From a virus (Duplodnaviria; Caudoviricetes): DNA of 64,000 nucleotides. Location of the stretch: IMG/VR virus record IMGVR_UViG_3300020151_001109, positions 1 to 64,000 of that record. One strand, written 5' to 3'. The notes under the pieces are model-generated. The model was not told the DNA's origin and did not search any database. It worked only from the letters and a program-made list of their open reading frames with translations. Both the position numbers and the translations under genes were made by a program. Below are positions 1 to 64,000 of this stretch, piece after piece (position 1 is the stretch's first letter; every line of letters starts with the position of its first letter).

Positions 1-54
1 AAGTAAATAAAAAAGCTAAGGTTATTGAAAGACCCCGAAGAGCTTATGGTAAAT

Positions 55-88
55 AAAAAAACCCCCGGCTATTAACCGGGGGCTTTTT
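55..88. terminator. Bidirectional intrinsic terminator
   Basis: A-tract, CCCCCGG-ctattaa-CCGGGGG hairpin (62-82), then T-tract. Lies below the stop of ORF 99..620(-) and after a possible + strand stop at 54-56. Confidence 0.8.
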
Positions 89-98
89 ACTTTACAAA

Positions 99-620
99 TT
101 AAATTTTAGGGAATTTTTCAAAAAACTCCTCATATCGTGAACCGTTGTCTTTTCCAGGATTTACCTTCCAAGAAGACCAGTCGCTTCCTTCATTAGTCAT
201 GTAGTAGGCAATCTGAGCGTTCTTTACCGGATCAAATAATTCCAGGTCATTCTTAAGTTCAAACTTCTCTCTTCTATCCTTTCCTAGGCTACCCAGCATA
301 TTGATCTGGAAAATCCCGTAAGAGTTATCTCCAGTGCTGAGGTCCCCGTTGTGGGCCTTTGGACGGCCATTTGACTCTTTCTTAGCGACTGCCCAAGCAA
401 TCCTAAGAGCTTGTCCCTTAAAACCTACCTCACTTAGGAGGCCCTTAAGGTCGTTGTCAGAGAGCTCTGTAGCTCCCCTATATAGATCTAACCCAGTTTT
501 TACTGGGGTAGCTGCCGTTACTGTGGAACCGTCTGATTCAGCTGCTATAGCTGGAGGGATCCACGGAAGTGCGGCGCATAATGCTAGTATTCCAATTTTC
601 TGTTTTGCATTAAAATTCAC
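99..620 (-). CDS. Secreted lysozyme-like/SLT lytic transglycosylase
   Basis: Signal-peptide-like N-terminus (basic, hydrophobic, AIA|AE). Catalytic-type motifs AVAKKES and SYGIFQIN, and WSSW near the C-terminus. AGGAG SD before the GTG start. Confidence 0.8.
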   Translation of the reverse strand: MNFNAKQKIGILALCAALPWIPPAIAAESDGSTVTAATPVKTGLDLYRGATELSDNDLKGLLSEVGFKGQALRIAWAVAKKESNGRPKAHNGDLSTGDNSYGIFQINMLGSLGKDRREKFELKNDLELFDPVKNAQIAYYMTNEGSDWSSWKVNPGKDNGSRYEEFFEKFPKI

Positions 621-757
621 ACTATCTCCTAGGCTAGAAGGCCAGTTCTTACTTTACGCGCCTGTCACCCGCATAAAGCAATCCGGCCTATGTCTGCCAG
701 ATTCGTACTGCAACCCTTTTGTTACGTAGTTAGTGATGGCCCAGTTGCCTGAGCCAT
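621..757 (-). ncRNA. Structured 5' leader, candidate cis-regulatory RNA/riboswitch
   Basis: Three hairpins (736-757 with a GCAA tetraloop; 680-703; 651-679), plus a possible closing stem that competes with an SD-sequestering hairpin. Confidence 0.55.
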
Positions 758-763
758 GGATAT

Positions 764-793
764 ACCGTAGCAGTAACTACAGGGGGTCTGCAA
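764..793 (-). promoter_or_regulatory. Sigma70/HrdB-type promoter for the transglycosylase
   Basis: TTGCAG-N18-TACGGT with an extended TG. The predicted TSS (~757) coincides with the 5' end of the first hairpin. Confidence 0.6.
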
Positions 794-839
794 CCGGGAA
801 TGTGCGGTAAACTTATGTTTCATTGAAAGGCGGTAAAAG

Positions 840-1139
840 ATGGCAAAATGTGCAATTTGTGGTAATGAAGCCCAATTTAAGTTCAATAACCCGGGAGCAG
901 AGGTTCAATACTTCTGCATAGACAATCTGCCTTGGTTTGTAAACACTAGTTTTCTACCCCCACATGTAGAAGTTTTAAATAAATCAAAACCTACGGGAGG
1001 AGCTAAAAATGAGAGTCGAAAGAATAGCGACAAAACAGATACACCCAGTTCCGAACAAAGTGCACCAGCCTCGGGGCCCCTTCCCACCGGAAGTACTGGC
1101 GGAACCGAAGATAGTGTGGGACTACCAGAGACAGCCTGA
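840..1139 (+). CDS. Hypothetical protein (N-terminal CxxC)
   Basis: SD AAAGGCGG and upstream -10-like TAAACT (808-813). The C-terminal part overlaps the next gene. Confidence 0.55.
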   Translation: MAKCAICGNEAQFKFNNPGAEVQYFCIDNLPWFVNTSFLPPHVEVLNKSKPTGGAKNESRKNSDKTDTPSSEQSAPASGPLPTGSTGGTEDSVGLPETA

Positions 1140-1272
1140 AGACGGCGGGGATGACGTCCCTGTTGAGGGCACAGCTCAAAACAACTTTAAAGCAACAAAA
1201 TGGTTTAGATGCAATGACTGTTCAACCCTTGTTTCTGAAGCACAGTTAGAAACCCACACCTGCGAGGAGTAA
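1009..1272 (+). CDS. Hypothetical zinc-finger protein
   Basis: Strong SD GGAGGAG; C-terminal CNDC...HTC. Confidence 0.7.
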   Translation: MRVERIATKQIHPVPNKVHQPRGPFPPEVLAEPKIVWDYQRQPEDGGDDVPVEGTAQNNFKATKWFRCNDCSTLVSEAQLETHTCEE

Positions 1273-1278
1273 ACCCAT

Positions 1279-1911
1279 ATGTCTGAGTCCTTAGCGGAAC
1301 AATACAGAAAAATTATGGCGGCTGAGCTAAGCCGCGGGTCAAAGCTAGGTGCGTCAGATCAAGCTCGAGCAGAACAGATATCAAGAAATAAACTTGTTTC
1401 TAGATCAGTAGAAGCCGATATTATAAAGGATCGGCAATACCTTAGAGAAGCAGACGAAGTATTTGGAACAACTCAACCAGGAATGCCTAATAACCTAGTT
1501 GACTACCGATATGACCTTAGGCAATACTACGGAGATTCTGGCGACTTAATAGAGCCTGAAGACGCAGATCTATACGGAATGGCTGACTTTAGTGGGCCGG
1601 ACATTGAAACCCCTACCTCAACGAGTAATCCAGACAGACCTAGAACTGTAGCTGCAGCTTACGATAAATCTAGAAAAGTTTTAACCATCGTGTTTAGCAC
1701 TGGCGTAATCTACAACTACTATGATGTGGAAGACGGAGAATGGGTAGACTTTAAAGGCCTACCTAGTAAGTGGGAATACATAAAGAACGTATTAGATAAT
1801 AAGCCTAGAGGCTACGCCGATAGGTCGCAAGTACCTCCTCAGCTACAGTTTGTAGCATTTAAGTCCTATAGAACCTCACAAATCGGCAAAGCAGTACGAA
1901 GGAAACGATAA
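1279..1911 (+). CDS. KTSC-domain protein
   Basis: AAAYDKSRKVLTIVFSTGVIYNYYDV...W..FK..PSK.EYI matches the KTSC pattern; SD GAGGAG. Confidence 0.7.
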   Translation: MSESLAEQYRKIMAAELSRGSKLGASDQARAEQISRNKLVSRSVEADIIKDRQYLREADEVFGTTQPGMPNNLVDYRYDLRQYYGDSGDLIEPEDADLYGMADFSGPDIETPTSTSNPDRPRTVAAAYDKSRKVLTIVFSTGVIYNYYDVEDGEWVDFKGLPSKWEYIKNVLDNKPRGYADRSQVPPQLQFVAFKSYRTSQIGKAVRRKR

Positions 1912-2216
1912 TGGCAAAGACTAAAGATGTCGGTGTTTTTTACTGGCATGGAATCACTTATTCATTTAAACCTAAAGAGTTAGTTGAAAAAGCTGAGACT
2001 CAAGAGATTGAGCACCCATTTAGGCACGGTAAGGGCATTGCACTACGCCTACCCCTAAGCCGGCGTGGTCTAGTTATTGGTAAGTGGAGCAGAACTGGCT
2101 TTACTGAAGGTGAAGCGCTAACCTATGCTATCAATGGACGCAGTCTGACCAAAGATGAGGTAGACTGGGACAATATAAGACTTGGGGCAGCGGATGATTC
2201 AAATAAAGTTCAGTAA
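1911..2216 (+). CDS. Hypothetical protein
   Basis: TAATG coupling to the upstream gene. Confidence 0.65.
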   Translation: MAKTKDVGVFYWHGITYSFKPKELVEKAETQEIEHPFRHGKGIALRLPLSRRGLVIGKWSRTGFTEGEALTYAINGRSLTKDEVDWDNIRLGAADDSNKVQ

Positions 2217-2442
2217 GAAAAAGTCAGCAAAGCGTGAGCTAACGCGTATCCAAAAACGAATTCAGCTCCTAAGTAACGATGATCTCCTTGCTTGGGCTGA
2301 AACCTCCGTTTATGATATAGCTAGAAACATGTCATCTTGGAAAAAACAAAAAAACATCTTTTACTTAGATGAGGCTAAACTGGCCGCAGAAGTACTTTTT
2401 GAAGCATTAGAAGTAGTACATCGGAGAGAGAATGTCAAGTGA
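2194..2442 (+). CDS. Hypothetical helical protein upstream of the terminase
   Basis: ATG at 2194 after GGGGCAGCGG; overlaps the terL start. Confidence 0.6.
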   Translation: MIQIKFSKKKSAKRELTRIQKRIQLLSNDDLLAWAETSVYDIARNMSSWKKQKNIFYLDEAKLAAEVLFEALEVVHRRENVK

Positions 2443-4129
2443 AGATTCATACGTCCCTACCGAACTTGCTGACGAGTATATAGAAGACTTTCTTGACGAA
2501 GAGGATGAAGACGAACTTGAAGAGTTTGAAGAAGACGAAGAAGTTGAAGAAACTGGCGATCAGTATTCTTATAATAATCCTAGCAACGATTTTACTCCCC
2601 TTAGCGACGAAGACCTTGAAAACGAAGATGATGGGTTGGATGAGCTCTCTAGAGAATTCGTTGCATCACTTGTAGATAAAATCATGTCTTTTATGAAGTT
2701 GCTGGTCGGACACGATCTGCACCCATATCAAAAGCCATTAGCTAGAAGAATTATTGAATCTGTAATCATTAATGACGGCGAAGAAATAACCGCCTTAGCA
2801 TCACGTCAGTCTGGAAAGTCTGAGACTGTTGCTGATACCGTTGCCACCTTAATGGTCATATTACCTAGACTAGCTAAGATGTACCCAGATCTATTAGGCA
2901 AGTTTGGTGATGGAATTTGGGTAGGTATGTTCGCCCCTGTTCAAGCACAGGCAGAAACCCTATACTCAAGAACCGTATCTAGACTTACGAGTGAGCATGC
3001 TTTAGATATTTTGGGTGACCCAGAAATTGACGACTTTACAGCAAAAAGCCCTGGAGTTACTAGAAACATCAAACTAAAGAACTCAGGATCTACCCTGATG
3101 ATGATGACAGCAAACCCAAGAGCTAAGATTGAATCTAAGTCTTTCCACCTCATGATTATTGATGAGTGTCAAGAAGCTGACGACTTTATTGTGGCTAAGT
3201 CTATTTCTCCTATGGGAGCTTACTACAACGCCACTATGGTGAAGACAGGCACACCAACTAACACTAAGAATAACTTTTACCGAGCTATCCAACTAAACAA
3301 GCGTAGGCAGACCGGTCGTAATGGAAAGCAGAACCATTTCCAATGGGACTGGAAAGATGTTGCTAAGTTCAACGTTAACTATGAGAAGTTTATCCGTAAA
3401 GAGATGCTACGCGTTGGTGAGGAATCTGATGAGTTTCAGATGTCATACAACTGCAAGTGGCTCCTAGAGCGAGGAATGTTTGTAACCTCTACGGTTATGG
3501 ATGACTTGGGGGATACCTCTCAAGAAGTTCAAAAGTCATACCATATGTCACCAGTTGTGGTGGGTATCGATCCTGCCCGTAAAATGGACTCCACGGTTGT
3601 TACTGTCGTTTGGGTTGACTGGGATCGACCAGATGAGTTTGGTTACTACGACCATAGAATCCTAAACTGGTTAGAAATCCAGGGAGATGACTGGGAAGAG
3701 CAGTATTTTCAAATTGTAAATTTCTTAGGAAACTATGACGTTTATGCGGTTGCTGTAGATGCTAACGGTGTCGGTGATGCTGTAGCCCAACGGCTTAAGA
3801 TGCTATTACCTAGAGCGGAGGTAATCTCTGTAACTTCTAGCCCAACAGAGCAATCTAAGCGCTGGAAGCACATGCAAGCCCTAATTCAAAGACAACTTAT
3901 TTCCTGGCCAGCTCACGCTAAAACTAGAAGACTTCGTACTTGGAAGCGTTTCTACCAACAAATGGTGGACGCTGAAGTTCAGTATAAAGGCCCTAACTTT
4001 TTGGTAGCTGCCCCAGATGAGGCCCATGCCCACGATGACTTTGTAGACTCCTTGGCCCTGGCCTGTTCCCTAACTCAAGAGTTAGTTATGCCTACTGTAG
4101 AAGTAAGCTCATCCCCGTTTTTTAAGTAA
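2432..4129 (+). CDS. terL: Terminase large subunit
   Basis: Walker A ASRQSGKS, Walker B IIDECQ, nuclease motifs VGIDPAR, VDANGVG and HDDFVDS; acidic N-terminal extension. Confidence 0.93.
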   Translation: MSSEDSYVPTELADEYIEDFLDEEDEDELEEFEEDEEVEETGDQYSYNNPSNDFTPLSDEDLENEDDGLDELSREFVASLVDKIMSFMKLLVGHDLHPYQKPLARRIIESVIINDGEEITALASRQSGKSETVADTVATLMVILPRLAKMYPDLLGKFGDGIWVGMFAPVQAQAETLYSRTVSRLTSEHALDILGDPEIDDFTAKSPGVTRNIKLKNSGSTLMMMTANPRAKIESKSFHLMIIDECQEADDFIVAKSISPMGAYYNATMVKTGTPTNTKNNFYRAIQLNKRRQTGRNGKQNHFQWDWKDVAKFNVNYEKFIRKEMLRVGEESDEFQMSYNCKWLLERGMFVTSTVMDDLGDTSQEVQKSYHMSPVVVGIDPARKMDSTVVTVVWVDWDRPDEFGYYDHRILNWLEIQGDDWEEQYFQIVNFLGNYDVYAVAVDANGVGDAVAQRLKMLLPRAEVISVTSSPTEQSKRWKHMQALIQRQLISWPAHAKTRRLRTWKRFYQQMVDAEVQYKGPNFLVAAPDEAHAHDDFVDSLALACSLTQELVMPTVEVSSSPFFK

Positions 4130-4139
4130 ATCTATATCC

Positions 4140-4175
4140 GTTTAGGGAAACAAAACCTTAATTTAGGTGGAGACT
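4140..4175 (+). promoter_or_regulatory. Putative late promoter (GTTTAGG-N23-GAGACT)
   Basis: Member of the repeated fixed-spacing promoter motif (see findings). Confidence 0.55.
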
Positions 4176-4216
4176 ATTCCCGAGGACCTCAATCCACACC
4201 TATAGGAGAAAAAAAC

Positions 4217-4624
4217 ATGGCAGAATCAACAATTGCGCCTAACCCAGGATTCCCTGAAAGAGTCGGTGCTTCTTACGAGCGTAAGATGTCACCAGCTTCT
4301 GCAGGACTTCGCGGACCACTTCGTTTCGAAGAGGGCGTTGCAACAGACACCGATGTTCCAGAAGAATTTCAAAATGGAATTAATCAGGGGTATAACACCC
4401 CAGCAGGTCGTCCGAACCACAATGAAGCTGTGCACACAAAGCCAGCAGAAGAGACAATGGGCGAGCGCGCTCATGTCGGTTCAGCAGCCTGGGTAGAAGC
4501 ACCTACATATATCTCAGAGTATGAAAACGGTAATTTTCAAGATTACGCGGAAGCAAGCTTTGAGGAAGTGTTCCGTACAGGATCACGCTACCAACGTGCT
4601 AACCCGGCTCGAGTTAACGACTAA
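4217..4624 (+). CDS. Hypothetical (probable virion) protein
   Basis: SD AGGAG; lies between terminase and portal. Confidence 0.7.
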   Translation: MAESTIAPNPGFPERVGASYERKMSPASAGLRGPLRFEEGVATDTDVPEEFQNGINQGYNTPAGRPNHNEAVHTKPAEETMGERAHVGSAAWVEAPTYISEYENGNFQDYAEASFEEVFRTGSRYQRANPARVND

Positions 4625-4636
4625 GTAAGATACACT

Positions 4637-4687
4637 TAGGTGGGTACCCGACTTTGTACCCCTTCTCCGAAGTCGGGCACCCCCTTA
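4637..4687 (+). ncRNA. Hairpin with anti-SD-like loop (UACCCCUUCUC)
   Basis: 10-bp stem 4647-4656/4668-4677 with an extended lower stem; -10-like TACACT at 4631-4636 just upstream. Confidence 0.45.
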
Positions 4688-4706
4688 TCTTTATTTAGGA
4701 GCTTAA

Positions 4707-4976
4707 ATGGCTAAAGTTGCTGAAAACCAAAAATTGTGGAACAGCATAATGCGTCAGGCAAAAAGCAAGTATCCACCAAGAAGTCCAATGGCTACAACAT
4801 CATTTGCAGCTAATAAGTGGGCATCAGAAGAATATTCTAGACAAGGTGGACAATGGGTATCTTCGAAATCAGAAGTACCAACTAAATTTAGAGATTTAAA
4901 AACTGAAGAACAAAAAAAGAAAAAAGCTAAGATTGCAAAGGTCAAACGAGATAAGAAAAATGAAGGGTTAGTTTAA
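4707..4976 (+). CDS. Small basic hypothetical protein
   Basis: SD AGGAG; Lys-rich C-terminus. Confidence 0.7.
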   Translation: MAKVAENQKLWNSIMRQAKSKYPPRSPMATTSFAANKWASEEYSRQGGQWVSSKSEVPTKFRDLKTEEQKKKKAKIAKVKRDKKNEGLV

Positions 4977-4979
4977 TAC

Positions 4980-6689
4980 ATGAGTATTGATTTTAGTCCT
5001 CCGAGTTATAGGGCAGCGTCGTCTGACTTAACTATATCCATTTCACCACTAGGTCTTGTAGAACTTGCAGATGAAGAGTTTGAAGTCCACGGTCCACGAC
5101 TAAATCGTTATTCATTAAACTGGGCTATGTACCTAGGCCATCACTGGCCATATCGACGTGAGCTTGGTGAAGCTCAAATGGTTTACAACTATTACCGAGC
5201 ATTTACAGATTATTTAATTAACTTTACTTTTGGTCGAGGCGCAACATTTCGCAGCCCACATGCGACCGAAGCAATTATTCCAGACATCCTAAAGCGAGTT
5301 TGGGAAACAGATAATGATAAGCATGGCGTTCTTTGGGAAATGGGCCAGCAAGGCGGCGTATCAGGAGACTGCTTTGTTAAAGTAGCCTATGAAGAGGCTT
5401 ATGAAGATCCATCAGGTCGTAAACACCCTGGACGAGTAAGAATTCTGCCACTAAACGCATCATTCTGCTTCCCTGAATTTCACCCACACGACCGTTCTAG
5501 ACTTATTCGTTTTAAGCTTAAGTACCGCTTCTGGGGTACCTCCCTAGAGGGAACACGTCAAGTTTATACATATACAGAAATCTTGACTGACGACCGAATT
5601 GAAGAATACATCAACGATGAGCTAATTGACTCTCGACCAAACCCAATCGGCTTAGTACCGATCATTCATATTCCAAATGTAAGAGTTTCCGGATCCCCAT
5701 GGGGGCTTTCTGATTGTCACGACTTAATTGTTCTTAATCGTAATTATAACGAAGTAGCTACAGATATAGCAGACATCATTAACTACCATGCGGCACCCGT
5801 TACAGTTATCACCGGTGCTAAGGCCTCTTCCCTTGAAAAAGGTCCGAAGAAGGTCTGGGGCGGGCTACCAAAAGACGCTCAAGTCTTTAATCTAGAAGGC
5901 GGAGGCGCAGGACTTGACGGCGCCATGCGTTATCTAGAAATGATCAAAAGAGCTATGCATGAAATGATTGGTATCCCAGAAACAGCTTTGGGCCAGATCC
6001 AACCTATTTCTAATACTTCAGGAACAGCACTAGCAATTCAATTCCAGCCTTTGATGAACCGTTACCAACAGAAGATTGTTCAATACGGTGAGGGGCTTCG
6101 TCGAATTAACGAACTAGTCCTTCTTACGATTTCTTTAAAAGAACCAGAACTACTTACCTACAATCCAGATGTTAATGGGCCTATCCGTGGGGATCAATAC
6201 CCAGTACTTAATCCAGATGATTCAATGACCTATGAGAGCATTGTTCACTTCCCACAACCTCTACCACTAGACAAGCTGATCGTATTAAATGAGATTCAGA
6301 CTAAGATGTCTATGAACCTAGAAAGCCGTCAAGGAGCGCTAAGAACCCTAGGCGAAGAATTCCCGGCTGAAAAACTTGAAGAAATTCGTGTAGAACTTAT
6401 AGAGGACGCTAAGTCAGACGGCGCACTAAACCTCTTTAAGTCTCAAATAAACTCTGCTATTGCATCCCTTACTGGGCTCCTTCCAGATGGTGGGGGAGAA
6501 CTTCCACCAGGAGCTGACCCAGGCGATGGAACAGGCCCAGGACCTACGGGTCAACCTGGAATTGTCACCCCATTTGAGGCTCAGACAATCGAGCAGATGC
6601 AAACAGAACTCGTCACCAAAGCCTATGGAACTAAGCTTCCATCTCGTAAGGGCGTAGATGACGATAACAAATACCCTGGAGCAGGGTAA
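4980..6689 (+). CDS. Portal protein (SPP1 gp6-like)
   Basis: Size and position; motifs NPIGLVPIIHIPN, WGLSD and SNTSGTAL. Confidence 0.88.
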   Translation: MSIDFSPPSYRAASSDLTISISPLGLVELADEEFEVHGPRLNRYSLNWAMYLGHHWPYRRELGEAQMVYNYYRAFTDYLINFTFGRGATFRSPHATEAIIPDILKRVWETDNDKHGVLWEMGQQGGVSGDCFVKVAYEEAYEDPSGRKHPGRVRILPLNASFCFPEFHPHDRSRLIRFKLKYRFWGTSLEGTRQVYTYTEILTDDRIEEYINDELIDSRPNPIGLVPIIHIPNVRVSGSPWGLSDCHDLIVLNRNYNEVATDIADIINYHAAPVTVITGAKASSLEKGPKKVWGGLPKDAQVFNLEGGGAGLDGAMRYLEMIKRAMHEMIGIPETALGQIQPISNTSGTALAIQFQPLMNRYQQKIVQYGEGLRRINELVLLTISLKEPELLTYNPDVNGPIRGDQYPVLNPDDSMTYESIVHFPQPLPLDKLIVLNEIQTKMSMNLESRQGALRTLGEEFPAEKLEEIRVELIEDAKSDGALNLFKSQINSAIASLTGLLPDGGGELPPGADPGDGTGPGPTGQPGIVTPFEAQTIEQMQTELVTKAYGTKLPSRKGVDDDNKYPGAG

Positions 6690-6693
6690 CTCA

Positions 6694-6729
6694 GTTTAGG
6701 CTGACAAACTACGCAATATTTGTCAGGCT
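6694..6729 (+). promoter_or_regulatory. Putative late promoter (GTTTAGGCTGACAAA...CAGGCT)
   Basis: Same motif and 23-nt spacing as at 4140. Confidence 0.55.
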
Positions 6730-6803
6730 ATACACACTAAAAAAATCCGCAGGTCATCGTGGCACTAATTCGGACAACGACCTCTTACACCTAAGGAATA
6801 ATC

Positions 6804-7568
6804 ATGTCAGAAACAACCGAAATCGTTGGTTCAGCAATTGCGCAGGAAGCTTTCTTGCAAGATGTGCCTACACCAACAGAAAACCTCGTTACACCCATCC
6901 AATCGCAGTCTCCTAAATCTTATTCGGAAGAAGATCTAAAAAAGGTACGTGAGCAAGAGAAATCGAAGCTCTACCCTCAGATAGATTCTCTTAAGGAAGA
7001 ACTTACTGTTCTGAAGAAGGAGCGCGAAGAACGACTCGCAGAAGCTGACAAACTTCGTGCAGAGCAAGAAGCTGATAACCGTAAAAAGGCAGAGGCTGAG
7101 ATGGATGTCCGTCAACTTCTTGAATCTAAAGAAAAAGAGTGGGCGGAGAAACTAGAAGCTGAACGTTTAGAGCGTGAAAAAGCTTTTCTCCTTCTTGAAC
7201 GTGAACGCCAATACTCAGAACTAAACGAGTATCGGAACACACGCGTCTCACAGGAACAGGATAATATTCTTCCTGAGTTACTTGATCTTATTTCAGGTAA
7301 CAACGTTGAGGAGATTGAGTCTAGCATTTCAGGCCTTAAGGAGCGATCAACTCGCATTCTTGACTCTACACAGGCAGCTACGCAAAGTTTGCGTAGAGAG
7401 ATGGCAGGAACAAGAACTACGTTGCCTCCAACTCTAGACACAAGTGCAGATCAACAACAGTTTACGGCAGAACAAATTGCCAATATGTCTGTTGCTGAGT
7501 ATGCGAAATATCGCGGAAAGTTGCTCGGAAACGCAGCAGCTAGCAGTGGCAAGGGAATTTTCGGGTAG
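6804..7568 (+). CDS. Capsid scaffolding protein
   Basis: Charged coiled coil ending in a MSVAEYAKYR-type helix; directly precedes the major capsid gene. Confidence 0.8.
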   Translation: MSETTEIVGSAIAQEAFLQDVPTPTENLVTPIQSQSPKSYSEEDLKKVREQEKSKLYPQIDSLKEELTVLKKEREERLAEADKLRAEQEADNRKKAEAEMDVRQLLESKEKEWAEKLEAERLEREKAFLLLERERQYSELNEYRNTRVSQEQDNILPELLDLISGNNVEEIESSISGLKERSTRILDSTQAATQSLRREMAGTRTTLPPTLDTSADQQQFTAEQIANMSVAEYAKYRGKLLGNAAASSGKGIFG

Positions 7569-7612
7569 TAATACCACAATCTATTCATCAATGACTAAGG
7601 AGTAACACCAAC

Positions 7613-8689
7613 ATGGCATCAGCCGTAACCGGTACCGGCAATTTAGCCGCAGCCCCAACAGCGTACTCTGGCGCTAACAGCCAGCTTACACAAGCAATTC
7701 AGACCATCTGGTCAAAGGAAATCCTTTTCCAGTCAATGCCAATTCTTCGCTTCGAACAGTTCGCTGTTAAGAAGACAGAACTAGGTGTTGCACCAGGTCT
7801 ACAGATCAACTTTATGCGTTACAACAACCTCGGCTTCGCGGGTTCACTCGTTGAAGGTGTTCGTATGTCAACTAACGCACTAACAGCTCAACAGTTCTCA
7901 ATCACAGTTGCAGAGCATGGCTATGCAATTGCTGTATCTGAGCTTCTATTGAACGCTTCATTCGATGACGTAATGGCTTCAGCCTCACGTCTTCTAGGCC
8001 GCAACATGGCCCTTTATCTAGATGGTCAGGCTCGTGACACACTCATGGCCGCATCTTCAGTTATCTACGGCTACGACCGCTCAGGTCTTTCAGCTGCTAA
8101 TGACTGGTACGGAACAGGTACAGCAGGCACAAGCCGTGCATCCCTAACAGGTGCATTTGATCTTACAACTGGCGTTGTTAAGGATGCAGTAGAAACACTT
8201 GCAACCAAGAACATCCCTCGCCTAGGTGAGACATATGTTGCTTTCATTCACCCACACCAAAGCCGTAAGCTTCGTGACAACCCAGAATTTATTGAAGTTA
8301 CAAAGTACGCAGCTCCAGGTAACTTCATGCTAGGTGAAATTGGTCGTCTATACGACACAGTATTCATCGAAACAACACAGATCCAAAAGGTAACAAATGG
8401 TGCAGGTTCAGGCTACTCAGCTGATACAGCTGTAGCTGCAAACGCAATTTCTTACCCAACTGGCGGAGGTTATACTTCTCCAGTAACAAAGACCGGTAAC
8501 GGTAACAAGGACCGCTATACAGCTATCTTCATTGGAGATAACGCATTCGGTCACGCAATTTCTCTTCCAGTTGAGCTCCGCGATGGCGGTATCCTTGACT
8601 TCGGACGTGAGCATGCGCTTGCTTGGTACGCTATTTACGGTCTTGGTCTTATTACAGATCAGTCTGTAGTTCTAGCAGAAACCAACTAA
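7613..8689 (+). CDS. Major capsid protein (N4-gp56-like family)
   Basis: 358 aa with IHPHQ, GEIGRLY and DFGREH..AWY motifs; strong SD and highly expressed codon style. Confidence 0.9.
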   Translation: MASAVTGTGNLAAAPTAYSGANSQLTQAIQTIWSKEILFQSMPILRFEQFAVKKTELGVAPGLQINFMRYNNLGFAGSLVEGVRMSTNALTAQQFSITVAEHGYAIAVSELLLNASFDDVMASASRLLGRNMALYLDGQARDTLMAASSVIYGYDRSGLSAANDWYGTGTAGTSRASLTGAFDLTTGVVKDAVETLATKNIPRLGETYVAFIHPHQSRKLRDNPEFIEVTKYAAPGNFMLGEIGRLYDTVFIETTQIQKVTNGAGSGYSADTAVAANAISYPTGGGYTSPVTKTGNGNKDRYTAIFIGDNAFGHAISLPVELRDGGILDFGREHALAWYAIYGLGLITDQSVVLAETN

Positions 8690-8697
8690 TTTAACCC

Positions 8698-8734
8698 GTT
8701 AGGGGGGCTGGGCCTAAAAATCCAGCCCCTCAAC
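8698..8734 (+). terminator. GC-rich hairpin after the capsid gene (terminator or stabiliser)
   Basis: GGGGCTGG/CCAGCCCC stem with no U-tract. Confidence 0.45.
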
Positions 8735-8759
8735 ACAAACTTACAGGAGAATAATAATC

Positions 8760-9125
8760 GTGGCAAAAGCAAAAGTAACAGACGTCACTGGACGTCAACG
8801 TGAAGAACAGATCAGACTTAATGCAGATGCGCTTGCAGAACGCGCAAATGAAATGTCTATGGCTACAGCAGCAGCTGCAGTCAAGATGGAAACAGAAGTT
8901 CTTGATTTAACAGTTAAAGGCGAAGCAACTGTAATTGATGAGGTTGAAAGCGTAGGCGTAGACCTAGCTGATGATGCTCAAGTAATTAGAGTCGCAGAAG
9001 ATTTAGATTTTGTAACAATCGGCGTAGGAAATCACTTTTCTTTCAAAGCCGGTCAAAAGTACAAGGTAGCAAAGCATGTAGCTGTACATCTCCAAGAAAA
9101 GGGATATTTGTACGATCGCATGTAA
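8760..9125 (+). CDS. Hypothetical head-associated protein
   Basis: SD AGGAG, GTG start; follows the major capsid gene. Confidence 0.7.
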   Translation: MAKAKVTDVTGRQREEQIRLNADALAERANEMSMATAAAAVKMETEVLDLTVKGEATVIDEVESVGVDLADDAQVIRVAEDLDFVTIGVGNHFSFKAGQKYKVAKHVAVHLQEKGYLYDRM

Positions 9126-9142
9126 AGAAGCGCTAATAGATC

Positions 9143-9188
9143 GCCCGCTTCGACAGAGCTGCCCTCATGTCGGGGCGGGCCCTTTTTT
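9143..9188 (+). terminator. Intrinsic terminator with anti-SD-like loop GAGCUGCCCUCA
   Basis: 13-bp stem 9143-9155/9168-9180 followed by CCTTTTTT. Confidence 0.7.
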
Positions 9189-9220
9189 ACCGTGACTTAT
9201 CCGATAACTTGTTAGATGAT
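9186..9220 (+). promoter_or_regulatory. Putative late promoter (TTTACC-N23-GATGAT)
   Basis: Same spacing as the other members of the motif. Confidence 0.45.
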
Positions 9221-9247
9221 AGGTTTTGAAACTTAGTTGGAGGATTA

Positions 9248-10345
9248 GTGGCAAACATTCAGACCCTATCTGCTCGACTTAGAGCAGAAATCGGGGATAT
9301 TGGAAAATCTTTCGAGGAACAGTTTACTGGCGACGGTGTAACAAAAAGATTCCAACTTAGTCATTCCCCAATCAAAGGCGTATCTTTACGTGTATACGTA
9401 AATGGGGTAAACGTATCTCAAGCCGTATCCGTAGAAGAAGTTAACGGTTTATTTCAATTAAACGCCACTCCAGCAAGCGGAGCTATTATAAAGGTTTCAG
9501 GCGTAACATATAAGTATTTTACAGACACTGAGATTCAATATTACGTAACCTCAGCTTTTTATGATCATGCCTACAATAGTACAGACAGTAATGGAAGCCT
9601 AGCTACGCTCCCAACACTCCCTTTGGTTGAGGAGTACCCACTTGTCCTTCTAGCGTCCTCTATGGCCCTCTATACACTAGCCACCGACGCTGCCTTTGAT
9701 ATTGATATTATTTCTCCTGATGGGGTCTCTATCCCTAGATCAGAACGTTTTAGACAGCTGATGGAAATTGTTTCTTCTCGTAAGGAACAATACCGTGAGC
9801 TCTGCACCCTACTAGGTGTAGGTATGTACCGAATTGAAGTACTTACTCTGCGCAGAATTAGCCGTAGAACTAATCGATACGTTCCTGTTTATAAACCACA
9901 AGAAATTGATGATGGGTCTATTCCACAAAGAGTTCACCTTCCTAAACCTAATTATTGGGATACAACTCCTCCAGGCCCTGCCGCAACTAAAGACCTTGTC
10001 ATGAAAGCTGGCGACTCTTTCTCAGCAACATTTACTTTTGACGTAGATTTAACTAACTATACTCCGTTGTCTCAGATTCGTTTATATCCACAAATACCTG
10101 GAAATCAAGTAGGGCCGCTTCTTTTAGCTACCTTTACAATTACTAAGAGCAGATCTGTTTCTGGTGGAATTTTTGATAAACTTACCTTAACTTTGCCAAG
10201 CACCGTTACCGATGACCTACCAAGGACTAGCTACTGGGATCTACAATTAACTCGCCCTTCTGATGGCGTAACTCGTACATACCTAGAAGGAAAGATATAT
10301 ACTAAGCCCCAGGTAACAACTACCAATGGAGATTTCAGTGTCTGA
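9248..10345 (+). CDS. Head-tail adaptor/neck protein with Ig-like accessory domains
   Basis: Position after the capsid genes; [11 protein letters not shown]-domain, helical adaptor-like middle and YWDLQL..EGK C-domain. Confidence 0.55.
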
Positions 10346-12221
10346 TACGCCTAATTTAATTGGAATGCCTTCCGATAGTAATGACCCTAGTGTTTTCCTA
10401 TTGGGAGAAGTTGCTGAACCACAAATTGGCCCTACAGGTCCGCAAGGAGAAACAGGTCCGCGTGGTGTAACTGGCCCTACAGGAGCCACCGGTGCAACTG
10501 GAGCCTCAGTAACTGGTCCAACTGGTGCTGGTGCAACTGGTGCGACAGGTCCTCGTGGTGCTACTGGAGATCTTGGACCAACAGGTGTAGCCGGCCCAAC
10601 CGGTCCTCAGGGAACTGTAGGACCATCAGGTGCGACAGGAAGTCAAGGACCTACCGGTGCGCAAGGAGTTTCTGGCCCAACAGGTCCTGAAGGACCTAGA
10701 GGTACACGCGGAGAAACTGGTGCTACAGGAGCTACTGGTGCTCAAGGAGCTACTGGTTCTACCGGCGCAACCGGCTCTACCGGAACGGCGTCGACTGTTC
10801 CTGGACCTACGGGTTCAACAGGACCTACTGGTGCTACGGGCTCAACTGGAGCAACTGGGGACGCGGGCCCAACAGGTGCGACAGGTACTCAAGGAATTCG
10901 TGGCGCTACTGGCGCTACTGGGCCACAAGGAGATCTAGGCCCTACAGGCGTAGCTGGTCCAACTGGTGCAACAGGAACTGCGGGTGTAGCTGGCCCTGCA
11001 GGTATTACTGGGCCTCGTGGAGATTTAGGTCCAACTGGACCAACAGGATTAACTGGATCAACTGGACCACAAGGATCGACTGGACCAAGTGGACCAAGTG
11101 GACCAACCGGTTCTACTGGAAGTACTGGACCAACAGGTTCTACTGGTGCAGCTTCTACAGTCCCTGGACCTACAGGACCAACTGGTGCTAAGGGTGATCA
11201 AGGCGTATCAATTAGATACCAAGGAACTCTTGCTAATACAGGATTACTTTCAACAATTACTAACCCACAAATTAATGATGCGTATTTTATTGGGCGCGAT
11301 CTTTATGTGTGGGAAGGTTACGAGTGGGATAACGTAGGTCAGATTGTTGGACCTACCGGATCTACCGGACCAACCGGTGCTACCGGACCACAAGGTGTTT
11401 CTATAACACTTAAGGGTTCTAAAGCAAATACGGCAGCTCTTCCACCAACAGGTAACTCTATAAATGATGCCTGGATTGTTGATGCTGATGGTGACATTTA
11501 CGTTTGGAATGGAACAGCTTGGTATAGCGCTGGACAAATTGTTGGTCCTACAGGCGCAACCGGATCTACTGGCGCGACTGGCGCGACTGGTGCTACGGGG
11601 CAATCAATTACGGGCCCTACTGGAGCAACAGGTGCAAACTCAACTGTAGCCGGACCTACTGGTGCCACAGGTTCTACAGGTGCCACTGGAGCTACCGGAG
11701 CAACTGGAACTAACGGAACTAACGGAACTAACGGCGCTACTGGTGCGACAGGACCTACTGGTGCTACTGGTGCACAAGGTACTGGCGTAACAATACTTGG
11801 TTCGTATGCAACCCTCGGTGAATTACAAGCAGCATATCCAACAGGAAATGTTGGAGATGGTTATTTAGTAGCCGGTTCTCTTTATGTTTGGTCAGCAACA
11901 ACATCTGCATGGGTAAATGTTGGAAGCATTCAAGGACCTGCAGGAGCAACTGGTGCCTCAGGCACAAACGGAGCCACGGGCGCAACGGGAGCTACTGGAT
12001 CAACAGGATCTACTGGCCCTACAGGCGCAACTGGATCTACCGGTGCGAACTCAACTGTTCCTGGACCAACCGGGTCTAGTGGAGCAACTGGCGCGACAGG
12101 TGCAACGGGTTCAACAGGACCTACAGGGCCTGCAAGCACTACAATTCTTGATGTTGACGGTGGTGCTCCAAACTCTATTTATGGCGGAACAATTACGATT
12201 GACGCTGGAGGAATTATTTAA
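10338..12221 (+). CDS. Collagen-like fibre protein (G-X-T repeats) with three globular inserts
   Basis: Long GPT/GAT runs interrupted by three homologous G.A/GY....(L/I)YVW....W...G.I.G modules; GTG start after GGAG. Confidence 0.85.
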
Positions 12222-12625
12222 TGACAGTAAAAATTCAACTTCGAAGAGGTTTGGCTGCAAACTGGACGTCTAGTAACCCAACTCTTGCTGAAGGCGAGCT
12301 AGGTTTAGAAACCGATACCGGAAAATTTAAAGTAGGTAACGGTGTAAATCAGTGGACTGGTCTGTCATACTCTTCCGGTATAGCTGGTGCTACTGGTGCT
12401 ACGGGATCTACCGGAGCAACAGGCCCAACTGGCGCGGGAGCAACAGGTGCAACAGGTGCTCCTGGAGCTACTGGAGCAACAGGTGTAGCTGGTGATGGCG
12501 GCGTTGGAGAACTTTTAAAAATGGATGCACTATTAAACTTAGGTATTTATTTTCCTAAGACTACTGCGGTTGCAGGAACTGCATCTTCTACTACTACAAC
12601 TATCTCACCGATTACGCTGATCTAG
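12221..12625 (+). CDS. Short fibre with an Mtd/hyaluronidase-type N-terminal domain and a collagen segment
   Basis: IQLRRG.AANW...[20 protein letters not shown]...W..L.Y motif. Confidence 0.75.
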
Positions 12626-12637
12626 GAAGGAACCTAA

Positions 12638-15600
12638 GTGTCAAGAAATGTAATGTTTGAAGAGGATTATACATTTAATCCTGCTACAAAAACAATCATC
12701 ATTAAAAGAAACCTTCAACCTCAACGTTTAATGTTGATGACCAACGTAACAAAAAACATTGTAATTTATAACTTTTCAGATCCAGCACTAGGATATGCAA
12801 CCTGGACACGTGAGCAAAATGGTGCGGATATTGAAACCCACATTGTTCTTAAGTACAACACTGCTAGCATGTCTTCCACAGACAAGCTTCAGCTTATTAT
12901 TGATGACTACGCAACTGTTGTTGACGTAGAAGAGTCTTTGCAGGACGCGGTTGGAAAGCTAAGAACATCTACTCCACAATCTTTGATGGATACAGACTTT
13001 GAATACTCATTGCAGCCTTCTAAGTGGGAATCACTTTTCTTAACCTCAAATTACTCCACTTTCTTTGCAAAAGGTACTGGAGGTAACTCATTTGAAGTTA
13101 CTTCTATTGCTGCAAATGGTTTGGGGCCTAGATCCACAGTAATTATTACTACAGCACAGCCTCATAGTTTAATTTCAGGAAACATTGTCAGCGTTCAAGA
13201 CACACAAAGCGGACTAGTTGAAGGTACTTTTTTAGTTGGAACAATTCTAAGCGGAACACAGTTTAACTATACTGCTAAGGGAGTTGTGAGCGGAGAGCTT
13301 GTAAATCTAGGAACTTCCTCAGTGTACGGCGGAGATATCTTTGATAACGCGCACATCCCTGGTGGAATAAACACCGCAAATAGCTTAGGTATTCCAGGAG
13401 GTTCGAACTCACTTCGTCCTTGGAATGCTTCTTCAAATGGTGCAGCCCCATCTTCACAGGTAACTATTACTTTTGATGCTCCTCACGGACTGTATCCAGG
13501 CACACAAGTAATTGTGTCTAATACAAACAGCTTCGATGGTACCTACCCAATTATTCAAATACCTACAACAAGAACAGCAATAATTGACCTAGGTAGAGTA
13601 CAAACTTCAGTTGTAGTGCCAAGTACATCTACAATCATGGCTAAGAATGATGGGTACATCGTACATCGTCCAGCAGATGGTGGAGTTCAGCTTACTACAT
13701 ACAACAATATTCCTGGAGCGACAACAATACGTCAAACAAGACGTTACTTCCGTTATCAGTCAGGTAAGGGTATTCAGTACTCTACAGGATCTAAATTTAC
13801 GCCTACATTTGATATTCAACGATACGTGCTTAACGCAGGTACTGTTGGAACACAGTACGCAACAATTACTACACAACAAGACCACTGTTTACAGGCGGGT
13901 GCCAAGATATTTATTGAAGGCATGGAAGTAAGCCGCGCAGGTTCATATAACCCATTTAACGGTAACTTTGTAGTATCGCAGGTTGTAGATGCTAACACTT
14001 TAAGAATTAACCTTAATATTACTACTACTATCCCTACAGTAGACCTAAACCCAGCTGGCTTAGGATTTTTAACTGTATACGAGTGGGATGGTGGCGTAAC
14101 TAGAACCGGAATGTTTGATGAACAAAATGGTTTCTTCTTTGAGTTTGATGGACAAGGACTATCAGTAGTCCGCCGCCACTCAGAAAAAGAAATTATGGGC
14201 CGAGTATCTACTACTGCAAACTCAAACCTAGTTACTGGAACAAGCACACAGTTTAGAAAACAACTGCTTGTTGGACAAAACATTGTTATTCGTGGAGCAT
14301 CTTATAGAATTATTCAGATTGCTAGCGATACCCAGCTTTATATTGCTCCAGCATACCGAGGAGCAAGCTCTTCTAATGTTAGAGCTTTAATTACGCAAAA
14401 TAAGAGATTTAAGCAATCAGAGTGGAATCTAGACAAGCTAGACGGTACGGGTCCTTCTGGCTACGAACTTGACACTAAAAAAATGCAGATGGTCTATATT
14501 GACTACTCTTGGTATGGCGCCGGATTTATTCGCTACGGTGTTCGCGGCGTTTCTGGGGATATTGTTTATTTCCACCAAATTGCAAACAACAACAAAAATG
14601 TGGCTGCGTATCAGCGCTCAGGTAACTTGCCTGCCCGCTATGAAGTAGCTAATGATCCAATTAAAATTACTCGAGCTATTGCTGGAGCTTCTGGAACAAT
14701 AGGGTCCTCAATTGAAGCAAACCACACATCTATGTGGGTTGAAGAGGCTGCTGGTTGGCCTGCTGCAGGAAATATTTTAGTTCAGGATGCAACAAATGTT
14801 GAGATAATGTCTTATTCTAGTATTGGTGCATATGACTCAACAAAGAAGGGCTACCTTCTTAACGGCTTAACACGACGTAAGACAGTCACTATTAACTTTC
14901 CGGATCAAAACTTTACCTATGGAGGAACCTCTCTACCTGTAGTATTTACCCCAGATTCATCTATAAATGGTTCTGGTGGAGACTCTCAGGTATCTGTTCA
15001 ACCTATTAACCAAACATGCGCCCCTATGCTTTCTCACTGGGGTTCATCTGTAATTATGGACGGCCGTTTCGATAACGACCAAAACTACGTCTTTACTGGT
15101 GGTATGACAAAATACCTAGCAGTTCCTGCGGGAACTACTCGTCCTTTGCTAGCAATTCGTCTAGCCCCATCTGTAGATAATGGTTTGGCTCGTAACTTCG
15201 GTGTACGTGAACTTACAAATAGAATGCAGCTTCAACTACAGTCTATGGGTGTTCAGACTAACGGATCATTCCGTCTAGATGGAATCTTGAATCCGGCGTT
15301 TATTTCATACAACGCGCACACTACCGCAAACATGGTTGCAAATAGAACCGGTGGAGCCGGAACAGCCGGACAATCATTCATTACTGTTTCTGACGCTAAA
15401 GGTACAAACGGTATTGTTCCGGGTATGACGGTTTCTGGAACTGGTATTGGAGCTTCAGGAACTAACACCGTTAACTTTACTGCCGGAGATCGCATATACC
15501 TAACTACTGCAAACGCAGGAGCGGTTTCAGGAACAATAGCCTTCACCCCAAGAGTTGCCTATGTCGGTCTTCCAAATGACTGGACTAAAGACCTAATCTC

Positions 15601-15934
15601 TGGTGGATCCTTGGCGCAGGTGTTGTATTTTGATAATACAGGTCCTGGTGCGGGAGACGTACCAGCCGCTAACGTACCTTCAGGTCTTGTATCCGGTGGT
15701 GACTCCGTTATCTCTGTCTTTACTGAAAACGGCTCAGCAACATCTTACAACGTAACCGCAGTAGATCTTAGAGCTATTAGAGAGCTTGGAAACTCAATTT
15801 TGGGTGGAAACGGAAACCCGTTGACCCCATCTTTCCCAAATGGCCCAGATATCCTAGTTATTACCGCTACAAATATCGGTGCCGTAGGTTCTAATATCTC
15901 GGCCCGTATCTCTTGGACGGAGGCCCAAGCATAA
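12638..15934 (+). CDS. Large beta-rich virion structural/fibre protein
   Basis: 1098 aa, Thr/Gly-rich; YTFNPATKTI N-terminus and repeated T...HGL/HSL modules. Confidence 0.65.
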   Translation: MSRNVMFEEDYTFNPATKTIIIKRNLQPQRLMLMTNVTKNIVIYNFSDPALGYATWTREQNGADIETHIVLKYNTASMSSTDKLQLIIDDYATVVDVEESLQDAVGKLRTSTPQSLMDTDFEYSLQPSKWESLFLTSNYSTFFAKGTGGNSFEVTSIAANGLGPRSTVIITTAQPHSLISGNIVSVQDTQSGLVEGTFLVGTILSGTQFNYTAKGVVSGELVNLGTSSVYGGDIFDNAHIPGGINTANSLGIPGGSNSLRPWNASSNGAAPSSQVTITFDAPHGLYPGTQVIVSNTNSFDGTYPIIQIPTTRTAIIDLGRVQTSVVVPSTSTIMAKNDGYIVHRPADGGVQLTTYNNIPGATTIRQTRRYFRYQSGKGIQYSTGSKFTPTFDIQRYVLNAGTVGTQYATITTQQDHCLQAGAKIFIEGMEVSRAGSYNPFNGNFVVSQVVDANTLRINLNITTTIPTVDLNPAGLGFLTVYEWDGGVTRTGMFDEQNGFFFEFDGQGLSVVRRHSEKEIMGRVSTTANSNLVTGTSTQFRKQLLVGQNIVIRGASYRIIQIASDTQLYIAPAYRGASSSNVRALITQNKRFKQSEWNLDKLDGTGPSGYELDTKKMQMVYIDYSWYGAGFIRYGVRGVSGDIVYFHQIANNNKNVAAYQRSGNLPARYEVANDPIKITRAIAGASGTIGSSIEANHTSMWVEEAAGWPAAGNILVQDATNVEIMSYSSIGAYDSTKKGYLLNGLTRRKTVTINFPDQNFTYGGTSLPVVFTPDSSINGSGGDSQVSVQPINQTCAPMLSHWGSSVIMDGRFDNDQNYVFTGGMTKYLAVPAGTTRPLLAIRLAPSVDNGLARNFGVRELTNRMQLQLQSMGVQTNGSFRLDGILNPAFISYNAHTTANMVANRTGGAGTAGQSFITVSDAKGTNGIVPGMTVSGTGIGASGTNTVNFTAGDRIYLTTANAGAVSGTIAFTPRVAYVGLPNDWTKDLISGGSLAQVLYFDNTGPGAGDVPAANVPSGLVSGGDSVISVFTENGSATSYNVTAVDLRAIRELGNSILGGNGNPLTPSFPNGPDILVITATNIGAVGSNISARISWTEAQA

Positions 15935-15942
15935 TGGCCACT

Positions 15943-15977
15943 GTTTATGTAAACAAAGTTCTTAAATATGCTACAAT
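15943..15977 (+). promoter_or_regulatory. Putative promoter (GTTTATGTAAACAAA...TGCTACAAT)
   Basis: Upstream box matches those at 4140 and 6694; extended -10, with spacing 1 nt shorter. Confidence 0.55.
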
Positions 15978-16006
15978 TCATAATATATCCCAGAAAGCAG
16001 GACTAG

Positions 16007-16345
16007 ATGCCTAGTTATGATAGTTTATCAACTCAAATTGACGCGGTAAAGGCGGAAATTACTTCCAGCCTTGCAGCTAGCACATATACGGCTCAAGATT
16101 TAGTTTTCGTTTCTAAATCCCTAGAGACTCTAGGTACCCTTCTTGGGGTTAACGACATCGTTGCAGCAACTGCTGGACAGGTGACGTCAATTACTACCGC
16201 TGGAACTACGCAGACAACTGCAGTTAACACAGCCGGTACAACACAGGTTTCTGCAGTTAACACTGCGGGAAACAATAAGCTTGCCGCAATCACTGCGGAA
16301 GCTTCCGCACTATCAATCCTAAGTTATATGGGGGTCCTAGCCTAA
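16007..16345 (+). CDS. Small virion protein with 11-residue AGTTQ..AVNT repeats
   Basis: ORF coupled to the next gene; repeats are visible in the protein. Confidence 0.7.
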   Translation: MPSYDSLSTQIDAVKAEITSSLAASTYTAQDLVFVSKSLETLGTLLGVNDIVAATAGQVTSITTAGTTQTTAVNTAGTTQVSAVNTAGNNKLAAITAEASALSILSYMGVLA

Positions 16346-16653
16346 TGGCAACTACAGTAAATCGTTTTCGTGCTGGAACTGCTGGTACAACAGACGCTGG
16401 TACAACTCCAGTAACTGGCAGCAATACCGGAATCATCACGAACATCATCTTGTCTAATAAGACAGGTTCAACACGCACCGTAACAATTACCGTGGGTGGT
16501 TTTTCTTTCTGCACAGGTCTTCAAGTTCCAGGAAATGGAACTGTAAATTTTGATACACGTACGGTAATGCTTACGACAGAGTCGCTAGTAGTTACCTCTG
16601 ACGCAGCGGCGTCTGTAGATTTCTTAATCTCCGGCGTTATCGTTAGCAACTAA
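16345..16653 (+). CDS. Small beta-sandwich virion protein
   Basis: TAATG coupling; similar pattern to 22244..22588. Confidence 0.7.
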   Translation: MATTVNRFRAGTAGTTDAGTTPVTGSNTGIITNIILSNKTGSTRTVTITVGGFSFCTGLQVPGNGTVNFDTRTVMLTTESLVVTSDAAASVDFLISGVIVSN

Positions 16654-16670
16654 GGGACAGGTAATTATCA

Positions 16671-19600
16671 ATGGCAATTTCATCCAGTAAAGAATTCATT
16701 GTATTTCCAAACGACAGCTCAGCTCGAGTTTCGGTCAATGAAGCCGTATTTACCGCCAACGGCTCTTGGACTGCGCCAACTGGTATTACCAGCGCTCAGG
16801 TTATCCTTGTAGGTGCCGGCGGTGGCGGCGGTGGCGGCTCATCTGCAGTTGCAGGTGGCGGCGGTGGCGGTGGACAGGTTATCGTTAAGAACGTATCTGT
16901 TGTTCCCGGCACAAACTACGCTATTAATATTGGTGCTGGTGGTCAAGGCGGTCAAGGTTCAATCCTTACAGCAACTGACGTAACCAACACTCTTCCAGGA
17001 GTTAATGGTGGATCAACAACATTCGGTACTTTGACTGTTGCTAACCTCCTTCCAAACTCTCTATTTGATTATGCCCCAGCACAATGGGATTCAAATCTAC
17101 TTTTCCGCCAAATCATTGGCGTTAGCGGTCAAACCACAGTATCTGTTACACCAAATGCTACGGGTATTGTTCCAGGTATGTCACTCACCACTATTGCGGG
17201 TGCAGCGATTACTGGTCTAGCTGTAAGCCCTAACAACATTGTAGTATCTGTAGCCGGTAACATTGTTACTCTCGGTGGCGCAAATACTGCTGCTGTAAAC
17301 GCTATGGCTGCTTTTGACTACAACGACTCAGTTGTACGTCCAAGCACAATCCTATACCAGAACATCTCTTCTGGTAGCGGCGCTCTAACTTCTAACCCTC
17401 AGTTGGTTGGATCAGCAGCATCACCACAGTTTACTAATCTCTCAAATAACTTGTTGATGCCTCAGGTTGCACAACTAGAAGAGCCTGGTACAACAACAAT
17501 CGCTGGAACATTAGTACGTTCATTTGGTACAAACGCAGCTACATTGGCTATCAACAGCTCAGGTCTTCCTTCAAAGTTGGCTGAAATGTCTGCTCCGTAC
17601 ACACGTACAATCTCAGCAGCAAGTGGTGCAACAGTAATTACTGTTAGCGACACAACAAATATTCTTCCAAATATGCTTCTTGTAGGTACTAGCATTCCAG
17701 TAGGAACTGTAGTACTTAGCGTAGATAGCGCTTCTCAGGTAACTGTTAGCGCCGCCACTACAGCAGCAATTTCTGGAGCAACCGTTACATTTACATACAC
17801 AGGTGGTACTGGAGCATACGCGCTCTCAGCAACTACTGCTGGTGCTGTAACTGCAGTTAACCCTACTTGGGTAAGCTTCTCAAGCATTAACAACACCGTT
17901 GGTGTATCTGATGCTACTGGTCAATCAACAGCAGCCGGTACTCGCGGTGTTCCATATCTTCCTGGCGCAACATACACATTCTCTGTATATGTATCGACAA
18001 ACGTAGATATTGCATCAGTTACCCCAATTAAGTTCCAACTTCGCTCTACAGGTGGATCTTTTGGTGCCCAGAGCAACGTATCGTACGCTGGCGGAACTAA
18101 CACTGGAACAACATCATCTATCGATGCTGGTACAGCAAACGGCTTCTTCGTTCGTGAAGTTACCCCAACAGCTGCTATGGCTGGTTATGGTGGAACTATT
18201 ACTGCTACAACATTTGCAGAAGCAGCTAGCGGAGCAACTAACATCTCACTAAATACCACAGGTTCAGGCGTTCTTAAGGGAATGTCTATTACTGGAACAG
18301 GTATTCCAGCAAACACAACAATCTCTAGCGTTACAGTTGGTGCTACAACAACAGTTACTATCTCAGCTGCAACTACTGCGGTTATTCCTGTGGGATCTAC
18401 ACTAACCCTTACTACACCTTCTTCTCTGCAGGTTCTTAGTGCTAATACAACTACAGGTCAAAACGGATGGCGCCGAATTTCTGCGACATTTACTACACCT
18501 ACAATTGGAACAGCAACTGCGAACAGTCAGTACGCTTTTGGAGCAACACCTCAGTTCGTTTACCCATCTATCGTTCTACACCAAGGTGGCGTAACTTACT
18601 GGTTCGATAACGCACAGCTAGAAATTGGAGCTACCGCTACACAGTGGATGCCTCCAATGATCGCTGAGTCATCTTCTGCAATTGTTCAGACAAACGCCGC
18701 AACCCTAGGTAACCTAGAGACTTCGCACCGCTTTGTTCGAGCATCTGCTGGAACACAGTACTCTGCGTCTGCTTTCGTAATTGCCGGTGGATCTGCTTCA
18801 ACTTACCGACCATTCCTTGCTTACCTAGAGTTCTTTGACGCAGACTATAACTCATTGGCTCGCAGCACTGGAACAAATACATTTGCCCCAATCTTTGGTG
18901 TAGCAACAGCTAACCAATTCGTAGTGGGCTCAAACTACGCAGCATCACACCCAGTTCGTGTGGGCGTTACTGCAACCGCACCAGTATCAACAGCATTTGT
19001 TAAGTTTGGTGTATTCCAGCTTAATGGTGCACAGTCAGCTACTCCAACAGTTTCTGAGTTCCACATTGTGGCTCCTCAGCTTGAAATTGGAGCAACTGCA
19101 ACTACTGTTAAGGAGCCTAGCACTTCTATCGTATGGGCTGGAGCACCAGGAAACTCACCACTAATCTCACAGACAGGCGCCTTTGTAATTGCAGAAGGTG
19201 GCGGTGGTGGCGGTACTTATAACTCTAACAACATTCACTGGCAGTACGGTCTACAAGGCGGTAACAATGGAGGCCACGCAGCCTTCAACTCTACTGCAAC
19301 ACTTCCTACCCTTGCAGGTGGCGGTGGCGGATCTAACGGTGTCGGTATGAACGCAGTTCAATACATGGCATCACCTTCTAACTCTACAACTATGGCTTAC
19401 GCCTCAGGTTGGAACACATCTGGCGGTTCATCTGTAGCAACATTCCCAATGCGCGGCAACCTCGGTGGTTACGCTGTATGGAATACAACAGCTGCTGGAT
19501 CTATTGCATCAGCACCTGCATATGCCGGCGACGGTGGCGCAGGAGTTTGGCCAACAGGTCTTAACGGCAACCATGCAGGAATGGCACTTGGCGGCGGCGG

Positions 19601-20420
19601 CGGTGGCGCGGGTTGGACAGCACACTCACAGAACCAACTCGTACCAGGACGCGGAAACGGCGGCGGCGGTAAGGGTGGCGGTACCTACCTAGTTCAAATT
19701 GGTGGCGGTACATCTGACTATTACGCTCGCGGTATTGACGGTATGGCAAATACCGGCGGTGGCGGTGGCGGCGGGTCTACAAACCTTGCAAACGCACCTA
19801 CAGCTTCAGTAACTCACTTCCTAGCAGGACGTGCGGTTAACTACGAAAACGCTGGCGCTGACCTTACAAAGTGGTACTCAGTCTACAACGCAGCAATTCA
19901 ACTCTCTGCACAGGCTGGTTTCTACGGTTCAAACGTACTTCGTGCAACAATGCAAGATGTTGGAAACGCAAAGCTTTCAACTTCATGGCAGGGTTACGCA
20001 GTACTTCCACGTACACCACTCTTGTTTACAGGTGTTGCAGCACGTCTAACAACAGCAACTGTTGGTCTAACTAGCACCCAGTTCAACGTTACTAAGCGTG
20101 TACGCCCAACTGTTCGATGGAGACGAGCTGACGGAGGACTTATCCGTGAAGACCGCCCACCATTTGATATCGTATTCACAGCAACAAACACAATTACATA
20201 CCTAGGACAAGCAACAGCCGCTACATCTGCTTGGCAAACACAGCCAGCACCAGCAAATGCAGCTTACTTCGACATAACATGGGAACTTCTATACATGGAT
20301 GGAACAGACGTTGTAGACCTAGATATCTCAGATATTCAGTACTTCCCATACATCTCAACAGGTGGTTTTGGTGCTGACGGTCTTGCTCTTATTCGCTGGT
20401 TTGATAAAACCACTGCATAG
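16671..20420 (+). CDS. Glycine-rich tail/receptor-binding fibre with carbohydrate-binding-like modules
   Basis: FTANGSWTAPTG...ILVGAGGGGG glycine-rich domain, NLLPNS and AQLEIGATAT modules, ending GG.GADGLALIRW. Confidence 0.7.
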   Translation: MAISSSKEFIVFPNDSSARVSVNEAVFTANGSWTAPTGITSAQVILVGAGGGGGGGSSAVAGGGGGGGQVIVKNVSVVPGTNYAINIGAGGQGGQGSILTATDVTNTLPGVNGGSTTFGTLTVANLLPNSLFDYAPAQWDSNLLFRQIIGVSGQTTVSVTPNATGIVPGMSLTTIAGAAITGLAVSPNNIVVSVAGNIVTLGGANTAAVNAMAAFDYNDSVVRPSTILYQNISSGSGALTSNPQLVGSAASPQFTNLSNNLLMPQVAQLEEPGTTTIAGTLVRSFGTNAATLAINSSGLPSKLAEMSAPYTRTISAASGATVITVSDTTNILPNMLLVGTSIPVGTVVLSVDSASQVTVSAATTAAISGATVTFTYTGGTGAYALSATTAGAVTAVNPTWVSFSSINNTVGVSDATGQSTAAGTRGVPYLPGATYTFSVYVSTNVDIASVTPIKFQLRSTGGSFGAQSNVSYAGGTNTGTTSSIDAGTANGFFVREVTPTAAMAGYGGTITATTFAEAASGATNISLNTTGSGVLKGMSITGTGIPANTTISSVTVGATTTVTISAATTAVIPVGSTLTLTTPSSLQVLSANTTTGQNGWRRISATFTTPTIGTATANSQYAFGATPQFVYPSIVLHQGGVTYWFDNAQLEIGATATQWMPPMIAESSSAIVQTNAATLGNLETSHRFVRASAGTQYSASAFVIAGGSASTYRPFLAYLEFFDADYNSLARSTGTNTFAPIFGVATANQFVVGSNYAASHPVRVGVTATAPVSTAFVKFGVFQLNGAQSATPTVSEFHIVAPQLEIGATATTVKEPSTSIVWAGAPGNSPLISQTGAFVIAEGGGGGGTYNSNNIHWQYGLQGGNNGGHAAFNSTATLPTLAGGGGGSNGVGMNAVQYMASPSNSTTMAYASGWNTSGGSSVATFPMRGNLGGYAVWNTTAAGSIASAPAYAGDGGAGVWPTGLNGNHAGMALGGGGGGAGWTAHSQNQLVPGRGNGGGGKGGGTYLVQIGGGTSDYYARGIDGMANTGGGGGGGSTNLANAPTASVTHFLAGRAVNYENAGADLTKWYSVYNAAIQLSAQAGFYGSNVLRATMQDVGNAKLSTSWQGYAVLPRTPLLFTGVAARLTTATVGLTSTQFNVTKRVRPTVRWRRADGGLIREDRPPFDIVFTATNTITYLGQATAATSAWQTQPAPANAAYFDITWELLYMDGTDVVDLDISDIQYFPYISTGGFGADGLALIRWFDKTTA

Positions 20421-20430
20421 GAACTAGTAG

Positions 20431-20727
20431 ATGGCAAAATACGCACTATTATCTGACTCATACGTTGTAAACGTAGTGGTATCTGATACTGAGGATCAGA
20501 TTGGTATATTCGCTTCAATTTATGAAGTTGTAGATATTACTAATCTTAATCCTCAGCCAGGTACCGGTTGGACTCGTGAGAATGGGGTTTGGTATCCGCC
20601 AAACCTTTCTCCCGAGGCAAAACTTATCTGGACAAATCAAGGATTTGTTGGAGAAGTTGAAGAGATTATTGAAGCAGAACTTGTTGAAGAAGAGTCTTCA
20701 GAAGCATCATCTAAGAAAGGTAAGTAA
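20431..20727 (+). CDS. Probable fibre assembly chaperone
   Basis: KYALL...VVNVVV...PGTGWT..NG.W.PP pattern typical of genes following glycine-rich fibres. Confidence 0.55.
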   Translation: MAKYALLSDSYVVNVVVSDTEDQIGIFASIYEVVDITNLNPQPGTGWTRENGVWYPPNLSPEAKLIWTNQGFVGEVEEIIEAELVEEESSEASSKKGK

Positions 20728-20729
20728 TA

Positions 20730-21110
20730 ATGGCCATTACATCCTCGCCAACCATACTGTCGGAGTCAGTAGACGCCTACATTAATGCTGGCAACACTAC
20801 CCGCTTGCAGACTATTACGGGTTCAACTGGAGCCATTAACATCTCCGTAACTAATGGTGCAGTTGCTCGCATGAGCTCACTAGCTGGAAACACTACAGTT
20901 ACTTTTACAAACCTCCCAAGCGGATACGCTAATCAGTGGCTTGTTGAAGTAGTTAGCCGTGGCGCTAATACCGTCACATTCTCTGGAGTTACATGGGATG
21001 GCGGCTCAGCCCCAACTATCGTAGCCTCTGGCAAGACTGTTCTAAAGTTCTACTCTACCGACGGTGGCACAACCATCTACGGCGCAGTAGAGTTTGCTAA
21101 CATCGCTTAA
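20730..21110 (+). CDS. Small virion protein
   Basis: VTW.GG.APT....GK..L.FYSTDGGTT.YG fibre-tip-type motif. Confidence 0.65.
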   Translation: MAITSSPTILSESVDAYINAGNTTRLQTITGSTGAINISVTNGAVARMSSLAGNTTVTFTNLPSGYANQWLVEVVSRGANTVTFSGVTWDGGSAPTIVASGKTVLKFYSTDGGTTIYGAVEFANIA

Positions 21111-21121
21111 TTTTAAAGATT

Positions 21122-21162
21122 AGCTCCCCATCGTCCCCCGGGATTGGTGGGGCTTTTCTTTT
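21122..21162 (+). terminator. Intrinsic terminator with C-rich loop
   Basis: AGCTCCCCA/TGGTGGGGCT stem, loop containing CGUCCCCC, then TTTTCTTTT. Confidence 0.6.
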
Positions 21163-21176
21163 GCTACACTATTAAC

Positions 21177-22229
21177 ATGAAAGTTGCCGTCTACGCTATT
21201 GCCCTTAATGAGGAGCAATTTGTCCAACGATGGTATCACTCGGCAAAAGAAGCAGACTTACTGCTGATTGCTGATACCGGATCTACTGACAAAACAGTAG
21301 AACTAGCAAAATCTTTTGGAATTGAAACGCACGTTATTTCAGTACAACCTTGGAGGTTTGACGATGCTCGTAATGCTAGCCTCGCTCTTATCCCTAGGGA
21401 TATTGATTACTGTATTGCTTTGGATCTCGACGAAGTTTTAGTTCCTGGGTGGAGAAAACATTTAGAGGTGGCTTACACCAATAAATGGACTAGGCCACAA
21501 TATATGTTTACAACAAGTTGGAATCCGGATGGATCCCCTGGTATGCAGTTTAGTGGGATTAGAATCCACGCTAGAGAAGGATATCGCTGGCAGTATCCTA
21601 TTCACGAAGTACCAAGCCCATATCGAATCCCTGAAACTCGTGGGTGGATAGATCTGCAAATAGAGCATCACCCAGATGAAACAAAGTCCAGAGGTGAGTA
21701 CTTAACGCTACTTGAAGAGGCTGCTAAGGAAAACCCACTAGATGATCGTTGCACTTTTTACTATGGCAGAGAACTTTACTTTTGGCGTAGATATCCAGAA
21801 GCTGCCGTACAGTTTAAAAAGCATTTAAAATTAGAGTCTGCAAAATGGCGTCCTGAAAGAGCGTCGTCTTACAGATACTTAGCTGAGTGTGAACCTAGCA
21901 ATGCAGAGTTTTGGCTTAAGAAGTCTTATCTTGAAGACCCTTCAAGAAGAGAGGCTTCTGTAAAGCTAGCTCAGCACTATTACGATCTTTCTAAGTGGAA
22001 AGAAACAGCTGAGTGGGCTACTAAAGCTTTAGAAATTGAGACAAAACCGCTTGATTATTTTTGCGAACCGTGGGCTTGGGGACCACTTCCTCATGACCTA
22101 CTAGCGTTAGCAAGTTATAACCTAAAAGACTACGAAACTGCGGCCCTACACGGGCAAATTGCTCTTAGTTTAGACCCCTCTAATGAGCGATATCAAGTTA
22201 ATATGGGGTACTACCTTAGCCACATCTAA
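21177..22229 (+). CDS. Family 2 glycosyltransferase with TPR repeats
   Basis: AIALNEEQF, ADTGSTD.T, FDDARN, LDLDE (DxD) and IHE motifs plus a TPR-like C-terminus; leaderless after TGCTACACT. Confidence 0.88.
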   Translation: MKVAVYAIALNEEQFVQRWYHSAKEADLLLIADTGSTDKTVELAKSFGIETHVISVQPWRFDDARNASLALIPRDIDYCIALDLDEVLVPGWRKHLEVAYTNKWTRPQYMFTTSWNPDGSPGMQFSGIRIHAREGYRWQYPIHEVPSPYRIPETRGWIDLQIEHHPDETKSRGEYLTLLEEAAKENPLDDRCTFYYGRELYFWRRYPEAAVQFKKHLKLESAKWRPERASSYRYLAECEPSNAEFWLKKSYLEDPSRREASVKLAQHYYDLSKWKETAEWATKALEIETKPLDYFCEPWAWGPLPHDLLALASYNLKDYETAALHGQIALSLDPSNERYQVNMGYYLSHI

Positions 22230-22243
22230 TTACAGGGAGCACA

Positions 22244-22588
22244 ATGCCTACAAATTATCTCATTCTTGGACAGGCTACACCATCCGGTTCAAACCTAGAT
22301 CTATACTCTAGCCCTGCAGCTACCCAAACTATTGTTTCAACTATCGCGGTAGCGAATGTGACCCCGACTTTAGCAACTGCGACTATCTATGTTCGCAAAG
22401 CTACGGGTACGACACCAGCTGTAGCTAGCACGGGAAATGCACTAGCTTTAACTGTACCTATTGCAGGTAACACAACACAAACATTTACTCTTGGAATAAC
22501 CTTAGCCCCGTATGACACAATTACTGTGGCTACAGGCACGTCTTCATCCGTTACCTTTCACGCGTTTGGGAGTCAAATAACAGCATGA
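22244..22588 (+). CDS. Small beta-sandwich virion protein
   Basis: YLILGQ..P...LY..P..TQTIVSTI.V.N...TLGITL...D.I...F.AFGS pattern; SD GGGAG. Confidence 0.7.
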   Translation: MPTNYLILGQATPSGSNLDLYSSPAATQTIVSTIAVANVTPTLATATIYVRKATGTTPAVASTGNALALTVPIAGNTTQTFTLGITLAPYDTITVATGTSSSVTFHAFGSQITA

Positions 22589-22776
22589 CACGTAAAGAAT
22601 TTCCTGAAAAACTTGAAACTATATCTTCTACAACTAACCTAGTTGTAGGCCCTGCCACAAAAGTAGTCTCACCAACAACAGTCACTACCGGGGCCCTTAG
22701 AAATGTTTTTGCATCTACTGCTGCGCCCACAGGTACTGATGGTGCTGATGGGGACATCTGGTTTAAGTACGCGTAG
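22585..22776 (+). CDS. Small virion protein
   Basis: ATGA coupling; RN...ST.AP...G.DGDIW.KY motif. Confidence 0.65.
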   Translation: MTRKEFPEKLETISSTTNLVVGPATKVVSPTTVTTGALRNVFASTAAPTGTDGADGDIWFKYA

Positions 22777-22779
22777 ACC

Positions 22780-24621
22780 ATGGCCAAGTACGTAAAAGTA
22801 GGCGGTACATGGAGAACCGTATCCCCCGATAATGATTCCGTACAGACTGCCTACGTAAAAGTAGGCGGAACCTGGCTAGGAGTAACTAACGCCTACGTAA
22901 AAGTTGCCGGTACTTGGCGATCAATATTTACCTATAGTGCTTTTATTGTTCCAAACGTTGTTGGTCAAGTTTTAGCTACAGGTAGGGCAAACATAACTAA
23001 CTCCGGAAATACGCCTGGAACTAATACAATACTTAATAATGCTAATGGCGCTACCCCAGCAAATAACGGAAACATTGCTACACAGAGCGTTGCTCCAGGA
23101 ACTTACCTATCAGCTCAAACTGTAAACCTTAGTTATTACGTATTTGCATTTATTACCGTCCCAAATATTGTGGGTCAAACTGAAGCAACCGCAAACTCTT
23201 TAATTACTACCAATGGAAATACAGTAGGTTCGGTTTTAAGAAGTGCGTCTGGGGCAACCGCTAATAATCACAATACGGTTGCAAGTCAGACAATACCAGC
23301 TGCAAATAACTACACTACTGCTCAAACTGTTGGCTATACTCTTTATAATTATACTGTACCTACTCCAAGCGCACCCTCAGTTACCCTTATTTCTAAATCA
23401 ACAAATCAATTTGTTTTTTCAACTACCTTTGGGGCCAATACAACAAGCGCCCTAGCGTATTACGGACCTTCTGGACAGGGTAATCAGACTCTTTGGGGAA
23501 CTATAAATTCTAGCGGTGGAGTGGCAACAGTCACTGGTTTGACTCCAGGACAGACCTACTCGTTTATGTCTTATCCCGTAAACACGCAGACCGTAAATAC
23601 TCTTGGAAGCGTACAACAGGGTGGTCTGCCATCATCACAAGGAAGCGTAACTCTTGATCAAGTTCTAGCACCTACTTCTGGTAGTGTGAGCCAAACTCCA
23701 TCTTCAGGCGGTATCAGCATTGGGTCTGGTATATCTGGTAGTACTTCTGGGTGGAATAATAATCCAACATCTGTTGAGTTGCAAGTTATTAGGGGTACTC
23801 CGGGTGTTGTTCAAAGCGAAACATTTAGAACTAGTTCCTCAGGAACTACTTCGGCATCAATAAATTACACCGTTCAGTCAGAAGACTATAATGCAGCAAA
23901 CCAAAGTAGGTATTTTAGAGTCTTTGCTAGGGCATCTAATGCTGGTGGAACATCTGCGTGGATCAGCACAGGCGTAGACATTGGGCCGGTAAGTGCTCCC
24001 GGACCTACAGCACCTAATGCTCCAGGATCTGTAAATGGTCTCGACGATCTTTCTCCAACTGGCGGTACATTTAGGTGGAGTGCTGGAAGTGGTGGCTCTG
24101 GAAGCCTATCTTACTTAATTGACATTTTTAATACCAGTGGGTCTGTAGTAAGGTCTGCTGGAACTGGAGATTTGAGTTACCAATACAGGGTAGCTGGAAC
24201 TTTTTATGCCCGTGTTGCTACTTTTGATCTTAATACTGGATTAACCTCTAGCTACACTCAATCCCCTACGGTTACATTTACGGGAACAGCGCCGGTTACC
24301 GCCCCAACAGCTTCGGCTTCTAATGACTATGTAGAGGGTAGCAGTCCAAGTCAATGGATATTAAGCATTACTCATACGGGTGGAAGTGTACCCACAAGTT
24401 ACAGTTGTTTTATTGAATTTGCTAATAGCAGCAGTGGGCCAACTCTATCCACTTCGGCAAAAATTACCGGAACCTGGACAGCTGGGGCTAATGGCACACA
24501 AACTGTATCAAGAACTAGTGGCACCTACTCTTGGGCTAGATGGAGTAATGTTTACGTACAAAATTCAGCTACGTCAGGTGACGGCTCAAATGCTAGCGGG
24601 TCGCCGACCCCATATCTATAG
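22780..24621 (+). CDS. Fibre protein with two PASTA-like and FN3-like domains
   Basis: Three YVKV.GTW repeats; IVPNVVGQ and TVPNIVGQ...A...I...G PASTA patterns; VTGLTPGQTYSF FN3 pattern. Confidence 0.7.
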   Translation: MAKYVKVGGTWRTVSPDNDSVQTAYVKVGGTWLGVTNAYVKVAGTWRSIFTYSAFIVPNVVGQVLATGRANITNSGNTPGTNTILNNANGATPANNGNIATQSVAPGTYLSAQTVNLSYYVFAFITVPNIVGQTEATANSLITTNGNTVGSVLRSASGATANNHNTVASQTIPAANNYTTAQTVGYTLYNYTVPTPSAPSVTLISKSTNQFVFSTTFGANTTSALAYYGPSGQGNQTLWGTINSSGGVATVTGLTPGQTYSFMSYPVNTQTVNTLGSVQQGGLPSSQGSVTLDQVLAPTSGSVSQTPSSGGISIGSGISGSTSGWNNNPTSVELQVIRGTPGVVQSETFRTSSSGTTSASINYTVQSEDYNAANQSRYFRVFARASNAGGTSAWISTGVDIGPVSAPGPTAPNAPGSVNGLDDLSPTGGTFRWSAGSGGSGSLSYLIDIFNTSGSVVRSAGTGDLSYQYRVAGTFYARVATFDLNTGLTSSYTQSPTVTFTGTAPVTAPTASASNDYVEGSSPSQWILSITHTGGSVPTSYSCFIEFANSSSGPTLSTSAKITGTWTAGANGTQTVSRTSGTYSWARWSNVYVQNSATSGDGSNASGSPTPYL

Positions 24622-24634
24622 GAGATATATATAT

Positions 24635-25225
24635 ATGCGCGGAGAACAACGTCAAGGACGCTTTGATGTTCCTAATGAACGTAAGTCTATAATCTCTGGT
24701 ATTACCAAAGAGATAGTTCGCACTGTTGGAAACGACATCGAGTGGTGGACCTATGACGAACCTAGCACTGTAGTTGATGCAATCTACGATGTGGGTAGCT
24801 CAAATCCAAGTACTGGTGGACGCCGTTGGCACGGACCCCTCCTTATCCCTTGCATTAATGCTGTTATCTATCAGGGCGTGACTATGCAAAGTGACCGCGG
24901 TTTCTATAACGTGGACGTTTTAAGAGTGACCTTTAATATGGATATTGTTGAGCGCAGCACAGATCTTTACGGGTCAAGCAGCCTTACTTCCGCCCACTTT
25001 AAAACTCTCGTGGACAACCCAGATGAATTTTTAAGGGACCGTTTAGTGTTTAGAAACGAAGTTTTTACCCCTACCAAAATGTCTCCTAGAGGATTAATGA
25101 ATAACAAGTACACCGTATTCTCTCTAGACTGTAATCAGGTAAATGCTGAAGAACTAGTAAATGACCCTCAATTTTCTCGATACGCTTCTTACGACCCATT
25201 TAATGAGGTACCTCCAAATGCCTAG
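24635..25225 (+). CDS. Probable head-closure/neck protein
   Basis: ATG at 24635 after AGGAG; position before the tail completion and sheath genes. Confidence 0.55.
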   Translation: MRGEQRQGRFDVPNERKSIISGITKEIVRTVGNDIEWWTYDEPSTVVDAIYDVGSSNPSTGGRRWHGPLLIPCINAVIYQGVTMQSDRGFYNVDVLRVTFNMDIVERSTDLYGSSSLTSAHFKTLVDNPDEFLRDRLVFRNEVFTPTKMSPRGLMNNKYTVFSLDCNQVNAEELVNDPQFSRYASYDPFNEVPPNA

Positions 25226-25484
25226 TAACGTAAACCCTAAAGGACCTAAAGCTATAGGGCCTGCAAAGGCAACCTCAGCTAAGGTGGTAAAAGCTGGTTT
25301 TAAGTCTGCTGAATCCTGGTCAAAAAAGTCCTCAGGAAAGTGGAAAGGCGGGCAAGCTAGGACCCTTTCCCCAGGATCTACGGGAGCCATAACTAAGCGC
25401 CTTAGTAGCAATAAGTACAAAGCTCTAGGAAAGAAAGTAATCCGCCCTAGAATACGTAAACAGTTTAGGCCTAAAGAAAAATAG
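25218..25484 (+). CDS. Very basic small protein
   Basis: ATG at 25218 after GAGG; Lys/Arg-rich. Confidence 0.6.
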   Translation: MPSNVNPKGPKAIGPAKATSAKVVKAGFKSAESWSKKSSGKWKGGQARTLSPGSTGAITKRLSSNKYKALGKKVIRPRIRKQFRPKEK

Positions 25485-25489
25485 TTTCA

Positions 25490-25524
25490 CTTAGGGCCTC
25501 TTTTAAACGGCTTTGCCTTATCCT
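25490..25524 (+). promoter_or_regulatory. Putative late promoter (CTTAGG-N23-TATCCT)
   Basis: Same spacing as the other members of the motif. Confidence 0.5.
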
Positions 25525-25587
25525 TAGAACGACGCCCGGGAAACTGGGAACCCTGCTGCTATACCTTGCACCTCATATGGAGGAACT

Positions 25588-25749
25588 ATGATCTTTTTAG
25601 TCAATCGGCTAAACCGTGCTGAAACGGAAGCTGATAAAGAAGAGTTTGTTCGAGGAATCGTTGGCCTTAATAAAGGCGGCGAACGTAAAGCTGCGGCGGG
25701 TTTTATAGCTGGGTATTTACTCTCGAAAGCCCTTCGTAAAAATGGCTAG
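25588..25749 (+). CDS. Small hypothetical protein (53 aa, not in ORF track)
   Basis: GGAGG SD; MIFLVNRLNRAETEADKEEFVRG...AAAGFIAGYLLSKALRKNG. Confidence 0.7.
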   Translation: MIFLVNRLNRAETEADKEEFVRGIVGLNKGGERKAAAGFIAGYLLSKALRKNG

Positions 25750-26020
25750 TCTAACTACATTCCTAAAGAGCATCGTTTACAAGGCATTAGTAGCCTCTGC
25801 TGAAAAGCATACCCTTACTTTGCAATATGAAGCACTACTTGCTGGCTGGCCAGAAGACATTGCCACAAAGCTTGAGGTACTTGCGACTCCTAGGGGAACT
25901 CTAAAAGTCTCTTACCCTAAAAACCTTGAGAATAAAATATTAGGTTTTGAGTACGGGGGCGAAGATACTCCGCCATCCCCAGTAATGCGAAATTACATGA
26001 CTAAAATTGGGGTGAACTAA
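25742..26020 (+). CDS. Probable neck/tail completion protein
   Basis: EYG....PP.PVMR motif; position. Confidence 0.55.
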   Translation: MASLTTFLKSIVYKALVASAEKHTLTLQYEALLAGWPEDIATKLEVLATPRGTLKVSYPKNLENKILGFEYGGEDTPPSPVMRNYMTKIGVN

Positions 26021-26649
26021 TGCCGTTTATCCTCAATGAAGAAAAGGCTCTTAAGAGCTTGCTATCCGGCATAACCGTATCTGATGCGGGAAACCAAGCA
26101 CGTCCTGTAGGAGTTTTCTACGGACAGCCGGACAAAGAAATCCGTCAACAGGCGTATCCTTATATGACTATTGACCTAATTAATATTTCAGAAGCAACTG
26201 AGCGCGTCCAGTCTGGCATCGTGACCGTTCCCTACCAACCAGAAGGTTGGGATGGAAACACAAGCCGAGACACGTTCTACCCTATGCCTATAAATCTTGA
26301 TTATCAAATATCAACTTTTTCCCGGCAACCTCGGCATGACCGACAAATTTTAGGCAGCTTATTTTCTATAGGCCGCTTACCAGTTAGATTTGGATCTATC
26401 TACGTACCGGAAGACAACACTTGGCGTCGACTAGACATGTTAGGTTTTTCCAAGAGAGACAGCACTGAGTCTGAAAAACGGCTCTTTATGAATGTCTACT
26501 CAATTAGAATTAGTTCTGAACTATTTAGAACTGGTTTTGAAAGAACAGGGGTTCCGGTTACTCGTAGAAATATTAGTATCCGTGGCACTGATCAATCAAA
26601 TGTATCAATATATGAACTGTTGCAACTACAACAAGCACTACCCGCATAA
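26020..26649 (+). CDS. Tail terminator/sheath-capping protein
   Basis: YPYMTIDL and P.PINLDYQI motifs; immediately precedes the sheath gene. Confidence 0.6.
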   Translation: MPFILNEEKALKSLLSGITVSDAGNQARPVGVFYGQPDKEIRQQAYPYMTIDLINISEATERVQSGIVTVPYQPEGWDGNTSRDTFYPMPINLDYQISTFSRQPRHDRQILGSLFSIGRLPVRFGSIYVPEDNTWRRLDMLGFSKRDSTESEKRLFMNVYSIRISSELFRTGFERTGVPVTRRNISIRGTDQSNVSIYELLQLQQALPA

Positions 26650-26696
26650 TAATCGGTCCCCCATGAAAACAACCAACCTATTAAGGAGAAAACCTA

Positions 26697-28274
26697 ATGT
26701 CTACGTTTAACAGACCGGGCGTATTTATTCAAGAAGTGGAGCTTCCACAAACCATAGAACTTAACGAAAGCGGCAACGCAATTGGAGTTTTTGTTGGTGC
26801 TCTTTCAAAGGGTCCAATAGCTGTTCCAGTGCTTCTTAGTTCTTGGACACAGTTCGTAAAAACCTTTGGTGCATTGGATGACGCCTACCCAACTACTTGG
26901 GCTGCCTATAACTTTTTTGCAAATGGCGGACGCCAGCTGTATATTAAGCGAGTCACTGGATCCGGCGCTGCCGCAGCATCAGTTACTCTTACAGATAGAT
27001 CCCAAGCGCAACTAAATACAATTTTAGTATCTGCAAATAACCCAGGAATTTGGGGAAACAGCCTTGCTGTTCAAGTTCGAGCTGCGGGAACCTCAACTCG
27101 TTTCGGTCTTGCAGTTTATGGCCCACCTACAATTGCTGGAAATGCCACATCTAACTTAATTGAACAATTTACAGATCTAAGCATGAACACTACAGATCCT
27201 CGTTACTTTGTTTCTGTTATTAACCCAAGCTCTTCAGTTATCTCTGTATCAGACCTTAACTCTGCATCTACAGCACCAGATGATATGCCTACTGTAGGAG
27301 CTACTTTGTATGCTCTAGGATCAACAACTGCAGGAGCTGACGGATCAGCACCAACACGTAACAATATTTCTACTGCATTGTCAACACTAGATCCAATTCA
27401 GAACCCATTAGTAATTAACGTACCAGCTATTGCGTACACCTACACAACTTCACTTACATCTACTGAACGTACTCTTGCAATAAATATGTCAGCTGATCTA
27501 GTGACATACTGTGAAGGACGTGGAGATTCATTTGCTGTTCTAGATACTCCAGCAGGACTTACTGTAGCTGAAGCACAGACATTTGTTGATGATGTGTCTA
27601 CTGCATTCGCTGCATCTTCAGCTGGTGGATGCGCAGCATTCTACTATCCTTGGGTTTTGATTCCAAACGCTTTGCGTTCCACACCTGGGGCTACTCGCCT
27701 ACAGGCTCCTGGTGCAGCAGTCGTAGGACAATACCTAGCAACTGATGCTTCTCGTGGAGTGTTTAAGACTCCTGCAGGACTAGGAAATCAAATTGCTCTA
27801 GCTGTTACAACAGAAAGACAATTTACAAACGCAGAGCTTGATGCAATCAATACATCTGCTAACCCAGTAAACGCAATTCGAGCAGTACCTGGAGCTGGAA
27901 TTGTAATTATGGGCGGCAGAACTCTAAATAATACCCCAGGAAATCGCTACATAAATGTTCGTAGATCTCTAAGCTACCTTAAGAAAGAGCTCACAGACCT
28001 AACTTCATTTGCAATTTTTGAAAACAACGATGCTAGATTGTGGTTGCGACTAAACGTCACGATCTCAAACTTCCTAGGATCATACTGGCAACAGGGTGGT
28101 TTGCGTGGAGCAACAACTACTGACGCCTTCTTTGTACGATGTGATGAGACTGTCAATAGCGAAGCGGACATTATGAATGGCCGTGTAAATATTGAAGTTG
28201 GAGTCGCTCTAGAATACCCAGCTGAGTTTGTTGTCATCAAACTTGGTCAAATTACCAGCAACGCTACGGCCTAA
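26697..28274 (+). CDS. Tail sheath protein
   Basis: RPGVFIQE, FFANGG, YYPW, RGVFKTPAG, RYINVRR, FENND and PAEFVVI motifs. Confidence 0.95.
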   Translation: MSTFNRPGVFIQEVELPQTIELNESGNAIGVFVGALSKGPIAVPVLLSSWTQFVKTFGALDDAYPTTWAAYNFFANGGRQLYIKRVTGSGAAAASVTLTDRSQAQLNTILVSANNPGIWGNSLAVQVRAAGTSTRFGLAVYGPPTIAGNATSNLIEQFTDLSMNTTDPRYFVSVINPSSSVISVSDLNSASTAPDDMPTVGATLYALGSTTAGADGSAPTRNNISTALSTLDPIQNPLVINVPAIAYTYTTSLTSTERTLAINMSADLVTYCEGRGDSFAVLDTPAGLTVAEAQTFVDDVSTAFAASSAGGCAAFYYPWVLIPNALRSTPGATRLQAPGAAVVGQYLATDASRGVFKTPAGLGNQIALAVTTERQFTNAELDAINTSANPVNAIRAVPGAGIVIMGGRTLNNTPGNRYINVRRSLSYLKKELTDLTSFAIFENNDARLWLRLNVTISNFLGSYWQQGGLRGATTTDAFFVRCDETVNSEADIMNGRVNIEVGVALEYPAEFVVIKLGQITSNATA

Positions 28275-28288
28275 GGAGATAAACAAAC

Positions 28289-28918
28289 ATGGCACTTTCA
28301 GTCGATAATATCAAGAGACAGTTAACTACTGATCCAGTACGTACGTTTAAGTTTTTAGTAACTTTTACGCCAAATACTGATGATTCAAAGTGGGACACAA
28401 CTGCTTGGAATAAGATGGGTTTTGTATCTGTTTCCGGTCTTAGTGTTTCAACAGAACCTATCGCATACCGTGAAGGCGGATACAACACAAACGTGCACCA
28501 GATTCCTGGTCAGTCTTCTTTCACACCAATTACCCTGTCACACGGCGTAATGCTTGGACAGAATCAAAACCAAAAATGGATGAAGCGTTTATTTGCAATG
28601 ATGACCCCACGCGCAACAGCTGGAGTCGGAGCAGATTTTCGTTGCACCCTTGACATCGCAGTTCTAAGCCACCCAAACCCAGCTGGATTTGACGTCGGCG
28701 GTAGCAACTCTGCTGGAAAGACAGCATTAACTGATGGCGGACAGCACACATCTATGCGTTTTAGAGTTTACAACGCTTGGATTGCTAACCTCGGTTACAG
28801 CAGCCTAGATGCAGGTCAGAGCACTTTGATGGTTGAGGAAATGACAATCGTTCACGAAGGCTTTGATGTTATACTAGCTGATAGCTTTGCCGCAACAGCC
28901 GGTCAATTTAGCGCATAA
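28289..28918 (+). CDS. Tail tube protein (T4 gp19-like)
   Basis: DPVRTFKF, GF..VSGL, YREGG, PG...F.PITL.HG and EEMTIVHEG motifs. Confidence 0.9.
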   Translation: MALSVDNIKRQLTTDPVRTFKFLVTFTPNTDDSKWDTTAWNKMGFVSVSGLSVSTEPIAYREGGYNTNVHQIPGQSSFTPITLSHGVMLGQNQNQKWMKRLFAMMTPRATAGVGADFRCTLDIAVLSHPNPAGFDVGGSNSAGKTALTDGGQHTSMRFRVYNAWIANLGYSSLDAGQSTLMVEEMTIVHEGFDVILADSFAATAGQFSA

Positions 28919-28942
28919 TTAAAAAAGAAATAGGTGCACAAA

Positions 28943-29761
28943 ATGGAAAATGAAACAATCGTAGTTGCAACGGATAACCCTGCTGCAGCCAACAAACTTG
29001 TAGAAGACGCTCTTAACTCTGCGGAAGCAGCGCAGCTGGAGAAAGCTCCAGTTGCGTTGCCCCCAGATGGAGAAGTTATTCTACCCGGTGGTCTATATGA
29101 CCCATTTGAAGGGTCAATCTCAACAGCGGTTGTCAGAGAACTAACTGGCTCCGATGAGGAAGTAATCGCCAGGATCTCAGATCCTGGAAAGTCGCTTCTC
29201 ACTATTCTTGAACGAGCAGTAATTAAGATTGGTGACGAAGATGCTACAAAGGAAACACTAGATCAACTTCTAGCTGGGGATAGAGAAATGCTTCTCTTGG
29301 CTATTAGAAAGATTACGTTTGGTGAAGAAGTAACTGTTGGTCCCGGCCTATGCCCTACTTGCCAGGAAGAACAGACCGTTACTATCCACTTAACTAACGA
29401 CGTTGAGATTAAGACTCTTGACGAAAAAGACCGAGTTTTTACTGTGAAGTGTAAAGTGGGGGTTGTTGAGGCTACTCTGCCTAGCGGAGCAGTTCAAAAG
29501 ACTCTTGTAAACTCTTCAAATAAAAACTCAGCTGAGCTAGACACCCTTCTACTACAGGGTTGCATAGTCAGCATTAATGGTTTGCCGATAACTAATCCGC
29601 AGATTGTTAAAGACCTAAGCATTAAAGATCGCAGAGATATACTCAAGGCAATAACAGACCGCAATCCTGGTCCACAACTCGGTGCAATTAAGAAAGCTTG
29701 TCAGTCTTGTGGTTCGGAGGTACCACTTCCGCTAACTTTAGCGGAACTATTTCAAGAGTGA
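28943..29761 (+). CDS. Tail/baseplate-hub assembly chaperone (T4 gp26-like)
   Basis: VRELTG.DEE and GDR..LLLAIR.ITFG motifs, two CxxC; lies between tube and tape measure. Confidence 0.7.
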   Translation: MENETIVVATDNPAAANKLVEDALNSAEAAQLEKAPVALPPDGEVILPGGLYDPFEGSISTAVVRELTGSDEEVIARISDPGKSLLTILERAVIKIGDEDATKETLDQLLAGDREMLLLAIRKITFGEEVTVGPGLCPTCQEEQTVTIHLTNDVEIKTLDEKDRVFTVKCKVGVVEATLPSGAVQKTLVNSSNKNSAELDTLLLQGCIVSINGLPITNPQIVKDLSIKDRRDILKAITDRNPGPQLGAIKKACQSCGSEVPLPLTLAELFQE

Positions 29762-29888
29762 GTTAAGCTACGAACTGCTCATAGAATCCTATGACATTCT
29801 CAGCAAAAACTACCCTGGATGGACCCTAGACGACATAAAGCATCTCTCATTTAGAGAGAGAACCATGTGGATACTACGAATTAGATAG
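29742..29888 (+). CDS. Frameshift-accessed chaperone extension (+1 frame)
   Basis: Open +1 frame with no usable start: SYELLIESYDILSKNYPGWTLDDIKHLSFRERTMWILRIR; slippery CTA TTT CAA at 29747-29755. Confidence 0.6.
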   Translation, partial: RNYFKSELSYELLIESYDILSKNYPGWTLDDIKHLSFRERTMWILRIR

Positions 29889-29900
29889 GCGGTGATTTAA

Positions 29901-32774
29901 ATTAGCACTCAAAATATGATTGAGCCAACTGATGCCGAGGGCATTGCGGAAGCTTTTGTAAAGAAAATGAATATGGTCGAAAAGATCATAATGCGAGTTG
30001 CTGGTCACACCGACAAAATTAAAAAAAATGGCGAAGGATTTGCCGATGCTATGGCCGGACGCAGGCCAGGAAGCAGTAACTTAGGTTTAGGAACCGTAGT
30101 TGGAAGCTTTACCCGCAATGAAAAAATAATGGGCGGGGCCGCAATAGCTGGCGGAACATTTATGAGCATGGCTCCAAATACCATGTCAGCTGTTGCGCAA
30201 AGAATGTATGCCGACTCTGTTGCAGGCCTAAGCGGCATGAAATCTCGAGAAGTAATTACCCAGTCTAACCGTTTAGTTAACGGAGCTACAAGTGCTGGTG
30301 GCCCTACTGCGGCTGCATCAAACTTGTTTTATCAGGGTGGATACTCAGCAAGTTCTGTAAGCTCTAAAAACATAATGTCTCAGCTTGGCGGATTAAGCGC
30401 CATTACTGGTGGGACTAACGAACAAACTGCTTCAAGTATTGCCGGAATAAACGGTGCCCTATTTTTACGGCTAGGCGTAAACATCAGAGATGATAAAGGC
30501 AATCTAAAGCCTATGAACCAGATCATCAACTCAGTATATAACATGCTGTATGGTGGTCGAGCAATTACAGAAGAACAAGCAGCTAAACTTCTAAACCCAA
30601 ATTCTAAGGGTTACTCAACTCTTATGTTGATCTGTGGTGGGGATGCAAACCTATTTTCAACAATTGCCATGGGTGTCATAACTCGAGCACGAAAAGGAAA
30701 AGGTCTTACAAAGAAAGATCTAGGAAGTGCACAGTCAGCTTTAACTGCTATGGGCGTAGAGTCTGGGAGCCCAACAAGAGCAAACTTTAGATTTCAAGCT
30801 GGACAAAATGCGGCATTGCAGTCTACTGAAGGTGGTCTTGTTGGTGGTTACAATACATCTTTAAATGTAGTTGGAGCACTTAATCAAGGATTTGCAGATC
30901 TTGCTTCTGCACTTGGGCCAGTAACCGGCGGCTTAATGGGATTAAAGGGAGTTCTTCAATCACTACCTAATGCCGGAAATATGGGCGGAACTATATCCGG
31001 CATTGGAAGCATGGGTATGGGAATAGCCAGCACAGCTATGAACGCGGCTATCATGGGTCGTGTAATGGGTATAGGAAGATTTGGTGCTGGAAAAAGTACT
31101 GCGCAAAATATTGCAGCTGGTGGTACTAAAGGTCGTTTTGGTTTAGGTGGAAAACTTGGTGGCGCCTCTTTACTAGGCGTTCTTGCCCAGCTAGGTATTA
31201 ACCAGATTCCAGGAGTTAAAAATAATTCAGAGAGCGGTATTGTTAAGTATGGCAATATGGCCGCAACTATGGGTATTGGAGCTGCTAGCGGCGCAGCATT
31301 AGGATCTATGATCGCCCCAGGTATTGGAACGGCTATTGGAGCCGTACTTGGAACTGGCTATGGTTTATATCAAGGTTTGTCTGGCCAAGGGGGGCCTAAT
31401 GACGAACACGGGATTGGTGGGGATAACAACATGCCCGGCAAAGGATCTGCCGGAACATTCTCTTTACCGGTTCCTGAAGGAACTCAAGTATCCTCGCACT
31501 TTGGTCGTCGTAAAGGCGGAAATGGAATTAGCTCTAATCACCGTGGTATGGATTTTCGTGTTGGCGAAAATACAAACATTACCGCTGCTGCTGATGGCGT
31601 TGTTACTGAAGTTGGTAACGGCGGTGGTTATGGAAACTACGTAATTATTAAGCACGGCACTAAGTCAACCTTGTATGGTCACTTAAATCGTGCAATGGTT
31701 ATGGTCGGTCAATCAGTTAAAAACGGCCAAGTAATTGCTAAGTCCGGTGGCCGTAAGGGAGCCCCTGGAGCTGGTGCGTCTACTGGCCCACACCTTCACT
31801 TTGAAGTTAGAGATAATGGTGGACGTGGTGCGCAAGGTCGCGTAGATCCTAAGGGCTTCTTTGGTAAAGCAGCTAACTTTATAACCAAGACTTTTAAATC
31901 TGGATTAAATATGGTTAAAAACGTATTTTCTAGAGCTACTGGTGGGCTATTTGGTAGGCAAGAGGCGTTTCATAACTCTCAACTAGGTCCTAGCCCCACA
32001 AGTTTAAGCGGATTAAGTAGCGCAGCGCTGTCTTCTTTATTAGCTGGGACATTAGGTTCAGGTAGGGAGATTGGGTCTGAAGATCTTGATAAGTTTACTA
32101 CCGGATACTCCCGCAGAAATGTAGCAATCTCTGAGGGCATTTCCGGAACATTAAATAGTTCTGATGACGCCGTTTCTTCTCAACTTCCCGGAGGAAGTAG
32201 GGCAGCCTATATTCGTATGCTTAGAAACGCCGGGTTTTCTGGTAAATCTTTAGAAACCGCATTTGCCGTATCTCTTGCAGAATCTAGAGGTAATCCTAAA
32301 GCATTTAATAATAAGAAACGTGACCTATCTTACGGCTTGTTCCAAATCAATATGAAAGATGACGATCCAAAGAGCCCAAATATGGGTCGCAATCGTCGTA
32401 AGCAATTCGGAATTAAAAACAACGAAGCTTTATACAACCCCAACACAAACATACGCGCTGCCTATGAAGTTTCTGACAAGGGTGGTTGGTGGAAACAATG
32501 GGCTACTTATAACGACGGAACATTCCTTAAGTATATGGACGACGCTAAGCGTGCAAAAGAGTCTGCTGGCATTGGTGGGGGTCAGGAGTCTTACTCTGGT
32601 GGGATGATGTCTTCTGGAACCTCTACAAAAGAGGCTCACCATAAGGGAGAAATAACCGTAAATATGAACGTAAGTATTGCTAGTGCGAGCCAAGCTGATA
32701 CTGAAAGACTATTCAAAGAGTTTAGTAGAAAACTTAAAAGAGCTATTGAAGAGAACGAAGTTAGGACTTACTAA
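29901..32774 (+). CDS. Tape measure protein with M23 peptidase and SLT/lysozyme-like domains
   Basis: Ala/Gly-rich helical N-half; M23 motifs HRGMD, YGHL and HLHFE; C-terminal AESRGN...SYGLFQIN. The SD fits an ATT start at 29901; the first ATG is at 29916. Confidence 0.88.
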   Translation: MSTQNMIEPTDAEGIAEAFVKKMNMVEKIIMRVAGHTDKIKKNGEGFADAMAGRRPGSSNLGLGTVVGSFTRNEKIMGGAAIAGGTFMSMAPNTMSAVAQRMYADSVAGLSGMKSREVITQSNRLVNGATSAGGPTAAASNLFYQGGYSASSVSSKNIMSQLGGLSAITGGTNEQTASSIAGINGALFLRLGVNIRDDKGNLKPMNQIINSVYNMLYGGRAITEEQAAKLLNPNSKGYSTLMLICGGDANLFSTIAMGVITRARKGKGLTKKDLGSAQSALTAMGVESGSPTRANFRFQAGQNAALQSTEGGLVGGYNTSLNVVGALNQGFADLASALGPVTGGLMGLKGVLQSLPNAGNMGGTISGIGSMGMGIASTAMNAAIMGRVMGIGRFGAGKSTAQNIAAGGTKGRFGLGGKLGGASLLGVLAQLGINQIPGVKNNSESGIVKYGNMAATMGIGAASGAALGSMIAPGIGTAIGAVLGTGYGLYQGLSGQGGPNDEHGIGGDNNMPGKGSAGTFSLPVPEGTQVSSHFGRRKGGNGISSNHRGMDFRVGENTNITAAADGVVTEVGNGGGYGNYVIIKHGTKSTLYGHLNRAMVMVGQSVKNGQVIAKSGGRKGAPGAGASTGPHLHFEVRDNGGRGAQGRVDPKGFFGKAANFITKTFKSGLNMVKNVFSRATGGLFGRQEAFHNSQLGPSPTSLSGLSSAALSSLLAGTLGSGREIGSEDLDKFTTGYSRRNVAISEGISGTLNSSDDAVSSQLPGGSRAAYIRMLRNAGFSGKSLETAFAVSLAESRGNPKAFNNKKRDLSYGLFQINMKDDDPKSPNMGRNRRKQFGIKNNEALYNPNTNIRAAYEVSDKGGWWKQWATYNDGTFLKYMDDAKRAKESAGIGGGQESYSGGMMSSGTSTKEAHHKGEITVNMNVSIASASQADTERLFKEFSRKLKRAIEENEVRTY

Positions 32775-34468
32775 TGGCCGTAACCTACTACTACAACGTA
32801 TATTTACAGCAACACTTAAATGGTGTATGGGTAAATATAGAAACTCAAACCGCTAAAATTAACTTTATAGACTTTAAAGATAGCGGCAATGTCCAGGTAT
32901 CGCCAACAGATCAAGCTGGAAACCAACTTGGTAGCCAAAGCCAATTACAGTGGGCAATAAAGGCCTATAAAAAAGACGGCACTACTATTACCCAATTAAA
33001 TGGCGATCAAGTTAGGGTAGTAAGGGCCACCTTTACGAACCTTCTTGATGGAATTCAAACTTGGAATAATCTATACTTTACCGCTCAAATTAACAAACTT
33101 GCGTTAAATTTACAAGCTCTTAAATTTCCGTACGTAATTACCCCATCATTTACAGTAACGCACAAGGGTACTCATACCGGTTTTCCTGCGGATGGTACAT
33201 CAATATCTAGAGCAAACATTGCCGGTAAGGACTTTACGGGAGTTCAAACAGTTTCGTTTACAAAAGCTGAAACTTTTCCCGCAATTCCAAAAGGGCTTAT
33301 TGCTGAGTTAGACATTGAATATGCTGGTGCGGCACCTATACGAAAGACTGATAACATTCACTACGATAGCGATTTAAAACAATACGTCGGTATAAAGCGG
33401 GTTGTAAACACTACTACACAGGAAACTACTTACTTTGCTTTGTACTACAATCCTGGAGCAAATGGGACTAAAGTTAAAGAAGTTGAGATTGGAAAAGACC
33501 CTAAAAAGTTTTTAAATGGTAGCAAAGGCCCGGCATACAAAGCCGCTATGGCAGTACTTATTGACGCAATTGTAAGTGGAAAAGTTACAAACGTAAAAGT
33601 TCCAAAAGAGTCAGATAAAAATGGAAAAGGAAACGTATCTCCAAGAGAACCTCAAGGTAAAGAACGTTGGAATCCCCCTCCCCACATAGCTACAAAAGGA
33701 AGATTAAGAGGGTTTGAATGGGTAGAAAAAGATAACTCTGTTGGCGCTAACAATGAAGAAGTAGTTAATAGGCTTGTTGCTGCCGGAGAACTTGGAAGAA
33801 TTTATCAGGATAAAAACAGCGCGAATGCTGTAAACCTAAATCCTGAACTATCTAAAAAAGGTGAGTTGTGGGGTTTTCGTTTTATGTATAACCCAACAAC
33901 TATTTCGTATAATACGTCCGGAGTATCCTATGACTATACAGATACTGCTGATGTAGCCACCCTTTTAACTGGAAATATGAAAGTTAGTTTGCAGCTATAC
34001 TTAAATAGAATTGTAGATTTGACTGAGCTTACCAGCAAACGTACCCCAACTAAATCTCCATATACTCCACCATTAAGTGAAGACGCTAAACAAGGCATCT
34101 TAAATAGAGGTACTGAATACGACATTGAGTTTCTATACCGAGTTTGTAATGGAGACCCTAGCACCACAACAGGATTAGATCCTTTGCTTGGATATCCAGG
34201 AATAACCGCGGATAGTGGTCTTTTAAAACTAGTCCCCGTGTGGTTGCATCTTCATAACAGTTATAAAATTTTTGGTGCTGTGTCAAACTTATCGGTAAAT
34301 CATGTTCTTTTTGATAAGCGTATGGTACCTATGCTTAGCACTGTAGATATCACAATTGATCGTTACCCAGCAATATTTAATAACTCATATGATCCAAATA
34401 CCCCAGCAACGGAGGCGTTTAAGAAACGTTATGGTGGTCAAGGACAAGAGGAAGAGGGTAAAGACTAA
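32774..34468 (+). CDS. Baseplate tube-initiator-like protein
   Basis: C-terminal GFRFMYNPTTISY...VNHVLFD..MVP pattern; follows the tape measure gene. Confidence 0.55.
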   Translation: MAVTYYYNVYLQQHLNGVWVNIETQTAKINFIDFKDSGNVQVSPTDQAGNQLGSQSQLQWAIKAYKKDGTTITQLNGDQVRVVRATFTNLLDGIQTWNNLYFTAQINKLALNLQALKFPYVITPSFTVTHKGTHTGFPADGTSISRANIAGKDFTGVQTVSFTKAETFPAIPKGLIAELDIEYAGAAPIRKTDNIHYDSDLKQYVGIKRVVNTTTQETTYFALYYNPGANGTKVKEVEIGKDPKKFLNGSKGPAYKAAMAVLIDAIVSGKVTNVKVPKESDKNGKGNVSPREPQGKERWNPPPHIATKGRLRGFEWVEKDNSVGANNEEVVNRLVAAGELGRIYQDKNSANAVNLNPELSKKGELWGFRFMYNPTTISYNTSGVSYDYTDTADVATLLTGNMKVSLQLYLNRIVDLTELTSKRTPTKSPYTPPLSEDAKQGILNRGTEYDIEFLYRVCNGDPSTTTGLDPLLGYPGITADSGLLKLVPVWLHLHNSYKIFGAVSNLSVNHVLFDKRMVPMLSTVDITIDRYPAIFNNSYDPNTPATEAFKKRYGGQGQEEEGKD

Positions 34469-34749
34469 TGCCTATTGAAAGAGTATCTAGGTACTATGAC
34501 GGTACCTTAGCTCAAGTTACTTCCGGACCAGAATCTAAATTTCAAATTGCTGTTTTTAGACTATGGCCAGATGGTAAAGAAGTAACTTATTTTAACCACA
34601 CCTGGGTTATTACTGATTCTTTAGCAGCCCTAGCTCAATCTTATTGTGGTGGTTCTAAGTATTGGTGGGAAATTATGGATATAAACCCGGAAATTCTAGA
34701 CCCCTTTAACATAGAGCCAGGAACAGTAATTAGGATTCCAAATGAATAG
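34468..34749 (+). CDS. LysM-like baseplate (tail X/gp53-like) protein
   Basis: DSLAALA..Y.G...WWEIMDINP...P..I.PGTVIRIP. Confidence 0.75.
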   Translation: MPIERVSRYYDGTLAQVTSGPESKFQIAVFRLWPDGKEVTYFNHTWVITDSLAALAQSYCGGSKYWWEIMDINPEILDPFNIEPGTVIRIPNE

Positions 34750-35584
34750 GCCGATAATAGCCCAGTACATTTGGAGATCTGACGTATATGGGGCGTCTTA
34801 TAAGGTTGAATTTCCTAACCTACCATCTATTGAATTTTTAATTATGAGCGCTGAATTAAAACAGTCTATAGAAGAACACGATATGCTCATAATTAGGGTT
34901 AAAGGAAAGCCAAGTAAAAAAGAAACACAGCTCGCCTATGGTGATCCTGTAAAGTTTACGTATAGGTCTGGAAAAACTAAGTCTGTATTTGTGGGCAAAG
35001 TTGATCGCATATACCAAACAGGTGGTGTGAGCGGCGTTACAAACACAATAATTAAGTGTATTTCTGCCTCGGCCTGTTTAAAGGATAGTACTCAAGAAAT
35101 TCATACAAACGTAACTGCGGACCAAGTAGTATCAAAAGTTTGCAATAGATTTGGGCTATCTTCAGTAGTACAGCGTGATCCTAGGGTGCGAAAAGCTATA
35201 GTCCAATCTGGACAAACATATTGGCAATTATTTAGAAGTTTAGCTAAACAGACTGGGTTTGCTTTACGCGCAGAAAATACTACAGTTACTTTTTGTTCTA
35301 AAGATAAAATTACCGCCAGTAAAAAAAGCCAAGCGCCGTATTTTTACTACGTAGACAATAAGTCAAACGCAACAGTAAGTCCCTTGGAAAGAGCTTTGGG
35401 ATCTATACTTTACTTTAGACCTACAATTACAGACGCTTCTCCTGAGGCTGGGGTTAAGGTTGACCGCGTAATAAGCGGAAAAAGCCAAAATGGCAAGCAG
35501 ACTATTAAAACGGTACACCCGCATATTGACAAAAAAACTCCTCAAAAGGGTGCCGTAAAGCCTAGTGAGGATTATTTCCTATGA
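34742..35584 (+). CDS. Baseplate hub (gpD/gp27-like), N-terminal part
   Basis: Q.GQTYWQLFRSLAKQTGF motif; position. Confidence 0.65.
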   Translation: MNRPIIAQYIWRSDVYGASYKVEFPNLPSIEFLIMSAELKQSIEEHDMLIIRVKGKPSKKETQLAYGDPVKFTYRSGKTKSVFVGKVDRIYQTGGVSGVTNTIIKCISASACLKDSTQEIHTNVTADQVVSKVCNRFGLSSVVQRDPRVRKAIVQSGQTYWQLFRSLAKQTGFALRAENTTVTFCSKDKITASKKSQAPYFYYVDNKSNATVSPLERALGSILYFRPTITDASPEAGVKVDRVISGKSQNGKQTIKTVHPHIDKKTPQKGAVKPSEDYFL

Positions 35585-36177
35585 CAGCTAGTTTTTCTAA
35601 AAAAACCGCTAAAGCAGCTTTTAAAAAACACTACCCATATGAAGTAGTTTCTAACGTAAATGACTCAAAACTTTTAGCAAATGCGTTAAGTAATACAAGC
35701 CGGTACCAATATACCATGGAGGTTACGGTTGTTGGTAACTCAGATATTAGGCCTTACGACCCCATTTATCTAGACAACCTTCCTAACGAGCTTTCTGGAT
35801 ATTGGACCGTGCTATCTGTATCCCACCAATTTAATGGTAGAAAAGGATATTACCTACTTGACCTAGTTGTTGGGGCAGAAACTCTCGGAGACGTTAATCC
35901 AAATGCGTATAAAGCAACTCAATACAGAGATGTAGAGGGGGAGCTTTCTGGACAGTCGTTAACTGTGGCGGAGTCTCAACTAACCGAGATATCTCTTTCT
36001 CCCAACAGTTCTGAATTTCAAGATGTTGATTATGACGGAGTAGGCCCAAAAATAACTCAACCGTCAAACTCATTCTCTAACTTAGCTACTAATCCCTACC
36101 TAATCAAACCCCCATCACTTAAAGGCGTAAAAAATAAGGTGGCGTGGTCTGCAAAGAAGGGTAGTAAAATAATCTAA
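35581..36177 (+). CDS. Baseplate hub (gpD-like), C-terminal part
   Basis: GNSDIRP..PIYL....LSGYW.V.SVSHQF motif. Confidence 0.6.
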   Translation: MTASFSKKTAKAAFKKHYPYEVVSNVNDSKLLANALSNTSRYQYTMEVTVVGNSDIRPYDPIYLDNLPNELSGYWTVLSVSHQFNGRKGYYLLDLVVGAETLGDVNPNAYKATQYRDVEGELSGQSLTVAESQLTEISLSPNSSEFQDVDYDGVGPKITQPSNSFSNLATNPYLIKPPSLKGVKNKVAWSAKKGSKII

Positions 36178-36680
36178 TGAATGATTACAGCAATAGTTCA
36201 TATGGAGTAGATCCACTTGGACGCCCTAGATTTTTTGGTGTGTACGTGGGCAAGGTGCTAGATATTGATGACCCACTAAAAAAAAGCCGTATTAAGATTT
36301 CTGTAAATCAACCTACAGGCGGGTCTAAAACCGGGTGGGCTGAAGCTTGTCTGCCTGTAACTAGTAACGCAAACCACCCGGATCACAAAGAACATGCCGC
36401 CTCTGAAATTGCTGCCTTGTTAACTACGCAAGCTGATAGCACAGGAAGTGGGGGCGGTTTAGACTCACACTCACATTCCATACCCGCATTAACTATTGTA
36501 GCCAAGTCTGGGGCAGCTTCTCTAGACCATGAGCGAAAAGTAACGTCAGATCCGCAAGAGACTAACATTACAGATGAACATACACCGCATAGACTTGTAC
36601 CTAGAAAATATCAAGAAGTTTGGGTCATGTACGTTGCCGGAGACCCTGAATTCCCTATATGGATTGGAGTTAGAGCCTAA
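36177..36680 (+). CDS. Baseplate spike (gp5/VgrG OB-fold)
   Basis: GVY.G.V.DIDDPL..SRIK, TGWA and P...QEVWV...GDPEFPIWIG motifs. Confidence 0.85.
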   Translation: MNDYSNSSYGVDPLGRPRFFGVYVGKVLDIDDPLKKSRIKISVNQPTGGSKTGWAEACLPVTSNANHPDHKEHAASEIAALLTTQADSTGSGGGLDSHSHSIPALTIVAKSGAASLDHERKVTSDPQETNITDEHTPHRLVPRKYQEVWVMYVAGDPEFPIWIGVRA

Positions 36681-37096
36681 TGCAAGCCATTGCCTACCCA
36701 TATACCGTAGACGTTTCAGGTGAAGTTCTTTCCACAACCTCTAATGGAAAAATTTACCTAGACCGTCTTGCTAATCTAATGAGCACACCCTTAGGTCAAC
36801 GCCCGATGCTACAAAACTACGGGGTTGATTTAAAACGAGCTTTATTTGAGAATGAATACATACACGACGGCGGTGAAGTTGTTTCTTTTAAAAAAGCTGT
36901 AGAACAGGCCGTAAGAGAAGCGATCAATACTTGGATGAGAGAAGTTGAGATCCGACAAATTGAAATCCTTCCCCCATTAGAAAACGGAACTAGCGAGATT
37001 AAAGTTGTTATATTGGTTCCTGGGGATGAACAAGTTAGTTTAACTACATCAACGGCAATTTTTGGAAACGATGGGACGGTTAGTAATACACAATGA
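36680..37096 (+). CDS. Baseplate wedge gp25/GpW-like protein
   Basis: L.TP.GQRPM...YG..L...LFE motif. Confidence 0.8.
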   Translation: MQAIAYPYTVDVSGEVLSTTSNGKIYLDRLANLMSTPLGQRPMLQNYGVDLKRALFENEYIHDGGEVVSFKKAVEQAVREAINTWMREVEIRQIEILPPLENGTSEIKVVILVPGDEQVSLTTSTAIFGNDGTVSNTQ

Positions 37097-38640
37097 GCGA
37101 AATTCAAATTGACTATACTTCTAGAGACTACTCTGCACTTAAAAATGAGTTAGTCAACTTAGTTAACCTAAAGACGGGGGGTTCTTGGAACCCAACAGAC
37201 CCCTCAGATCTTGGAAATGCGTTGCTAGAAGCTTTTGCATATATGGGTGACATTATGTCCTATTACATTGACCGTGTTGCTAATGAGACTCAAGTAGAAA
37301 CAGCCGTAAAACTAGAAACTCTGTTAAATTTTGCATCCCTATATGGCTACCGCCCGTCAGGTCCTACGCCAGCTACAGTGACAGTATCATTTACAAACGA
37401 TAGTGATGCTCCTATAAGCTTGCCTGTTGGAACTCAAGTTATGGCTCCCCTTAACTACGGCCCATTCTCTCAAGCATACTTTGAAACTACACAGCCTTAT
37501 ACGGCTATTGCCCCAAATGCAACAGTAAACGTAGTTTGTGTTGAAGGAAAGACTGTAAACACAGACAAAGAAGACTATATCGATCCCGTATACCATAAGC
37601 CTTTGCCGTCTAGTATTGGAACCTCTACCGGAAGCGCAAACCAATCTTTCCAAATTCTTGAAAGCGGAATTATTGACGCCTCTCTTGTTGTCTACGTAGG
37701 TCAGGGTGTGGCGTTCGCTCCTTGGCAATATGTTGATAACCTTGTAGAGTATGGCCCAAATGACCTAGTATTTACGGCAAATCAAAATACAGATGGAACT
37801 CTAAACGTATTATTTGGTGACGGCATTAACGGATCTATACCTCCTGCTTCACAAGCAATTAGTGCTACTTACAAAATTAGCGTAGGTCGTTATGGAAATG
37901 TTATTTCCGGTGCGGTAAGTGAAGTCTCATTTATTCCTGGAAATATTGATCCGGAAGCAATTTCATTCTTTACTGTAAATAACTCTGCCGCTGCAACTGG
38001 TGGGGCAGACGCGGACAGCCAAACTCAGATTAGATCAAAAATTAAAGGCGCAATTATTTCACGAAATCGTGCCGTAACTCTAGATGACTACAGATATCTA
38101 TCATCTTTAGTTCCTCTTGTAGGAAAAACAAACTCTGCTTCTGCAGTGTATTCCTTAGTTAATGTATACCTTCAAGTACAAAATGACGGAAGCGCTACCC
38201 CGGGAATTATTTCAGGTTCAGTAACCCCTTCTTGGACAAGCCTTAAGCGAGATGTAGAGCAGTACATGAGTGATAAGGTTCCTGTAGGCGTAACCCTAAA
38301 CGTGTTGCCTCCTCAATACATGCCATTACGACTAGCGGTCACTGTGCTTATAAAAGATACATATAAGAGAAGTACCGCACAGCTAGACGTCTACAAGGCA
38401 CTTCTTGCCGGAGATACTGGTCTTTTTTCTTATGAAAAAAATACCTTTGGTAGAAAAATACCACTTTCATCAATAATTTCTGTGTTATCTCCATTAACTG
38501 GGGTAACTTCAGTATCTATAACAAAGTTAAACGTTGATGGCGGGGCATCTGCTCTAGACATCTCCCTAGAGCCAAATCAAATTCCGTACCTAATTCCAGC
38601 TAACCTGGAAATTACGGTATCTGGCGGAATCAACATATAA
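37093..38640 (+). CDS. Baseplate J / gp6-like wedge protein
   Basis: IDYTSRDY, SDLG..LLE.FAY, FGDG.NG.IP, ATGGAD and RAVTLDDY motifs. Confidence 0.9.
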   Translation: MSEIQIDYTSRDYSALKNELVNLVNLKTGGSWNPTDPSDLGNALLEAFAYMGDIMSYYIDRVANETQVETAVKLETLLNFASLYGYRPSGPTPATVTVSFTNDSDAPISLPVGTQVMAPLNYGPFSQAYFETTQPYTAIAPNATVNVVCVEGKTVNTDKEDYIDPVYHKPLPSSIGTSTGSANQSFQILESGIIDASLVVYVGQGVAFAPWQYVDNLVEYGPNDLVFTANQNTDGTLNVLFGDGINGSIPPASQAISATYKISVGRYGNVISGAVSEVSFIPGNIDPEAISFFTVNNSAAATGGADADSQTQIRSKIKGAIISRNRAVTLDDYRYLSSLVPLVGKTNSASAVYSLVNVYLQVQNDGSATPGIISGSVTPSWTSLKRDVEQYMSDKVPVGVTLNVLPPQYMPLRLAVTVLIKDTYKRSTAQLDVYKALLAGDTGLFSYEKNTFGRKIPLSSIISVLSPLTGVTSVSITKLNVDGGASALDISLEPNQIPYLIPANLEITVSGGINI

Positions 38641-38656
38641 AGAGATAGGTGAAAAA

Positions 38657-39220
38657 ATGACCGCTTCCTTCCCGTCCTCCGTACGCCAACTACAGGCTAA
38701 AATTGATATTCAAGATACAGTTTTAGCGGATCACATTAACGTAATCCAAGATGAAGTACGCGCTATTGAAACCTCTCTTGGTGCTTCAGTCAATGACACC
38801 AGTATTTTGGTCTCTAACTACTCCGGAACATTTGTTCAGGACATTAACTGGAACTCTTTGGGTGCTCGATTAAAGAATATTGAAGCTGGCCTAGTAAACG
38901 GAACAGGAAGCTCCGCAAACTACGTGGCTAAAACAGGAGATAACATTTCTCCTATTGCCGGAAGAACTGGCTTAACCATAACAGCCCGCACTGGAAACTT
39001 ATTTAATCTATTTGAAACTAGGGATTCATCAACCGCTCTAGGATTTAACGTAGATAATACAGGTAAGCCTAAAGTTGGAACTTTAAATGTTCTTTATGTA
39101 AGCAGCACGGACTATGTTACACTAACTAACTCTATTACTGCTGCGGCAGCTCAAGCCGCAACAGCTACAGCAATAGCTAACGCGGCGTCAATTAGCCCAT
39201 TCTTATTTGCGGGGATGTAA
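38657..39220 (+). CDS. Short tail fibre/baseplate protein
   Basis: ASFP.S...V.A.HIN.IQDEV.AIE..LG N-terminus; ends in SPFLFAGM. Confidence 0.6.
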   Translation: MTASFPSSVRQLQAKIDIQDTVLADHINVIQDEVRAIETSLGASVNDTSILVSNYSGTFVQDINWNSLGARLKNIEAGLVNGTGSSANYVAKTGDNISPIAGRTGLTITARTGNLFNLFETRDSSTALGFNVDNTGKPKVGTLNVLYVSSTDYVTLTNSITAAAAQAATATAIANAASISPFLFAGM

Positions 39221-39229
39221 ATTTAAAAC

Positions 39230-42200
39230 ATGGCAAAATATAGTATTGCGACGTATGGTGTATCGAAATACGGCGAGCGTGAAGTAAGCAGAACTTACTA
39301 CGCCTCTGGTATTAGATCCTGGTCGTACAACTTTAACTCTATCTCTATAGCTTGGGGATCAATTACCCCTTCTCCAGAGGATTCTGAGCCTACCCACTGG
39401 AGGCTTGTAAGAGGTTTTTCTGGTGTTCCTGACACCCCATTTGACGGAATTTATTTGGATGGAGACGTAATCTCTGCTTTTAGAACTACGTATATTGACA
39501 ACGACGTATCAACAGAAAATAGAGAAGTTAACTATTCAATTTGGGTTTTTGGCGCAAATGCAATAACAGGTGTAAAACGTTGGATTTTTTGCGGAGATAC
39601 CGACATAATTGTAACGCAACAAACAGATACCCTATCTAAATTAATTAACTGGCTTCCTCGTATTTGGTTTAATACTGTTAATGGTGTTGGAGACGCTGTT
39701 GGAGAAGCGGAAACAAATGATCTTTCTAGGACTCTGTCAGCGTACACATTTATGTATGACAAGCTTAATGCTGAAGCAGAACTAATATCTAAGGCATCTT
39801 CAAATATAATACCTAGCGCCTTGCTAGAGTCTCAAGTTTTAGATTTAGGGTTTAATTACGAGCCCGCACTAGGGGACAGCTACCACAGATCTCTTTATAG
39901 AGCAGGAAACGTAATTAATTCTGTCAAGGGAACAAAGGGCGCAGTTTCCGGTTATATTACCGGCCTTACTCACCTAAGCTCTAAAATTAAACTTGGTCAC
40001 AACCTTATGCTAGATTACAATGATTCTTCTTTTGAGGAATCTACGGGTCGTTGGCACATTACCCGCGGAACTAAGGCAACAGTAAAATTTGCTACATCAG
40101 CAGCAACTCTGGGCACAGCTATTACTCCTCCTAAAGCTTGGGTAAATGATTCTTTGTATCCACCAAAAGAATCTGGATTTGGTGTGTTTACTGTTTCTGA
40201 AAGTACGTCTACAGTCTCACCCGCTACACTTCAATTACCTATTGCTAATGCCAATATGCCGCTTTTAGGCATACCGGTTGAGGGAAACAAAGAATACCTA
40301 TATACCGGTTGGTTTAGGCAAATTGACGGTAATGCGTTTACCCTCTCTGTAAAAATTAACTGGTGGAACTACTTAGGAGAAACCCTAAGTTCTACAACCC
40401 TAACCTCCCCAATCACATCTTCAAACTCTTGGCAGGAATTTACTTCAGGATCTTCTGCCGGAAGACTTGGGCGCGTTTCCCCCCTAGATGCGGCGTATGC
40501 CTCTATAGAGCTATTAATAACTCCTAGTACGCTTTCTGAAACAAAAGTTCTTCTAGATAAAACACAATTTTCTGAGTCTAAATACAGCTTAGCTTTTGAA
40601 GACGCTAAACAAGTAAATGTATATGTACAGGGTTCTAAAGAAAATCTAATTCCAAACCCGTCATTTGAAGATGGGGTGGGGGGTTGGTTGTCCTCAACTA
40701 ACTCAAACTTTATTTCTAAGTCTTTTGTTTCGTCTAATGCTATCTTTTTTGGATCATCTGTTGGTGCCCTTACAGCCTTAAACTCCTCGCAAATGTACGT
40801 TTCCAGCGACTGGATTGAAGCAGACCCCGGACAAAACTATACCTTTAGTGCCTATGTCAGTACTGACTCAACAATTATTAACAAAGCAATAATTAAACTA
40901 GAGTTTTCAAATAGAGAGTCTATCGAACAGCAAACCTTAATTTTAAGTGACACTGATGGGGAATATTATGACTCAACTATATACGCAGTACAGTCTGCTG
41001 AAACAGCTTTAACAAATACCCTAGTAAGTTCGCAAAGAGTACCTACTAGAACAAGGATCTCTATATCTGCTATTGCCCCCGCATATACTAGAGACTCGGG
41101 TAATCCTGTAGTAAAAGTGTCTTTTATATTCCCAACCTGTGCTGCTGGTGAGTCTGCGTATATTGACTCATGTTTACTACAGCCAACTGCCCTTTCGCTC
41201 CCATTTTTTGATGGATCTAGCGCCCCAGTATCAAGCACGCCGGTTACTCAACCTTACTTCTTTCCTGGCGACTGTTTGTGGGAATACAAGGATGTATATA
41301 ACTTTATTCAAGAACCTTCTTTTGAAACCATCTCAACTTGGACAGCTAATGTGGGCACATTAACTATGGACTCAACGTCAGGAACAACCCTGGTGCCTGT
41401 AAAGAATTCTAATGGCACATTGGGAACCCCAACAAACGGAACTTACACAGCAAAATACGGATCTAAAATGGGTAAGTTGACCTATGTTGCCGCAACTGGT
41501 GGAAACATATCTACTACCGTTGTTCTTCCATCCCCTGCAAAAGGTGGAGAAGACTTCGTTGTATCTGCCTATGTTCGTGCAGCTGAGGGATCCTATACAC
41601 TTACTGTAGGAAGCAGCACATTCCAATCAGTTACAAGAGTTTCTGATAAAGATAAATATCAGTGGACTAGAATCTCTGCTGTAAAACAATTAGCAGTAGG
41701 AGAAACAACTTTTACTGTAACTATTAAAATTGATCCCCCTTCTGCGGGATATGTGGGGACCCCAACTACGTTCTTCCATATTGACGGAGTTCAGGCTGAG
41801 TATGGAAAAATCCCAAGTGTTTATATTAACCCAGCTTCTACAACCAGCTCTGTAGTTCCTATATCAGGCAGCTCTAACACCTATCTTGTAGATAGAGTTT
41901 TAAACTCTAATGCTAGCCGTAGCTCTTATTTTCCTAACTATGAGGTTAAGTTTTCTAGACTTCGTAACTCACTTGCGTTAGTAATGCCTCACGGTAGCAG
42001 CTGGGCTGTTAAGCCTGGATTGGAGTCTGGTGAGTACCCTGAGTTAATTGAGTCTTTAATTCCGTCAGCTTCTTTTGAAAATAACCTAGATAAGTGGGTT
42101 CCAGAAAACTCATCTCTTATTAGAAAAACATCTAAGGGGTCTCTATTTGGGGATCAGATTACTCATGGAACATCTTGGTGTGAAGTAACTACCTCAGGAA

Positions 42201-42604
42201 CATCTAATGCAACCAAGGTGTTTGGCTTAACTTCTGGAACTGTCCCAGTAGTTTCTGGTCAGGGATACTACGCATCTATTGCTATTAAACCAAAGAATGC
42301 CGCCTCTGCTGGAACTTACAAACTTAAAGCAACTTTTTATACACCTACGGGATCTATCTTGCCGGTCCTAATTCAAGATCCTGCATTTCCTAGCGATCCT
42401 ACAAAGGTACTTGACGTAACAGCTCAGTACATGGAAAAGTCAGTTACGGTAACCAGAACTGATCGATGGGCTTACATATCAAATACCTTCCCATCTTTGG
42501 CTACTTTAAACGCCGCTTCGGCAAAATTGACAATTACATTTATACCGAGTACCTTTGATGCAACCCAAAGTTTTAACATCGATAGGGTTGTATTTAGAGA
42601 GTAG
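39230..42604 (+). CDS. Baseplate/tail protein (P2 gpI-like region plus repeated carbohydrate-binding-like modules)
   Basis: KGT..A...Y segment followed by four N/S L.PNPSFE-type repeats. Confidence 0.65.
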   Translation: MAKYSIATYGVSKYGEREVSRTYYASGIRSWSYNFNSISIAWGSITPSPEDSEPTHWRLVRGFSGVPDTPFDGIYLDGDVISAFRTTYIDNDVSTENREVNYSIWVFGANAITGVKRWIFCGDTDIIVTQQTDTLSKLINWLPRIWFNTVNGVGDAVGEAETNDLSRTLSAYTFMYDKLNAEAELISKASSNIIPSALLESQVLDLGFNYEPALGDSYHRSLYRAGNVINSVKGTKGAVSGYITGLTHLSSKIKLGHNLMLDYNDSSFEESTGRWHITRGTKATVKFATSAATLGTAITPPKAWVNDSLYPPKESGFGVFTVSESTSTVSPATLQLPIANANMPLLGIPVEGNKEYLYTGWFRQIDGNAFTLSVKINWWNYLGETLSSTTLTSPITSSNSWQEFTSGSSAGRLGRVSPLDAAYASIELLITPSTLSETKVLLDKTQFSESKYSLAFEDAKQVNVYVQGSKENLIPNPSFEDGVGGWLSSTNSNFISKSFVSSNAIFFGSSVGALTALNSSQMYVSSDWIEADPGQNYTFSAYVSTDSTIINKAIIKLEFSNRESIEQQTLILSDTDGEYYDSTIYAVQSAETALTNTLVSSQRVPTRTRISISAIAPAYTRDSGNPVVKVSFIFPTCAAGESAYIDSCLLQPTALSLPFFDGSSAPVSSTPVTQPYFFPGDCLWEYKDVYNFIQEPSFETISTWTANVGTLTMDSTSGTTLVPVKNSNGTLGTPTNGTYTAKYGSKMGKLTYVAATGGNISTTVVLPSPAKGGEDFVVSAYVRAAEGSYTLTVGSSTFQSVTRVSDKDKYQWTRISAVKQLAVGETTFTVTIKIDPPSAGYVGTPTTFFHIDGVQAEYGKIPSVYINPASTTSSVVPISGSSNTYLVDRVLNSNASRSSYFPNYEVKFSRLRNSLALVMPHGSSWAVKPGLESGEYPELIESLIPSASFENNLDKWVPENSSLIRKTSKGSLFGDQITHGTSWCEVTTSGTSNATKVFGLTSGTVPVVSGQGYYASIAIKPKNAASAGTYKLKATFYTPTGSILPVLIQDPAFPSDPTKVLDVTAQYMEKSVTVTRTDRWAYISNTFPSLATLNAASAKLTITFIPSTFDATQSFNIDRVVFRE

Positions 42605-42613
42605 GATAGTTAT

Positions 42614-42889
42614 ATGACAACAGTTTTTATTGCTTCACTTGCTGTTGCGTGTGTTTTGTCTGCCGTAGAGAGTTTAATACTATCTATAGGTAAATGGAGA
42701 GGTTTATTAGCTTTAGCCCTTTCTGTCCCTTTTTGTCTACTTTTAGGTTCTAGCCTGCAAGTTCTGCTCGTCTATTCTTTGGCGGCAACTTTTTTGGGTT
42801 TGACAATGTCAATAGTCGTAGAGCAAACTTTCACCGGAATATCAGTTCGAGAATTTAGGGGACTACCCCAAAAGGTTGATAAGATCTAA
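42614..42889 (+). CDS. Small membrane protein (leaderless)
   Basis: About three hydrophobic segments; TAGGAT -10 lies 6 nt upstream of the ATG. Confidence 0.65.
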   Translation: MTTVFIASLAVACVLSAVESLILSIGKWRGLLALALSVPFCLLLGSSLQVLLVYSLAATFLGLTMSIVVEQTFTGISVREFRGLPQKVDKI

Positions 42890-42908
42890 AAATTAAGAAA
42901 GAGGGCAA

Positions 42909-43862
42909 ATGCACGCACCAAATACAAACCCACACCTGTCGGGATTAGCCAGGGCTACGTGGATGTTATTTGCCACTGTGGGAAGAGTTATGTCTTCTAG
43001 TGAGATTCAAGAAGGCAACTACATGAACGAGGGCCGAGACGCAATCAGATCGGCTATGACCGAGCTTAAACGCGCCGGATATATAAAGGCCGTGAAAGAG
43101 CAGACATCTAACGGTCGATGGGTTACGTCCCTTAAATTTACGGAGATTGGTAAAAAGTACGTCGACTTATTTAACTGGAATTACCAGCCAGTACCGACGC
43201 CTGATTTACCGACGCCTGGAATACCGTACGTCGGTGAACCAGTCACTACTAGTAGTAAGTCATTAGAGAGCTATAAAGAATTAGAATTACTACGTAATTC
43301 TAATCAATCGGGTGCCCCGATAACCAAGGAGGTTGAAATGGGTTGGCCAATTCTGGAAGAAGGCGAAGAGCCTAAGAAGAAAAAGCGTGGCTTTGTAGAA
43401 GACTCAGATTCTGGTGCTGTTGGAAAGATCCAGGATAAGCAGGCTAAGATTAACTTGAAGTACAAAGCAACAACCTTTGAAGCCGTCCCGGCATCTATGC
43501 GCAGATATGAACGCCTAGAAGACAACTGGACTACAGATGATTTGATTGCTGAGTTCTACGACAAGATCCGCGAACACTGTCCCGGCACTCCAGGACAAGT
43601 CAACGGCAAATCTTTAATTAGCTGGATGAATAAACTTGTGGGCCAGGGAGTTCACAGAACTTCAATCCTAAAAGGGATCCGTATGTTCTTTGCTGATCCT
43701 AGAAATTTACACAACTCCGGAATAGGAACACCAATGTGGCGTCGCTTCATTGCCTACTACCCAACAATCCACGGGTTGACAACAAAGTCTGAGGTCGAGT
43801 ATGTTGACGACAACTTCTTGGCACACCAAGAAAAAATGTTAAAACTACTTGGAGGCAACTAA
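42909..43862 (+). CDS. Replication initiator-like protein (N-terminal winged HTH)
   Basis: LSGLAR...EGRDAIRSAMTELKRAGYI pattern; internal repeats; coupled to a DnaC-like gene. Confidence 0.65.
   Translation: MHAPNTNPHLSGLARATWMLFATVGRVMSSSEIQEGNYMNEGRDAIRSAMTELKRAGYIKAVKEQTSNGRWVTSLKFTEIGKKYVDLFNWNYQPVPTPDLPTPGIPYVGEPVTTSSKSLESYKELELLRNSNQSGAPITKEVEMGWPILEEGEEPKKKKRGFVEDSDSGAVGKIQDKQAKINLKYKATTFEAVPASMRRYERLEDNWTTDDLIAEFYDKIREHCPGTPGQVNGKSLISWMNKLVGQGVHRTSILKGIRMFFADPRNLHNSGIGTPMWRRFIAYYPTIHGLTTKSEVEYVDDNFLAHQEKMLKLLGGN
43181..43320. repeat. Iteron-like repeats and palindromes (candidate origin)
   Basis: TACCGACGCCTG at 43192 and 43207, TACCGTACGTCGGT at 43222, ACTACTAGTAGT, and ATTAGAATTAC-tac-GTAATTCTAAT. 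Confidence 0.55.
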
Positions 43863-44551
43863 TGTACGACCTTAGCCAAGAACGCCCAAGCACTAGAAGT
43901 CGGCTCACACGTTCAGGTGTCCCAGTAAAAACCCTGGGTATGGAATTTTCAGATCTAGACGATTCTGATACCAAAACCCAAGTCATGGCTTGGACGGAGT
44001 CAGTTCTATCTGGAAAGGTCATTAGAACCCCTGGATCCCCGATTTGCGGCCTTGGCATCCTTTTAGTAGGTAAACCGGGTCACGGGAAGACCACCATAGC
44101 CTCTGTGGCCCTTCAAAGCCTTATTAGGGGTATCCCCGATCGTTTATACGGTCCAACGGAAGCCCTGCCTCCACGCCTAGGGGCTTTTATGGACTATCCA
44201 AAGCTTTTGCGTACTCAGAAGGCTCAGTTCAATGAGGAGAACGACTCTGACCAGCGAGAGATCGATGCAATCTTTGGAGACCTAAGCGCTACCGAGAACC
44301 TACAGCTGTTTGTGTTGGACGACATTGGCAAGGAATACCGGACCGCTACAGGCTGGGCCGAGAATACATTTGACGCCCTGCTACGTTCCCGGTTTAATTC
44401 TGGCTTACCAACCATCATTACAACAAACGTCCCGACGAAAGATTGGGAAACTGTGTATGGTGAGCCTATGTCCAGTTTTATACACGAAGCATTTATACCA
44501 TTAGTCGTAAATGCTCCAAAAGGAGATCGGAGAAGAAATGAAAAAGAATAA
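43862..44551 (+). CDS. DnaC/IstB-like AAA+ helicase loader
   Basis: GKPGHGKT, FVLDDIGKE, R..SGLPTIITTN and GDRR motifs. Confidence 0.85.
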   Translation: MYDLSQERPSTRSRLTRSGVPVKTLGMEFSDLDDSDTKTQVMAWTESVLSGKVIRTPGSPICGLGILLVGKPGHGKTTIASVALQSLIRGIPDRLYGPTEALPPRLGAFMDYPKLLRTQKAQFNEENDSDQREIDAIFGDLSATENLQLFVLDDIGKEYRTATGWAENTFDALLRSRFNSGLPTIITTNVPTKDWETVYGEPMSSFIHEAFIPLVVNAPKGDRRRNEKE

Positions 44552-44846
44552 CTTTAGAAAGTCACAACTTCCGGGTTGGAAAACAATACAGTTTTTTATC
44601 TTTAGCTCAGGAGTAAGCGAAGTTCAGATCTTTACTGACTCTAGCCTTAGATGTTCTTGTGATGGGTTTGAGACCAGAGGATTTTGTAGGCACGTAAACT
44701 GGTGCAAGTCACGCCTTAGTGATGGCATGTACCCGATAGAGATTACTTCTAAAGTAATTCCCAGAGAAGAAATTGATGCGGCTGAGGTTTCAGTAGACGC
44801 GTTTAGAGAATTAATTTTGAAATACGGAAAACCTTTGGTATTGTAA
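44538..44846 (+). CDS. SWIM zinc-finger protein
   Basis: CSC.......CRH motif. Confidence 0.7.
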   Translation: MKKNNFRKSQLPGWKTIQFFIFSSGVSEVQIFTDSSLRCSCDGFETRGFCRHVNWCKSRLSDGMYPIEITSKVIPREEIDAAEVSVDAFRELILKYGKPLVL

Positions 44847-44850
44847 TGAT

Positions 44851-45261
44851 ATGCAAAAAGGAGACATATCTAACGAAGTACCACTTCGTGTAGTAGTAAC
44901 TCTTGATTGCATCTTAAATAAAAGACCAGCTGTAAAGAAAACCTTAGCTGGTTTAATTACTCTCCACACAGAAGAAGTTACTTATAATCGAGTAGCGTTA
45001 TCTTTATTCTGGAGATTTGCTCAGAAAAATGATTTCAGTATGGAACTTGTGGGTTTTGGATACACAAGAAAAGAAATGAAAGAAATCATGGAGGATCTAG
45101 ATAATCTAGGTACTAATCCGTTTAACTATACAAATAGTTATCCTGTAGTGGCGGACCTAGTTGGAGAACTCCCATATAGACCAGAGCTTAAATATGTGGT
45201 AGACATACCTAGTAGAAGCCTTAGATACGGCGGGAAATATTTAGATATGGGGAGAATGTAA
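44851..45261 (+). CDS. Hypothetical protein (possible degenerate HAD fold)
   Basis: Operon position; VVVTLDCIL near the N-terminus. Confidence 0.6.
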   Translation: MQKGDISNEVPLRVVVTLDCILNKRPAVKKTLAGLITLHTEEVTYNRVALSLFWRFAQKNDFSMELVGFGYTRKEMKEIMEDLDNLGTNPFNYTNSYPVVADLVGELPYRPELKYVVDIPSRSLRYGGKYLDMGRM

Positions 45262-46481
45262 TGGCTGCAGATAATGAAGTGAGGCTAATATCTCGTGCTA
45301 TTCGCACTAGAGATATCTCCCCTCTTTTAGAGCGCGGTGTTGAGAGCAATTGGTTTTTTAATGAGGACAGCAGAGTTATTTGGGATTTCTTAAGAAATCA
45401 TTGGACTAAGTATCAAGAAGTACCTACAGCAACAACGGTTCTAGATAACTTCCCAACTTATAAACTGTTAGCTGTAGACGACTCACTGGATTATTTATTA
45501 GATCAATTAATTGAATTTAGAAAACGCCAAAAGTCTATTGAAGTTGTACAACAAGCTGCAGATGCTATCGCTGTTGGTGATCACAACTCTGCAATTAAAA
45601 TTATGGGCCAGGGCTTTGCAACCCTTATAGATGAAGGATCATATTCCCCAACTGAAATTGATTTGACTAAAGATGCTATGGGTCGTTACCAAGAGTATCT
45701 AGATATTAAAACTCGTCCTAACGGTCTACTCGGTCTTGCTACAGGATTCCAGGTTATGGATATGGCTACAGCAGGATTACAGCCAGGACAACTTGTAACT
45801 ATCATTGCCCCACCAAAGACCGGTAAATCTGTACTTGCAATGCAGATGGCCGTTAACGTACATAATGACGGCTTTGTCCCTATGTTCCAGTCTTTCGAGA
45901 TGAGTAACCTTGAGCAACAGCATCGTCACGACGCTATGCGAGCGCACATATCTCATGGTCGTATGGTTCGTGGAGCACTTAATCCTTCTGAGGAAACGCG
46001 CTATCAAAAGATGCTCACCGATATGGAAGGCATGCACAAGTTTTATCTAACCGAATCTATATCCGGCGCAACAGTTTCTCAGTTAGCCATAAAGCTTGAG
46101 AAGCTTCGCCCGCAGATCTTGTTTGTAGACGGTGTGTATTTGATGTTTGACGAGATAAGTCAAGAACGCGGAACACCGCTTGCTCTTAAGAACATTACTC
46201 AGTCAATGAAACGTTTAGCTCAGAAATATTCAATACCAATTGTTCAGAGCACACAGGTTTTAAGTTATAAGATGAAGAAAGGCCAGGTAACCGCTGACTC
46301 TATTGGTTACTCATCTTCCTTCCACCAAGACTCTGACGTTATCTTTGCTCTGCAGAGACAAGATGAAGAAGATGACAGCTCTCGTTTGCTAAGGATTGTT
46401 GCAAGCCGTAATTGTGGCCCAGCGGAGGTTGAATTGCTTTGGGATTGGGAAGAGGGGAAGTTTCAAGAATATGGAGCTTAA
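45261..46481 (+). CDS. dnaB: DnaB-like replicative helicase
   Basis: TGF..MD..T.GLQPGQL, APPKTGKS, SFEMS, FVDGVYLM, QDSDV and SRN motifs. Confidence 0.9.
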   Translation: MAADNEVRLISRAIRTRDISPLLERGVESNWFFNEDSRVIWDFLRNHWTKYQEVPTATTVLDNFPTYKLLAVDDSLDYLLDQLIEFRKRQKSIEVVQQAADAIAVGDHNSAIKIMGQGFATLIDEGSYSPTEIDLTKDAMGRYQEYLDIKTRPNGLLGLATGFQVMDMATAGLQPGQLVTIIAPPKTGKSVLAMQMAVNVHNDGFVPMFQSFEMSNLEQQHRHDAMRAHISHGRMVRGALNPSEETRYQKMLTDMEGMHKFYLTESISGATVSQLAIKLEKLRPQILFVDGVYLMFDEISQERGTPLALKNITQSMKRLAQKYSIPIVQSTQVLSYKMKKGQVTADSIGYSSSFHQDSDVIFALQRQDEEDDSSRLLRIVASRNCGPAEVELLWDWEEGKFQEYGA

Positions 46482-46734
46482 TATTGAGTATTCAGACTAT
46501 CCGTTTAACGGAACTCAGCTATGTAATGATTTAAATTCTAATCTTTTCTTTCCTGAGGAGTACACCGACCCAGAGGCACTTAGAGAAGCTAAAAGCATTT
46601 GTTCTTCTTGTCCGCTCGTTAATCAATGCCTGGAGTACGCCATAAAGACTCCGTGGCTAGACGGAATTTGGGGCGGAACCACTCCTCGTCAAAGAATACG
46701 AATGCGTGGAGCTAAAAATAGGGCTAATAGATGA
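46471..46734 (+). CDS. whiB: WhiB-family transcription factor
   Basis: C......LFFP...AKSICSSCP...CLEYA...GIWGGTT..QR. Confidence 0.9.
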   Translation: MELNIEYSDYPFNGTQLCNDLNSNLFFPEEYTDPEALREAKSICSSCPLVNQCLEYAIKTPWLDGIWGGTTPRQRIRMRGAKNRANR

Positions 46735-46949
46735 GTAAATCCTTTAGGCAATTAAAGCCTGATTACACAGGGACTATGGAATACGAAAATGTCGTATGCC
46801 ACGAATGCCCCCATTGTGAATCTAATCTTTGGCGCATACACGCCAGTTTTGACGATTACGAGATATCGCAGTATCTTTTAGACATGGAGTGCGCAATTTG
46901 TGGTACATACGCAAAAGCTCCAACGCCGTTAGATAGGGGAAATATATGA
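46731..46949 (+). CDS. Small zinc-ribbon protein
   Basis: CPHC...CAICG motifs; ATGA coupling. Confidence 0.7.
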   Translation: MSKSFRQLKPDYTGTMEYENVVCHECPHCESNLWRIHASFDDYEISQYLLDMECAICGTYAKAPTPLDRGNI

Positions 46950-47221
46950 GTCCAGAAATAGTTACGCTAGAGCATTCAGATATGGTCTTTAAACGCGCCC
47001 ATTCTAAAGGGTCTTGTAGAGGCCCATACTGCACAATCCATAATCGTTCTGATCATCACATGCGATCATTCCCTCAAATTTGGAATCCCATGATTTTCTG
47101 TATGCAACGCGTATGTTCTCACGGAGTAGGCCATCCGGATCCAGATGAAATCAATAACGATATTGTCGTCAAAATAGATCATGAGACGAACTGTTGTGGT
47201 TGCTGTGTACCGCGAGGGTGA
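46946..47221 (+). CDS. His/Cys-rich hypothetical protein
   Basis: H...C.GPYC.IH..SDHHM...C.HGVGHPDPD...CCGCC. Confidence 0.7.
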   Translation: MSPEIVTLEHSDMVFKRAHSKGSCRGPYCTIHNRSDHHMRSFPQIWNPMIFCMQRVCSHGVGHPDPDEINNDIVVKIDHETNCCGCCVPRG

Positions 47222-48194
47222 AGTTCAAAAAGCTCTTTTAAAGCTTGGCATAGACTGCTCAGAGGTTCGCAATGAACTACAGGGCCACTGTCCTTTACAC
47301 AAAGAGCGTACCGGCAGAGAAGATATAAACCCTTCTTGGTCCATGAATCAAGAGACCGGTGTTCATCACTGTTTTTCTTGCGGATACCGGGGAACACTTT
47401 TAAGTCTGGTAGCCGAGTTAAAAGAGTTTAAGACTTCTTTCGGTTTATTAGATTTTGAGGCGGCAAAGGGCTGGCTTACTTCTCATGTAGATGTTGACTT
47501 AGCTCAGCTAGTACGTCAAATGGAAGATGCAAAAAACAGTTATGTACGTTTACGTCAACCGGTTGCTATGGGTGAAGCAAGATTAGCTGTGTTCACTGAT
47601 CCTATAGATTCCGCGTTATCTGCGCGAGGATTAACTCTTGAGGCCTGTAAAACTTACTCAGTTAAGTGGGATAACAAAAAATCTATCTGGATTATTCCCA
47701 TAAGAAATGCTGATACCGGAGGATTAATGGGTTGGCAGGAAAAAGGTCAGGGACACAAGCATTTCTTTAACCGACCACCGGGAATACAAAAATCTAAAAC
47801 TTTGTTTGGAATAACGGAGTGGGCTGGCCCAACTATGGTTGTTGTCGAATCCCCATTAGATGCCGTCAAGGTGGGGGTCTGTCGAAATTCGACAGAGGGC
47901 GTCGCTTTGTGTGGTGTTACGGTAAGCGCAGCTCAGATAGATATAATGAAGCGAGCAGATAAACTCATACTAGCTTTTGATAACCCCAACGTTGATTCTG
48001 CAGGCAAAGCCGCTCTTGAGGCTTTTGTAGCCGTAGCTAGAAGCAATGGGATTGAGTTTTGGGCGTTTAACTATGGGGACTCAACCGCTAAAGATATTGG
48101 AGAAATGACCCCAGATGAGGTAGTATTTGGAATAGAGCATGCAACGCATTGCGTTATGTTGAGGGGATCATTAAATGTCAAAAGTAGGAACTAA
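47205..48194 (+). CDS. dnaG: DNA primase (CHC2 zinc finger plus TOPRIM)
   Basis: CPLH...PSWS...HCFSCG, VVESPLD and AFDN motifs; GTG start assumed (the ORF is open from 47181). Confidence 0.88.
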   Translation: MYREGEVQKALLKLGIDCSEVRNELQGHCPLHKERTGREDINPSWSMNQETGVHHCFSCGYRGTLLSLVAELKEFKTSFGLLDFEAAKGWLTSHVDVDLAQLVRQMEDAKNSYVRLRQPVAMGEARLAVFTDPIDSALSARGLTLEACKTYSVKWDNKKSIWIIPIRNADTGGLMGWQEKGQGHKHFFNRPPGIQKSKTLFGITEWAGPTMVVVESPLDAVKVGVCRNSTEGVALCGVTVSAAQIDIMKRADKLILAFDNPNVDSAGKAALEAFVAVARSNGIEFWAFNYGDSTAKDIGEMTPDEVVFGIEHATHCVMLRGSLNVKSRN

Positions 48195-48297
48195 AGGGTA
48201 TTGCAGTGATTGCGGTGATTGGGCAACGGACTGTAAGACACTAATTATAGCCAGCATCCCAGAAAAAGTTTGTAAGAATTGCAGGGATAAGCGATGA
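48175..48297 (+). CDS. 40-aa zinc-finger microprotein (not in ORF track)
   Basis: SD GAGGGG; MSKVGTKGYCSDC...VCKNCRDKR; ATGA-coupled to the next gene. Confidence 0.65.
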   Translation: MSKVGTKGYCSDCGDWATDCKTLIIASIPEKVCKNCRDKR

Positions 48298-48827
48298 TTA
48301 TTGGGCTTACCGGTTACGCTCAGTCTGGAAAAGACTCCGTAGCAAACATCCTTGTAGAGAATTACGGGTATCAACGAATCGCTTTTGCTGACCCCATACG
48401 TGACCTATTATATGCCACCAATCCAATGCTTAAAGAAGGGTATAGAGTTAAGGGATTGGTTGACGTATACGGGTGGGACAGAGTTAAAGTCGATTATCCC
48501 GAAGCTCGACGCCTTCTTCAAGAATTAGGTGTTGGTGCCCGTAAAGTTTTTGGTGATATGTTCTGGGTAAAACAAGCTCTACGCCAACTTGAAGTTGAGG
48601 GTAACTTTGTAATAACAGACGTTAGATATCCAAATGAAGCTAAAGCAATCAGGGAACATCAAGGCTCTCAAATTTGGCGTGTAAAGCGTTCCGGTGTTGA
48701 TGCTGTAAACTCTCATGATTCCGAATCCGCTATGGATGGGGAAAAGGTCGACCAGATCTTCGTTAATAACGGAACTTTGGAAGATCTCAAAGTTTTAATT
48801 AATACAAGAATGCGAGCATACATATGA
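48294..48827 (+). CDS. Deoxynucleoside monophosphate kinase
   Basis: IIGLTGYAQSGKD, FADPIR, RRLLQELG, ITDVRYPNE and HDSE motifs. Confidence 0.88.
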   Translation: MIIGLTGYAQSGKDSVANILVENYGYQRIAFADPIRDLLYATNPMLKEGYRVKGLVDVYGWDRVKVDYPEARRLLQELGVGARKVFGDMFWVKQALRQLEVEGNFVITDVRYPNEAKAIREHQGSQIWRVKRSGVDAVNSHDSESAMDGEKVDQIFVNNGTLEDLKVLINTRMRAYI

Positions 48828-49063
48828 TTATGGAGTATGGGTCTTGGGTCCTAGCCGTTATAGGTGTTGCTGGAATTTATTTTGTTGGGCGTAAAACTAT
48901 CTGGGGATGGCTAGTTCTTCTTTTTAATGAGGTTTTGTGGATTGGGTATGCATTAACTACTGACCAGTACGGCTTTATTTTCTCTGCTCTTGCCTACGCT
49001 CTTGTTTATATCAGATCTTATATTCACTGGTCTAAAGACAGAGTTAACGAGATTCCGTTGTGA
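48824..49063 (+). CDS. Small 3-TM PnuC-like membrane protein
   Basis: W.L..IG..G......K..WGW......LW..Y.....YG......Y....I.S...W pattern. Confidence 0.55.
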   Translation: MIMEYGSWVLAVIGVAGIYFVGRKTIWGWLVLLFNEVLWIGYALTTDQYGFIFSALAYALVYIRSYIHWSKDRVNEIPL

Positions 49064-50679
49064 CCTTTACAGGAACTCTTCTACCGTATCAAGTAGATGC
49101 CGTAGACGCGATGATTGCTCGTAAAAAGATGCTCGTCGCATATGATTTAGGGCTAGGAAAGACAGTGTTAACTATCTCTGCTATAGAATCGCTTAAGGAT
49201 AGCGGTTCAATCCGGGAGCCGGGAGTTATAATCTGTCTTTCCAGCCTTAAGTATCAGTGGGCTGATCAAATCAGGAAGTTTACAGATGGATCTGCAACAC
49301 CTTTGGTTATTGACGGAACGCCGAAACAGCGAGCTGAACAATATCAGCAAGCCCTCGACTGGGGGCATACACTCGTTGATTACGTCATTATTAACTACGA
49401 GCAAGTTGTTAACGACTGGGAGTATGTACGACAGCTCGCTACGGGATTCATTGTCTGTGACGAAGCAACCGCAATCAAAAGCTTTAGATCCAAACGTTCC
49501 AAGTACGTAAAAAAACTTGAAAGCCCCGTTAAGTTTGCTCTTACTGGTACACCGGTTGAAAACGGAAAACCAGAAGAGCTTTACTCTATTATGCAGTTCG
49601 TTGACGCAAAGGTCCTAGGTAGATTTGATCTTTTTGACTCCACGTTTATTATTAGAAATAAATTTGGCGGGGTAGAACGCTACCGGAATCTACCGCTACT
49701 AAACAAAACCCTATTAAATGCCTGCGTAAGAAAGAAACAGTCTGACCCTGATGTGTCCCCTTTCTTGCCGGAGACTATTCACTCTGAGCCCATATATGTT
49801 CAATTTGATCGGGCTGGAAGAAAACTTTATACCCACATAGTTAGAGACCTTCTGCTTAATCTAGAAGAGGCCCTAGATACTTTTGGAACCTCGTTTAACA
49901 TATTTTCTCATTACGGTCAGCAAAGCGATCAAGGTGGGCATATGGATGAGCTTAGGGGTTTAATAATGTCAAAGATGACGTGTCTACGGCTTCTTTGCGA
50001 TGACCCACAGCTACTAGCACTCAGCGCAAACAAGTTTGAAGACGGCGCAGTCGTGGTTGACGGTAACACTATAAACATACCGGGATTCCACGGAGGATCA
50101 GGATACGCAGCAGAGTTAAAAACTCTGGGGCTTTTAGACGGGTTAAAATCAAGTCCTAAATTGACAGTATTAAAGCAGTACGTTGAGGACTTCTTGTCTC
50201 AGTATGATGGAAACAAGATAGTGATCTTTTCAAGTTTTGTTGGTATGACTAAGCTTATACAAGAATGCTTACCTTATGAGTCAGTTACCTATACCGGTCA
50301 ACTTAATGCTAAACAAAAAGAAGAAGCAAAAGAGAAGTTTCAAACAGACCCTAATTGCCGTTTGTTTATATCCTCTGATGCGGGAGGCTACGGGGTAGAC
50401 TTGCCTCAAGCCAATCTACTTATTAACTATGATTTACCTTGGAATGCCGGGTTAGCCGTACAAAGAAATGGTAGAATTAAGCGAGCATCCAGCACTTGGA
50501 AAAAGATTGTAATTCAGGATATCCTTATGGAGAATTCTCTAGAACAACGCCAAAGAGAGATGTTAATACAGAAAACTGCCATATCTGATGCGGTATTGGA
50601 TGGGCAGGGCATAAATGATCGGGGCGGAGTTACCCTCTCAGTAGGCACACTTCGAGCTTTTCTGCAAGTCAATAGCTAA
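49060..50679 (+). CDS. SNF2-family helicase
   Basis: DLGLGKT, DEAT, LTGTPVEN, GGYGVDL and QRNGRI.R motifs. Confidence 0.9.
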   Translation: MTFTGTLLPYQVDAVDAMIARKKMLVAYDLGLGKTVLTISAIESLKDSGSIREPGVIICLSSLKYQWADQIRKFTDGSATPLVIDGTPKQRAEQYQQALDWGHTLVDYVIINYEQVVNDWEYVRQLATGFIVCDEATAIKSFRSKRSKYVKKLESPVKFALTGTPVENGKPEELYSIMQFVDAKVLGRFDLFDSTFIIRNKFGGVERYRNLPLLNKTLLNACVRKKQSDPDVSPFLPETIHSEPIYVQFDRAGRKLYTHIVRDLLLNLEEALDTFGTSFNIFSHYGQQSDQGGHMDELRGLIMSKMTCLRLLCDDPQLLALSANKFEDGAVVVDGNTINIPGFHGGSGYAAELKTLGLLDGLKSSPKLTVLKQYVEDFLSQYDGNKIVIFSSFVGMTKLIQECLPYESVTYTGQLNAKQKEEAKEKFQTDPNCRLFISSDAGGYGVDLPQANLLINYDLPWNAGLAVQRNGRIKRASSTWKKIVIQDILMENSLEQRQREMLIQKTAISDAVLDGQGINDRGGVTLSVGTLRAFLQVNS

Positions 50680-50689
50680 GGAGTCACGC

Positions 50690-50833
50690 ATGCCTAATCT
50701 ACCTAAAACCCCTACCCGCACAATCCGGGTTGCCCCAGAACTTTGGTCTGCCGTAAAGGAAAAAGCCGCTATAGAGGGCCGAACCGTTACAGACGTAATT
50801 ATCACTGCCTTGAAGGATTATGTAGCTAAATAG
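50690..50833 (+). CDS. Ribbon-helix-helix (Arc-like) DNA-binding protein (not in ORF track)
   Basis: SD AAGGAG; TRTIRVAPELWSAVKEKAAIEGRTVTDVIITALKDYV. Confidence 0.8.
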   Translation: MPNLPKTPTRTIRVAPELWSAVKEKAAIEGRTVTDVIITALKDYVAK

Positions 50834-50854
50834 GTCTCATGCTACACTAACCCT

Positions 50855-50998
50855 ATGAAATTGCTGGGGTTAGAAATACGCAGGGTGCCGCCTCTCCGAG
50901 GAAGGCTTGAAACCGTGTCCTGCTATCGTTGCGCCCAAACCTTTCAAGTATCTAAATCTAATCTTAGGGTCTATAACTACTGCTCTTCCTGCAAGTAA
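50855..50998 (+). CDS. 47-aa zinc-ribbon microprotein, leaderless (not in ORF track)
   Basis: TGCTACACT 6 nt upstream; CYRC...CSSC. Confidence 0.6.
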   Translation: MKLLGLEIRRVPPLRGRLETVSCYRCAQTFQVSKSNLRVYNYCSSCK

Positions 50999-51016
50999 AC
51001 CCCCAATCTTCCAGTT

Positions 51017-51075
51017 TTGATTTGTCGTACCCGTGTGTTAGGGTGTACCTACACATACTCTAAAGGAGGGTACAC
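51017..51075 (+). promoter_or_regulatory. Promoter with GTACC inverted repeats
   Basis: TTGATT...TGTTAGGGT; GTGTACC (51043) / GGTACAC (51069) inverted pair. Confidence 0.45.
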
Positions 51076-51519
51076 ATGGCAACAATAGAGCCGCCATCAA
51101 GAGCAGTACGCATAGAAACTAATTCATTAATGGCCCAAGTACGTGAGTTTATTGGGTTTAAGAAACGCATTGATGATTTAACAAAGCAACAGTCCGTAAT
51201 TAAAGTTGAATTAATGGATCTTGTTGAGCAAGAAGGAATTGAAGATGACAAAGGCCATTTTTGGTTAGAACTTCCAGAAGAAGTTGAGGGTTATGTTTCT
51301 TTACAACGTCAGCGCCGAGCTTCTCAAAAAATTAATACAGAAGTAGCGCTTCACTTACTTAAAGCTAGAGGATTAGCAGATCGTTGCATCAAGACTATTG
51401 AAGTTGTAGATGAAGACGAAATTATGGCGTGTCTATATGAAGATTTGTTATCTGAAAAAGACATAGATGATATGCTTACCCGCACTGTTACCTGGGCATT
51501 CGTGCCAAGTAAGAAGTAG
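51076..51519 (+). CDS. Hypothetical coiled-coil protein (Gam/Gp157-like architecture)
   Basis: Strong SD AAAGGAGG; N-terminal coiled coil followed by a beta/alpha region. Confidence 0.65.
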   Translation: MATIEPPSRAVRIETNSLMAQVREFIGFKKRIDDLTKQQSVIKVELMDLVEQEGIEDDKGHFWLELPEEVEGYVSLQRQRRASQKINTEVALHLLKARGLADRCIKTIEVVDEDEIMACLYEDLLSEKDIDDMLTRTVTWAFVPSKK

Positions 51520-51521
51520 CC

Positions 51522-51710
51522 ATGAAAGAAATGCGAATTAAAAATGTCTGGGTTCAAACAGGCTTTTATAGAAAAAGCTTTGGGCTTGGAGTATTTATAT
51601 CTAGCATCCAGTGTTCATTAGATCTAGGAATATTTTTTATACAAATAGAATTGCCGGCACGTCCATCCCGTCGACTAAAGAAATATGAGAAGCAATCTAA
51701 AAATGGCTGA
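51522..51710 (+). CDS. Hypothetical protein
   Basis: Fills the operon gap. Confidence 0.5.
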   Translation: MKEMRIKNVWVQTGFYRKSFGLGVFISSIQCSLDLGIFFIQIELPARPSRRLKKYEKQSKNG

Positions 51711-52167
51711 TGATGTTATAGACTCTATGTTTAATGGCTTGGGGGATTATTACCCAGGATCAAAACGTAAACGTAAGTCGATTGACCCTGCTAAAAAGAA
51801 AGAATTACCAAAAGAAGGCTGGGACGCTAAACCCCAGGTAAAGACTCTTCCAAATGGTAAGACTATCGAGTTGTATAGTGCCGGATCTCTTTGCGAAGCA
51901 TTGAAGAGGCCCCTAGTTACTATACGTCTTTGGGAGCGCAAGGGGTATATTCCCCGAGCCCCATACAGGCTTAGATCTATCGTCGTAGACGGTAAGAAAA
52001 AACCTGGGTGGAGAATGTATAGTCGTGCTATTATTGAGTCCACAATACAAAGCTTTCAATCCCGGGGTCTTATAGACTCTAAGAGGATTGATTGGAATCG
52101 ACATCCAGATCTTTCAATTGAATTATTGGAAAACTGGACTAAGATTCATGAAAACGAAACCAACTAA
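51703..52167 (+). CDS. MerR-like HTH DNA-binding protein
   Basis: YSAGSL..AL.R...TIRLWERKGYIP....R........RMYS. Confidence 0.75.
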   Translation: MADDVIDSMFNGLGDYYPGSKRKRKSIDPAKKKELPKEGWDAKPQVKTLPNGKTIELYSAGSLCEALKRPLVTIRLWERKGYIPRAPYRLRSIVVDGKKKPGWRMYSRAIIESTIQSFQSRGLIDSKRIDWNRHPDLSIELLENWTKIHENETN

Positions 52168-52206
52168 CCTATGGCAAATGGCTATGGCAATATGAAAGGA
52201 AACACC

Positions 52207-52899
52207 GTGTCACAAGCACCTAATGTCTCTTCTTATCTAGGAGCAGACCCAGTATCACCAGTAATGACCGAAGTAGAAGAAGATCTGTTTATTGAGGACA
52301 GCGAATCTGATTTTCCAGATCGCTCCTCTGTTATTCAAACGGGATGGGCCGCAGCAAAGCGTGCAGTTTCCGAAGCAAGCAAATCATTCACAACTGATTT
52401 TCGGTTTGATGAAGATGTGCAGTTAGTAAAATTCCTTTCCGCAGAACCAATGAGCTTTTTGCAACACTGGGTAAATCGTCCAGGCAAGAAGTCTTTTGTT
52501 GGTTGGGATAACGATCCGCTATCTCGTGTTGGAAATAAGCCTGAGCGCAAGTTTGCATTCAGTGTTGTTAACCTCTCTGATGAAGTTCCTCAGATTCAAC
52601 TTATGACTGTTGGCGTACGTTTGTGCGGACAACTCGAGAAGTTAAATGCTGATAAGAAAATTGGACCTATTGATCGTGCCGATATTTATTGGGCGGTTAG
52701 CAAGTCCGGTATTGGAACAAAAACTTCATACTCAATCATGCCAGTCAAAGAACGCGACTTGGCAGAGGACTGGGATCTTGATCCCGTTACCCTCTCTAGT
52801 GTAATTTCTAAAATGAAGCCTCTAGGACCTGATGCACTCCGTGTATCGACTGGTGCTGAGCTTGAAGAAATTGCGAGAGAACTGCTGGCTGGCCAGTAA
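52207..52899 (+). CDS. Single-stranded DNA-binding protein (gp32-like, inferred)
   Basis: QHWV, SKSG.G.KTSY.I.PV; position before polA; GTG start after AAAGGA. Confidence 0.6.
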   Translation: MSQAPNVSSYLGADPVSPVMTEVEEDLFIEDSESDFPDRSSVIQTGWAAAKRAVSEASKSFTTDFRFDEDVQLVKFLSAEPMSFLQHWVNRPGKKSFVGWDNDPLSRVGNKPERKFAFSVVNLSDEVPQIQLMTVGVRLCGQLEKLNADKKIGPIDRADIYWAVSKSGIGTKTSYSIMPVKERDLAEDWDLDPVTLSSVISKMKPLGPDALRVSTGAELEEIARELLAGQ

Positions 52900-52912
52900 C
52901 TCTCGATTCCCC

Positions 52913-52963
52913 GGTTGGGGAGTTTTGCTGTTTTTGCCTCCTTCTTGGCAGAACTCCCCAACC
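52913..52963 (+). ncRNA. 17-bp hairpin with CCUCCUU loop upstream of polA
   Basis: Stem 52913-52929/52947-52963; loop GUUUUUGCCUCCUUCUU. Confidence 0.6.
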
Positions 52964-52983
52964 TCTACACTAAGGAGGTAGAT

Positions 52984-54963
52984 ATGAATATAATAACTAC
53001 GAAGGATAAGTTACAAGATCTTGTTGATCACTATAGTGACAAGCCTGCGTTTGCTTTTGACGTAGAAACTATGGGCGATCATCGAGGAGATCCACGACAG
53101 AATCGCGTTGTTTGGATAGCTTTAGCAACAGATGATCGTGTAGACGTTATACCTATGGGTCACCCAAATGGTAATTTTCTACGCACTGATTTTCCCCTAT
53201 TACCTTCTGCTATTGCTAGACAAGAGAGTGGGATGGAACTTCGTCCTCAGGATTATAGTAAAGACGAAAAGAAGGCTACTAAGGTCTTCACAGCACCTCC
53301 AGAGCAACTAACTCCGGCAGAGGTATTCTCAGCTCTTAAACCTTTACTTAACAGTTCTAAGGTAAAGGTTGGACACAACTTAAAATTTGATTTACAGAGC
53401 GTAACAAAGTATAATAAGTCCCTTCCCTTAGGGCCCTTCTTCTGCACCTTAAACGCCGCATTTATTCTAGATAATAGAAACCGAATATCCCTAGGACTTG
53501 ACGATTGCCTAAAGCGTGAGTTTGGGTACGAAATGGTCAAGGGTGTTGGAAAAGAAATTGAAGCTTATTCTTTTGGTGAGGTGGCTACCTATGCCGCATT
53601 AGATGCTGAGTGGACTTGGAAACTTTATAAGTCCTATGAAGAAAAGCTTAAGGTTGACGGCCTAACCCCAATATTTAATTTAGAGATGGATGTTTTAAAC
53701 GTCATTTGCCACATGGAATTACGTGGCGCAGACATAGATGTTGAGCAGTTAGCGGAATTAAAAGATGATCTAGAGGGTCAGATTGAAGACACCCGTGGAA
53801 AGATCTTTGCTTTAGCTAAGCGCCCCTTTAACTTAAACTCTGTTCCAGAAAAACAAGAGATTCTGTTTACTCCTAGAAAAGATGGGGGTAGGGGTCTTAA
53901 ACCAAAACTTATGACACCCGCAGGAGAGAAACGCTCTTCTGACCCTAATTACGTGTCAAACTTTAGGGACTATTCCGTATCGGAGCCCGCACTAGATGCT
54001 TTCCGAGGAAGAGACTCACTTGTAGATCAGTTACTTATTTACTCTGATTTAAATAAGCTTATGACTACTTATGTAATTCCTTACCTTGGTGGGGATATTA
54101 CTCGCACATTAGCCGGTAAATCAAAGACGGTTGTTAAAGAGAGCATTATGTATAGAGACAGAATCCATACAGACTTCGTCCAGTATGGCGCAGAGACTGG
54201 CCGTTTCTCTAGTAGAAATCCAAATTTGCAGAATGTTCCCGCACCCCACACTAAAAATGGTAAAGCTATTAGAAACTTATTTATTGCTCCTGAGGGACAT
54301 AAGCTTATAGTTGCAGACTACTCTCAAATTGAGCCTAGAGTAATTGCTAGTTTTAGTGGTGACCGGGTTATGGTAGAGGCGTATAAAAATGGAGAAGACA
54401 TATATACGACTATTGGAAATACTATGGGCGTAGATCGAAAAGCCGGAAAGGTTCTTGTTCTTTCTCTAGCCTATGGTGTTGGTCCAGATAAGATTGCTAA
54501 AGAGATAGGTTGTAGCTTAAATGAGGCAAAGAACTTATTAGATATGTTTATCAGGAAGTTTCCCGCTGTTGCTAGGTATAAGAGGCAAGTTGTCTCTGAG
54601 TGTCGCCGTCAAATACCTATTCCATACGTAAGCACCCTTTTAAAGCGTAGACGTTACTTGCCGGAGCTTAGAGCAAAAGATCAGTGGGCTAGGGCTAGAG
54701 CAGAGCGTCAAGCATTCAATACGATGATTCAAGGATCTGCTGCAGATTTAATTAAGGTTGCTATGGTTAGAGCACAAGCTTTGCTTCCTAAAGAGGCGAG
54801 CCTAATATTAACCGTACACGATGAGTTGGTTGTAGTAACCCCAGATCATCTGGCCGAAGTATCCACTGCCGCCGTAAGAGAGGCTATGGAGGGTATAAAT
54901 GTGCTGTCAGTACCTTTAATTGCAGATGTTACACTTGTCTCTCGTTGGGGAGAGGCAAAATAA
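52984..54963 (+). CDS. polA: Family A DNA polymerase with 3'-5' exonuclease
   Basis: FDVET, HNLKFD, YAALDA, TGRFSS.NPNLQN, ADYSQIE, K...L...YG, QGSAAD and VHDE motifs. Confidence 0.95.
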   Translation: MNIITTKDKLQDLVDHYSDKPAFAFDVETMGDHRGDPRQNRVVWIALATDDRVDVIPMGHPNGNFLRTDFPLLPSAIARQESGMELRPQDYSKDEKKATKVFTAPPEQLTPAEVFSALKPLLNSSKVKVGHNLKFDLQSVTKYNKSLPLGPFFCTLNAAFILDNRNRISLGLDDCLKREFGYEMVKGVGKEIEAYSFGEVATYAALDAEWTWKLYKSYEEKLKVDGLTPIFNLEMDVLNVICHMELRGADIDVEQLAELKDDLEGQIEDTRGKIFALAKRPFNLNSVPEKQEILFTPRKDGGRGLKPKLMTPAGEKRSSDPNYVSNFRDYSVSEPALDAFRGRDSLVDQLLIYSDLNKLMTTYVIPYLGGDITRTLAGKSKTVVKESIMYRDRIHTDFVQYGAETGRFSSRNPNLQNVPAPHTKNGKAIRNLFIAPEGHKLIVADYSQIEPRVIASFSGDRVMVEAYKNGEDIYTTIGNTMGVDRKAGKVLVLSLAYGVGPDKIAKEIGCSLNEAKNLLDMFIRKFPAVARYKRQVVSECRRQIPIPYVSTLLKRRRYLPELRAKDQWARARAERQAFNTMIQGSAADLIKVAMVRAQALLPKEASLILTVHDELVVVTPDHLAEVSTAAVREAMEGINVLSVPLIADVTLVSRWGEAK

Positions 54964-55388
54964 TGGGCTTGTTTAAGAAAAAGAAAAAGATAACTAAGAT
55001 ACTTAATATATCTATGCCTACCTTAATTCGTGAAGCAATATTTGATTCCATATTTGACGACGTTGCCGCACTAGGCGCTTCCATGGGCTTACCACCAATC
55101 TCAGATGAGGTGGCTGATATGGAAGAGCAAGCAAGTCAAAAGCGCCTTGAGCGTTTCTCAAACCTTTTGCCTTTAATCGAGGCACACGCAGATATTGCGG
55201 CAAGGATTGCTGCAGCTGCTTATGAACTTGAGATGTTAGGGGAGCACCCTGAAAGCAAGCCTTTGATTGAGGAAGACTTAATCCATATTATAGAGTTGTT
55301 TAAGATTGTCTCGCTATCATCCTCTATATCTGTAATATCAACCCTTATTAATTTAGATCTATTAGAAACAGGAGTAAAAGATGAGTAA
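54963..55388 (+). CDS. Hypothetical protein
   Basis: TAATG coupling to polA. Confidence 0.65.
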   Translation: MGLFKKKKKITKILNISMPTLIREAIFDSIFDDVAALGASMGLPPISDEVADMEEQASQKRLERFSNLLPLIEAHADIAARIAAAAYELEMLGEHPESKPLIEEDLIHIIELFKIVSLSSSISVISTLINLDLLETGVKDE

Positions 55389-55767
55389 TGCTGATTGGTA
55401 CGCAAGAAAGTTGGGTTCACAAAAACCAACTTCTCCTGCACCACAAACTTCCCCAAACCCTATGATGCCCTACCGACAGGTACAGCAGACTCCAAATGTT
55501 CCTGTAGCCTATGATCAAAAAACTGACCAAGTAGTTGTAAAAGCACAGAGTGCACAGAATCCTGAAAATTGCCCCGGCTGCTTTTCTGGTAACTACTTTG
55601 CCCCATTAGGTACTCAAAGAAAACGCTGCTATGATTGCGGCTATCCGATAGTTCAAGCAGGTAGTGGCGTAAGCGGCACCGGTAATGGTGGAGCACCTAT
55701 TGCAGCAAAACAAGTCGGACAATCTGGCGGATTTAATCCAACGACAATTGTAGGAAGGTTAGAGTAA
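55381..55767 (+). CDS. Hypothetical zinc-ribbon protein
   Basis: CPGC.SGNY...RCYDCGYP; SD AGGAG. Confidence 0.7.
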   Translation: MSNADWYARKLGSQKPTSPAPQTSPNPMMPYRQVQQTPNVPVAYDQKTDQVVVKAQSAQNPENCPGCFSGNYFAPLGTQRKRCYDCGYPIVQAGSGVSGTGNGGAPIAAKQVGQSGGFNPTTIVGRLE

Positions 55768-56834
55768 TGGTTTCAACAATAAACTCTGAAGCACTAAAAG
55801 TAATGGCTCAAATTAATAAGAAGAGCGGCGCAAATACTGTTGTATTCGCAAGCCAAATAAACATTGCTAAACGTATTACTACCGGCTCTTTAACCTTTGA
55901 TACTGTCCTAGGTGGCGGTTGGCCCATGAATCATTGGGTTGAAATTGTTGGGGAAGCATCCCACGGTAAGACCGCTATTGCCCTTAAAACAATTGGAGCA
56001 AATCAAAAGCTTAACCCAGACTTCACTGTTGTCTGGATTGCGGCTGAGCAGTTTGATCCAGAATACGCAAAGATGTGTGGCGTAGATGTTAATCGAGTAT
56101 TACTTGTTGAAACTAATAGTATGGAGGAAGCTTTTGAATCGGTTATTCAATTTATGGAAAGTAAGTCTGTGGACATGGTCGTTATCGATTCTCTTCCTGC
56201 CCTGGTCCCTAGCGCAGAAGATGAAAAGAATATGGACGAATTTACTGTGGGTCGTGGCGCACTTATTACCAATAAGTTCTTTAGAAAAGTGGCGTCAGCT
56301 ACCAAGCGAGACCTCGTCGAAGAAGAAAGACCAGTTCTAGGAATAATGATTAATCAGTACCGGATGAAGATCGGGGTAATGCACGGCGACCCTAGAACTA
56401 CTCCAGGTGGCTTAGGCAAGGACTATGCCTACAGCGTTCGGTGCGAGGTAAAGCGAGATGACTGGCTAGAGACTGGCACAGGAGAGAGCAAGCGCCGTGT
56501 AGGACAGACTATACGAGTCAGAACTATCAAAAATAAGACTTATCCCCCACAACAAACCGCTTATATGGACTTCTACTTTGCCGATGGCGGGGCTATTGAT
56601 GCCGGGGACTATGACTTTGGCAAGGAGATCGTGGCTATGTCTATCCTGAACGGGGTAGTTGAAAGGCGCGGCGGATGGTTGTATTATAAGGATCGTAAAT
56701 GGCAGGGTGCAGTGAACCTGATTAGCTCAATCCGTGAAGAGGTTGATCTAAAGGAAGAACTTTCCCACGCTGTAATGGATACCTTAAAACATGGAGCACC
56801 ACTTCAGGTAGAGATACTTGACGATGAAGAGTGA
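55767..56834 (+). CDS. recA: RecA-like recombinase
   Basis: TGSL.FD..LGGG.P, GEASHGKT, VIDS, INQYRMKIG, TTPGG and KNK motifs. Confidence 0.93.
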   Translation: MVSTINSEALKVMAQINKKSGANTVVFASQINIAKRITTGSLTFDTVLGGGWPMNHWVEIVGEASHGKTAIALKTIGANQKLNPDFTVVWIAAEQFDPEYAKMCGVDVNRVLLVETNSMEEAFESVIQFMESKSVDMVVIDSLPALVPSAEDEKNMDEFTVGRGALITNKFFRKVASATKRDLVEEERPVLGIMINQYRMKIGVMHGDPRTTPGGLGKDYAYSVRCEVKRDDWLETGTGESKRRVGQTIRVRTIKNKTYPPQQTAYMDFYFADGGAIDAGDYDFGKEIVAMSILNGVVERRGGWLYYKDRKWQGAVNLISSIREEVDLKEELSHAVMDTLKHGAPLQVEILDDEE

Positions 56835-57141
56835 AGGCCAGAAACAATCTCTTAAGCATGAAAAACGTTTAGAAAAAATCCTTGGCGGACAAAGAAGCGC
56901 CGGTTCCGGAGCTTTTTGGTCTCGCAAGGGAGATGTCAGAACTGATGATCTTTTAATAGAGCATAAGTGGACAGGTAAAAAAACAGTAACGATCAAGTCA
57001 GAAGTCTTGAAAAAGATAACAAAAGAAGCAATTTTAGACAGCCGTACTCCGGTACTAGGCATTCATCTCGACGGTGAAAATTACGTTCTTCTGGGAGAGG
57101 AGGATTTTTTTGAGTTACGTAATTATGTTAGAGGTGAATAG
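56824..57141 (+). CDS. PD-(D/E)XK Holliday-junction resolvase-like nuclease
   Basis: HEKR...GSGA....KGDV.....IEHK.T. Confidence 0.75.
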   Translation: MKSEGQKQSLKHEKRLEKILGGQRSAGSGAFWSRKGDVRTDDLLIEHKWTGKKTVTIKSEVLKKITKEAILDSRTPVLGIHLDGENYVLLGEEDFFELRNYVRGE

Positions 57142-57459
57142 TTGTCAGACGTTAACAACCCGTCTTGGGCTTGGAGATATGAAGCAAAGTGTCGAGGAGA
57201 AGACACTGAGATATTCTTCCCACCACGGGATAAAAAATTATACAAACCCATAGCTGACTCAGCTAAGGCAATTTGCTACGGTCGAGACGGCAGGCCCCCC
57301 TGCCCCGTAAGAAAGCAGTGCCTAAAAGAGTCTATTAAGAATGATGAGCTTCATGGTATCTTTGGTGGCATGAGCCATCGGGAACGAAACGCTCTTAAAC
57401 GAAAGTACACCAAACTGGGATATACCTTGGAAAAATGGCTAGAGGAGAAGGAAAAATAA
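57142..57459 (+). CDS. whiB: WhiB-family transcription factor
   Basis: W...AKCRGEDTEIFFP...AKAIC.......CPVRKQCL...GIFGGMS.RER; TTG start after GAGGTG. Confidence 0.9.
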   Translation: MSDVNNPSWAWRYEAKCRGEDTEIFFPPRDKKLYKPIADSAKAICYGRDGRPPCPVRKQCLKESIKNDELHGIFGGMSHRERNALKRKYTKLGYTLEKWLEEKEK

Positions 57460-57461
57460 CA

Positions 57462-58322
57462 ATGGAAAATAACGTCATATCTAGTATTAAATTAAAAAAC
57501 TATCTTGATACTAAAAAAAGAGATACTAGATTGATGGGCGCCATTGAGCGACACATTTTATCAAAAGATTTCGATAATAGAGATCAAACTGTGTTGCATC
57601 CTTCTGATATAATTAAGCCGGAGTGGTGTGCTCTCGCTTCCTATCACGCATTGAATGGTAATTATGTAGAAACTAGGGAGCGCCCCACTCTACGTTTGCA
57701 GTCTATCTTTGATGCAGGACACGGAGCTCACGCTAAGTGGCAAACTTATTTGCGTGAGATGGGCGTGCTTTACGGCGTTTGGGGCGATAAGACCGGTACG
57801 TCTTGGGGTATTTCTTCAGACATTCATAAAAGCGTTGACTATAAAGAAGTCCCCCTAGTAAGTAAGCGACACAGAATTTCTGGCCATTCTGATGGTTGGG
57901 TTAAGGGTTTAGGTGATGATTTCTTAATTGAAATTAAAACCATAGGGTCCGGAACCATTCGTATGGAAGCTCCGGGGTTATTTAACGGAGCACAGGACGT
58001 AGAGTCCGCTTGGCGCAACATTCGCCAACCTTTTCCAAGCCACATCCTACAAGGGCAGGTATATCTACACCTTGCCCATATTATGGTTGAGGATGGATTA
58101 CTAGAGTCAGCACCATCTGAGATCGTTTACATATATGAGTTAAAAGCAAACCAAGATTACAAAGAATTTTCTGTAGCATACAACCCTGAGCATTCAGCCC
58201 AGTTTTTTGACTCAGCGCTAGATGTTGTTTGGGCTCTAGAGAATAATCGCCCTCCTCAGTGCAATATTGATTCTGTGATAGGCTGCTCCCGCTGTAAACC
58301 ATTTAGGGGAGAAAATGCCTGA
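57462..58322 (+). CDS. Cas4-like PD-(D/E)XK exonuclease
   Basis: HPS......C, GH..H, GHSDG, IEIKT, Q.QVY and C-terminal C......CSRC. Confidence 0.8.
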   Translation: MENNVISSIKLKNYLDTKKRDTRLMGAIERHILSKDFDNRDQTVLHPSDIIKPEWCALASYHALNGNYVETRERPTLRLQSIFDAGHGAHAKWQTYLREMGVLYGVWGDKTGTSWGISSDIHKSVDYKEVPLVSKRHRISGHSDGWVKGLGDDFLIEIKTIGSGTIRMEAPGLFNGAQDVESAWRNIRQPFPSHILQGQVYLHLAHIMVEDGLLESAPSEIVYIYELKANQDYKEFSVAYNPEHSAQFFDSALDVVWALENNRPPQCNIDSVIGCSRCKPFRGENA

Positions 58323-58485
58323 TTACGAATACAAGTGCAGTAAGTGTCAAGAGATAACTGAAAGCTTTTTTCCAATTGCGGATGGCCCCTCTCCGGCAGT
58401 AGTATGCAAGTGTGGGGGAGAGGCATTTCGCCTGTACTCGACATTTGGGATCCAATTAAAAGGCGGAGGGTGGGGCGGTCAATGA
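58315..58485 (+). CDS. FmdB-like zinc-ribbon protein (not in ORF track)
   Basis: MPDYEYKCSKC...CKCG....R.YS...I.LKGGGW; SD AGGGGAG. Confidence 0.8.
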   Translation: MPDYEYKCSKCQEITESFFPIADGPSPAVVCKCGGEAFRLYSTFGIQLKGGGWGGQ

Positions 58486-58964
58486 GTATCAGCAATAACG
58501 TTTTAAAGTCTTTAGGTGAGTTGGGGTTTACTCTTTCACCTAAACCGGTATATGAGATTCCAGCATTACCGTTAGATATAACCGAACTAGATGACGAGGC
58601 TCTTATGGAACTGTTCGTCCAGTTTACTCAGTGGAATGATCATCTTTCTGGGGCTAGGGCTATTGCAATCATTAATGAGCGCGAAGCAGAGCGCAGCCTA
58701 GATGCTGTAGAAGCTCAGTGCATGTTAGATAACTGGCAGGGTGGTAAGGGAGACCGAGTAGCCGTAGTTAAAGCCGCTATTACAACAAATCCACTTGTTG
58801 AAAAATGCAAGCATGAGTTAGACGTTCAATATGCTTTTCGTAAACTATTAGAGATGCGTGCAGAAAACGTAGAGCGAGACTCCCAACTAGTTTCTAGAGA
58901 GTTAACTCGCCGCACATCCGATGGGGGTAGTTTTCGCAGTAGGACGCGTAAGTTCACGACATGA
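58482..58964 (+). CDS. Helical hypothetical protein (possible UvsY-like mediator)
   Basis: ATGA-coupled on both sides; long amphipathic helices ending SRELTRR. Confidence 0.6.
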   Translation: MSISNNVLKSLGELGFTLSPKPVYEIPALPLDITELDDEALMELFVQFTQWNDHLSGARAIAIINEREAERSLDAVEAQCMLDNWQGGKGDRVAVVKAAITTNPLVEKCKHELDVQYAFRKLLEMRAENVERDSQLVSRELTRRTSDGGSFRSRTRKFTT

Positions 58965-59548
58965 CCGCCTATAAAGGAAAGTTAAAGGTTATAGACGGTG
59001 GGCTAGACCTTACCGATAGATCTAAAAAGTACATAGGTCTTGATCAGTCATATACAGGATTTGCTATAACTGTAATTAATGAAGACGGTAAATATAAGAC
59101 TTTTGTGTATAAGTCCGCAGGACACGGAGTAGAGCGTTTACTGGACATATATCACTTTATGGGTTCAGAGGTATTTGAGGTTGCCTTAAATGTTGTTGAC
59201 TCAGCTATGGAAGGCTATGCCTATAACAGCACAATGGCTCATATGGCTGGCGAACTTGGCGGCCTAGTTAAGATTGAGCTTCGTCATTGGTTTTATGATT
59301 CTGAGGCTAAATACCCTTACATTGTCGCTCCAGCGATGCTTAAGAAGTATATTACTGGTAAAGGGACTGGGGTACAGAAAAACCAGATATTGCTGAATGT
59401 GTACAAGAAATGGGGCATAGAGTTTAATGACGATAATGCCGCAGACTCCTATGGATTAGCTCGAATAGCCGCCGGTATGGGGGAGCTAACCTATGAAAAG
59501 GAGATAATTAAAAAGCTTTTAGACCCTAAATTTAAAGAAAAACCCTGA
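58961..59548 (+). CDS. ruvC: RuvC-like Holliday-junction resolvase
   Basis: IGLDQS.TG, MEGY, GELGG, P..LKKY.TGKG...K and DN.ADS..LA motifs. Confidence 0.85.
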   Translation: MTAYKGKLKVIDGGLDLTDRSKKYIGLDQSYTGFAITVINEDGKYKTFVYKSAGHGVERLLDIYHFMGSEVFEVALNVVDSAMEGYAYNSTMAHMAGELGGLVKIELRHWFYDSEAKYPYIVAPAMLKKYITGKGTGVQKNQILLNVYKKWGIEFNDDNAADSYGLARIAAGMGELTYEKEIIKKLLDPKFKEKP

Positions 59549-59552
59549 TACT
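59518..59552 (+). promoter_or_regulatory. Putative late-type promoter (TTTAGA-N23-GATACT)
   Basis: Same spacing as the other members of the motif. Confidence 0.45.
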
Positions 59553-59597
59553 TATTCCTGAGGGCACTACAAATCGAACCCAAAGGAATACTACATC

Positions 59598-59870
59598 GTG
59601 TCAGAAGAAGAAAAATTTTTACGTGTTGGGGCTGGATCAAACGCCCAATCGGTGGGGTCGGCAATTGCCCACGCCCTATATGAATCCCCTCAAGTTAAAC
59701 TTAGAGCTGTAGGTGCTTCGGCTGTAAATCAAGCTGTAAAAGCTATCGCTATCGCTAGAGGCTATGTTGCCCCTCGAGGACTAGACTTAACTTGCCGACC
59801 TGGATTTACCACTGTTGACTCAAGAGATGGTCAGATTAGCGCCATAGTTTTTACAATTAGCGTAAACTAA
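59598..59870 (+). CDS. spoVS: SpoVS-family (Alba-like) protein
   Basis: LRV.A.SN..SV..AIA........L.AVGA.AVNQAVKAIAIARGYVAP.G.DL.C.PGF......ISAI.F. Confidence 0.9.
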   Translation: MSEEEKFLRVGAGSNAQSVGSAIAHALYESPQVKLRAVGASAVNQAVKAIAIARGYVAPRGLDLTCRPGFTTVDSRDGQISAIVFTISVN

Positions 59871-59905
59871 TCTCGAGATCTCAACTCTACCTTAAGGAAG
59901 TAAAA

Positions 59906-60211
59906 ATGGCCAAAGAACGTAAGACTATGGGTAAAGAGGGTGCGAAGTTTACTTCCCCTTCAGCATCACCCAAGGCAGGAACTCTTATTAAGAAAAAGGG
60001 CGCACAAGCTGCTGATCCTTATGCACAACCTCTAAACAAGCGTGGAACCATCGCTCCAGACCATGATGGTGCTGCTCACCGAATTACTGTTAAGTACATG
60101 CCTCAAACTTCACCAGAAGCCGCTAATACCCAGGCTAATGGTCGAGTCATGAGTCCAAGCATCAAGCGAAGCAACGATAGCTTCGGTCAAGGAATGAGCA
60201 CGTCCTACTAA
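59906..60211 (+). CDS. Basic low-complexity hypothetical protein
   Basis: SD AAGGA. Confidence 0.65.
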   Translation: MAKERKTMGKEGAKFTSPSASPKAGTLIKKKGAQAADPYAQPLNKRGTIAPDHDGAAHRITVKYMPQTSPEAANTQANGRVMSPSIKRSNDSFGQGMSTSY

Positions 60212-60222
60212 TTTAGTGTATG

Positions 60223-60256
60223 CTCTCTACTAGGCCTTAACGGGCTTAGTAGAGAG
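60223..60256. terminator. 15-bp hairpin (terminator or processing site)
   Basis: CTCTCTACTAGGCCT-taac-GGGCTTAGTAGAGAG; overlaps a -10-like TATGCT. Confidence 0.5.
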
Positions 60257-60280
60257 GTACTAAAAAGGATGGGGCAGACA

Positions 60281-60514
60281 ATGTTAGAAGATCTTTATGC
60301 AGTTGCAAAAGATGAAAGAAAAAACGCTTTATATTGCGTAGTAGGACAGTGGGCCGCTTCTTTGCCACACAATGATCACGAAGCATTTGAAAAATCAATT
60401 AATGATGTAGACTTCTCAACTAGAAGTCTTTTTAAGTTGTATCAAAAAGCTGGAGCGCAATTTGGACTAACCTCATTGCTTACACACCGAAACGGAGATT
60501 GCGGATGTCCTTAA
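60281..60514 (+). CDS. Small hypothetical protein (C...HR...C.C)
   Basis: Overlaps the start of the phosphoesterase gene. Confidence 0.65.
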   Translation: MLEDLYAVAKDERKNALYCVVGQWAASLPHNDHEAFEKSINDVDFSTRSLFKLYQKAGAQFGLTSLLTHRNGDCGCP

Positions 60515-61686
60515 GCGATGAATATAGCGACGCCATAATTAAGGCGGGTCAAGAAGGATCGGACAAGTTAAATAAGAATATTCCCGAAACTTGGCGACCA
60601 CGTTCTGAAATTGGAACAGACGGTGGTTTTGTTGTTTCTACTCCAAGACCAGATGGAAACACTCCCGGAGCAGAAGAGATTTTAAGAGAAGCTAACTTAG
60701 ATCCTGCAGAGTGGGCTGTTGTTTCACATCGCCGATCTCGTTGGCAGAAGTATGACGGAGAGTGGCTAGAGTCATTTAGAATTAACGTTGTTCCAGTAAA
60801 CGGATCTACAGAAAAAGATTACGATCTTGTAGAATTGCTTGACAATATAAATAAGTGGAAGCCAGGAAAAGTAATTGATAACGCGGGAGATTTAACTGCG
60901 GTATACAGCATCGGAGATACCCAATACGGTAAAGATGATACTCCGGCTATTATTAACCGAGTTCTTTTATCTTTAGACGAAGCAGTAGAACATCAAAAGT
61001 ATTTATCAAAGAAATATAAGATCGGTCAGATTGCATTGCCACAACTTGGTGATTGCATTGAGGGAATGACAAGTCAAAAGGGCAAGGTTATGGGGCGCCA
61101 CGACATTGGTGTTTCAGAGCAGGTTCGTGTAGGTAGGCGAATGCTTCTTGCACAGGTTAAGGCTTTTGCACCTTTGGCAAATAAGATTATTATTCCGGTA
61201 GTTCCAGGAAACCATGATGAGGTTCAACGTTTCTTAGTTGGTCGCCCTGAAGACTCATGGCAAATTGAAGTAGTTTCTCAAGTAGAAGATATCTGTAAAG
61301 AAAATGATTTCCTAAGAGATCGAGTTGAGTTTCGCTACCCTGCTGCAGATGACAGCACACTAACTGTTAATCTAAGCGGTGTTATGTACGGCATGGCTCA
61401 CGGTCACCAAGCTCGTGACATGGTTAAGTGGTGGGCTGGTCAGGCTATGGGACGTTGTTCAGTAGCTCAAGCAGACATACTTAATGTTGGTCATTACCAC
61501 CACTATCGTTCACAGAACGTGGGTCCAAGATTGTTTATTCAAAATCCAGCAATGGATAACGGATCTGCTTGGTTTAGGGATAAGTCCGGGCTTGAAAGCG
61601 CACCGGGAATTATTTCTTTAGTAGTTGGAGATGGACTAGATCCACGAAGAGAACTTGTTGTACTTGGTGGTAAAAACGATCGTTAA
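60505..61686 (+). CDS. Calcineurin-like metallophosphoesterase
   Basis: GDTQ, LGDCIEG, PGNHD, AHGHQ and GHYHH motifs. Confidence 0.85.
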   Translation: MSLSDEYSDAIIKAGQEGSDKLNKNIPETWRPRSEIGTDGGFVVSTPRPDGNTPGAEEILREANLDPAEWAVVSHRRSRWQKYDGEWLESFRINVVPVNGSTEKDYDLVELLDNINKWKPGKVIDNAGDLTAVYSIGDTQYGKDDTPAIINRVLLSLDEAVEHQKYLSKKYKIGQIALPQLGDCIEGMTSQKGKVMGRHDIGVSEQVRVGRRMLLAQVKAFAPLANKIIIPVVPGNHDEVQRFLVGRPEDSWQIEVVSQVEDICKENDFLRDRVEFRYPAADDSTLTVNLSGVMYGMAHGHQARDMVKWWAGQAMGRCSVAQADILNVGHYHHYRSQNVGPRLFIQNPAMDNGSAWFRDKSGLESAPGIISLVVGDGLDPRRELVVLGGKNDR

Positions 61687-61775
61687 CGCTCTGCCCACCA
61701 CATCCCAAGGATAGTAATAACGACTAGCGTTACTATTGCTATTCCTTGAAATGTGAAGTGGGTGAGGTAATACAT
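61683..61775 (-). CDS. 30-aa single-TM peptide (not in ORF track)
   Basis: TAATG coupling to the endolysin stop; MYYLTHFTFQGIAIVTLVVITILGMWWAER. Confidence 0.55.
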   Translation of the reverse strand: MYYLTHFTFQGIAIVTLVVITILGMWWAER

Positions 61776-62341
61776 TACTTACCGCAGGTAGGGCAAACTT
61801 TCGCCTCTGCTTTAGGTTTTTCTGCGGCAACAGCTCCGGCACCCTTAAACTTAGGGCGACCAAAACCAACGATAGAGATCATAACGCCAGCTTTGTTTTT
61901 CTTGAAGGCACGAAGTTGTTTGCAAACTTCTCCGCCATTTCGTTGGCTTCCAGACTTCTTTGAAGATGTGTTGCCTTCTATACACCAGACTGTTCCATCT
62001 TCGTTGTCCTTAATAACAATTCCAACGTGACTAATTCGGTCTACGCCATCTGATGGGAAATCAAAATAGGCGATATCACCTGGTTCAGGATCTGCAATGT
62101 CTCCATCAATCCAAGCCCCAGACTTCTTAAATGCTGCAGCTCCACCCGGAGTGTAAACAGTATTAGGAACCTTTACGCCAGCTTCGTTAGCGCACCAGTT
62201 TACGAAAGACCCACACCATGGCTGAAAATTAGCCTTTGTGTAAGCGCCGTACTTTGTTTCGTTATCTTTAGGGCCTTCAATTACGCCAATCTCAGCCTTA
62301 GCAACTTCAATGAGGCGTGCTACGGTTCCTTGATCTGCCAT
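61775..62341 (-). CDS. Endolysin, CHAP amidase/endopeptidase
   Basis: N.TKYG, PWCGSFV.WC, P.PGD, SHVGIV and IEGNT motifs; C-terminal CPTCGK. Confidence 0.88.
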   Translation of the reverse strand: MADQGTVARLIEVAKAEIGVIEGPKDNETKYGAYTKANFQPWCGSFVNWCANEAGVKVPNTVYTPGGAAAFKKSGAWIDGDIADPEPGDIAYFDFPSDGVDRISHVGIVIKDNEDGTVWCIEGNTSSKKSGSQRNGGEVCKQLRAFKKNKAGVMISIVGFGRPKFKGAGAVAAEKPKAEAKVCPTCGK

Positions 62342-62751
62342 TAGTCTTTGTCCCAATCTGTATCAACTGGTTGTTCCTCTGGCATTTGACCATTTGGCTT
62401 TGCAGCTAAGCGTGCAGCTGTAGCATCAATCTCTGCCTCAAGCTTCTTGTCTGCCTGTGTATTCTTGGCATCCATTTCTTTATTCTGAAGCTGGGCTGCC
62501 ATAATATCCTTGGCGCCTGAGTTACCGATCAAAATACCGGCAAGGGTTCCTGTAATAAAAGTAGCTATGCTGCCGAGCACATTAAAAAACATTTTGTCAT
62601 TCTCTGACTGAGCTCCAATAGGTTGTGTTACGAATAGGAGTCCGTACAAGATACCTAGAGCTGTAAAAAATAGGATGAGGCCAAGAATAGTTCCTAGCAT
62701 AAACTTTAATCTGGAATCTAATTCGGCTGGGGTTAGGCGTGCTTTACTCAT
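62341..62751 (-). CDS. Holin-like 2-TM membrane protein
   Basis: Two hydrophobic helices plus a charged coiled tail; adjacent to the endolysin. Confidence 0.6.
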   Translation of the reverse strand: MSKARLTPAELDSRLKFMLGTILGLILFFTALGILYGLLFVTQPIGAQSENDKMFFNVLGSIATFITGTLAGILIGNSGAKDIMAAQLQNKEMDAKNTQADKKLEAEIDATAARLAAKPNGQMPEEQPVDTDWDKD

Positions 62752-62968
62752 TTGGTGTTCCCGTTTCTGCTGTTGCTGTGGTTCCGTCTAGTGGGGCTGT
62801 TTTGACCAAGTCTACAGGACAAGTTTGTGCTGCAGTACATATAGGTGGTTTACACTCTGCTTTTTCCCAATTTGTTGGGTCTTGGCAGGGATATCGATAA
62901 AATCCGCTATAACCGCAGCTGGTCAATGACACAGCTAATACGGCGCATAGCAATAGTCTTTTAATCAT
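62744..62968 (-). CDS. Small Cys-rich lipoprotein
   Basis: Signal MIKRLLLCAVLAVS with lipobox LTSC; four further Cys. Confidence 0.7.
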   Translation of the reverse strand: MIKRLLLCAVLAVSLTSCGYSGFYRYPCQDPTNWEKAECKPPICTAAQTCPVDLVKTAPLDGTTATAETGTPNE

Positions 62969-63135
62969 TCTTCGTCCTTTGGGTTTCTAAGTGGATATGT
63001 AATTGCCCAAGCAACCAAAGTAGCTATGATTGCATATCCAACAACGGTCTTTGCGGATCCGTCAAGAACAACCCAGGCAATAAACATACCTAGAAGTGTC
63101 CATAGTTGGTCAATCATGTCTCTAATTATCTTCAT
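62965..63135 (-). CDS. 56-aa 2-TM membrane protein (not in ORF track)
   Basis: MKIIRDMIDQLWTLLGMFIAWVVLDGSAKTVVGYAIIATLVAWAITYPLRNPKDEE; ATGA-coupled at both ends. Confidence 0.7.
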   Translation of the reverse strand: MKIIRDMIDQLWTLLGMFIAWVVLDGSAKTVVGYAIIATLVAWAITYPLRNPKDEE

Positions 63136-63998
63136 GGCTTACGTCTCCTTACGCCTTTACTATCTCCTGATGGACCTCCGCCACCAGAACTTCCGCCCCC
63201 TCCACCACTTGAACCACCGGTACTTGAACCAGCAGCTCCAGCAGCCGCACCGACCGCATTCATGGCAGCACCAGATGCAATTACAGCAGCAACTACCATT
63301 TCTTGTGCTTCTTCACGTTCTTCTGTAGACATATCAGCGCCTATACTTCCAAGCGCTTGGAGGGCTTCTCCCGGATCACTGAATATTGCACCGATTAATT
63401 CCGCGGGGTTCTCTAATAGCACAAGGGCCGCAGCAACGTCTGCCGTAATTATAACTTCATTGCCGTTTTCATCCTGCCTAACCTCAACTGGGGTCTCTGC
63501 TGGCAAGTCCTTATACTCAATGCCGGCATCTTGAATTTGCTCCGATGTAAGTGTTTCTCCAGGAGCTACGGACTCAATAAGAGCTTCTGCTACCAACTCT
63601 TTTTCGGCAGTAGTTAATTTTCCGTCTTCTGCTAAAGCTTCAGATAGAGCGGACACTTCCTCAGCGGTAACTTCTCCATCTGAGTTTAGGGCGTCCATGA
63701 TGTCCTCAGAATCGGCAGCAGAAAGATTTCCGTCAGATAAGACATCTTCCACGGCGGCATCTACTTCCTCCTCAGGTGTGGTAGGCTCTGGGAATGATTC
63801 TTCTAACGGATTTTCTGGCTCTATTTCTGGTAACTCTGGTTGTGGTTCTTCTTCCACGGGTGGTTCGACTTCCTCAACAGGCACCTCGGGCTCTTCGACT
63901 GGCTCTTCGGGCTCTACCGGTTCTTGTGGCTCTTCTATGGGTTGCTCTGGCTCTTCTGTGGAGGGCTCAGTAGGTGATTCGGGCTCGGGAGTTGGTTC
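63132..63998 (-). CDS. Acidic Pro/Glu-rich protein, 5'-truncated by the window edge
   Basis: Frame is open to the window end; PE repeats, DG.(L/V)(S/T)..(D/E) repeats, an Ala-rich segment, a Gly/Ser tail and RRRKP. Confidence 0.7.
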   Translation of the reverse strand, partial: EPTPEPESPTEPSTEEPEQPIEEPQEPVEPEEPVEEPEVPVEEVEPPVEEEPQPELPEIEPENPLEESFPEPTTPEEEVDAAVEDVLSDGNLSAADSEDIMDALNSDGEVTAEEVSALSEALAEDGKLTTAEKELVAEALIESVAPGETLTSEQIQDAGIEYKDLPAETPVEVRQDENGNEVIITADVAAALVLLENPAELIGAIFSDPGEALQALGSIGADMSTEEREEAQEMVVAAVIASGAAMNAVGAAAGAAGSSTGGSSGGGGGSSGGGGPSGDSKGVRRRKP

Positions 63999-64000
63999 AG

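Follow-up and report, generated by a model that had tools for sequence, protein, structure and literature searches.

A covarying RNA leader before the lytic transglycosylase gene of a freshwater phage lineage

The Streptomyces gene rpfA is reportedly controlled by a c-di-AMP riboswitch of the ydaO class, an RNA whose architecture is pseudo-two-fold, multi-helix and pseudoknotted. Purine-type riboswitches are built on a three-way junction with a J2/3 strand and complementary L2 and L3 loops. Phages are known to use translational operators, among them the gene 32/gp32 and RegA sites of T4 and the coat-protein sites of RNA phages. In Corynebacterium glutamicum, ydaO/c-di-AMP controls a cell-wall-related peptidase (PMC9960051), and in Mycobacterium tuberculosis the 5'-UTR switch of rpfB is a transcriptional attenuator with an intrinsic terminator (PMC6009663). 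Riboswitches of the c-di-GMP-I class occur in the lysis modules of Clostridioides difficile prophages (PMC3649979), and a motif called YjbJ (WRC-39-1), a weak riboswitch candidate, lies before a Streptococcus lytic transglycosylase gene, ~30 nt upstream of its Shine-Dalgarno sequence (PMC11109978). A bulk catalogue of IMG/VR published in 2023 lists 8,495 unnamed candidate structured RNAs, with 879 csRNAs just upstream of genes of known domain, and includes candidate GP32 leaders (PMC10690425).

Here we describe a leader of ~137 nt (about 757-621, minus strand) that ends at the Shine-Dalgarno sequence and GUG start of an SLT_3 gene. It lies in a window of 64,000 nucleotides (IMGVR_UViG_3300020151_001109:1-64000), which is the start of a 99.5-kb virus record rated complete; the sequence is carried by lake and freshwater metagenome runs, and a blastn search against cultured phages gave no match. 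Since the phage encodes three WhiB-family proteins (window 46516-46701 and 57172-57396, both on the plus strand, and 85798-86010 of genome G000, minus strand), its host is very probably an actinobacterium. The SLT_3 gene (99-620, minus strand) is an open reading frame of 173 aa that starts with GUG; its product has a lysozyme-like SLT_3 domain behind a signal peptide that can be cleaved (AIA-AES), and matches the Pfam families SLT_3 at E=2e-16 and SLT at E=1.8e-6. Direct reading places an intrinsic terminator for the cassette, a 7-bp G+C stem followed by a U run, at 52-82 of the minus strand; the stem also scored on the plus strand and may therefore work in both directions. A second SLT_3 domain is found together with a Peptidase_M23 domain in a 957-aa open frame (31536-32507, plus strand), so that the SLT_3 fold is present twice in the phage; the 957-aa protein is likely a virion-associated wall hydrolase.

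The leader lies ~1.8 kb from the large terminase gene (2432-4129) and occupies part of an intergenic region (621-839) between the SLT_3 gene and a small divergent gene that begins at 840. Two small conserved divergent genes (840-1139 and 1009-1272, plus strand) overlap here in different frames. One encodes a CxxC...FCxxHLP protein that adjoins many leaders but not all, and the other an 87-aa protein of the form MRVERIxTKQxHPVP...C-terminal CxxC that is kept in all relatives examined. Neither belongs to a PHROG or to a significant Pfam family, and a PHROGs search with the SLT protein and its two neighbours found no family for any of the three.

An earlier note, made from the sequence of the window, had proposed the promoter TTGCAG-N18-TACGGT, a first hairpin of 9 bp capped by GCAA, two abutting hairpins and an outer helix that could close them. 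All of these elements are present. The -35-like hexamer TTGCAG (788-793, minus strand) and the -10 hexamer TACGGT (764-769), which is of the TAnnnT type, can be read directly and are separated by an 18-nt spacer. Within the spacer lies a near-invariant motif, TGTAGTTACTG (771-781), whose final TG forms an extended -10 element. The promoter is conserved among the relatives described below: TTGnnn stands upstream of the -10 hexamer in 80 of the 83 distinct copies scored, at a distance of 18 nt in 77 and of 19 nt in 3, and some copies have TTGACA as their -35 hexamer; a TG occurs one base before the -10 hexamer in 82 of 83; and although 14 different -10 hexamers are found, all of them conform to TAnnnT. 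An extended -10 element of the form TAnnnT is the usual one for the actinobacterial housekeeping sigma factor. The spacer motif, TGTA-N2-TAC(T/C)(G/A), precedes the leader in 83 of the 84 distinct copies and may be a transcription-factor site or a phage-specific promoter element. A string similar to TGTA-N2-TACTG was also seen in the promoters of SLT cassettes that have no long leader (L025, L007, L012 and L019).

The -10 hexamer ends 3-7 nt upstream of the first base pair of the first hairpin, P0. From this promoter geometry the transcription start is predicted at ~757 ± 2, at the foot of P0, which would make P0 the hairpin at the 5' end of the mRNA. Contigs from two metatranscriptome libraries, belonging to different studies, cover 569-739 and 487-707 and so span the border between leader and coding sequence. 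This is consistent with co-transcription of the leader and the gene, with the reservation that contigs from RNA libraries may include carried-over DNA. They end at 707 and 739, and none covers 740-1252; because contigs cannot show transcript ends, this coverage gives nothing firm on the start site.

Downstream of the predicted start, P0 (736-757, minus strand) pairs 757-749 with 744-736, including one G-U pair, around the GNRA loop GCAA (748-745). A linker strand, CACUAACU (728-735), and the 5' strand of an internal loop, ACGUAACAAA (718-727), lead into a three-way junction (638-717) formed by helices P1, P2 and P3. P1, the outer helix, pairs 717-713 with 642-638 and 710-708 with 645-643, and thus contains the AAGG..CAGU/ACUG..CCUU helix that had been proposed (717-714/641-638 and 710-708/645-643). 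P2 (703-696/687-680) carries the loop AGACAUAG at 695-688, and P3 (679-670/660-651) the loop GGUGACAGG at 669-661. The two arms, 703-680 and 679-651, abut, the junction strands being 5, 0 and 5 nt long. The 3' strand of the internal loop, CUAGCCUAGG (628-637), overlaps the invariant Shine-Dalgarno sequence AGGAG (626-630), which lies 5 nt before the GUG start codon (618-620). The RNA of the leader folds with a z-score of -3.68, and none of 200 dinucleotide shuffles folds as well. ARAGORN detected neither a tRNA nor a tmRNA, and a scan for terminators found no terminator-like site inside the leader and none between the leader and the gene.

IMG/VR contains hundreds of relatives of the SLT gene, but at the DNA level the leader is common to only the closest 8 of the 80 relatives that were fetched. 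A covariance model, R1, was built from these 8 close relatives and was used together with two independent pattern scans. In this way 168 leader copies, 84 of them distinct, were found in freshwater phage contigs, never more than one copy to a contig, and the genome of this phage has a single copy. Every distinct copy with enough downstream sequence stands 5 nt before the GUG of a homologue of 171-184 aa with a signal peptide, and all 84 distinct copies start with GUG. The upstream synteny is also kept, with a small MRxxRIxTKQGHPVP gene and often, before it, the CxxC...FCxxHLP protein, and the copies therefore all come from a single phage lineage. More remote homologues, those less than about 60% identical, share this stand-alone type of cassette but with a short leader, either ~20 nt or one small covarying hairpin. 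The long leader is therefore an elaboration inside one sub-lineage. In L005, L007 and L012 a single covarying hairpin lies ~70 nt before the SLT start codon, ahead of the Shine-Dalgarno sequence; such hairpins of the short leaders read GCGCCA-GAAA-TGGCGC, GCCAC...GTGGC or GGCTCC...GGAGCC, and in them P0 may have a simpler counterpart.

When 185,579 species genomes of bacteria and archaea were scanned twice for an exact pattern, no copy came to light other than one on a probable phage contig. The first gave no matches and the second gave two, one of which arose by chance. The other, L201 (JBBRXZ010000018.1), is a 17-kb contig with a full copy of the leader in a 'Candidatus Saccharimonadales' MAG. 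As it shares the terminase/SLT synteny of the window, it is most simply a phage contig and has probably been misbinned, though it could conceivably reflect a link to a Saccharimonadales host. The leader was thus found only before SLT_3 genes and only in phage contigs, and not in the several gene contexts, or with the cellular occurrence, that are typical of riboswitches, if not a strict part of their definition. Among 75 pattern matches in metagenomes, 20 failed the model and are not the leader. Twelve of these (L211, L215, L224, L232, L233, L238, L239, L244, L250, L255, L278 and L280) belong to an unrelated repeated element and the rest are chance matches. The unrelated element, seen in at least 12 contigs, is ~280 nt long, highly conserved and non-coding in appearance, and contains ...AAAGGGTTGCAGATAGGTACAGACATGCTGCTTATCATAACAAGCA.TGGTGACAG..., which the scan matched by chance.

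The fold of P0, P1, P2 and P3 is shown by covariation. Compensatory changes were already present in every helix among the 8 close relatives; among 9 sequences, 18 of the 34 modelled pairs had changed on both sides, and in an alignment of 58 distinct rows this rose to 25 of 34. Canonical pairs fill 95.9% of the cells of that alignment, as against 79% when it was shuffled and 22-49% with slid partners. Compensation was found for 8 of the 9 pairs of P0, 7 of the 8 of P2 and 8 of the 10 of P3. P1 is compensated at two positions in the 58 rows, one with GC and AU in 43 and 11 rows and the other with GC, AU and UA in 31, 26 and 1, and at two further positions the L201 variant compensates a U-G and a G-C pair. 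Since the 58-row alignment had been fitted to the model, covariation was tested again on a plain, independent MAFFT alignment of 20 representatives, from which RNAalifold recovered all four helices, P0, P1, P2 and P3; of the 27 pairs it predicted, 21 were compensated. What is more, G-U cells outnumber A-C cells by 212 to 25, and pairing is poorer on the antisense strand (86.2% canonical), from which it follows that the structure is one of RNA in the sense orientation of the gene, as the G-U pairs of the window had first suggested. A mutual-information scan with APC correction found no pseudoknot, its signals being the known helices, a clade signal and one isolated pair inside the coding sequence.

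The stems drift while the unpaired bases hardly change. The comparison was made among copies with 39-55% identity in their proteins and 30-52% at four-fold synonymous sites. Over the leader, such copies show 74-83% identity at unpaired positions and 45-69% at paired ones. Because the identity of the unpaired bases exceeds that of both the four-fold sites and the protein, the leader must be held more tightly than the enzyme; its loops, junction and internal loop are far more constrained, and the unpaired bases are under purifying selection. There are ~60 such conserved unpaired bases. Near-invariant are the sequence ACGUAAC-AAAAG-GUUGCA, the L2 loop CAGA-N-A-N-A, the L3 loop GUGACAG, UCUAGCCUAGGAGA in the 3' strand of the internal loop, and the GUG start; the 5' strand of the internal loop is almost invariant in the 84 distinct copies, the sole variant seen being CAACGAAAC for CUACGUAAC. 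The observation that both hairpin loops contain GACA is correct for the window, but among relatives only the L3 loop GUGACAG is invariant, while L2 follows CAGA-N-A-N-A, or is AGAAAGAG in one subgroup, and what the two loops share is a GA(C/A)A core. The leader accordingly has the aptamer-like conserved fold, the covariation and the conserved unpaired bases by which riboswitches are generally recognized.

How the ribosome-binding site might be hidden was judged from thermodynamic folding. The earlier note had pictured a switch between the 3' strand of P1 and a local CUUCU/AGGAG hairpin over the Shine-Dalgarno sequence. That hairpin does exist in the window, but most relatives have a C-A mismatch in it and it is rarely predicted (a mean of 0.5 expected pairs, with at least three in only 7 of the 84 copies); the hairpin is not conserved, and the switch as the note described it is not supported. 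A better candidate for hiding the site is a long-range helix, PS, in which the linker (735-728) is predicted to pair with 627-620, that is, with the last two bases of the Shine-Dalgarno sequence, the spacer and the first base of GUG. PS is part of the minimum free energy (MFE) fold in 11 of the 12 copies displayed and contributes at least five expected pairs in 65 of 84. The mean predicted probability of being unpaired is 0.05 for GUG and 0.28 for GGAG.

Two types of linker occur. Type A, (A)CACUAACU, faces AGAUAGUGU, and its AUAGU spacer is invariant and paired. Type B, GCACCUCC, pairs in another register with GGAG and GUGC; here the middle three bases of the spacer vary and are looped out, and position +4 is always C. 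Each type thus matches its own tail, a type-specific pattern that pairing would predict. PS shows no column-wise covariation, just two sequence states in different registers, and for that reason it is a helix that we infer, one that would hide the ribosome-binding site.

PS coexists with P1, so that the two are not mutually exclusive. In the three folds shown with P1 enforced PS was retained, and PS and P1 flank the invariant internal loop of 10 x 10 nt. The P1-enforced fold lies a median of 3.8 kcal/mol above the MFE and equals it in at least one copy. At this cost P1 is marginal and would gain from a stabilising partner. The conserved fold would accordingly represent a closed state, with the ribosome-binding site hidden and P1 only marginally stable, in which a bound ligand or protein could tip the balance. 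With no terminator in the leader, control of translation initiation is more natural than transcriptional control. Two local hairpins, GUAAC/GUUGC and GGUUGG/CUAGCC, are favoured over P1 by energy. Two natural variants, GAAAC and GGGACUGC, break the first of these, whereas P1 is compensated, and the hairpin was therefore rejected as a conserved state. No support was found for an alternative 'open' structure, and natural variants break the competing local hairpins.

An out-of-frame AUG at +11 to +13 of the reading frame (608-610, minus strand) is invariant in 84 of the 84 leader-bearing copies and absent from leaderless homologues. It opens a mini-ORF of 5-18 codons and has a predicted probability of 0.86 of being unpaired. 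Around it the codons vary, but codon 4 reads NAU throughout (N, D, H or Y) and codon 5 begins with G in every copy, so that it is the nucleotides that are selected. Possibly the AUG forms part of the switch, as a decoy or standby start.

Taken together, we think it probable that the leader is a new cis-acting RNA family that serves as an effector-gated translational switch for the secreted lytic transglycosylase; both the gating and the existence of an effector are things we infer. In such a mechanism the extended -10 TAnnnT promoter would start the mRNA at ~757. The first 22 nt would fold into the stable 5' hairpin P0, which probably protects the mRNA, and the next 8 nt would pair with the 3' half of the Shine-Dalgarno sequence, the spacer and the first base of GUG as PS. 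Through the invariant 10 x 10 nt internal loop PS would stack on P1 of the three-way junction, both of whose arms carry conserved loops, and the closed fold would hide the ribosome-binding site. The invariant loop and junction domain could then receive an effector, which would stabilise the closed fold or open it and in this way set the amount of enzyme. The effector may be a small molecule, which would make the leader a riboswitch; we prefer this slightly, and tentatively, to a protein, because the junction has several stems, because ~60 unpaired bases are constrained, and because the control of actinobacterial wall hydrolases by c-di-AMP offers a parallel, to which the orphan rpfB switch adds another. 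A more specific version, possible but somewhat doubtful, is a phage-only riboswitch that senses a signal of the host envelope or of growth, such as a cyclic dinucleotide, or else a precursor or fragment of peptidoglycan, and times the Sec-exported transglycosylase, the +11 AUG acting as decoy or standby start.

Within the same effector-gated reading, the effector could instead be a phage or host protein, and we regard this as less likely still. The leader would then be a translational operator, with the same gate, at which a phage or host RNA-binding protein, or the enzyme's own precursor, represses or activates initiation. Phages often time late functions through translational repression, and proteins commonly bind to long, irregular helices in which non-Watson-Crick positions occur in tandem. 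Metabolite riboswitches are not usually distributed as narrowly as this leader, which is confined to one phage lineage and one gene family and is missing from the cellular genomes that were scanned; this favours a protein operator and speaks against a small molecule. The GA(C/A)A core shared by both hairpin loops also suits a protein. On the other hand, ~60 conserved unpaired bases exceed the need of most protein operators, and no partner protein was found among the candidates considered. The CxxC neighbour is not adjacent to the leader in several copies, and a search for it in a leader-bearing genome of 90% completeness found none, although sensitivity for so small a protein is limited. Nor is there a loop regulon, since in the rest of the 99.5-kb genome the hairpins that have a GTGACA or CAGAnAnA loop are intragenic and occur in about the number expected by chance.

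An unlikely alternative to the effector-gated switch is that nothing binds, and that the leader stabilises the mRNA and permanently throttles a dangerous muralytic enzyme, or times it by folding kinetics or temperature. The closed, RBS-hidden fold is indeed the predicted ground state, with no alternative fold supported, and for other SLT cassettes a short leader with one hairpin is enough; yet a simple throttle would leave unexplained both the covarying three-way junction and the near-invariance of ~60 unpaired bases while the stems and the protein drift. It is improbable that the RNA serves another function, as a self-cleaving or processing element or as a stable small RNA that is released from the 5' end and acts in trans. 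The metatranscriptome contigs do consist mainly of leader sequence plus the gene's first 50-130 nt, although contigs cannot rank abundance, but no Rfam ribozyme or small RNA family was matched, the junction strands, 5, 0 and 5 nt long, are not those of a hammerhead core, no terminator separates leader from gene, the element always abuts the Shine-Dalgarno sequence and start codon, and a search of the genome for trans or antisense targets gave only matches of 11-14 nt (E>=3). Least credible of all, to the point of being almost negligible, is an element of the DNA, that is, an operator array, packaging site or origin in the divergent region by the terminase genes. Its location, intergenic between divergent genes and ~1.8 kb from the large terminase gene, and the unusually conserved promoter spacer would suit it, but the stems conserve pairing rather than sequence, the G-U excess and the drop in pairing to 86% on the other strand are those of RNA, and the leader tracks the SLT gene and not the terminase.

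Freshwater actinobacterial phages are abundant and almost wholly uncultured, and they now have a strongly supported RNA element that is selected more tightly than the protein downstream of it. Should a ligand be sensed, the leader would represent a new class of riboswitch and a rare phage-only aptamer, through which the release of a wall-degrading enzyme is tied to the physiology of the host; should it be a protein that binds, a lysis-related gene would have a new translational operator. At about 145 nt the leader is compact and open to tests on synthetic copies, and which positions tolerate change can already be read from the 84 natural variants.

With Rfam 15 at the gathering score there was no match in the whole 64-kb window, and at E<=10, for the window and two divergent relatives, the only matches were two in one relative, both noise: OmrA-B, with 13.6 bits for a threshold of 40, and mir-21, with 11.5 bits for one of 52. 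The leader is therefore not ydaO, as the earlier note had judged from the missing consensus, nor GEMM, a known ribozyme or a curated orphan motif, and the expectation that it would prove an unclassified RNA was borne out. A full-text search of the literature found it described nowhere. An anonymous entry in the IMG/VR catalogue (PMC10690425) is possible, even likely, in view of its abundance, but the catalogue states no structure or role for it.

Like ydaO (RF00379), the leader is a structured 5' element before a secreted muralytic enzyme in Actinobacteria or their phages and would place a potentially lethal hydrolase under RNA control, but it gave no ydaO match even at E<=10, and in place of the ydaO fold it has P0, a simple three-way junction and an internal loop. 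It resembles the purine-type aptamers in that a marginally stable P1 closes two hairpins with conserved distal loops; it differs in that P2 and P3 abut with no J2/3, and in giving no Rfam match, and since L2 (CAGAnAnA) and L3 (GUGACAG) have no Watson-Crick complementarity, no kissing-loop is evident. The c-di-GMP-I riboswitches of C. difficile prophages are a precedent for phage-borne riboswitches at lysis-related genes. They belong to a widespread bacterial class, GEMM-I, whereas the leader has neither a bacterial counterpart in the scanned genomes nor a match in Rfam. With the phage translational operators it shares its place in a phage mRNA, over a ribosome-binding site according to the predicted fold, and its single gene, but it is much larger and more intricate and has no known cognate protein. 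The YjbJ motif is another orphan, likewise structured and likewise placed before a gene for a lytic transglycosylase, though in another phylum and, as described, ~30 nt upstream of the Shine-Dalgarno sequence. The rpfB 5'-UTR switch of M. tuberculosis (PMC6009663), also an orphan of narrow range, has an actinobacterial target that resembles a lytic transglycosylase; the phage leader is unrelated to it in sequence, is phage-encoded, has no terminator and likely acts on the ribosome-binding site. Among structured cis-regulatory leaders and riboswitch candidates, the leader is a new RNA family.

Follow-up and report, generated by a model that had tools for sequence, protein, structure and literature searches.

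Repression by a loop that covers the ribosome-binding site (RBS) is well described in bacterial small RNAs (sRNAs). The loops of LhrC (Listeria) and of Staphylococcus aureus RNAIII, the terminator loop included, occlude the Shine-Dalgarno (SD) sequence of their target mRNAs. In phages, to our knowledge, RNA-based translation control is known from a few antisense RNAs, e.g. c4, oop and sar. The terminator loop of LhrC serves as a seed (PMC4132741). In Actinobacteria, repression of G-rich RBSs by C-rich loops needs no chaperone; the 6C sRNA (Rfam RF01066; B11 in M. tuberculosis) pairs with G-rich RBSs, including that of the replication gene dnaB, and requires neither Hfq nor ProQ (PMC6486639). 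The members of this class of C-rich-loop anti-SD sRNAs considered for comparison were 6C, LhrC, RsaE/RoxS and the RNAIII hairpins.

The window, i.e. the whole stretch of DNA analysed (64,000 nucleotides), covers the first 64 kb of a myophage of 99.5 kb. The phage carries three WhiB genes and its host is therefore probably a freshwater actinobacterium. Its closest DNA polymerases are those of Streptomyces phages, and both observations point to a host that is probably of the actinobacterial phylum. A sequence-only reading of the window had proposed a family of intergenic hairpins, here H1 to H4, with anti-SD loops that match phage RBSs and form a translation-control network. Each of the loop and target strings it quoted is present at its coordinate, and the spoVS gene that it called is present as well.

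The phage elements share with 6C the probable host phylum and stable hairpins with C-rich loops, which would likewise pair with G-rich RBSs. In contrast to 6C, an independent chromosomal sRNA bearing two C-rich loops, they are single and embedded in mRNA, with no separate promoter assigned to them. LhrC and RNAIII (terminator hairpin H14 and hairpins H7/H13 of the latter) likewise carry a CU-rich, UCCC-type motif in the loop; H2, too, is a terminator whose loop is of this type. These are however Firmicute chromosomal sRNAs with several seeds and validated targets, whereas the phage hairpins have one seed each and candidate targets. A further likeness is the S. aureus icaR mRNA, whose 3′-UTR also carries an anti-SD motif that pairs with an SD. 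The icaR motif pairs with the 5′-UTR of its own mRNA. For H2, by contrast, none of the mRNAs upstream has a fitting SD among its RBSs.

Conservation of the hairpins

The four regions (Table 1) all fold into hairpins that are stabler than shuffled sequences, with z-scores from −2.9 to −4.7 (H1, −29 kcal/mol, z −4.2; H4, −30.7 kcal/mol, z −4.7). The comparison covered relatives of 68–95% DNA polymerase identity and six complete genomes (two near-identical; 5 independent genomes). Judging from it, H1, H2 and H4 are genuine RNA stem-loops that a large family of freshwater phages has retained. Each is found in one copy per site per genome, 14–18 nt past a stop codon, and the idea of a hairpin family forming a network is for this reason not borne out. 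In the window, H1 begins 14 nt past the stop of orf 4217–4624, H2 18 nt past that of orf 8760–9125 and H4 14 nt past that of orf 52171–52899.

Table 1. Hairpins and candidate partner sites in the window
Feature	Position	Strand	Description	Basis
H1 stem-loop	4638–4685	+	17-pair stem, one A·C mismatch	Fold and conservation
H2 terminator hairpin, capsid operon	9143–9180	+		Fold, terminator-like anatomy, conservation
H3 ordinary intrinsic terminator	21122–21154	+	4-nt loop, U-tract	Fold
RBS of putative replication initiator (orf 42909–43862)	42895–42911	+	GAGGGCA at 42901	
RBS of orf 51076–51519	51060–51078	+	AAGGAGGGUAC; second orthogroup with a conserved GGAGGG-type SD	
H4 stem-loop	52913–52963	+	18-bp stem, 15-nt loop	Fold, covariance model

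At H1, the open loop is 11 nt long (UACCCCUUCUC, 4657–4667). A strong hairpin was found at 37 of the 37 distinct homologous sites, with a UUCUC loop in 31. Double changes were observed in all 9 of 9 pairs, with a covariation of 0.65 against 0.34 in shuffled alignments (0/500). The loop is fixed across relatives as UACCCCUUCUC-C, and UUCUCC occurs in 11 of its 12 variants. The hairpin stops 22 nt short of the start codon of orf 4707–4976, which precedes the portal gene.

H2 was recovered in six of six complete genomes. A strong hairpin containing CCCUC is present at 33/33 distinct homologous sites and is followed by a U-rich tail at 27 of them; double changes affect 9 of 12 pairs (covariation 0.74 versus 0.23 shuffled, 0/500). 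The GC-rich stem and a U-tract at 9184–9189 give it the anatomy of an intrinsic terminator. The 12-nt loop region of the window phage (9156–9167, GAGCUGCCCUCA) is partly self-paired (GAG/CUC), with 5 nt open, whereas the relatives, which read A(C/A)CGCCCUCC, have an open loop of 10 nt. The fixed core is CGCCCUCC, and GCCCUC is found in 11 of 11 loop variants.

The open loop of H4 (52931–52945) is UUUUUGCCUCCUUCU. A loop with CUCC or CCUC is carried in a hairpin by 48 of 53 distinct relatives. The covariance-model alignment has 340 of its 341 cells paired and counts 18 G·U pairs and 0 A·C mismatches; the loop core is 90–93% conserved. G·U pairs without A·C mismatches point to an RNA of the sense strand, and the model scores 74 bits on the plus strand versus 34 bits on the minus strand. 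Across relatives the fixed loop is (A/G)(C/U)CUCCUUUCUCU, and all 27 loop variants contain CUCCUU.

H3 is of another kind. Most of the ‘loop’ previously assigned to it is paired and only 4 nt are open. It is restricted to the window phage and one relative that is 95% identical to it (G005), and the flanking gene 20730–21110 is missing elsewhere. With a 4-nt loop and no wider conservation, H3 was rejected as a member of a conserved anti-SD set. The sequence-only reading had likewise seen no clear target for it. Four unusually large C/U-rich loops had been announced; those of H1 and H4 are indeed open in the window, that of H2 is open in the relatives, and that of H3 is mostly paired. Similarly, the check proposed at the time, loops conserved while stems covary, came out positive for H1, H2 and H4 and negative for H3.

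Across loci, pyrimidine-rich large loops number 111 on the plus strand and 3 on the minus strand. This asymmetry, together with the positional conservation and the compensatory changes seen across dozens of diverged relatives, makes it extremely improbable that the hairpins are chance inverted repeats of no biological meaning. The target statistics of the window alone, which are at chance level (below), would agree with chance repeats, but conservation and compensatory changes already refute them for H1, H2 and H4. No Rfam model matched the window at gathering score; around H1 and H4, E-values up to 10 returned only spurious miRNA-type matches.

Ribosome-binding sites complementary to the loops

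In the window genome, RBS regions with a complement of at least 7 nt to a loop are no more numerous than for shuffled loops (shuffle fractions: H1, 501/1000; H2, 123/1000; H3, 134/1000; H4, 121/1000). Most of the targets proposed earlier are chance matches: the list is at chance level under this control. The sequence-only reading had itself cautioned that matches of 7–9 nt to G-rich SDs may arise by chance. When the six genomes (two near-identical) are summed, the real loops exceed their shuffled versions, with 40 versus 21.6 for H1 (9/500), 24 versus 8.2 for H2 (0/500) and 52 versus 28.4 for H4 (3/500). The loops are thus anti-SD-like in base order and not in composition alone.

Several individual pairings did not survive comparison. 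In G005, changes that nothing compensates disrupt those of H4 with 43851 and with 54952. The H2 sites at 2184 and 60271 are off the SD position, one lying within a gene and the other after a start codon. The loader RBS, also put forward as a target, has a G-rich SD in just 4 of 16 wider relatives, so that this feature is not general. For H1 and H4, no specific partner RBS is conserved among the orthogroups compared. The expectation that loops co-vary with their target RBS found no informative case among the relatives, where the loop positions that vary fall outside the 7–8 bp of the predicted duplex.

On sequence comparison, the RBS of the putative replication initiator is the strongest candidate for pairing with the H2 loop. 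It has an unusual G-rich, GGAGGG-type SD in 4 of 5 independent genomes and again in about 14 of 16 additional distinct orthologues (36–98% identity) whose flanks are fully diverged. Among 77 orthogroups, the initiator ranks first for duplex energy with the H2 loop. The second conserved SD of this type precedes orf 51076–51519, the first gene past a 270-nt gap in the replication module; both SDs are the complement of the H2 loop. G-rich SDs (GAGGG or GGGGG) occur in about 7% of RBS regions, and exactly 3 of the 77 orthogroups have one in 4 of 5 independent genomes, all of the replication module. The top four partners of the H2 loop in these 77 orthogroups are likewise replication-module genes, and all bind the H2 loop more favourably than they do the 16S rRNA tail, the best z-scores being modest (about −2.9). 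The link drawn earlier between the H2 loop and the initiator RBS thereby gains indirect support, in that the SD is both kept and complementary; the pairing of hairpin and RBS, with its direction and its timing, is what we infer. Orthologous RBSs share ancestry, and G-rich SDs may have been retained for reasons that have nothing to do with the hairpins.

How the hairpins may act

Our preferred reading, a tentative one, is that these are mRNA-embedded hairpins with anti-SD loops which would work like the actinobacterial 6C sRNA or Listeria LhrC. H1, H2 and H4 are sense-strand stem-loops at the close of translation or transcription units in phage mRNAs. From its anatomy, the stem would probably act as a terminator or as a stabiliser of a 3′ end or processed end, H2 being a canonical terminator and H4 a terminator in one subclade. 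The single-stranded conserved loop displays an anti-SD core, CUCC or CCUCC, and would act as a pairing seed for G-rich RBSs. The most concrete case would be H2, at the end of the heavily transcribed capsid operon, with its loop GCCCUCC complementary to GGAGGG-type SDs. Because H2 ends this operon and its loop complements the SDs of the initiator and of gene 51076, build-up of the late RNA could damp translation of replication genes. Metatranscriptome contigs cover 6.6–8.8 kb, and RNA ends are not readable from contigs.

A more complete scenario, which we consider rather unlikely in all its parts, is that in this widespread freshwater actinophage lineage the H2 terminator RNA of the abundant late capsid operon titrates the GGAGGG RBS of the initiator as a translation timer, two further hairpins carry 16S-tail-like loops, and the whole amounts to an anti-SD system that the phage encodes, that needs no chaperone and that runs parallel to the host 6C sRNA. 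If true, fixed anti-SD loops, conserved over hundreds of contigs of environmental actinophages, would offer a shut-off route both simple and general, in which one class of genes is silenced by the by-product of another, and the actinobacterial C-rich-loop mechanism would extend to viruses of Actinobacteria. Since the elements are short and well delimited and have a specific candidate partner, the initiator RBS, a direct reporter test is possible.

The location of H4 invites two other explanations. It stops 8 nt short of the SD (AAGGAGG) belonging to the gene for the family-A DNA polymerase (52984–54963), and its distance to the polymerase start codon is near-constant among relatives (16–22 nt). 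H1 and H4 both end 5–10 nt before the next SD, and might act in cis, the loop pairing with this SD to gate translation, e.g. in autoregulation of the DNA polymerase. In the window, the H4 loop can indeed form 10–11 pairs with the polA SD (−15.7 kcal/mol, rank 5 of 144 RBS regions). Native pairs of loop and own SD are however no better than swapped ones (H4, 575/5000; H1, 2778/5000), the downstream SD ranks 46–113 of about 145 for H1 and 63–103 for H4 in two other genomes, and H2 has no adjacent SD. Geometrically, a linker of 5–10 nt is too short for a pseudoknot across a stem of 12–18 bp. An SD-sequestering H-type pseudoknot or cis operator was rejected, given the absence of loop–SD co-evolution, an own SD that is not privileged and the short linker; cis action in general is improbable.

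The other explanation is that a protein binds the loops, be it an antiterminator or translational repressor of the phage, ribosomal protein S1 or some other host factor, and that the hairpin merely presents the motif. Hairpins bound by proteins are well known from lambda N-boxB, the MS2 coat-protein operator and the T4 gp43 operator, which precedes the gene of the very polymerase that binds it, and ligands of S1 include pyrimidine-rich single strands. H1, H2 and H4 all combine an invariant loop with a variable stem, the classic signature of recognition by a protein, and H2 is a terminator at the capsid–tail boundary, where regulated read-through would make sense. H4 resembles the T4/RB69 gp43 operator in lying immediately 5′ of a phage DNA polymerase SD, with a conserved loop on a variable stem. 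It differs in that T4 gp43 is a family-B polymerase bound to a 5-bp stem with an 8-nt loop, whereas here the polymerase is of family A, stems measure 12–18 bp, and two further sites with no relation to polA carry similar loops. Each of the three sites keeps a loop sequence of its own, so that a single protein would need to read CUCC only. No RNA-binding or N-like protein was recognised among the annotated genes, most small ORFs being without family, and SpoVS is the sole candidate. The resemblance to an anti-SD or 16S tail would moreover be a coincidence. We give a protein site less credit than anti-SD pairing.

It is also conceivable, if unlikely, that the hairpins are terminators or elements of RNA processing or stability whose loops are kept for another reason, e.g. 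as decoys of the 16S tail for an RNase or toxin attacking the anti-SD. All the hairpins lie just past stop codons, and U-tracts are present at H2, at H3 and in one H4 subclade. H4 of the window phage has no U-tract, and H1 has only an interrupted U-rich tail. At 6 of the 37 distinct H1 sites, in several relatives, the C/U-rich loop is swapped for another loop, mostly a tetraloop (four are GNRA-type), which indicates that the H1 stem can function without it. A fixed loop is nevertheless unnecessary for termination, and a decoy finds no gene or assay in its support here. In 8 of the 27 H4 loop variants, the loop is identical to the common bacterial 16S rRNA 3′ tail, ACCUCCUUUCU (PMC6288834), as a decoy would be, but the loops of H1 and H2 are not copies of it. 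Finally, in the Streptomyces phages BRock and LuckySocke the corresponding position ahead of polA is occupied by a stable hairpin with a loop that is not anti-SD, as would suit a terminator or stability element.

Folding and conservation of the hairpins

The sequence-only reading had described four intergenic hairpins (H1 to H4) whose large C/U-rich loops are complementary to Shine-Dalgarno sequences (SDs), and had proposed that these anti-SD loops silence phage ribosome-binding sites (RBSs) in trans, as an RNA-based network. Every loop and target string that it quoted is present at its coordinate and all four hairpins fold more stably than shuffled sequence, but the large loop of H3 is not real. 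H3, with its short loop, was removed from the set; together with its preceding gene it is restricted to the window phage and a 95%-identical relative (G005), and it is an ordinary terminator. When all intergenic hairpins of the genome were scanned, none besides these was both strong and C/U-rich in its loop. Rfam returned nothing at gathering score, and lax E-values gave only spurious miRNA-like matches.

Positions of the features discussed (window coordinates unless a genome or locus is named; G000 is the full genome of the window phage)
Feature	Position	Strand	Description
H1	4638-4685	+	open 11-nt loop
H2	9143-9180	+	minimum-energy fold with three loop bases paired and 5 nt open; U-tract next
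H3	21122-21154	+	4-nt loop only; U-tract
H4	52913-52963	+	18-bp stem, open 15-nt loop
LuckySocke hairpin	73836-73911 (L224)		between preceding gene and polA; very stable; pyrimidine-rich loop (UUCUUUCU) without CCUCC
RBS of putative initiator	42895-42911	+	unusual G-rich SD, kept in relatives L197-L223, down to 36% protein identity
Start region of gene after DNA polymerase	54940-54965		UGGGGAGAGGCAAA(A/G)UAAUG, near-identical in six genomes
Hairpin directly after major head protein stop codon	8698-8734		strong; 11-14 bp G-rich stem, loop CCUAAAAA
Hairpin before orf 60269-60514	60218-60260		near-perfect, 19 pairs, UAAC loop; ends 9 nt before orf start
AAA+ (MoxR-like) ATPase gene	G000 83343-84767	-	non-canonical purine-rich RBS GAAGGG, also in orthologues
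WhiB-family gene	46516-46701	+	above Pfam cut-off
WhiB-family gene	57172-57396	+	above Pfam cut-off
WhiB-family gene	G000 85798-86010	-	above Pfam cut-off; beyond window
Palindrome	G000 77292-77341		perfect, 21 bp, A/T-rich, 8-nt loop; beyond window
Terminator hairpin	56-88		bidirectional, A5-C5/6GG...CCG5/6-T5
Terminator hairpin	G000 99415-99447		near-identical to that at 56-88

Related viral loci were collected by searches with the DNA polymerase (80 loci) and the portal protein (80 loci), and five complete relatives of ~100 kb each were compared; the family numbers over 100 contigs of that size. At the H4 site, a hairpin of at least 8 bp with CUCC or CCUC in its loop was found in 48 of 53 distinct upstream regions. 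The H1 site carries a strong hairpin in 37/37 distinct regions, with a UUCUC loop in 31; the six exceptions have GUAA (three), GCAA (one) or 6-nt loops (two). A strong hairpin containing CCCUC is present at the H2 site in all 33 distinct regions, 27 of them with a U-rich tail. Each of the sites occurs once per complete genome. The supposed dispersed family thus gives way to three orthologous, single-copy elements (H1, H2 and H4), which as real features have strong comparative support.

Covariation was scored with a pair-counting tool on gap-free alignments. Double changes were observed at 9/9 pairs of H1 (score 0.65 versus 0.34 shuffled, 0/500; slid controls at most 0.27) and at 9/12 pairs of H2 (0.74 versus 0.23 shuffled, 0/500). 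These alignments were selected for unbroken stems, so that '100% paired' holds by construction, whereas the compensatory changes do not. MAFFT alignments of H4 were structurally inconsistent and were replaced by a covariance model and the alignment of its matches; the model overlooked the near-identical H4 of G005, probably owing to speed filters. The resulting alignment, of 29 distinct rows from the + strand, has standard pairs in 340/341 cells, 18 of them G.U, with no A.C. The + strand scored ~74 bits against ~34 for the - strand, and over all loci there were 111 + strand and 3 - strand large-loop hairpins with a loop at least 85% pyrimidine. The G.U pairs without A.C, the strand scores and the strand bias of pyrimidine loops argue that the selected molecule is the sense-strand RNA.

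In four studies, metatranscriptome contigs of relatives fall mostly on the scaffold and capsid genes (6.6-8.8 kb). Their cover drops after ~8800, near the hairpin that follows the major head protein gene, and they display neither RNA ends at a hairpin nor hairpin expression or processing. Elsewhere, the 3′ arm of the hairpin before orf 60269-60514 includes the SD-like GAGAGG of that orf.

Loop sequences and proposed pairing in trans

The anti-SD core CUCC is common to the H1, H2 and H4 loops. In H4, CUCCUU is found in 27/27 variants, CCUCC in 17 and the full 11-mer ACCUCCUUUCU in 8; this 11-mer is a widespread bacterial 16S 3′ tail (PMC6288834), which may not be that of the actual host. One H4 subclade has a short loop (CCCUCCUU) followed by a U-tract, a form resembling H2. 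UUCUCC occurs in 11 of 12 H1 loop variants. All 11 H2 variants contain GCCCUC and 8 contain CGCCCUCCU, and one lineage has the altered loop CUGCCCUCA.

We tentatively read H1, H2 and H4 as hairpins embedded in mRNA at terminators or 3′ ends, whose loops might act as anti-SD seeds as in 6C (PMC6486639) and LhrC (PMC4132741). A protein-binding role would suit the conservation pattern as well as this anti-SD seed reading and is given a somewhat lower probability. Apart from SpoVS, no recognisable RNA-binding protein was found among the annotated genes. The large proteins revealed neither a phage RNA polymerase nor a sigma factor, as a hairpin-promoter reading would involve. No comparable element was found in Rfam or in the papers retrieved.

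Duplex energies of candidate partners were taken from loop-only RNAduplex runs, those including stem bases being noisy and discarded. In this genome, RBS regions with a loop complement of at least 7 nt were no more numerous than for shuffled loops, and the longest loop-RBS match was likewise no better. The total over six genomes, of which two are near-identical, is 2-3 fold higher for real than for shuffled loops, which shows that the loops are anti-SD-like in base order, nothing more specific. That the hairpins are terminators whose loops have some other function is improbable. Most of the specific targets in the proposed network are chance matches: pairing of the H4 loop with the SD of the loader is broken in G005 (loop U to C, loader SD C to U, uncompensated), as is its pairing at 54952 (loop altered, site unchanged), and neither the site at 2184 nor that at 60271 is an SD. 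Pairing of H1 with the ATPase gene at 83343 was also rejected: two relatives have matches of 10 and 9 nt, but the window phage and G003 have none.

The H2 loop is the complement of a GGAGGG-type motif. SDs of the GAGGG/GGGGG type are found in ~7% of RBS regions. Orthogroups shared by four or more of five independent genomes number 77, and only three of them have such an SD in four of the five, namely the genes starting at 42909 (putative replication initiator), 43862 (loader) and 51076. In further distinct initiator orthologues (36-98% identity, unrelated flanks), GGAGGG, GAGGGG or GGGGGG is kept in ~14/16; the loader SD, located inside the initiator coding sequence, is G-rich in only 4 of 16 wider relatives. 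By loop-only duplex energy, the best four H2 partners of the 77 orthogroups are 42909, 54963, 43862 and 51076. All four belong to the replication module, and their RBSs are computed to bind the 16S tail 2-4 kcal/mol less well than the H2 loop. The proposed link between H2 and the initiator RBS is therefore retained in part: the complementary SD is conserved, but the z-scores of the best partners (~-2.9) are modest, and shared ancestry of the RBSs may contribute. H2 and the replication-initiator RBS form the only concrete candidate pair. The gene that follows the DNA polymerase has its start region within the polymerase gene 3′ end, and the near-identity of that region may thus be due to coding constraint.

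Position of the hairpins before downstream genes

H1 and H4 end 5-10 nt upstream of the next SD, and H4 lies at a near-constant 16-22 nt from the start codon. In the window phage and a close relative the H4 loop and the polA SD could form 10-11 pairs. These features would agree with gating of the next gene in cis by loop-SD pairing, which we nonetheless consider improbable. When loops and leaders were swapped, native pairs were no better than swapped ones (not significant); the own downstream SD was an average loop partner in most genomes; and the linker is too short for the loop to reach the SD across an intact stem of 12-18 bp.

In the cultured Streptomyces phages BRock (L227) and LuckySocke, whose DNA polymerase is related, a very stable hairpin also precedes polA, but its loop is not anti-SD; the function of the stem therefore probably predates the loop motif. 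GiJojo and pSt2308 leave no gap before polA and likewise have no anti-SD loop.

The phage genome and its likely host

The full IMG/VR virus record is 99,534 bp, of which the window is bases 1-64000 (G+C 43.7%), and almost every gene before 61.7 kb is on the + strand. Family searches identified structural genes (portal, major head protein, tail sheath, baseplate and tail-fibre proteins) and a replication module (DnaC-like loader, DnaB-like helicase, primase, helicase, family-A DNA polymerase and UvsX-like recombinase). No tRNA was found within the window, and Megablast with two 6-kb pieces gave no match to cultured phages.

The three WhiB-family genes point to a host among the actinobacteria, as well as to control of transcription by the phage. 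The DNA polymerase is nearest to those of BRock-type Streptomyces phages (~39% identity), and the DNA runs holding it come mainly from lake/freshwater metagenomes. On these three grounds the host is most likely a freshwater actinobacterium. Freshwater actinophages bearing WhiB have already been described (PMC6802176, PMC10202952).

The palindrome beyond the window lies where gene orientation turns from + to -. The paired terminator hairpins near both record ends suggest a circular or terminally redundant genome that, in this record, was cut near that element.
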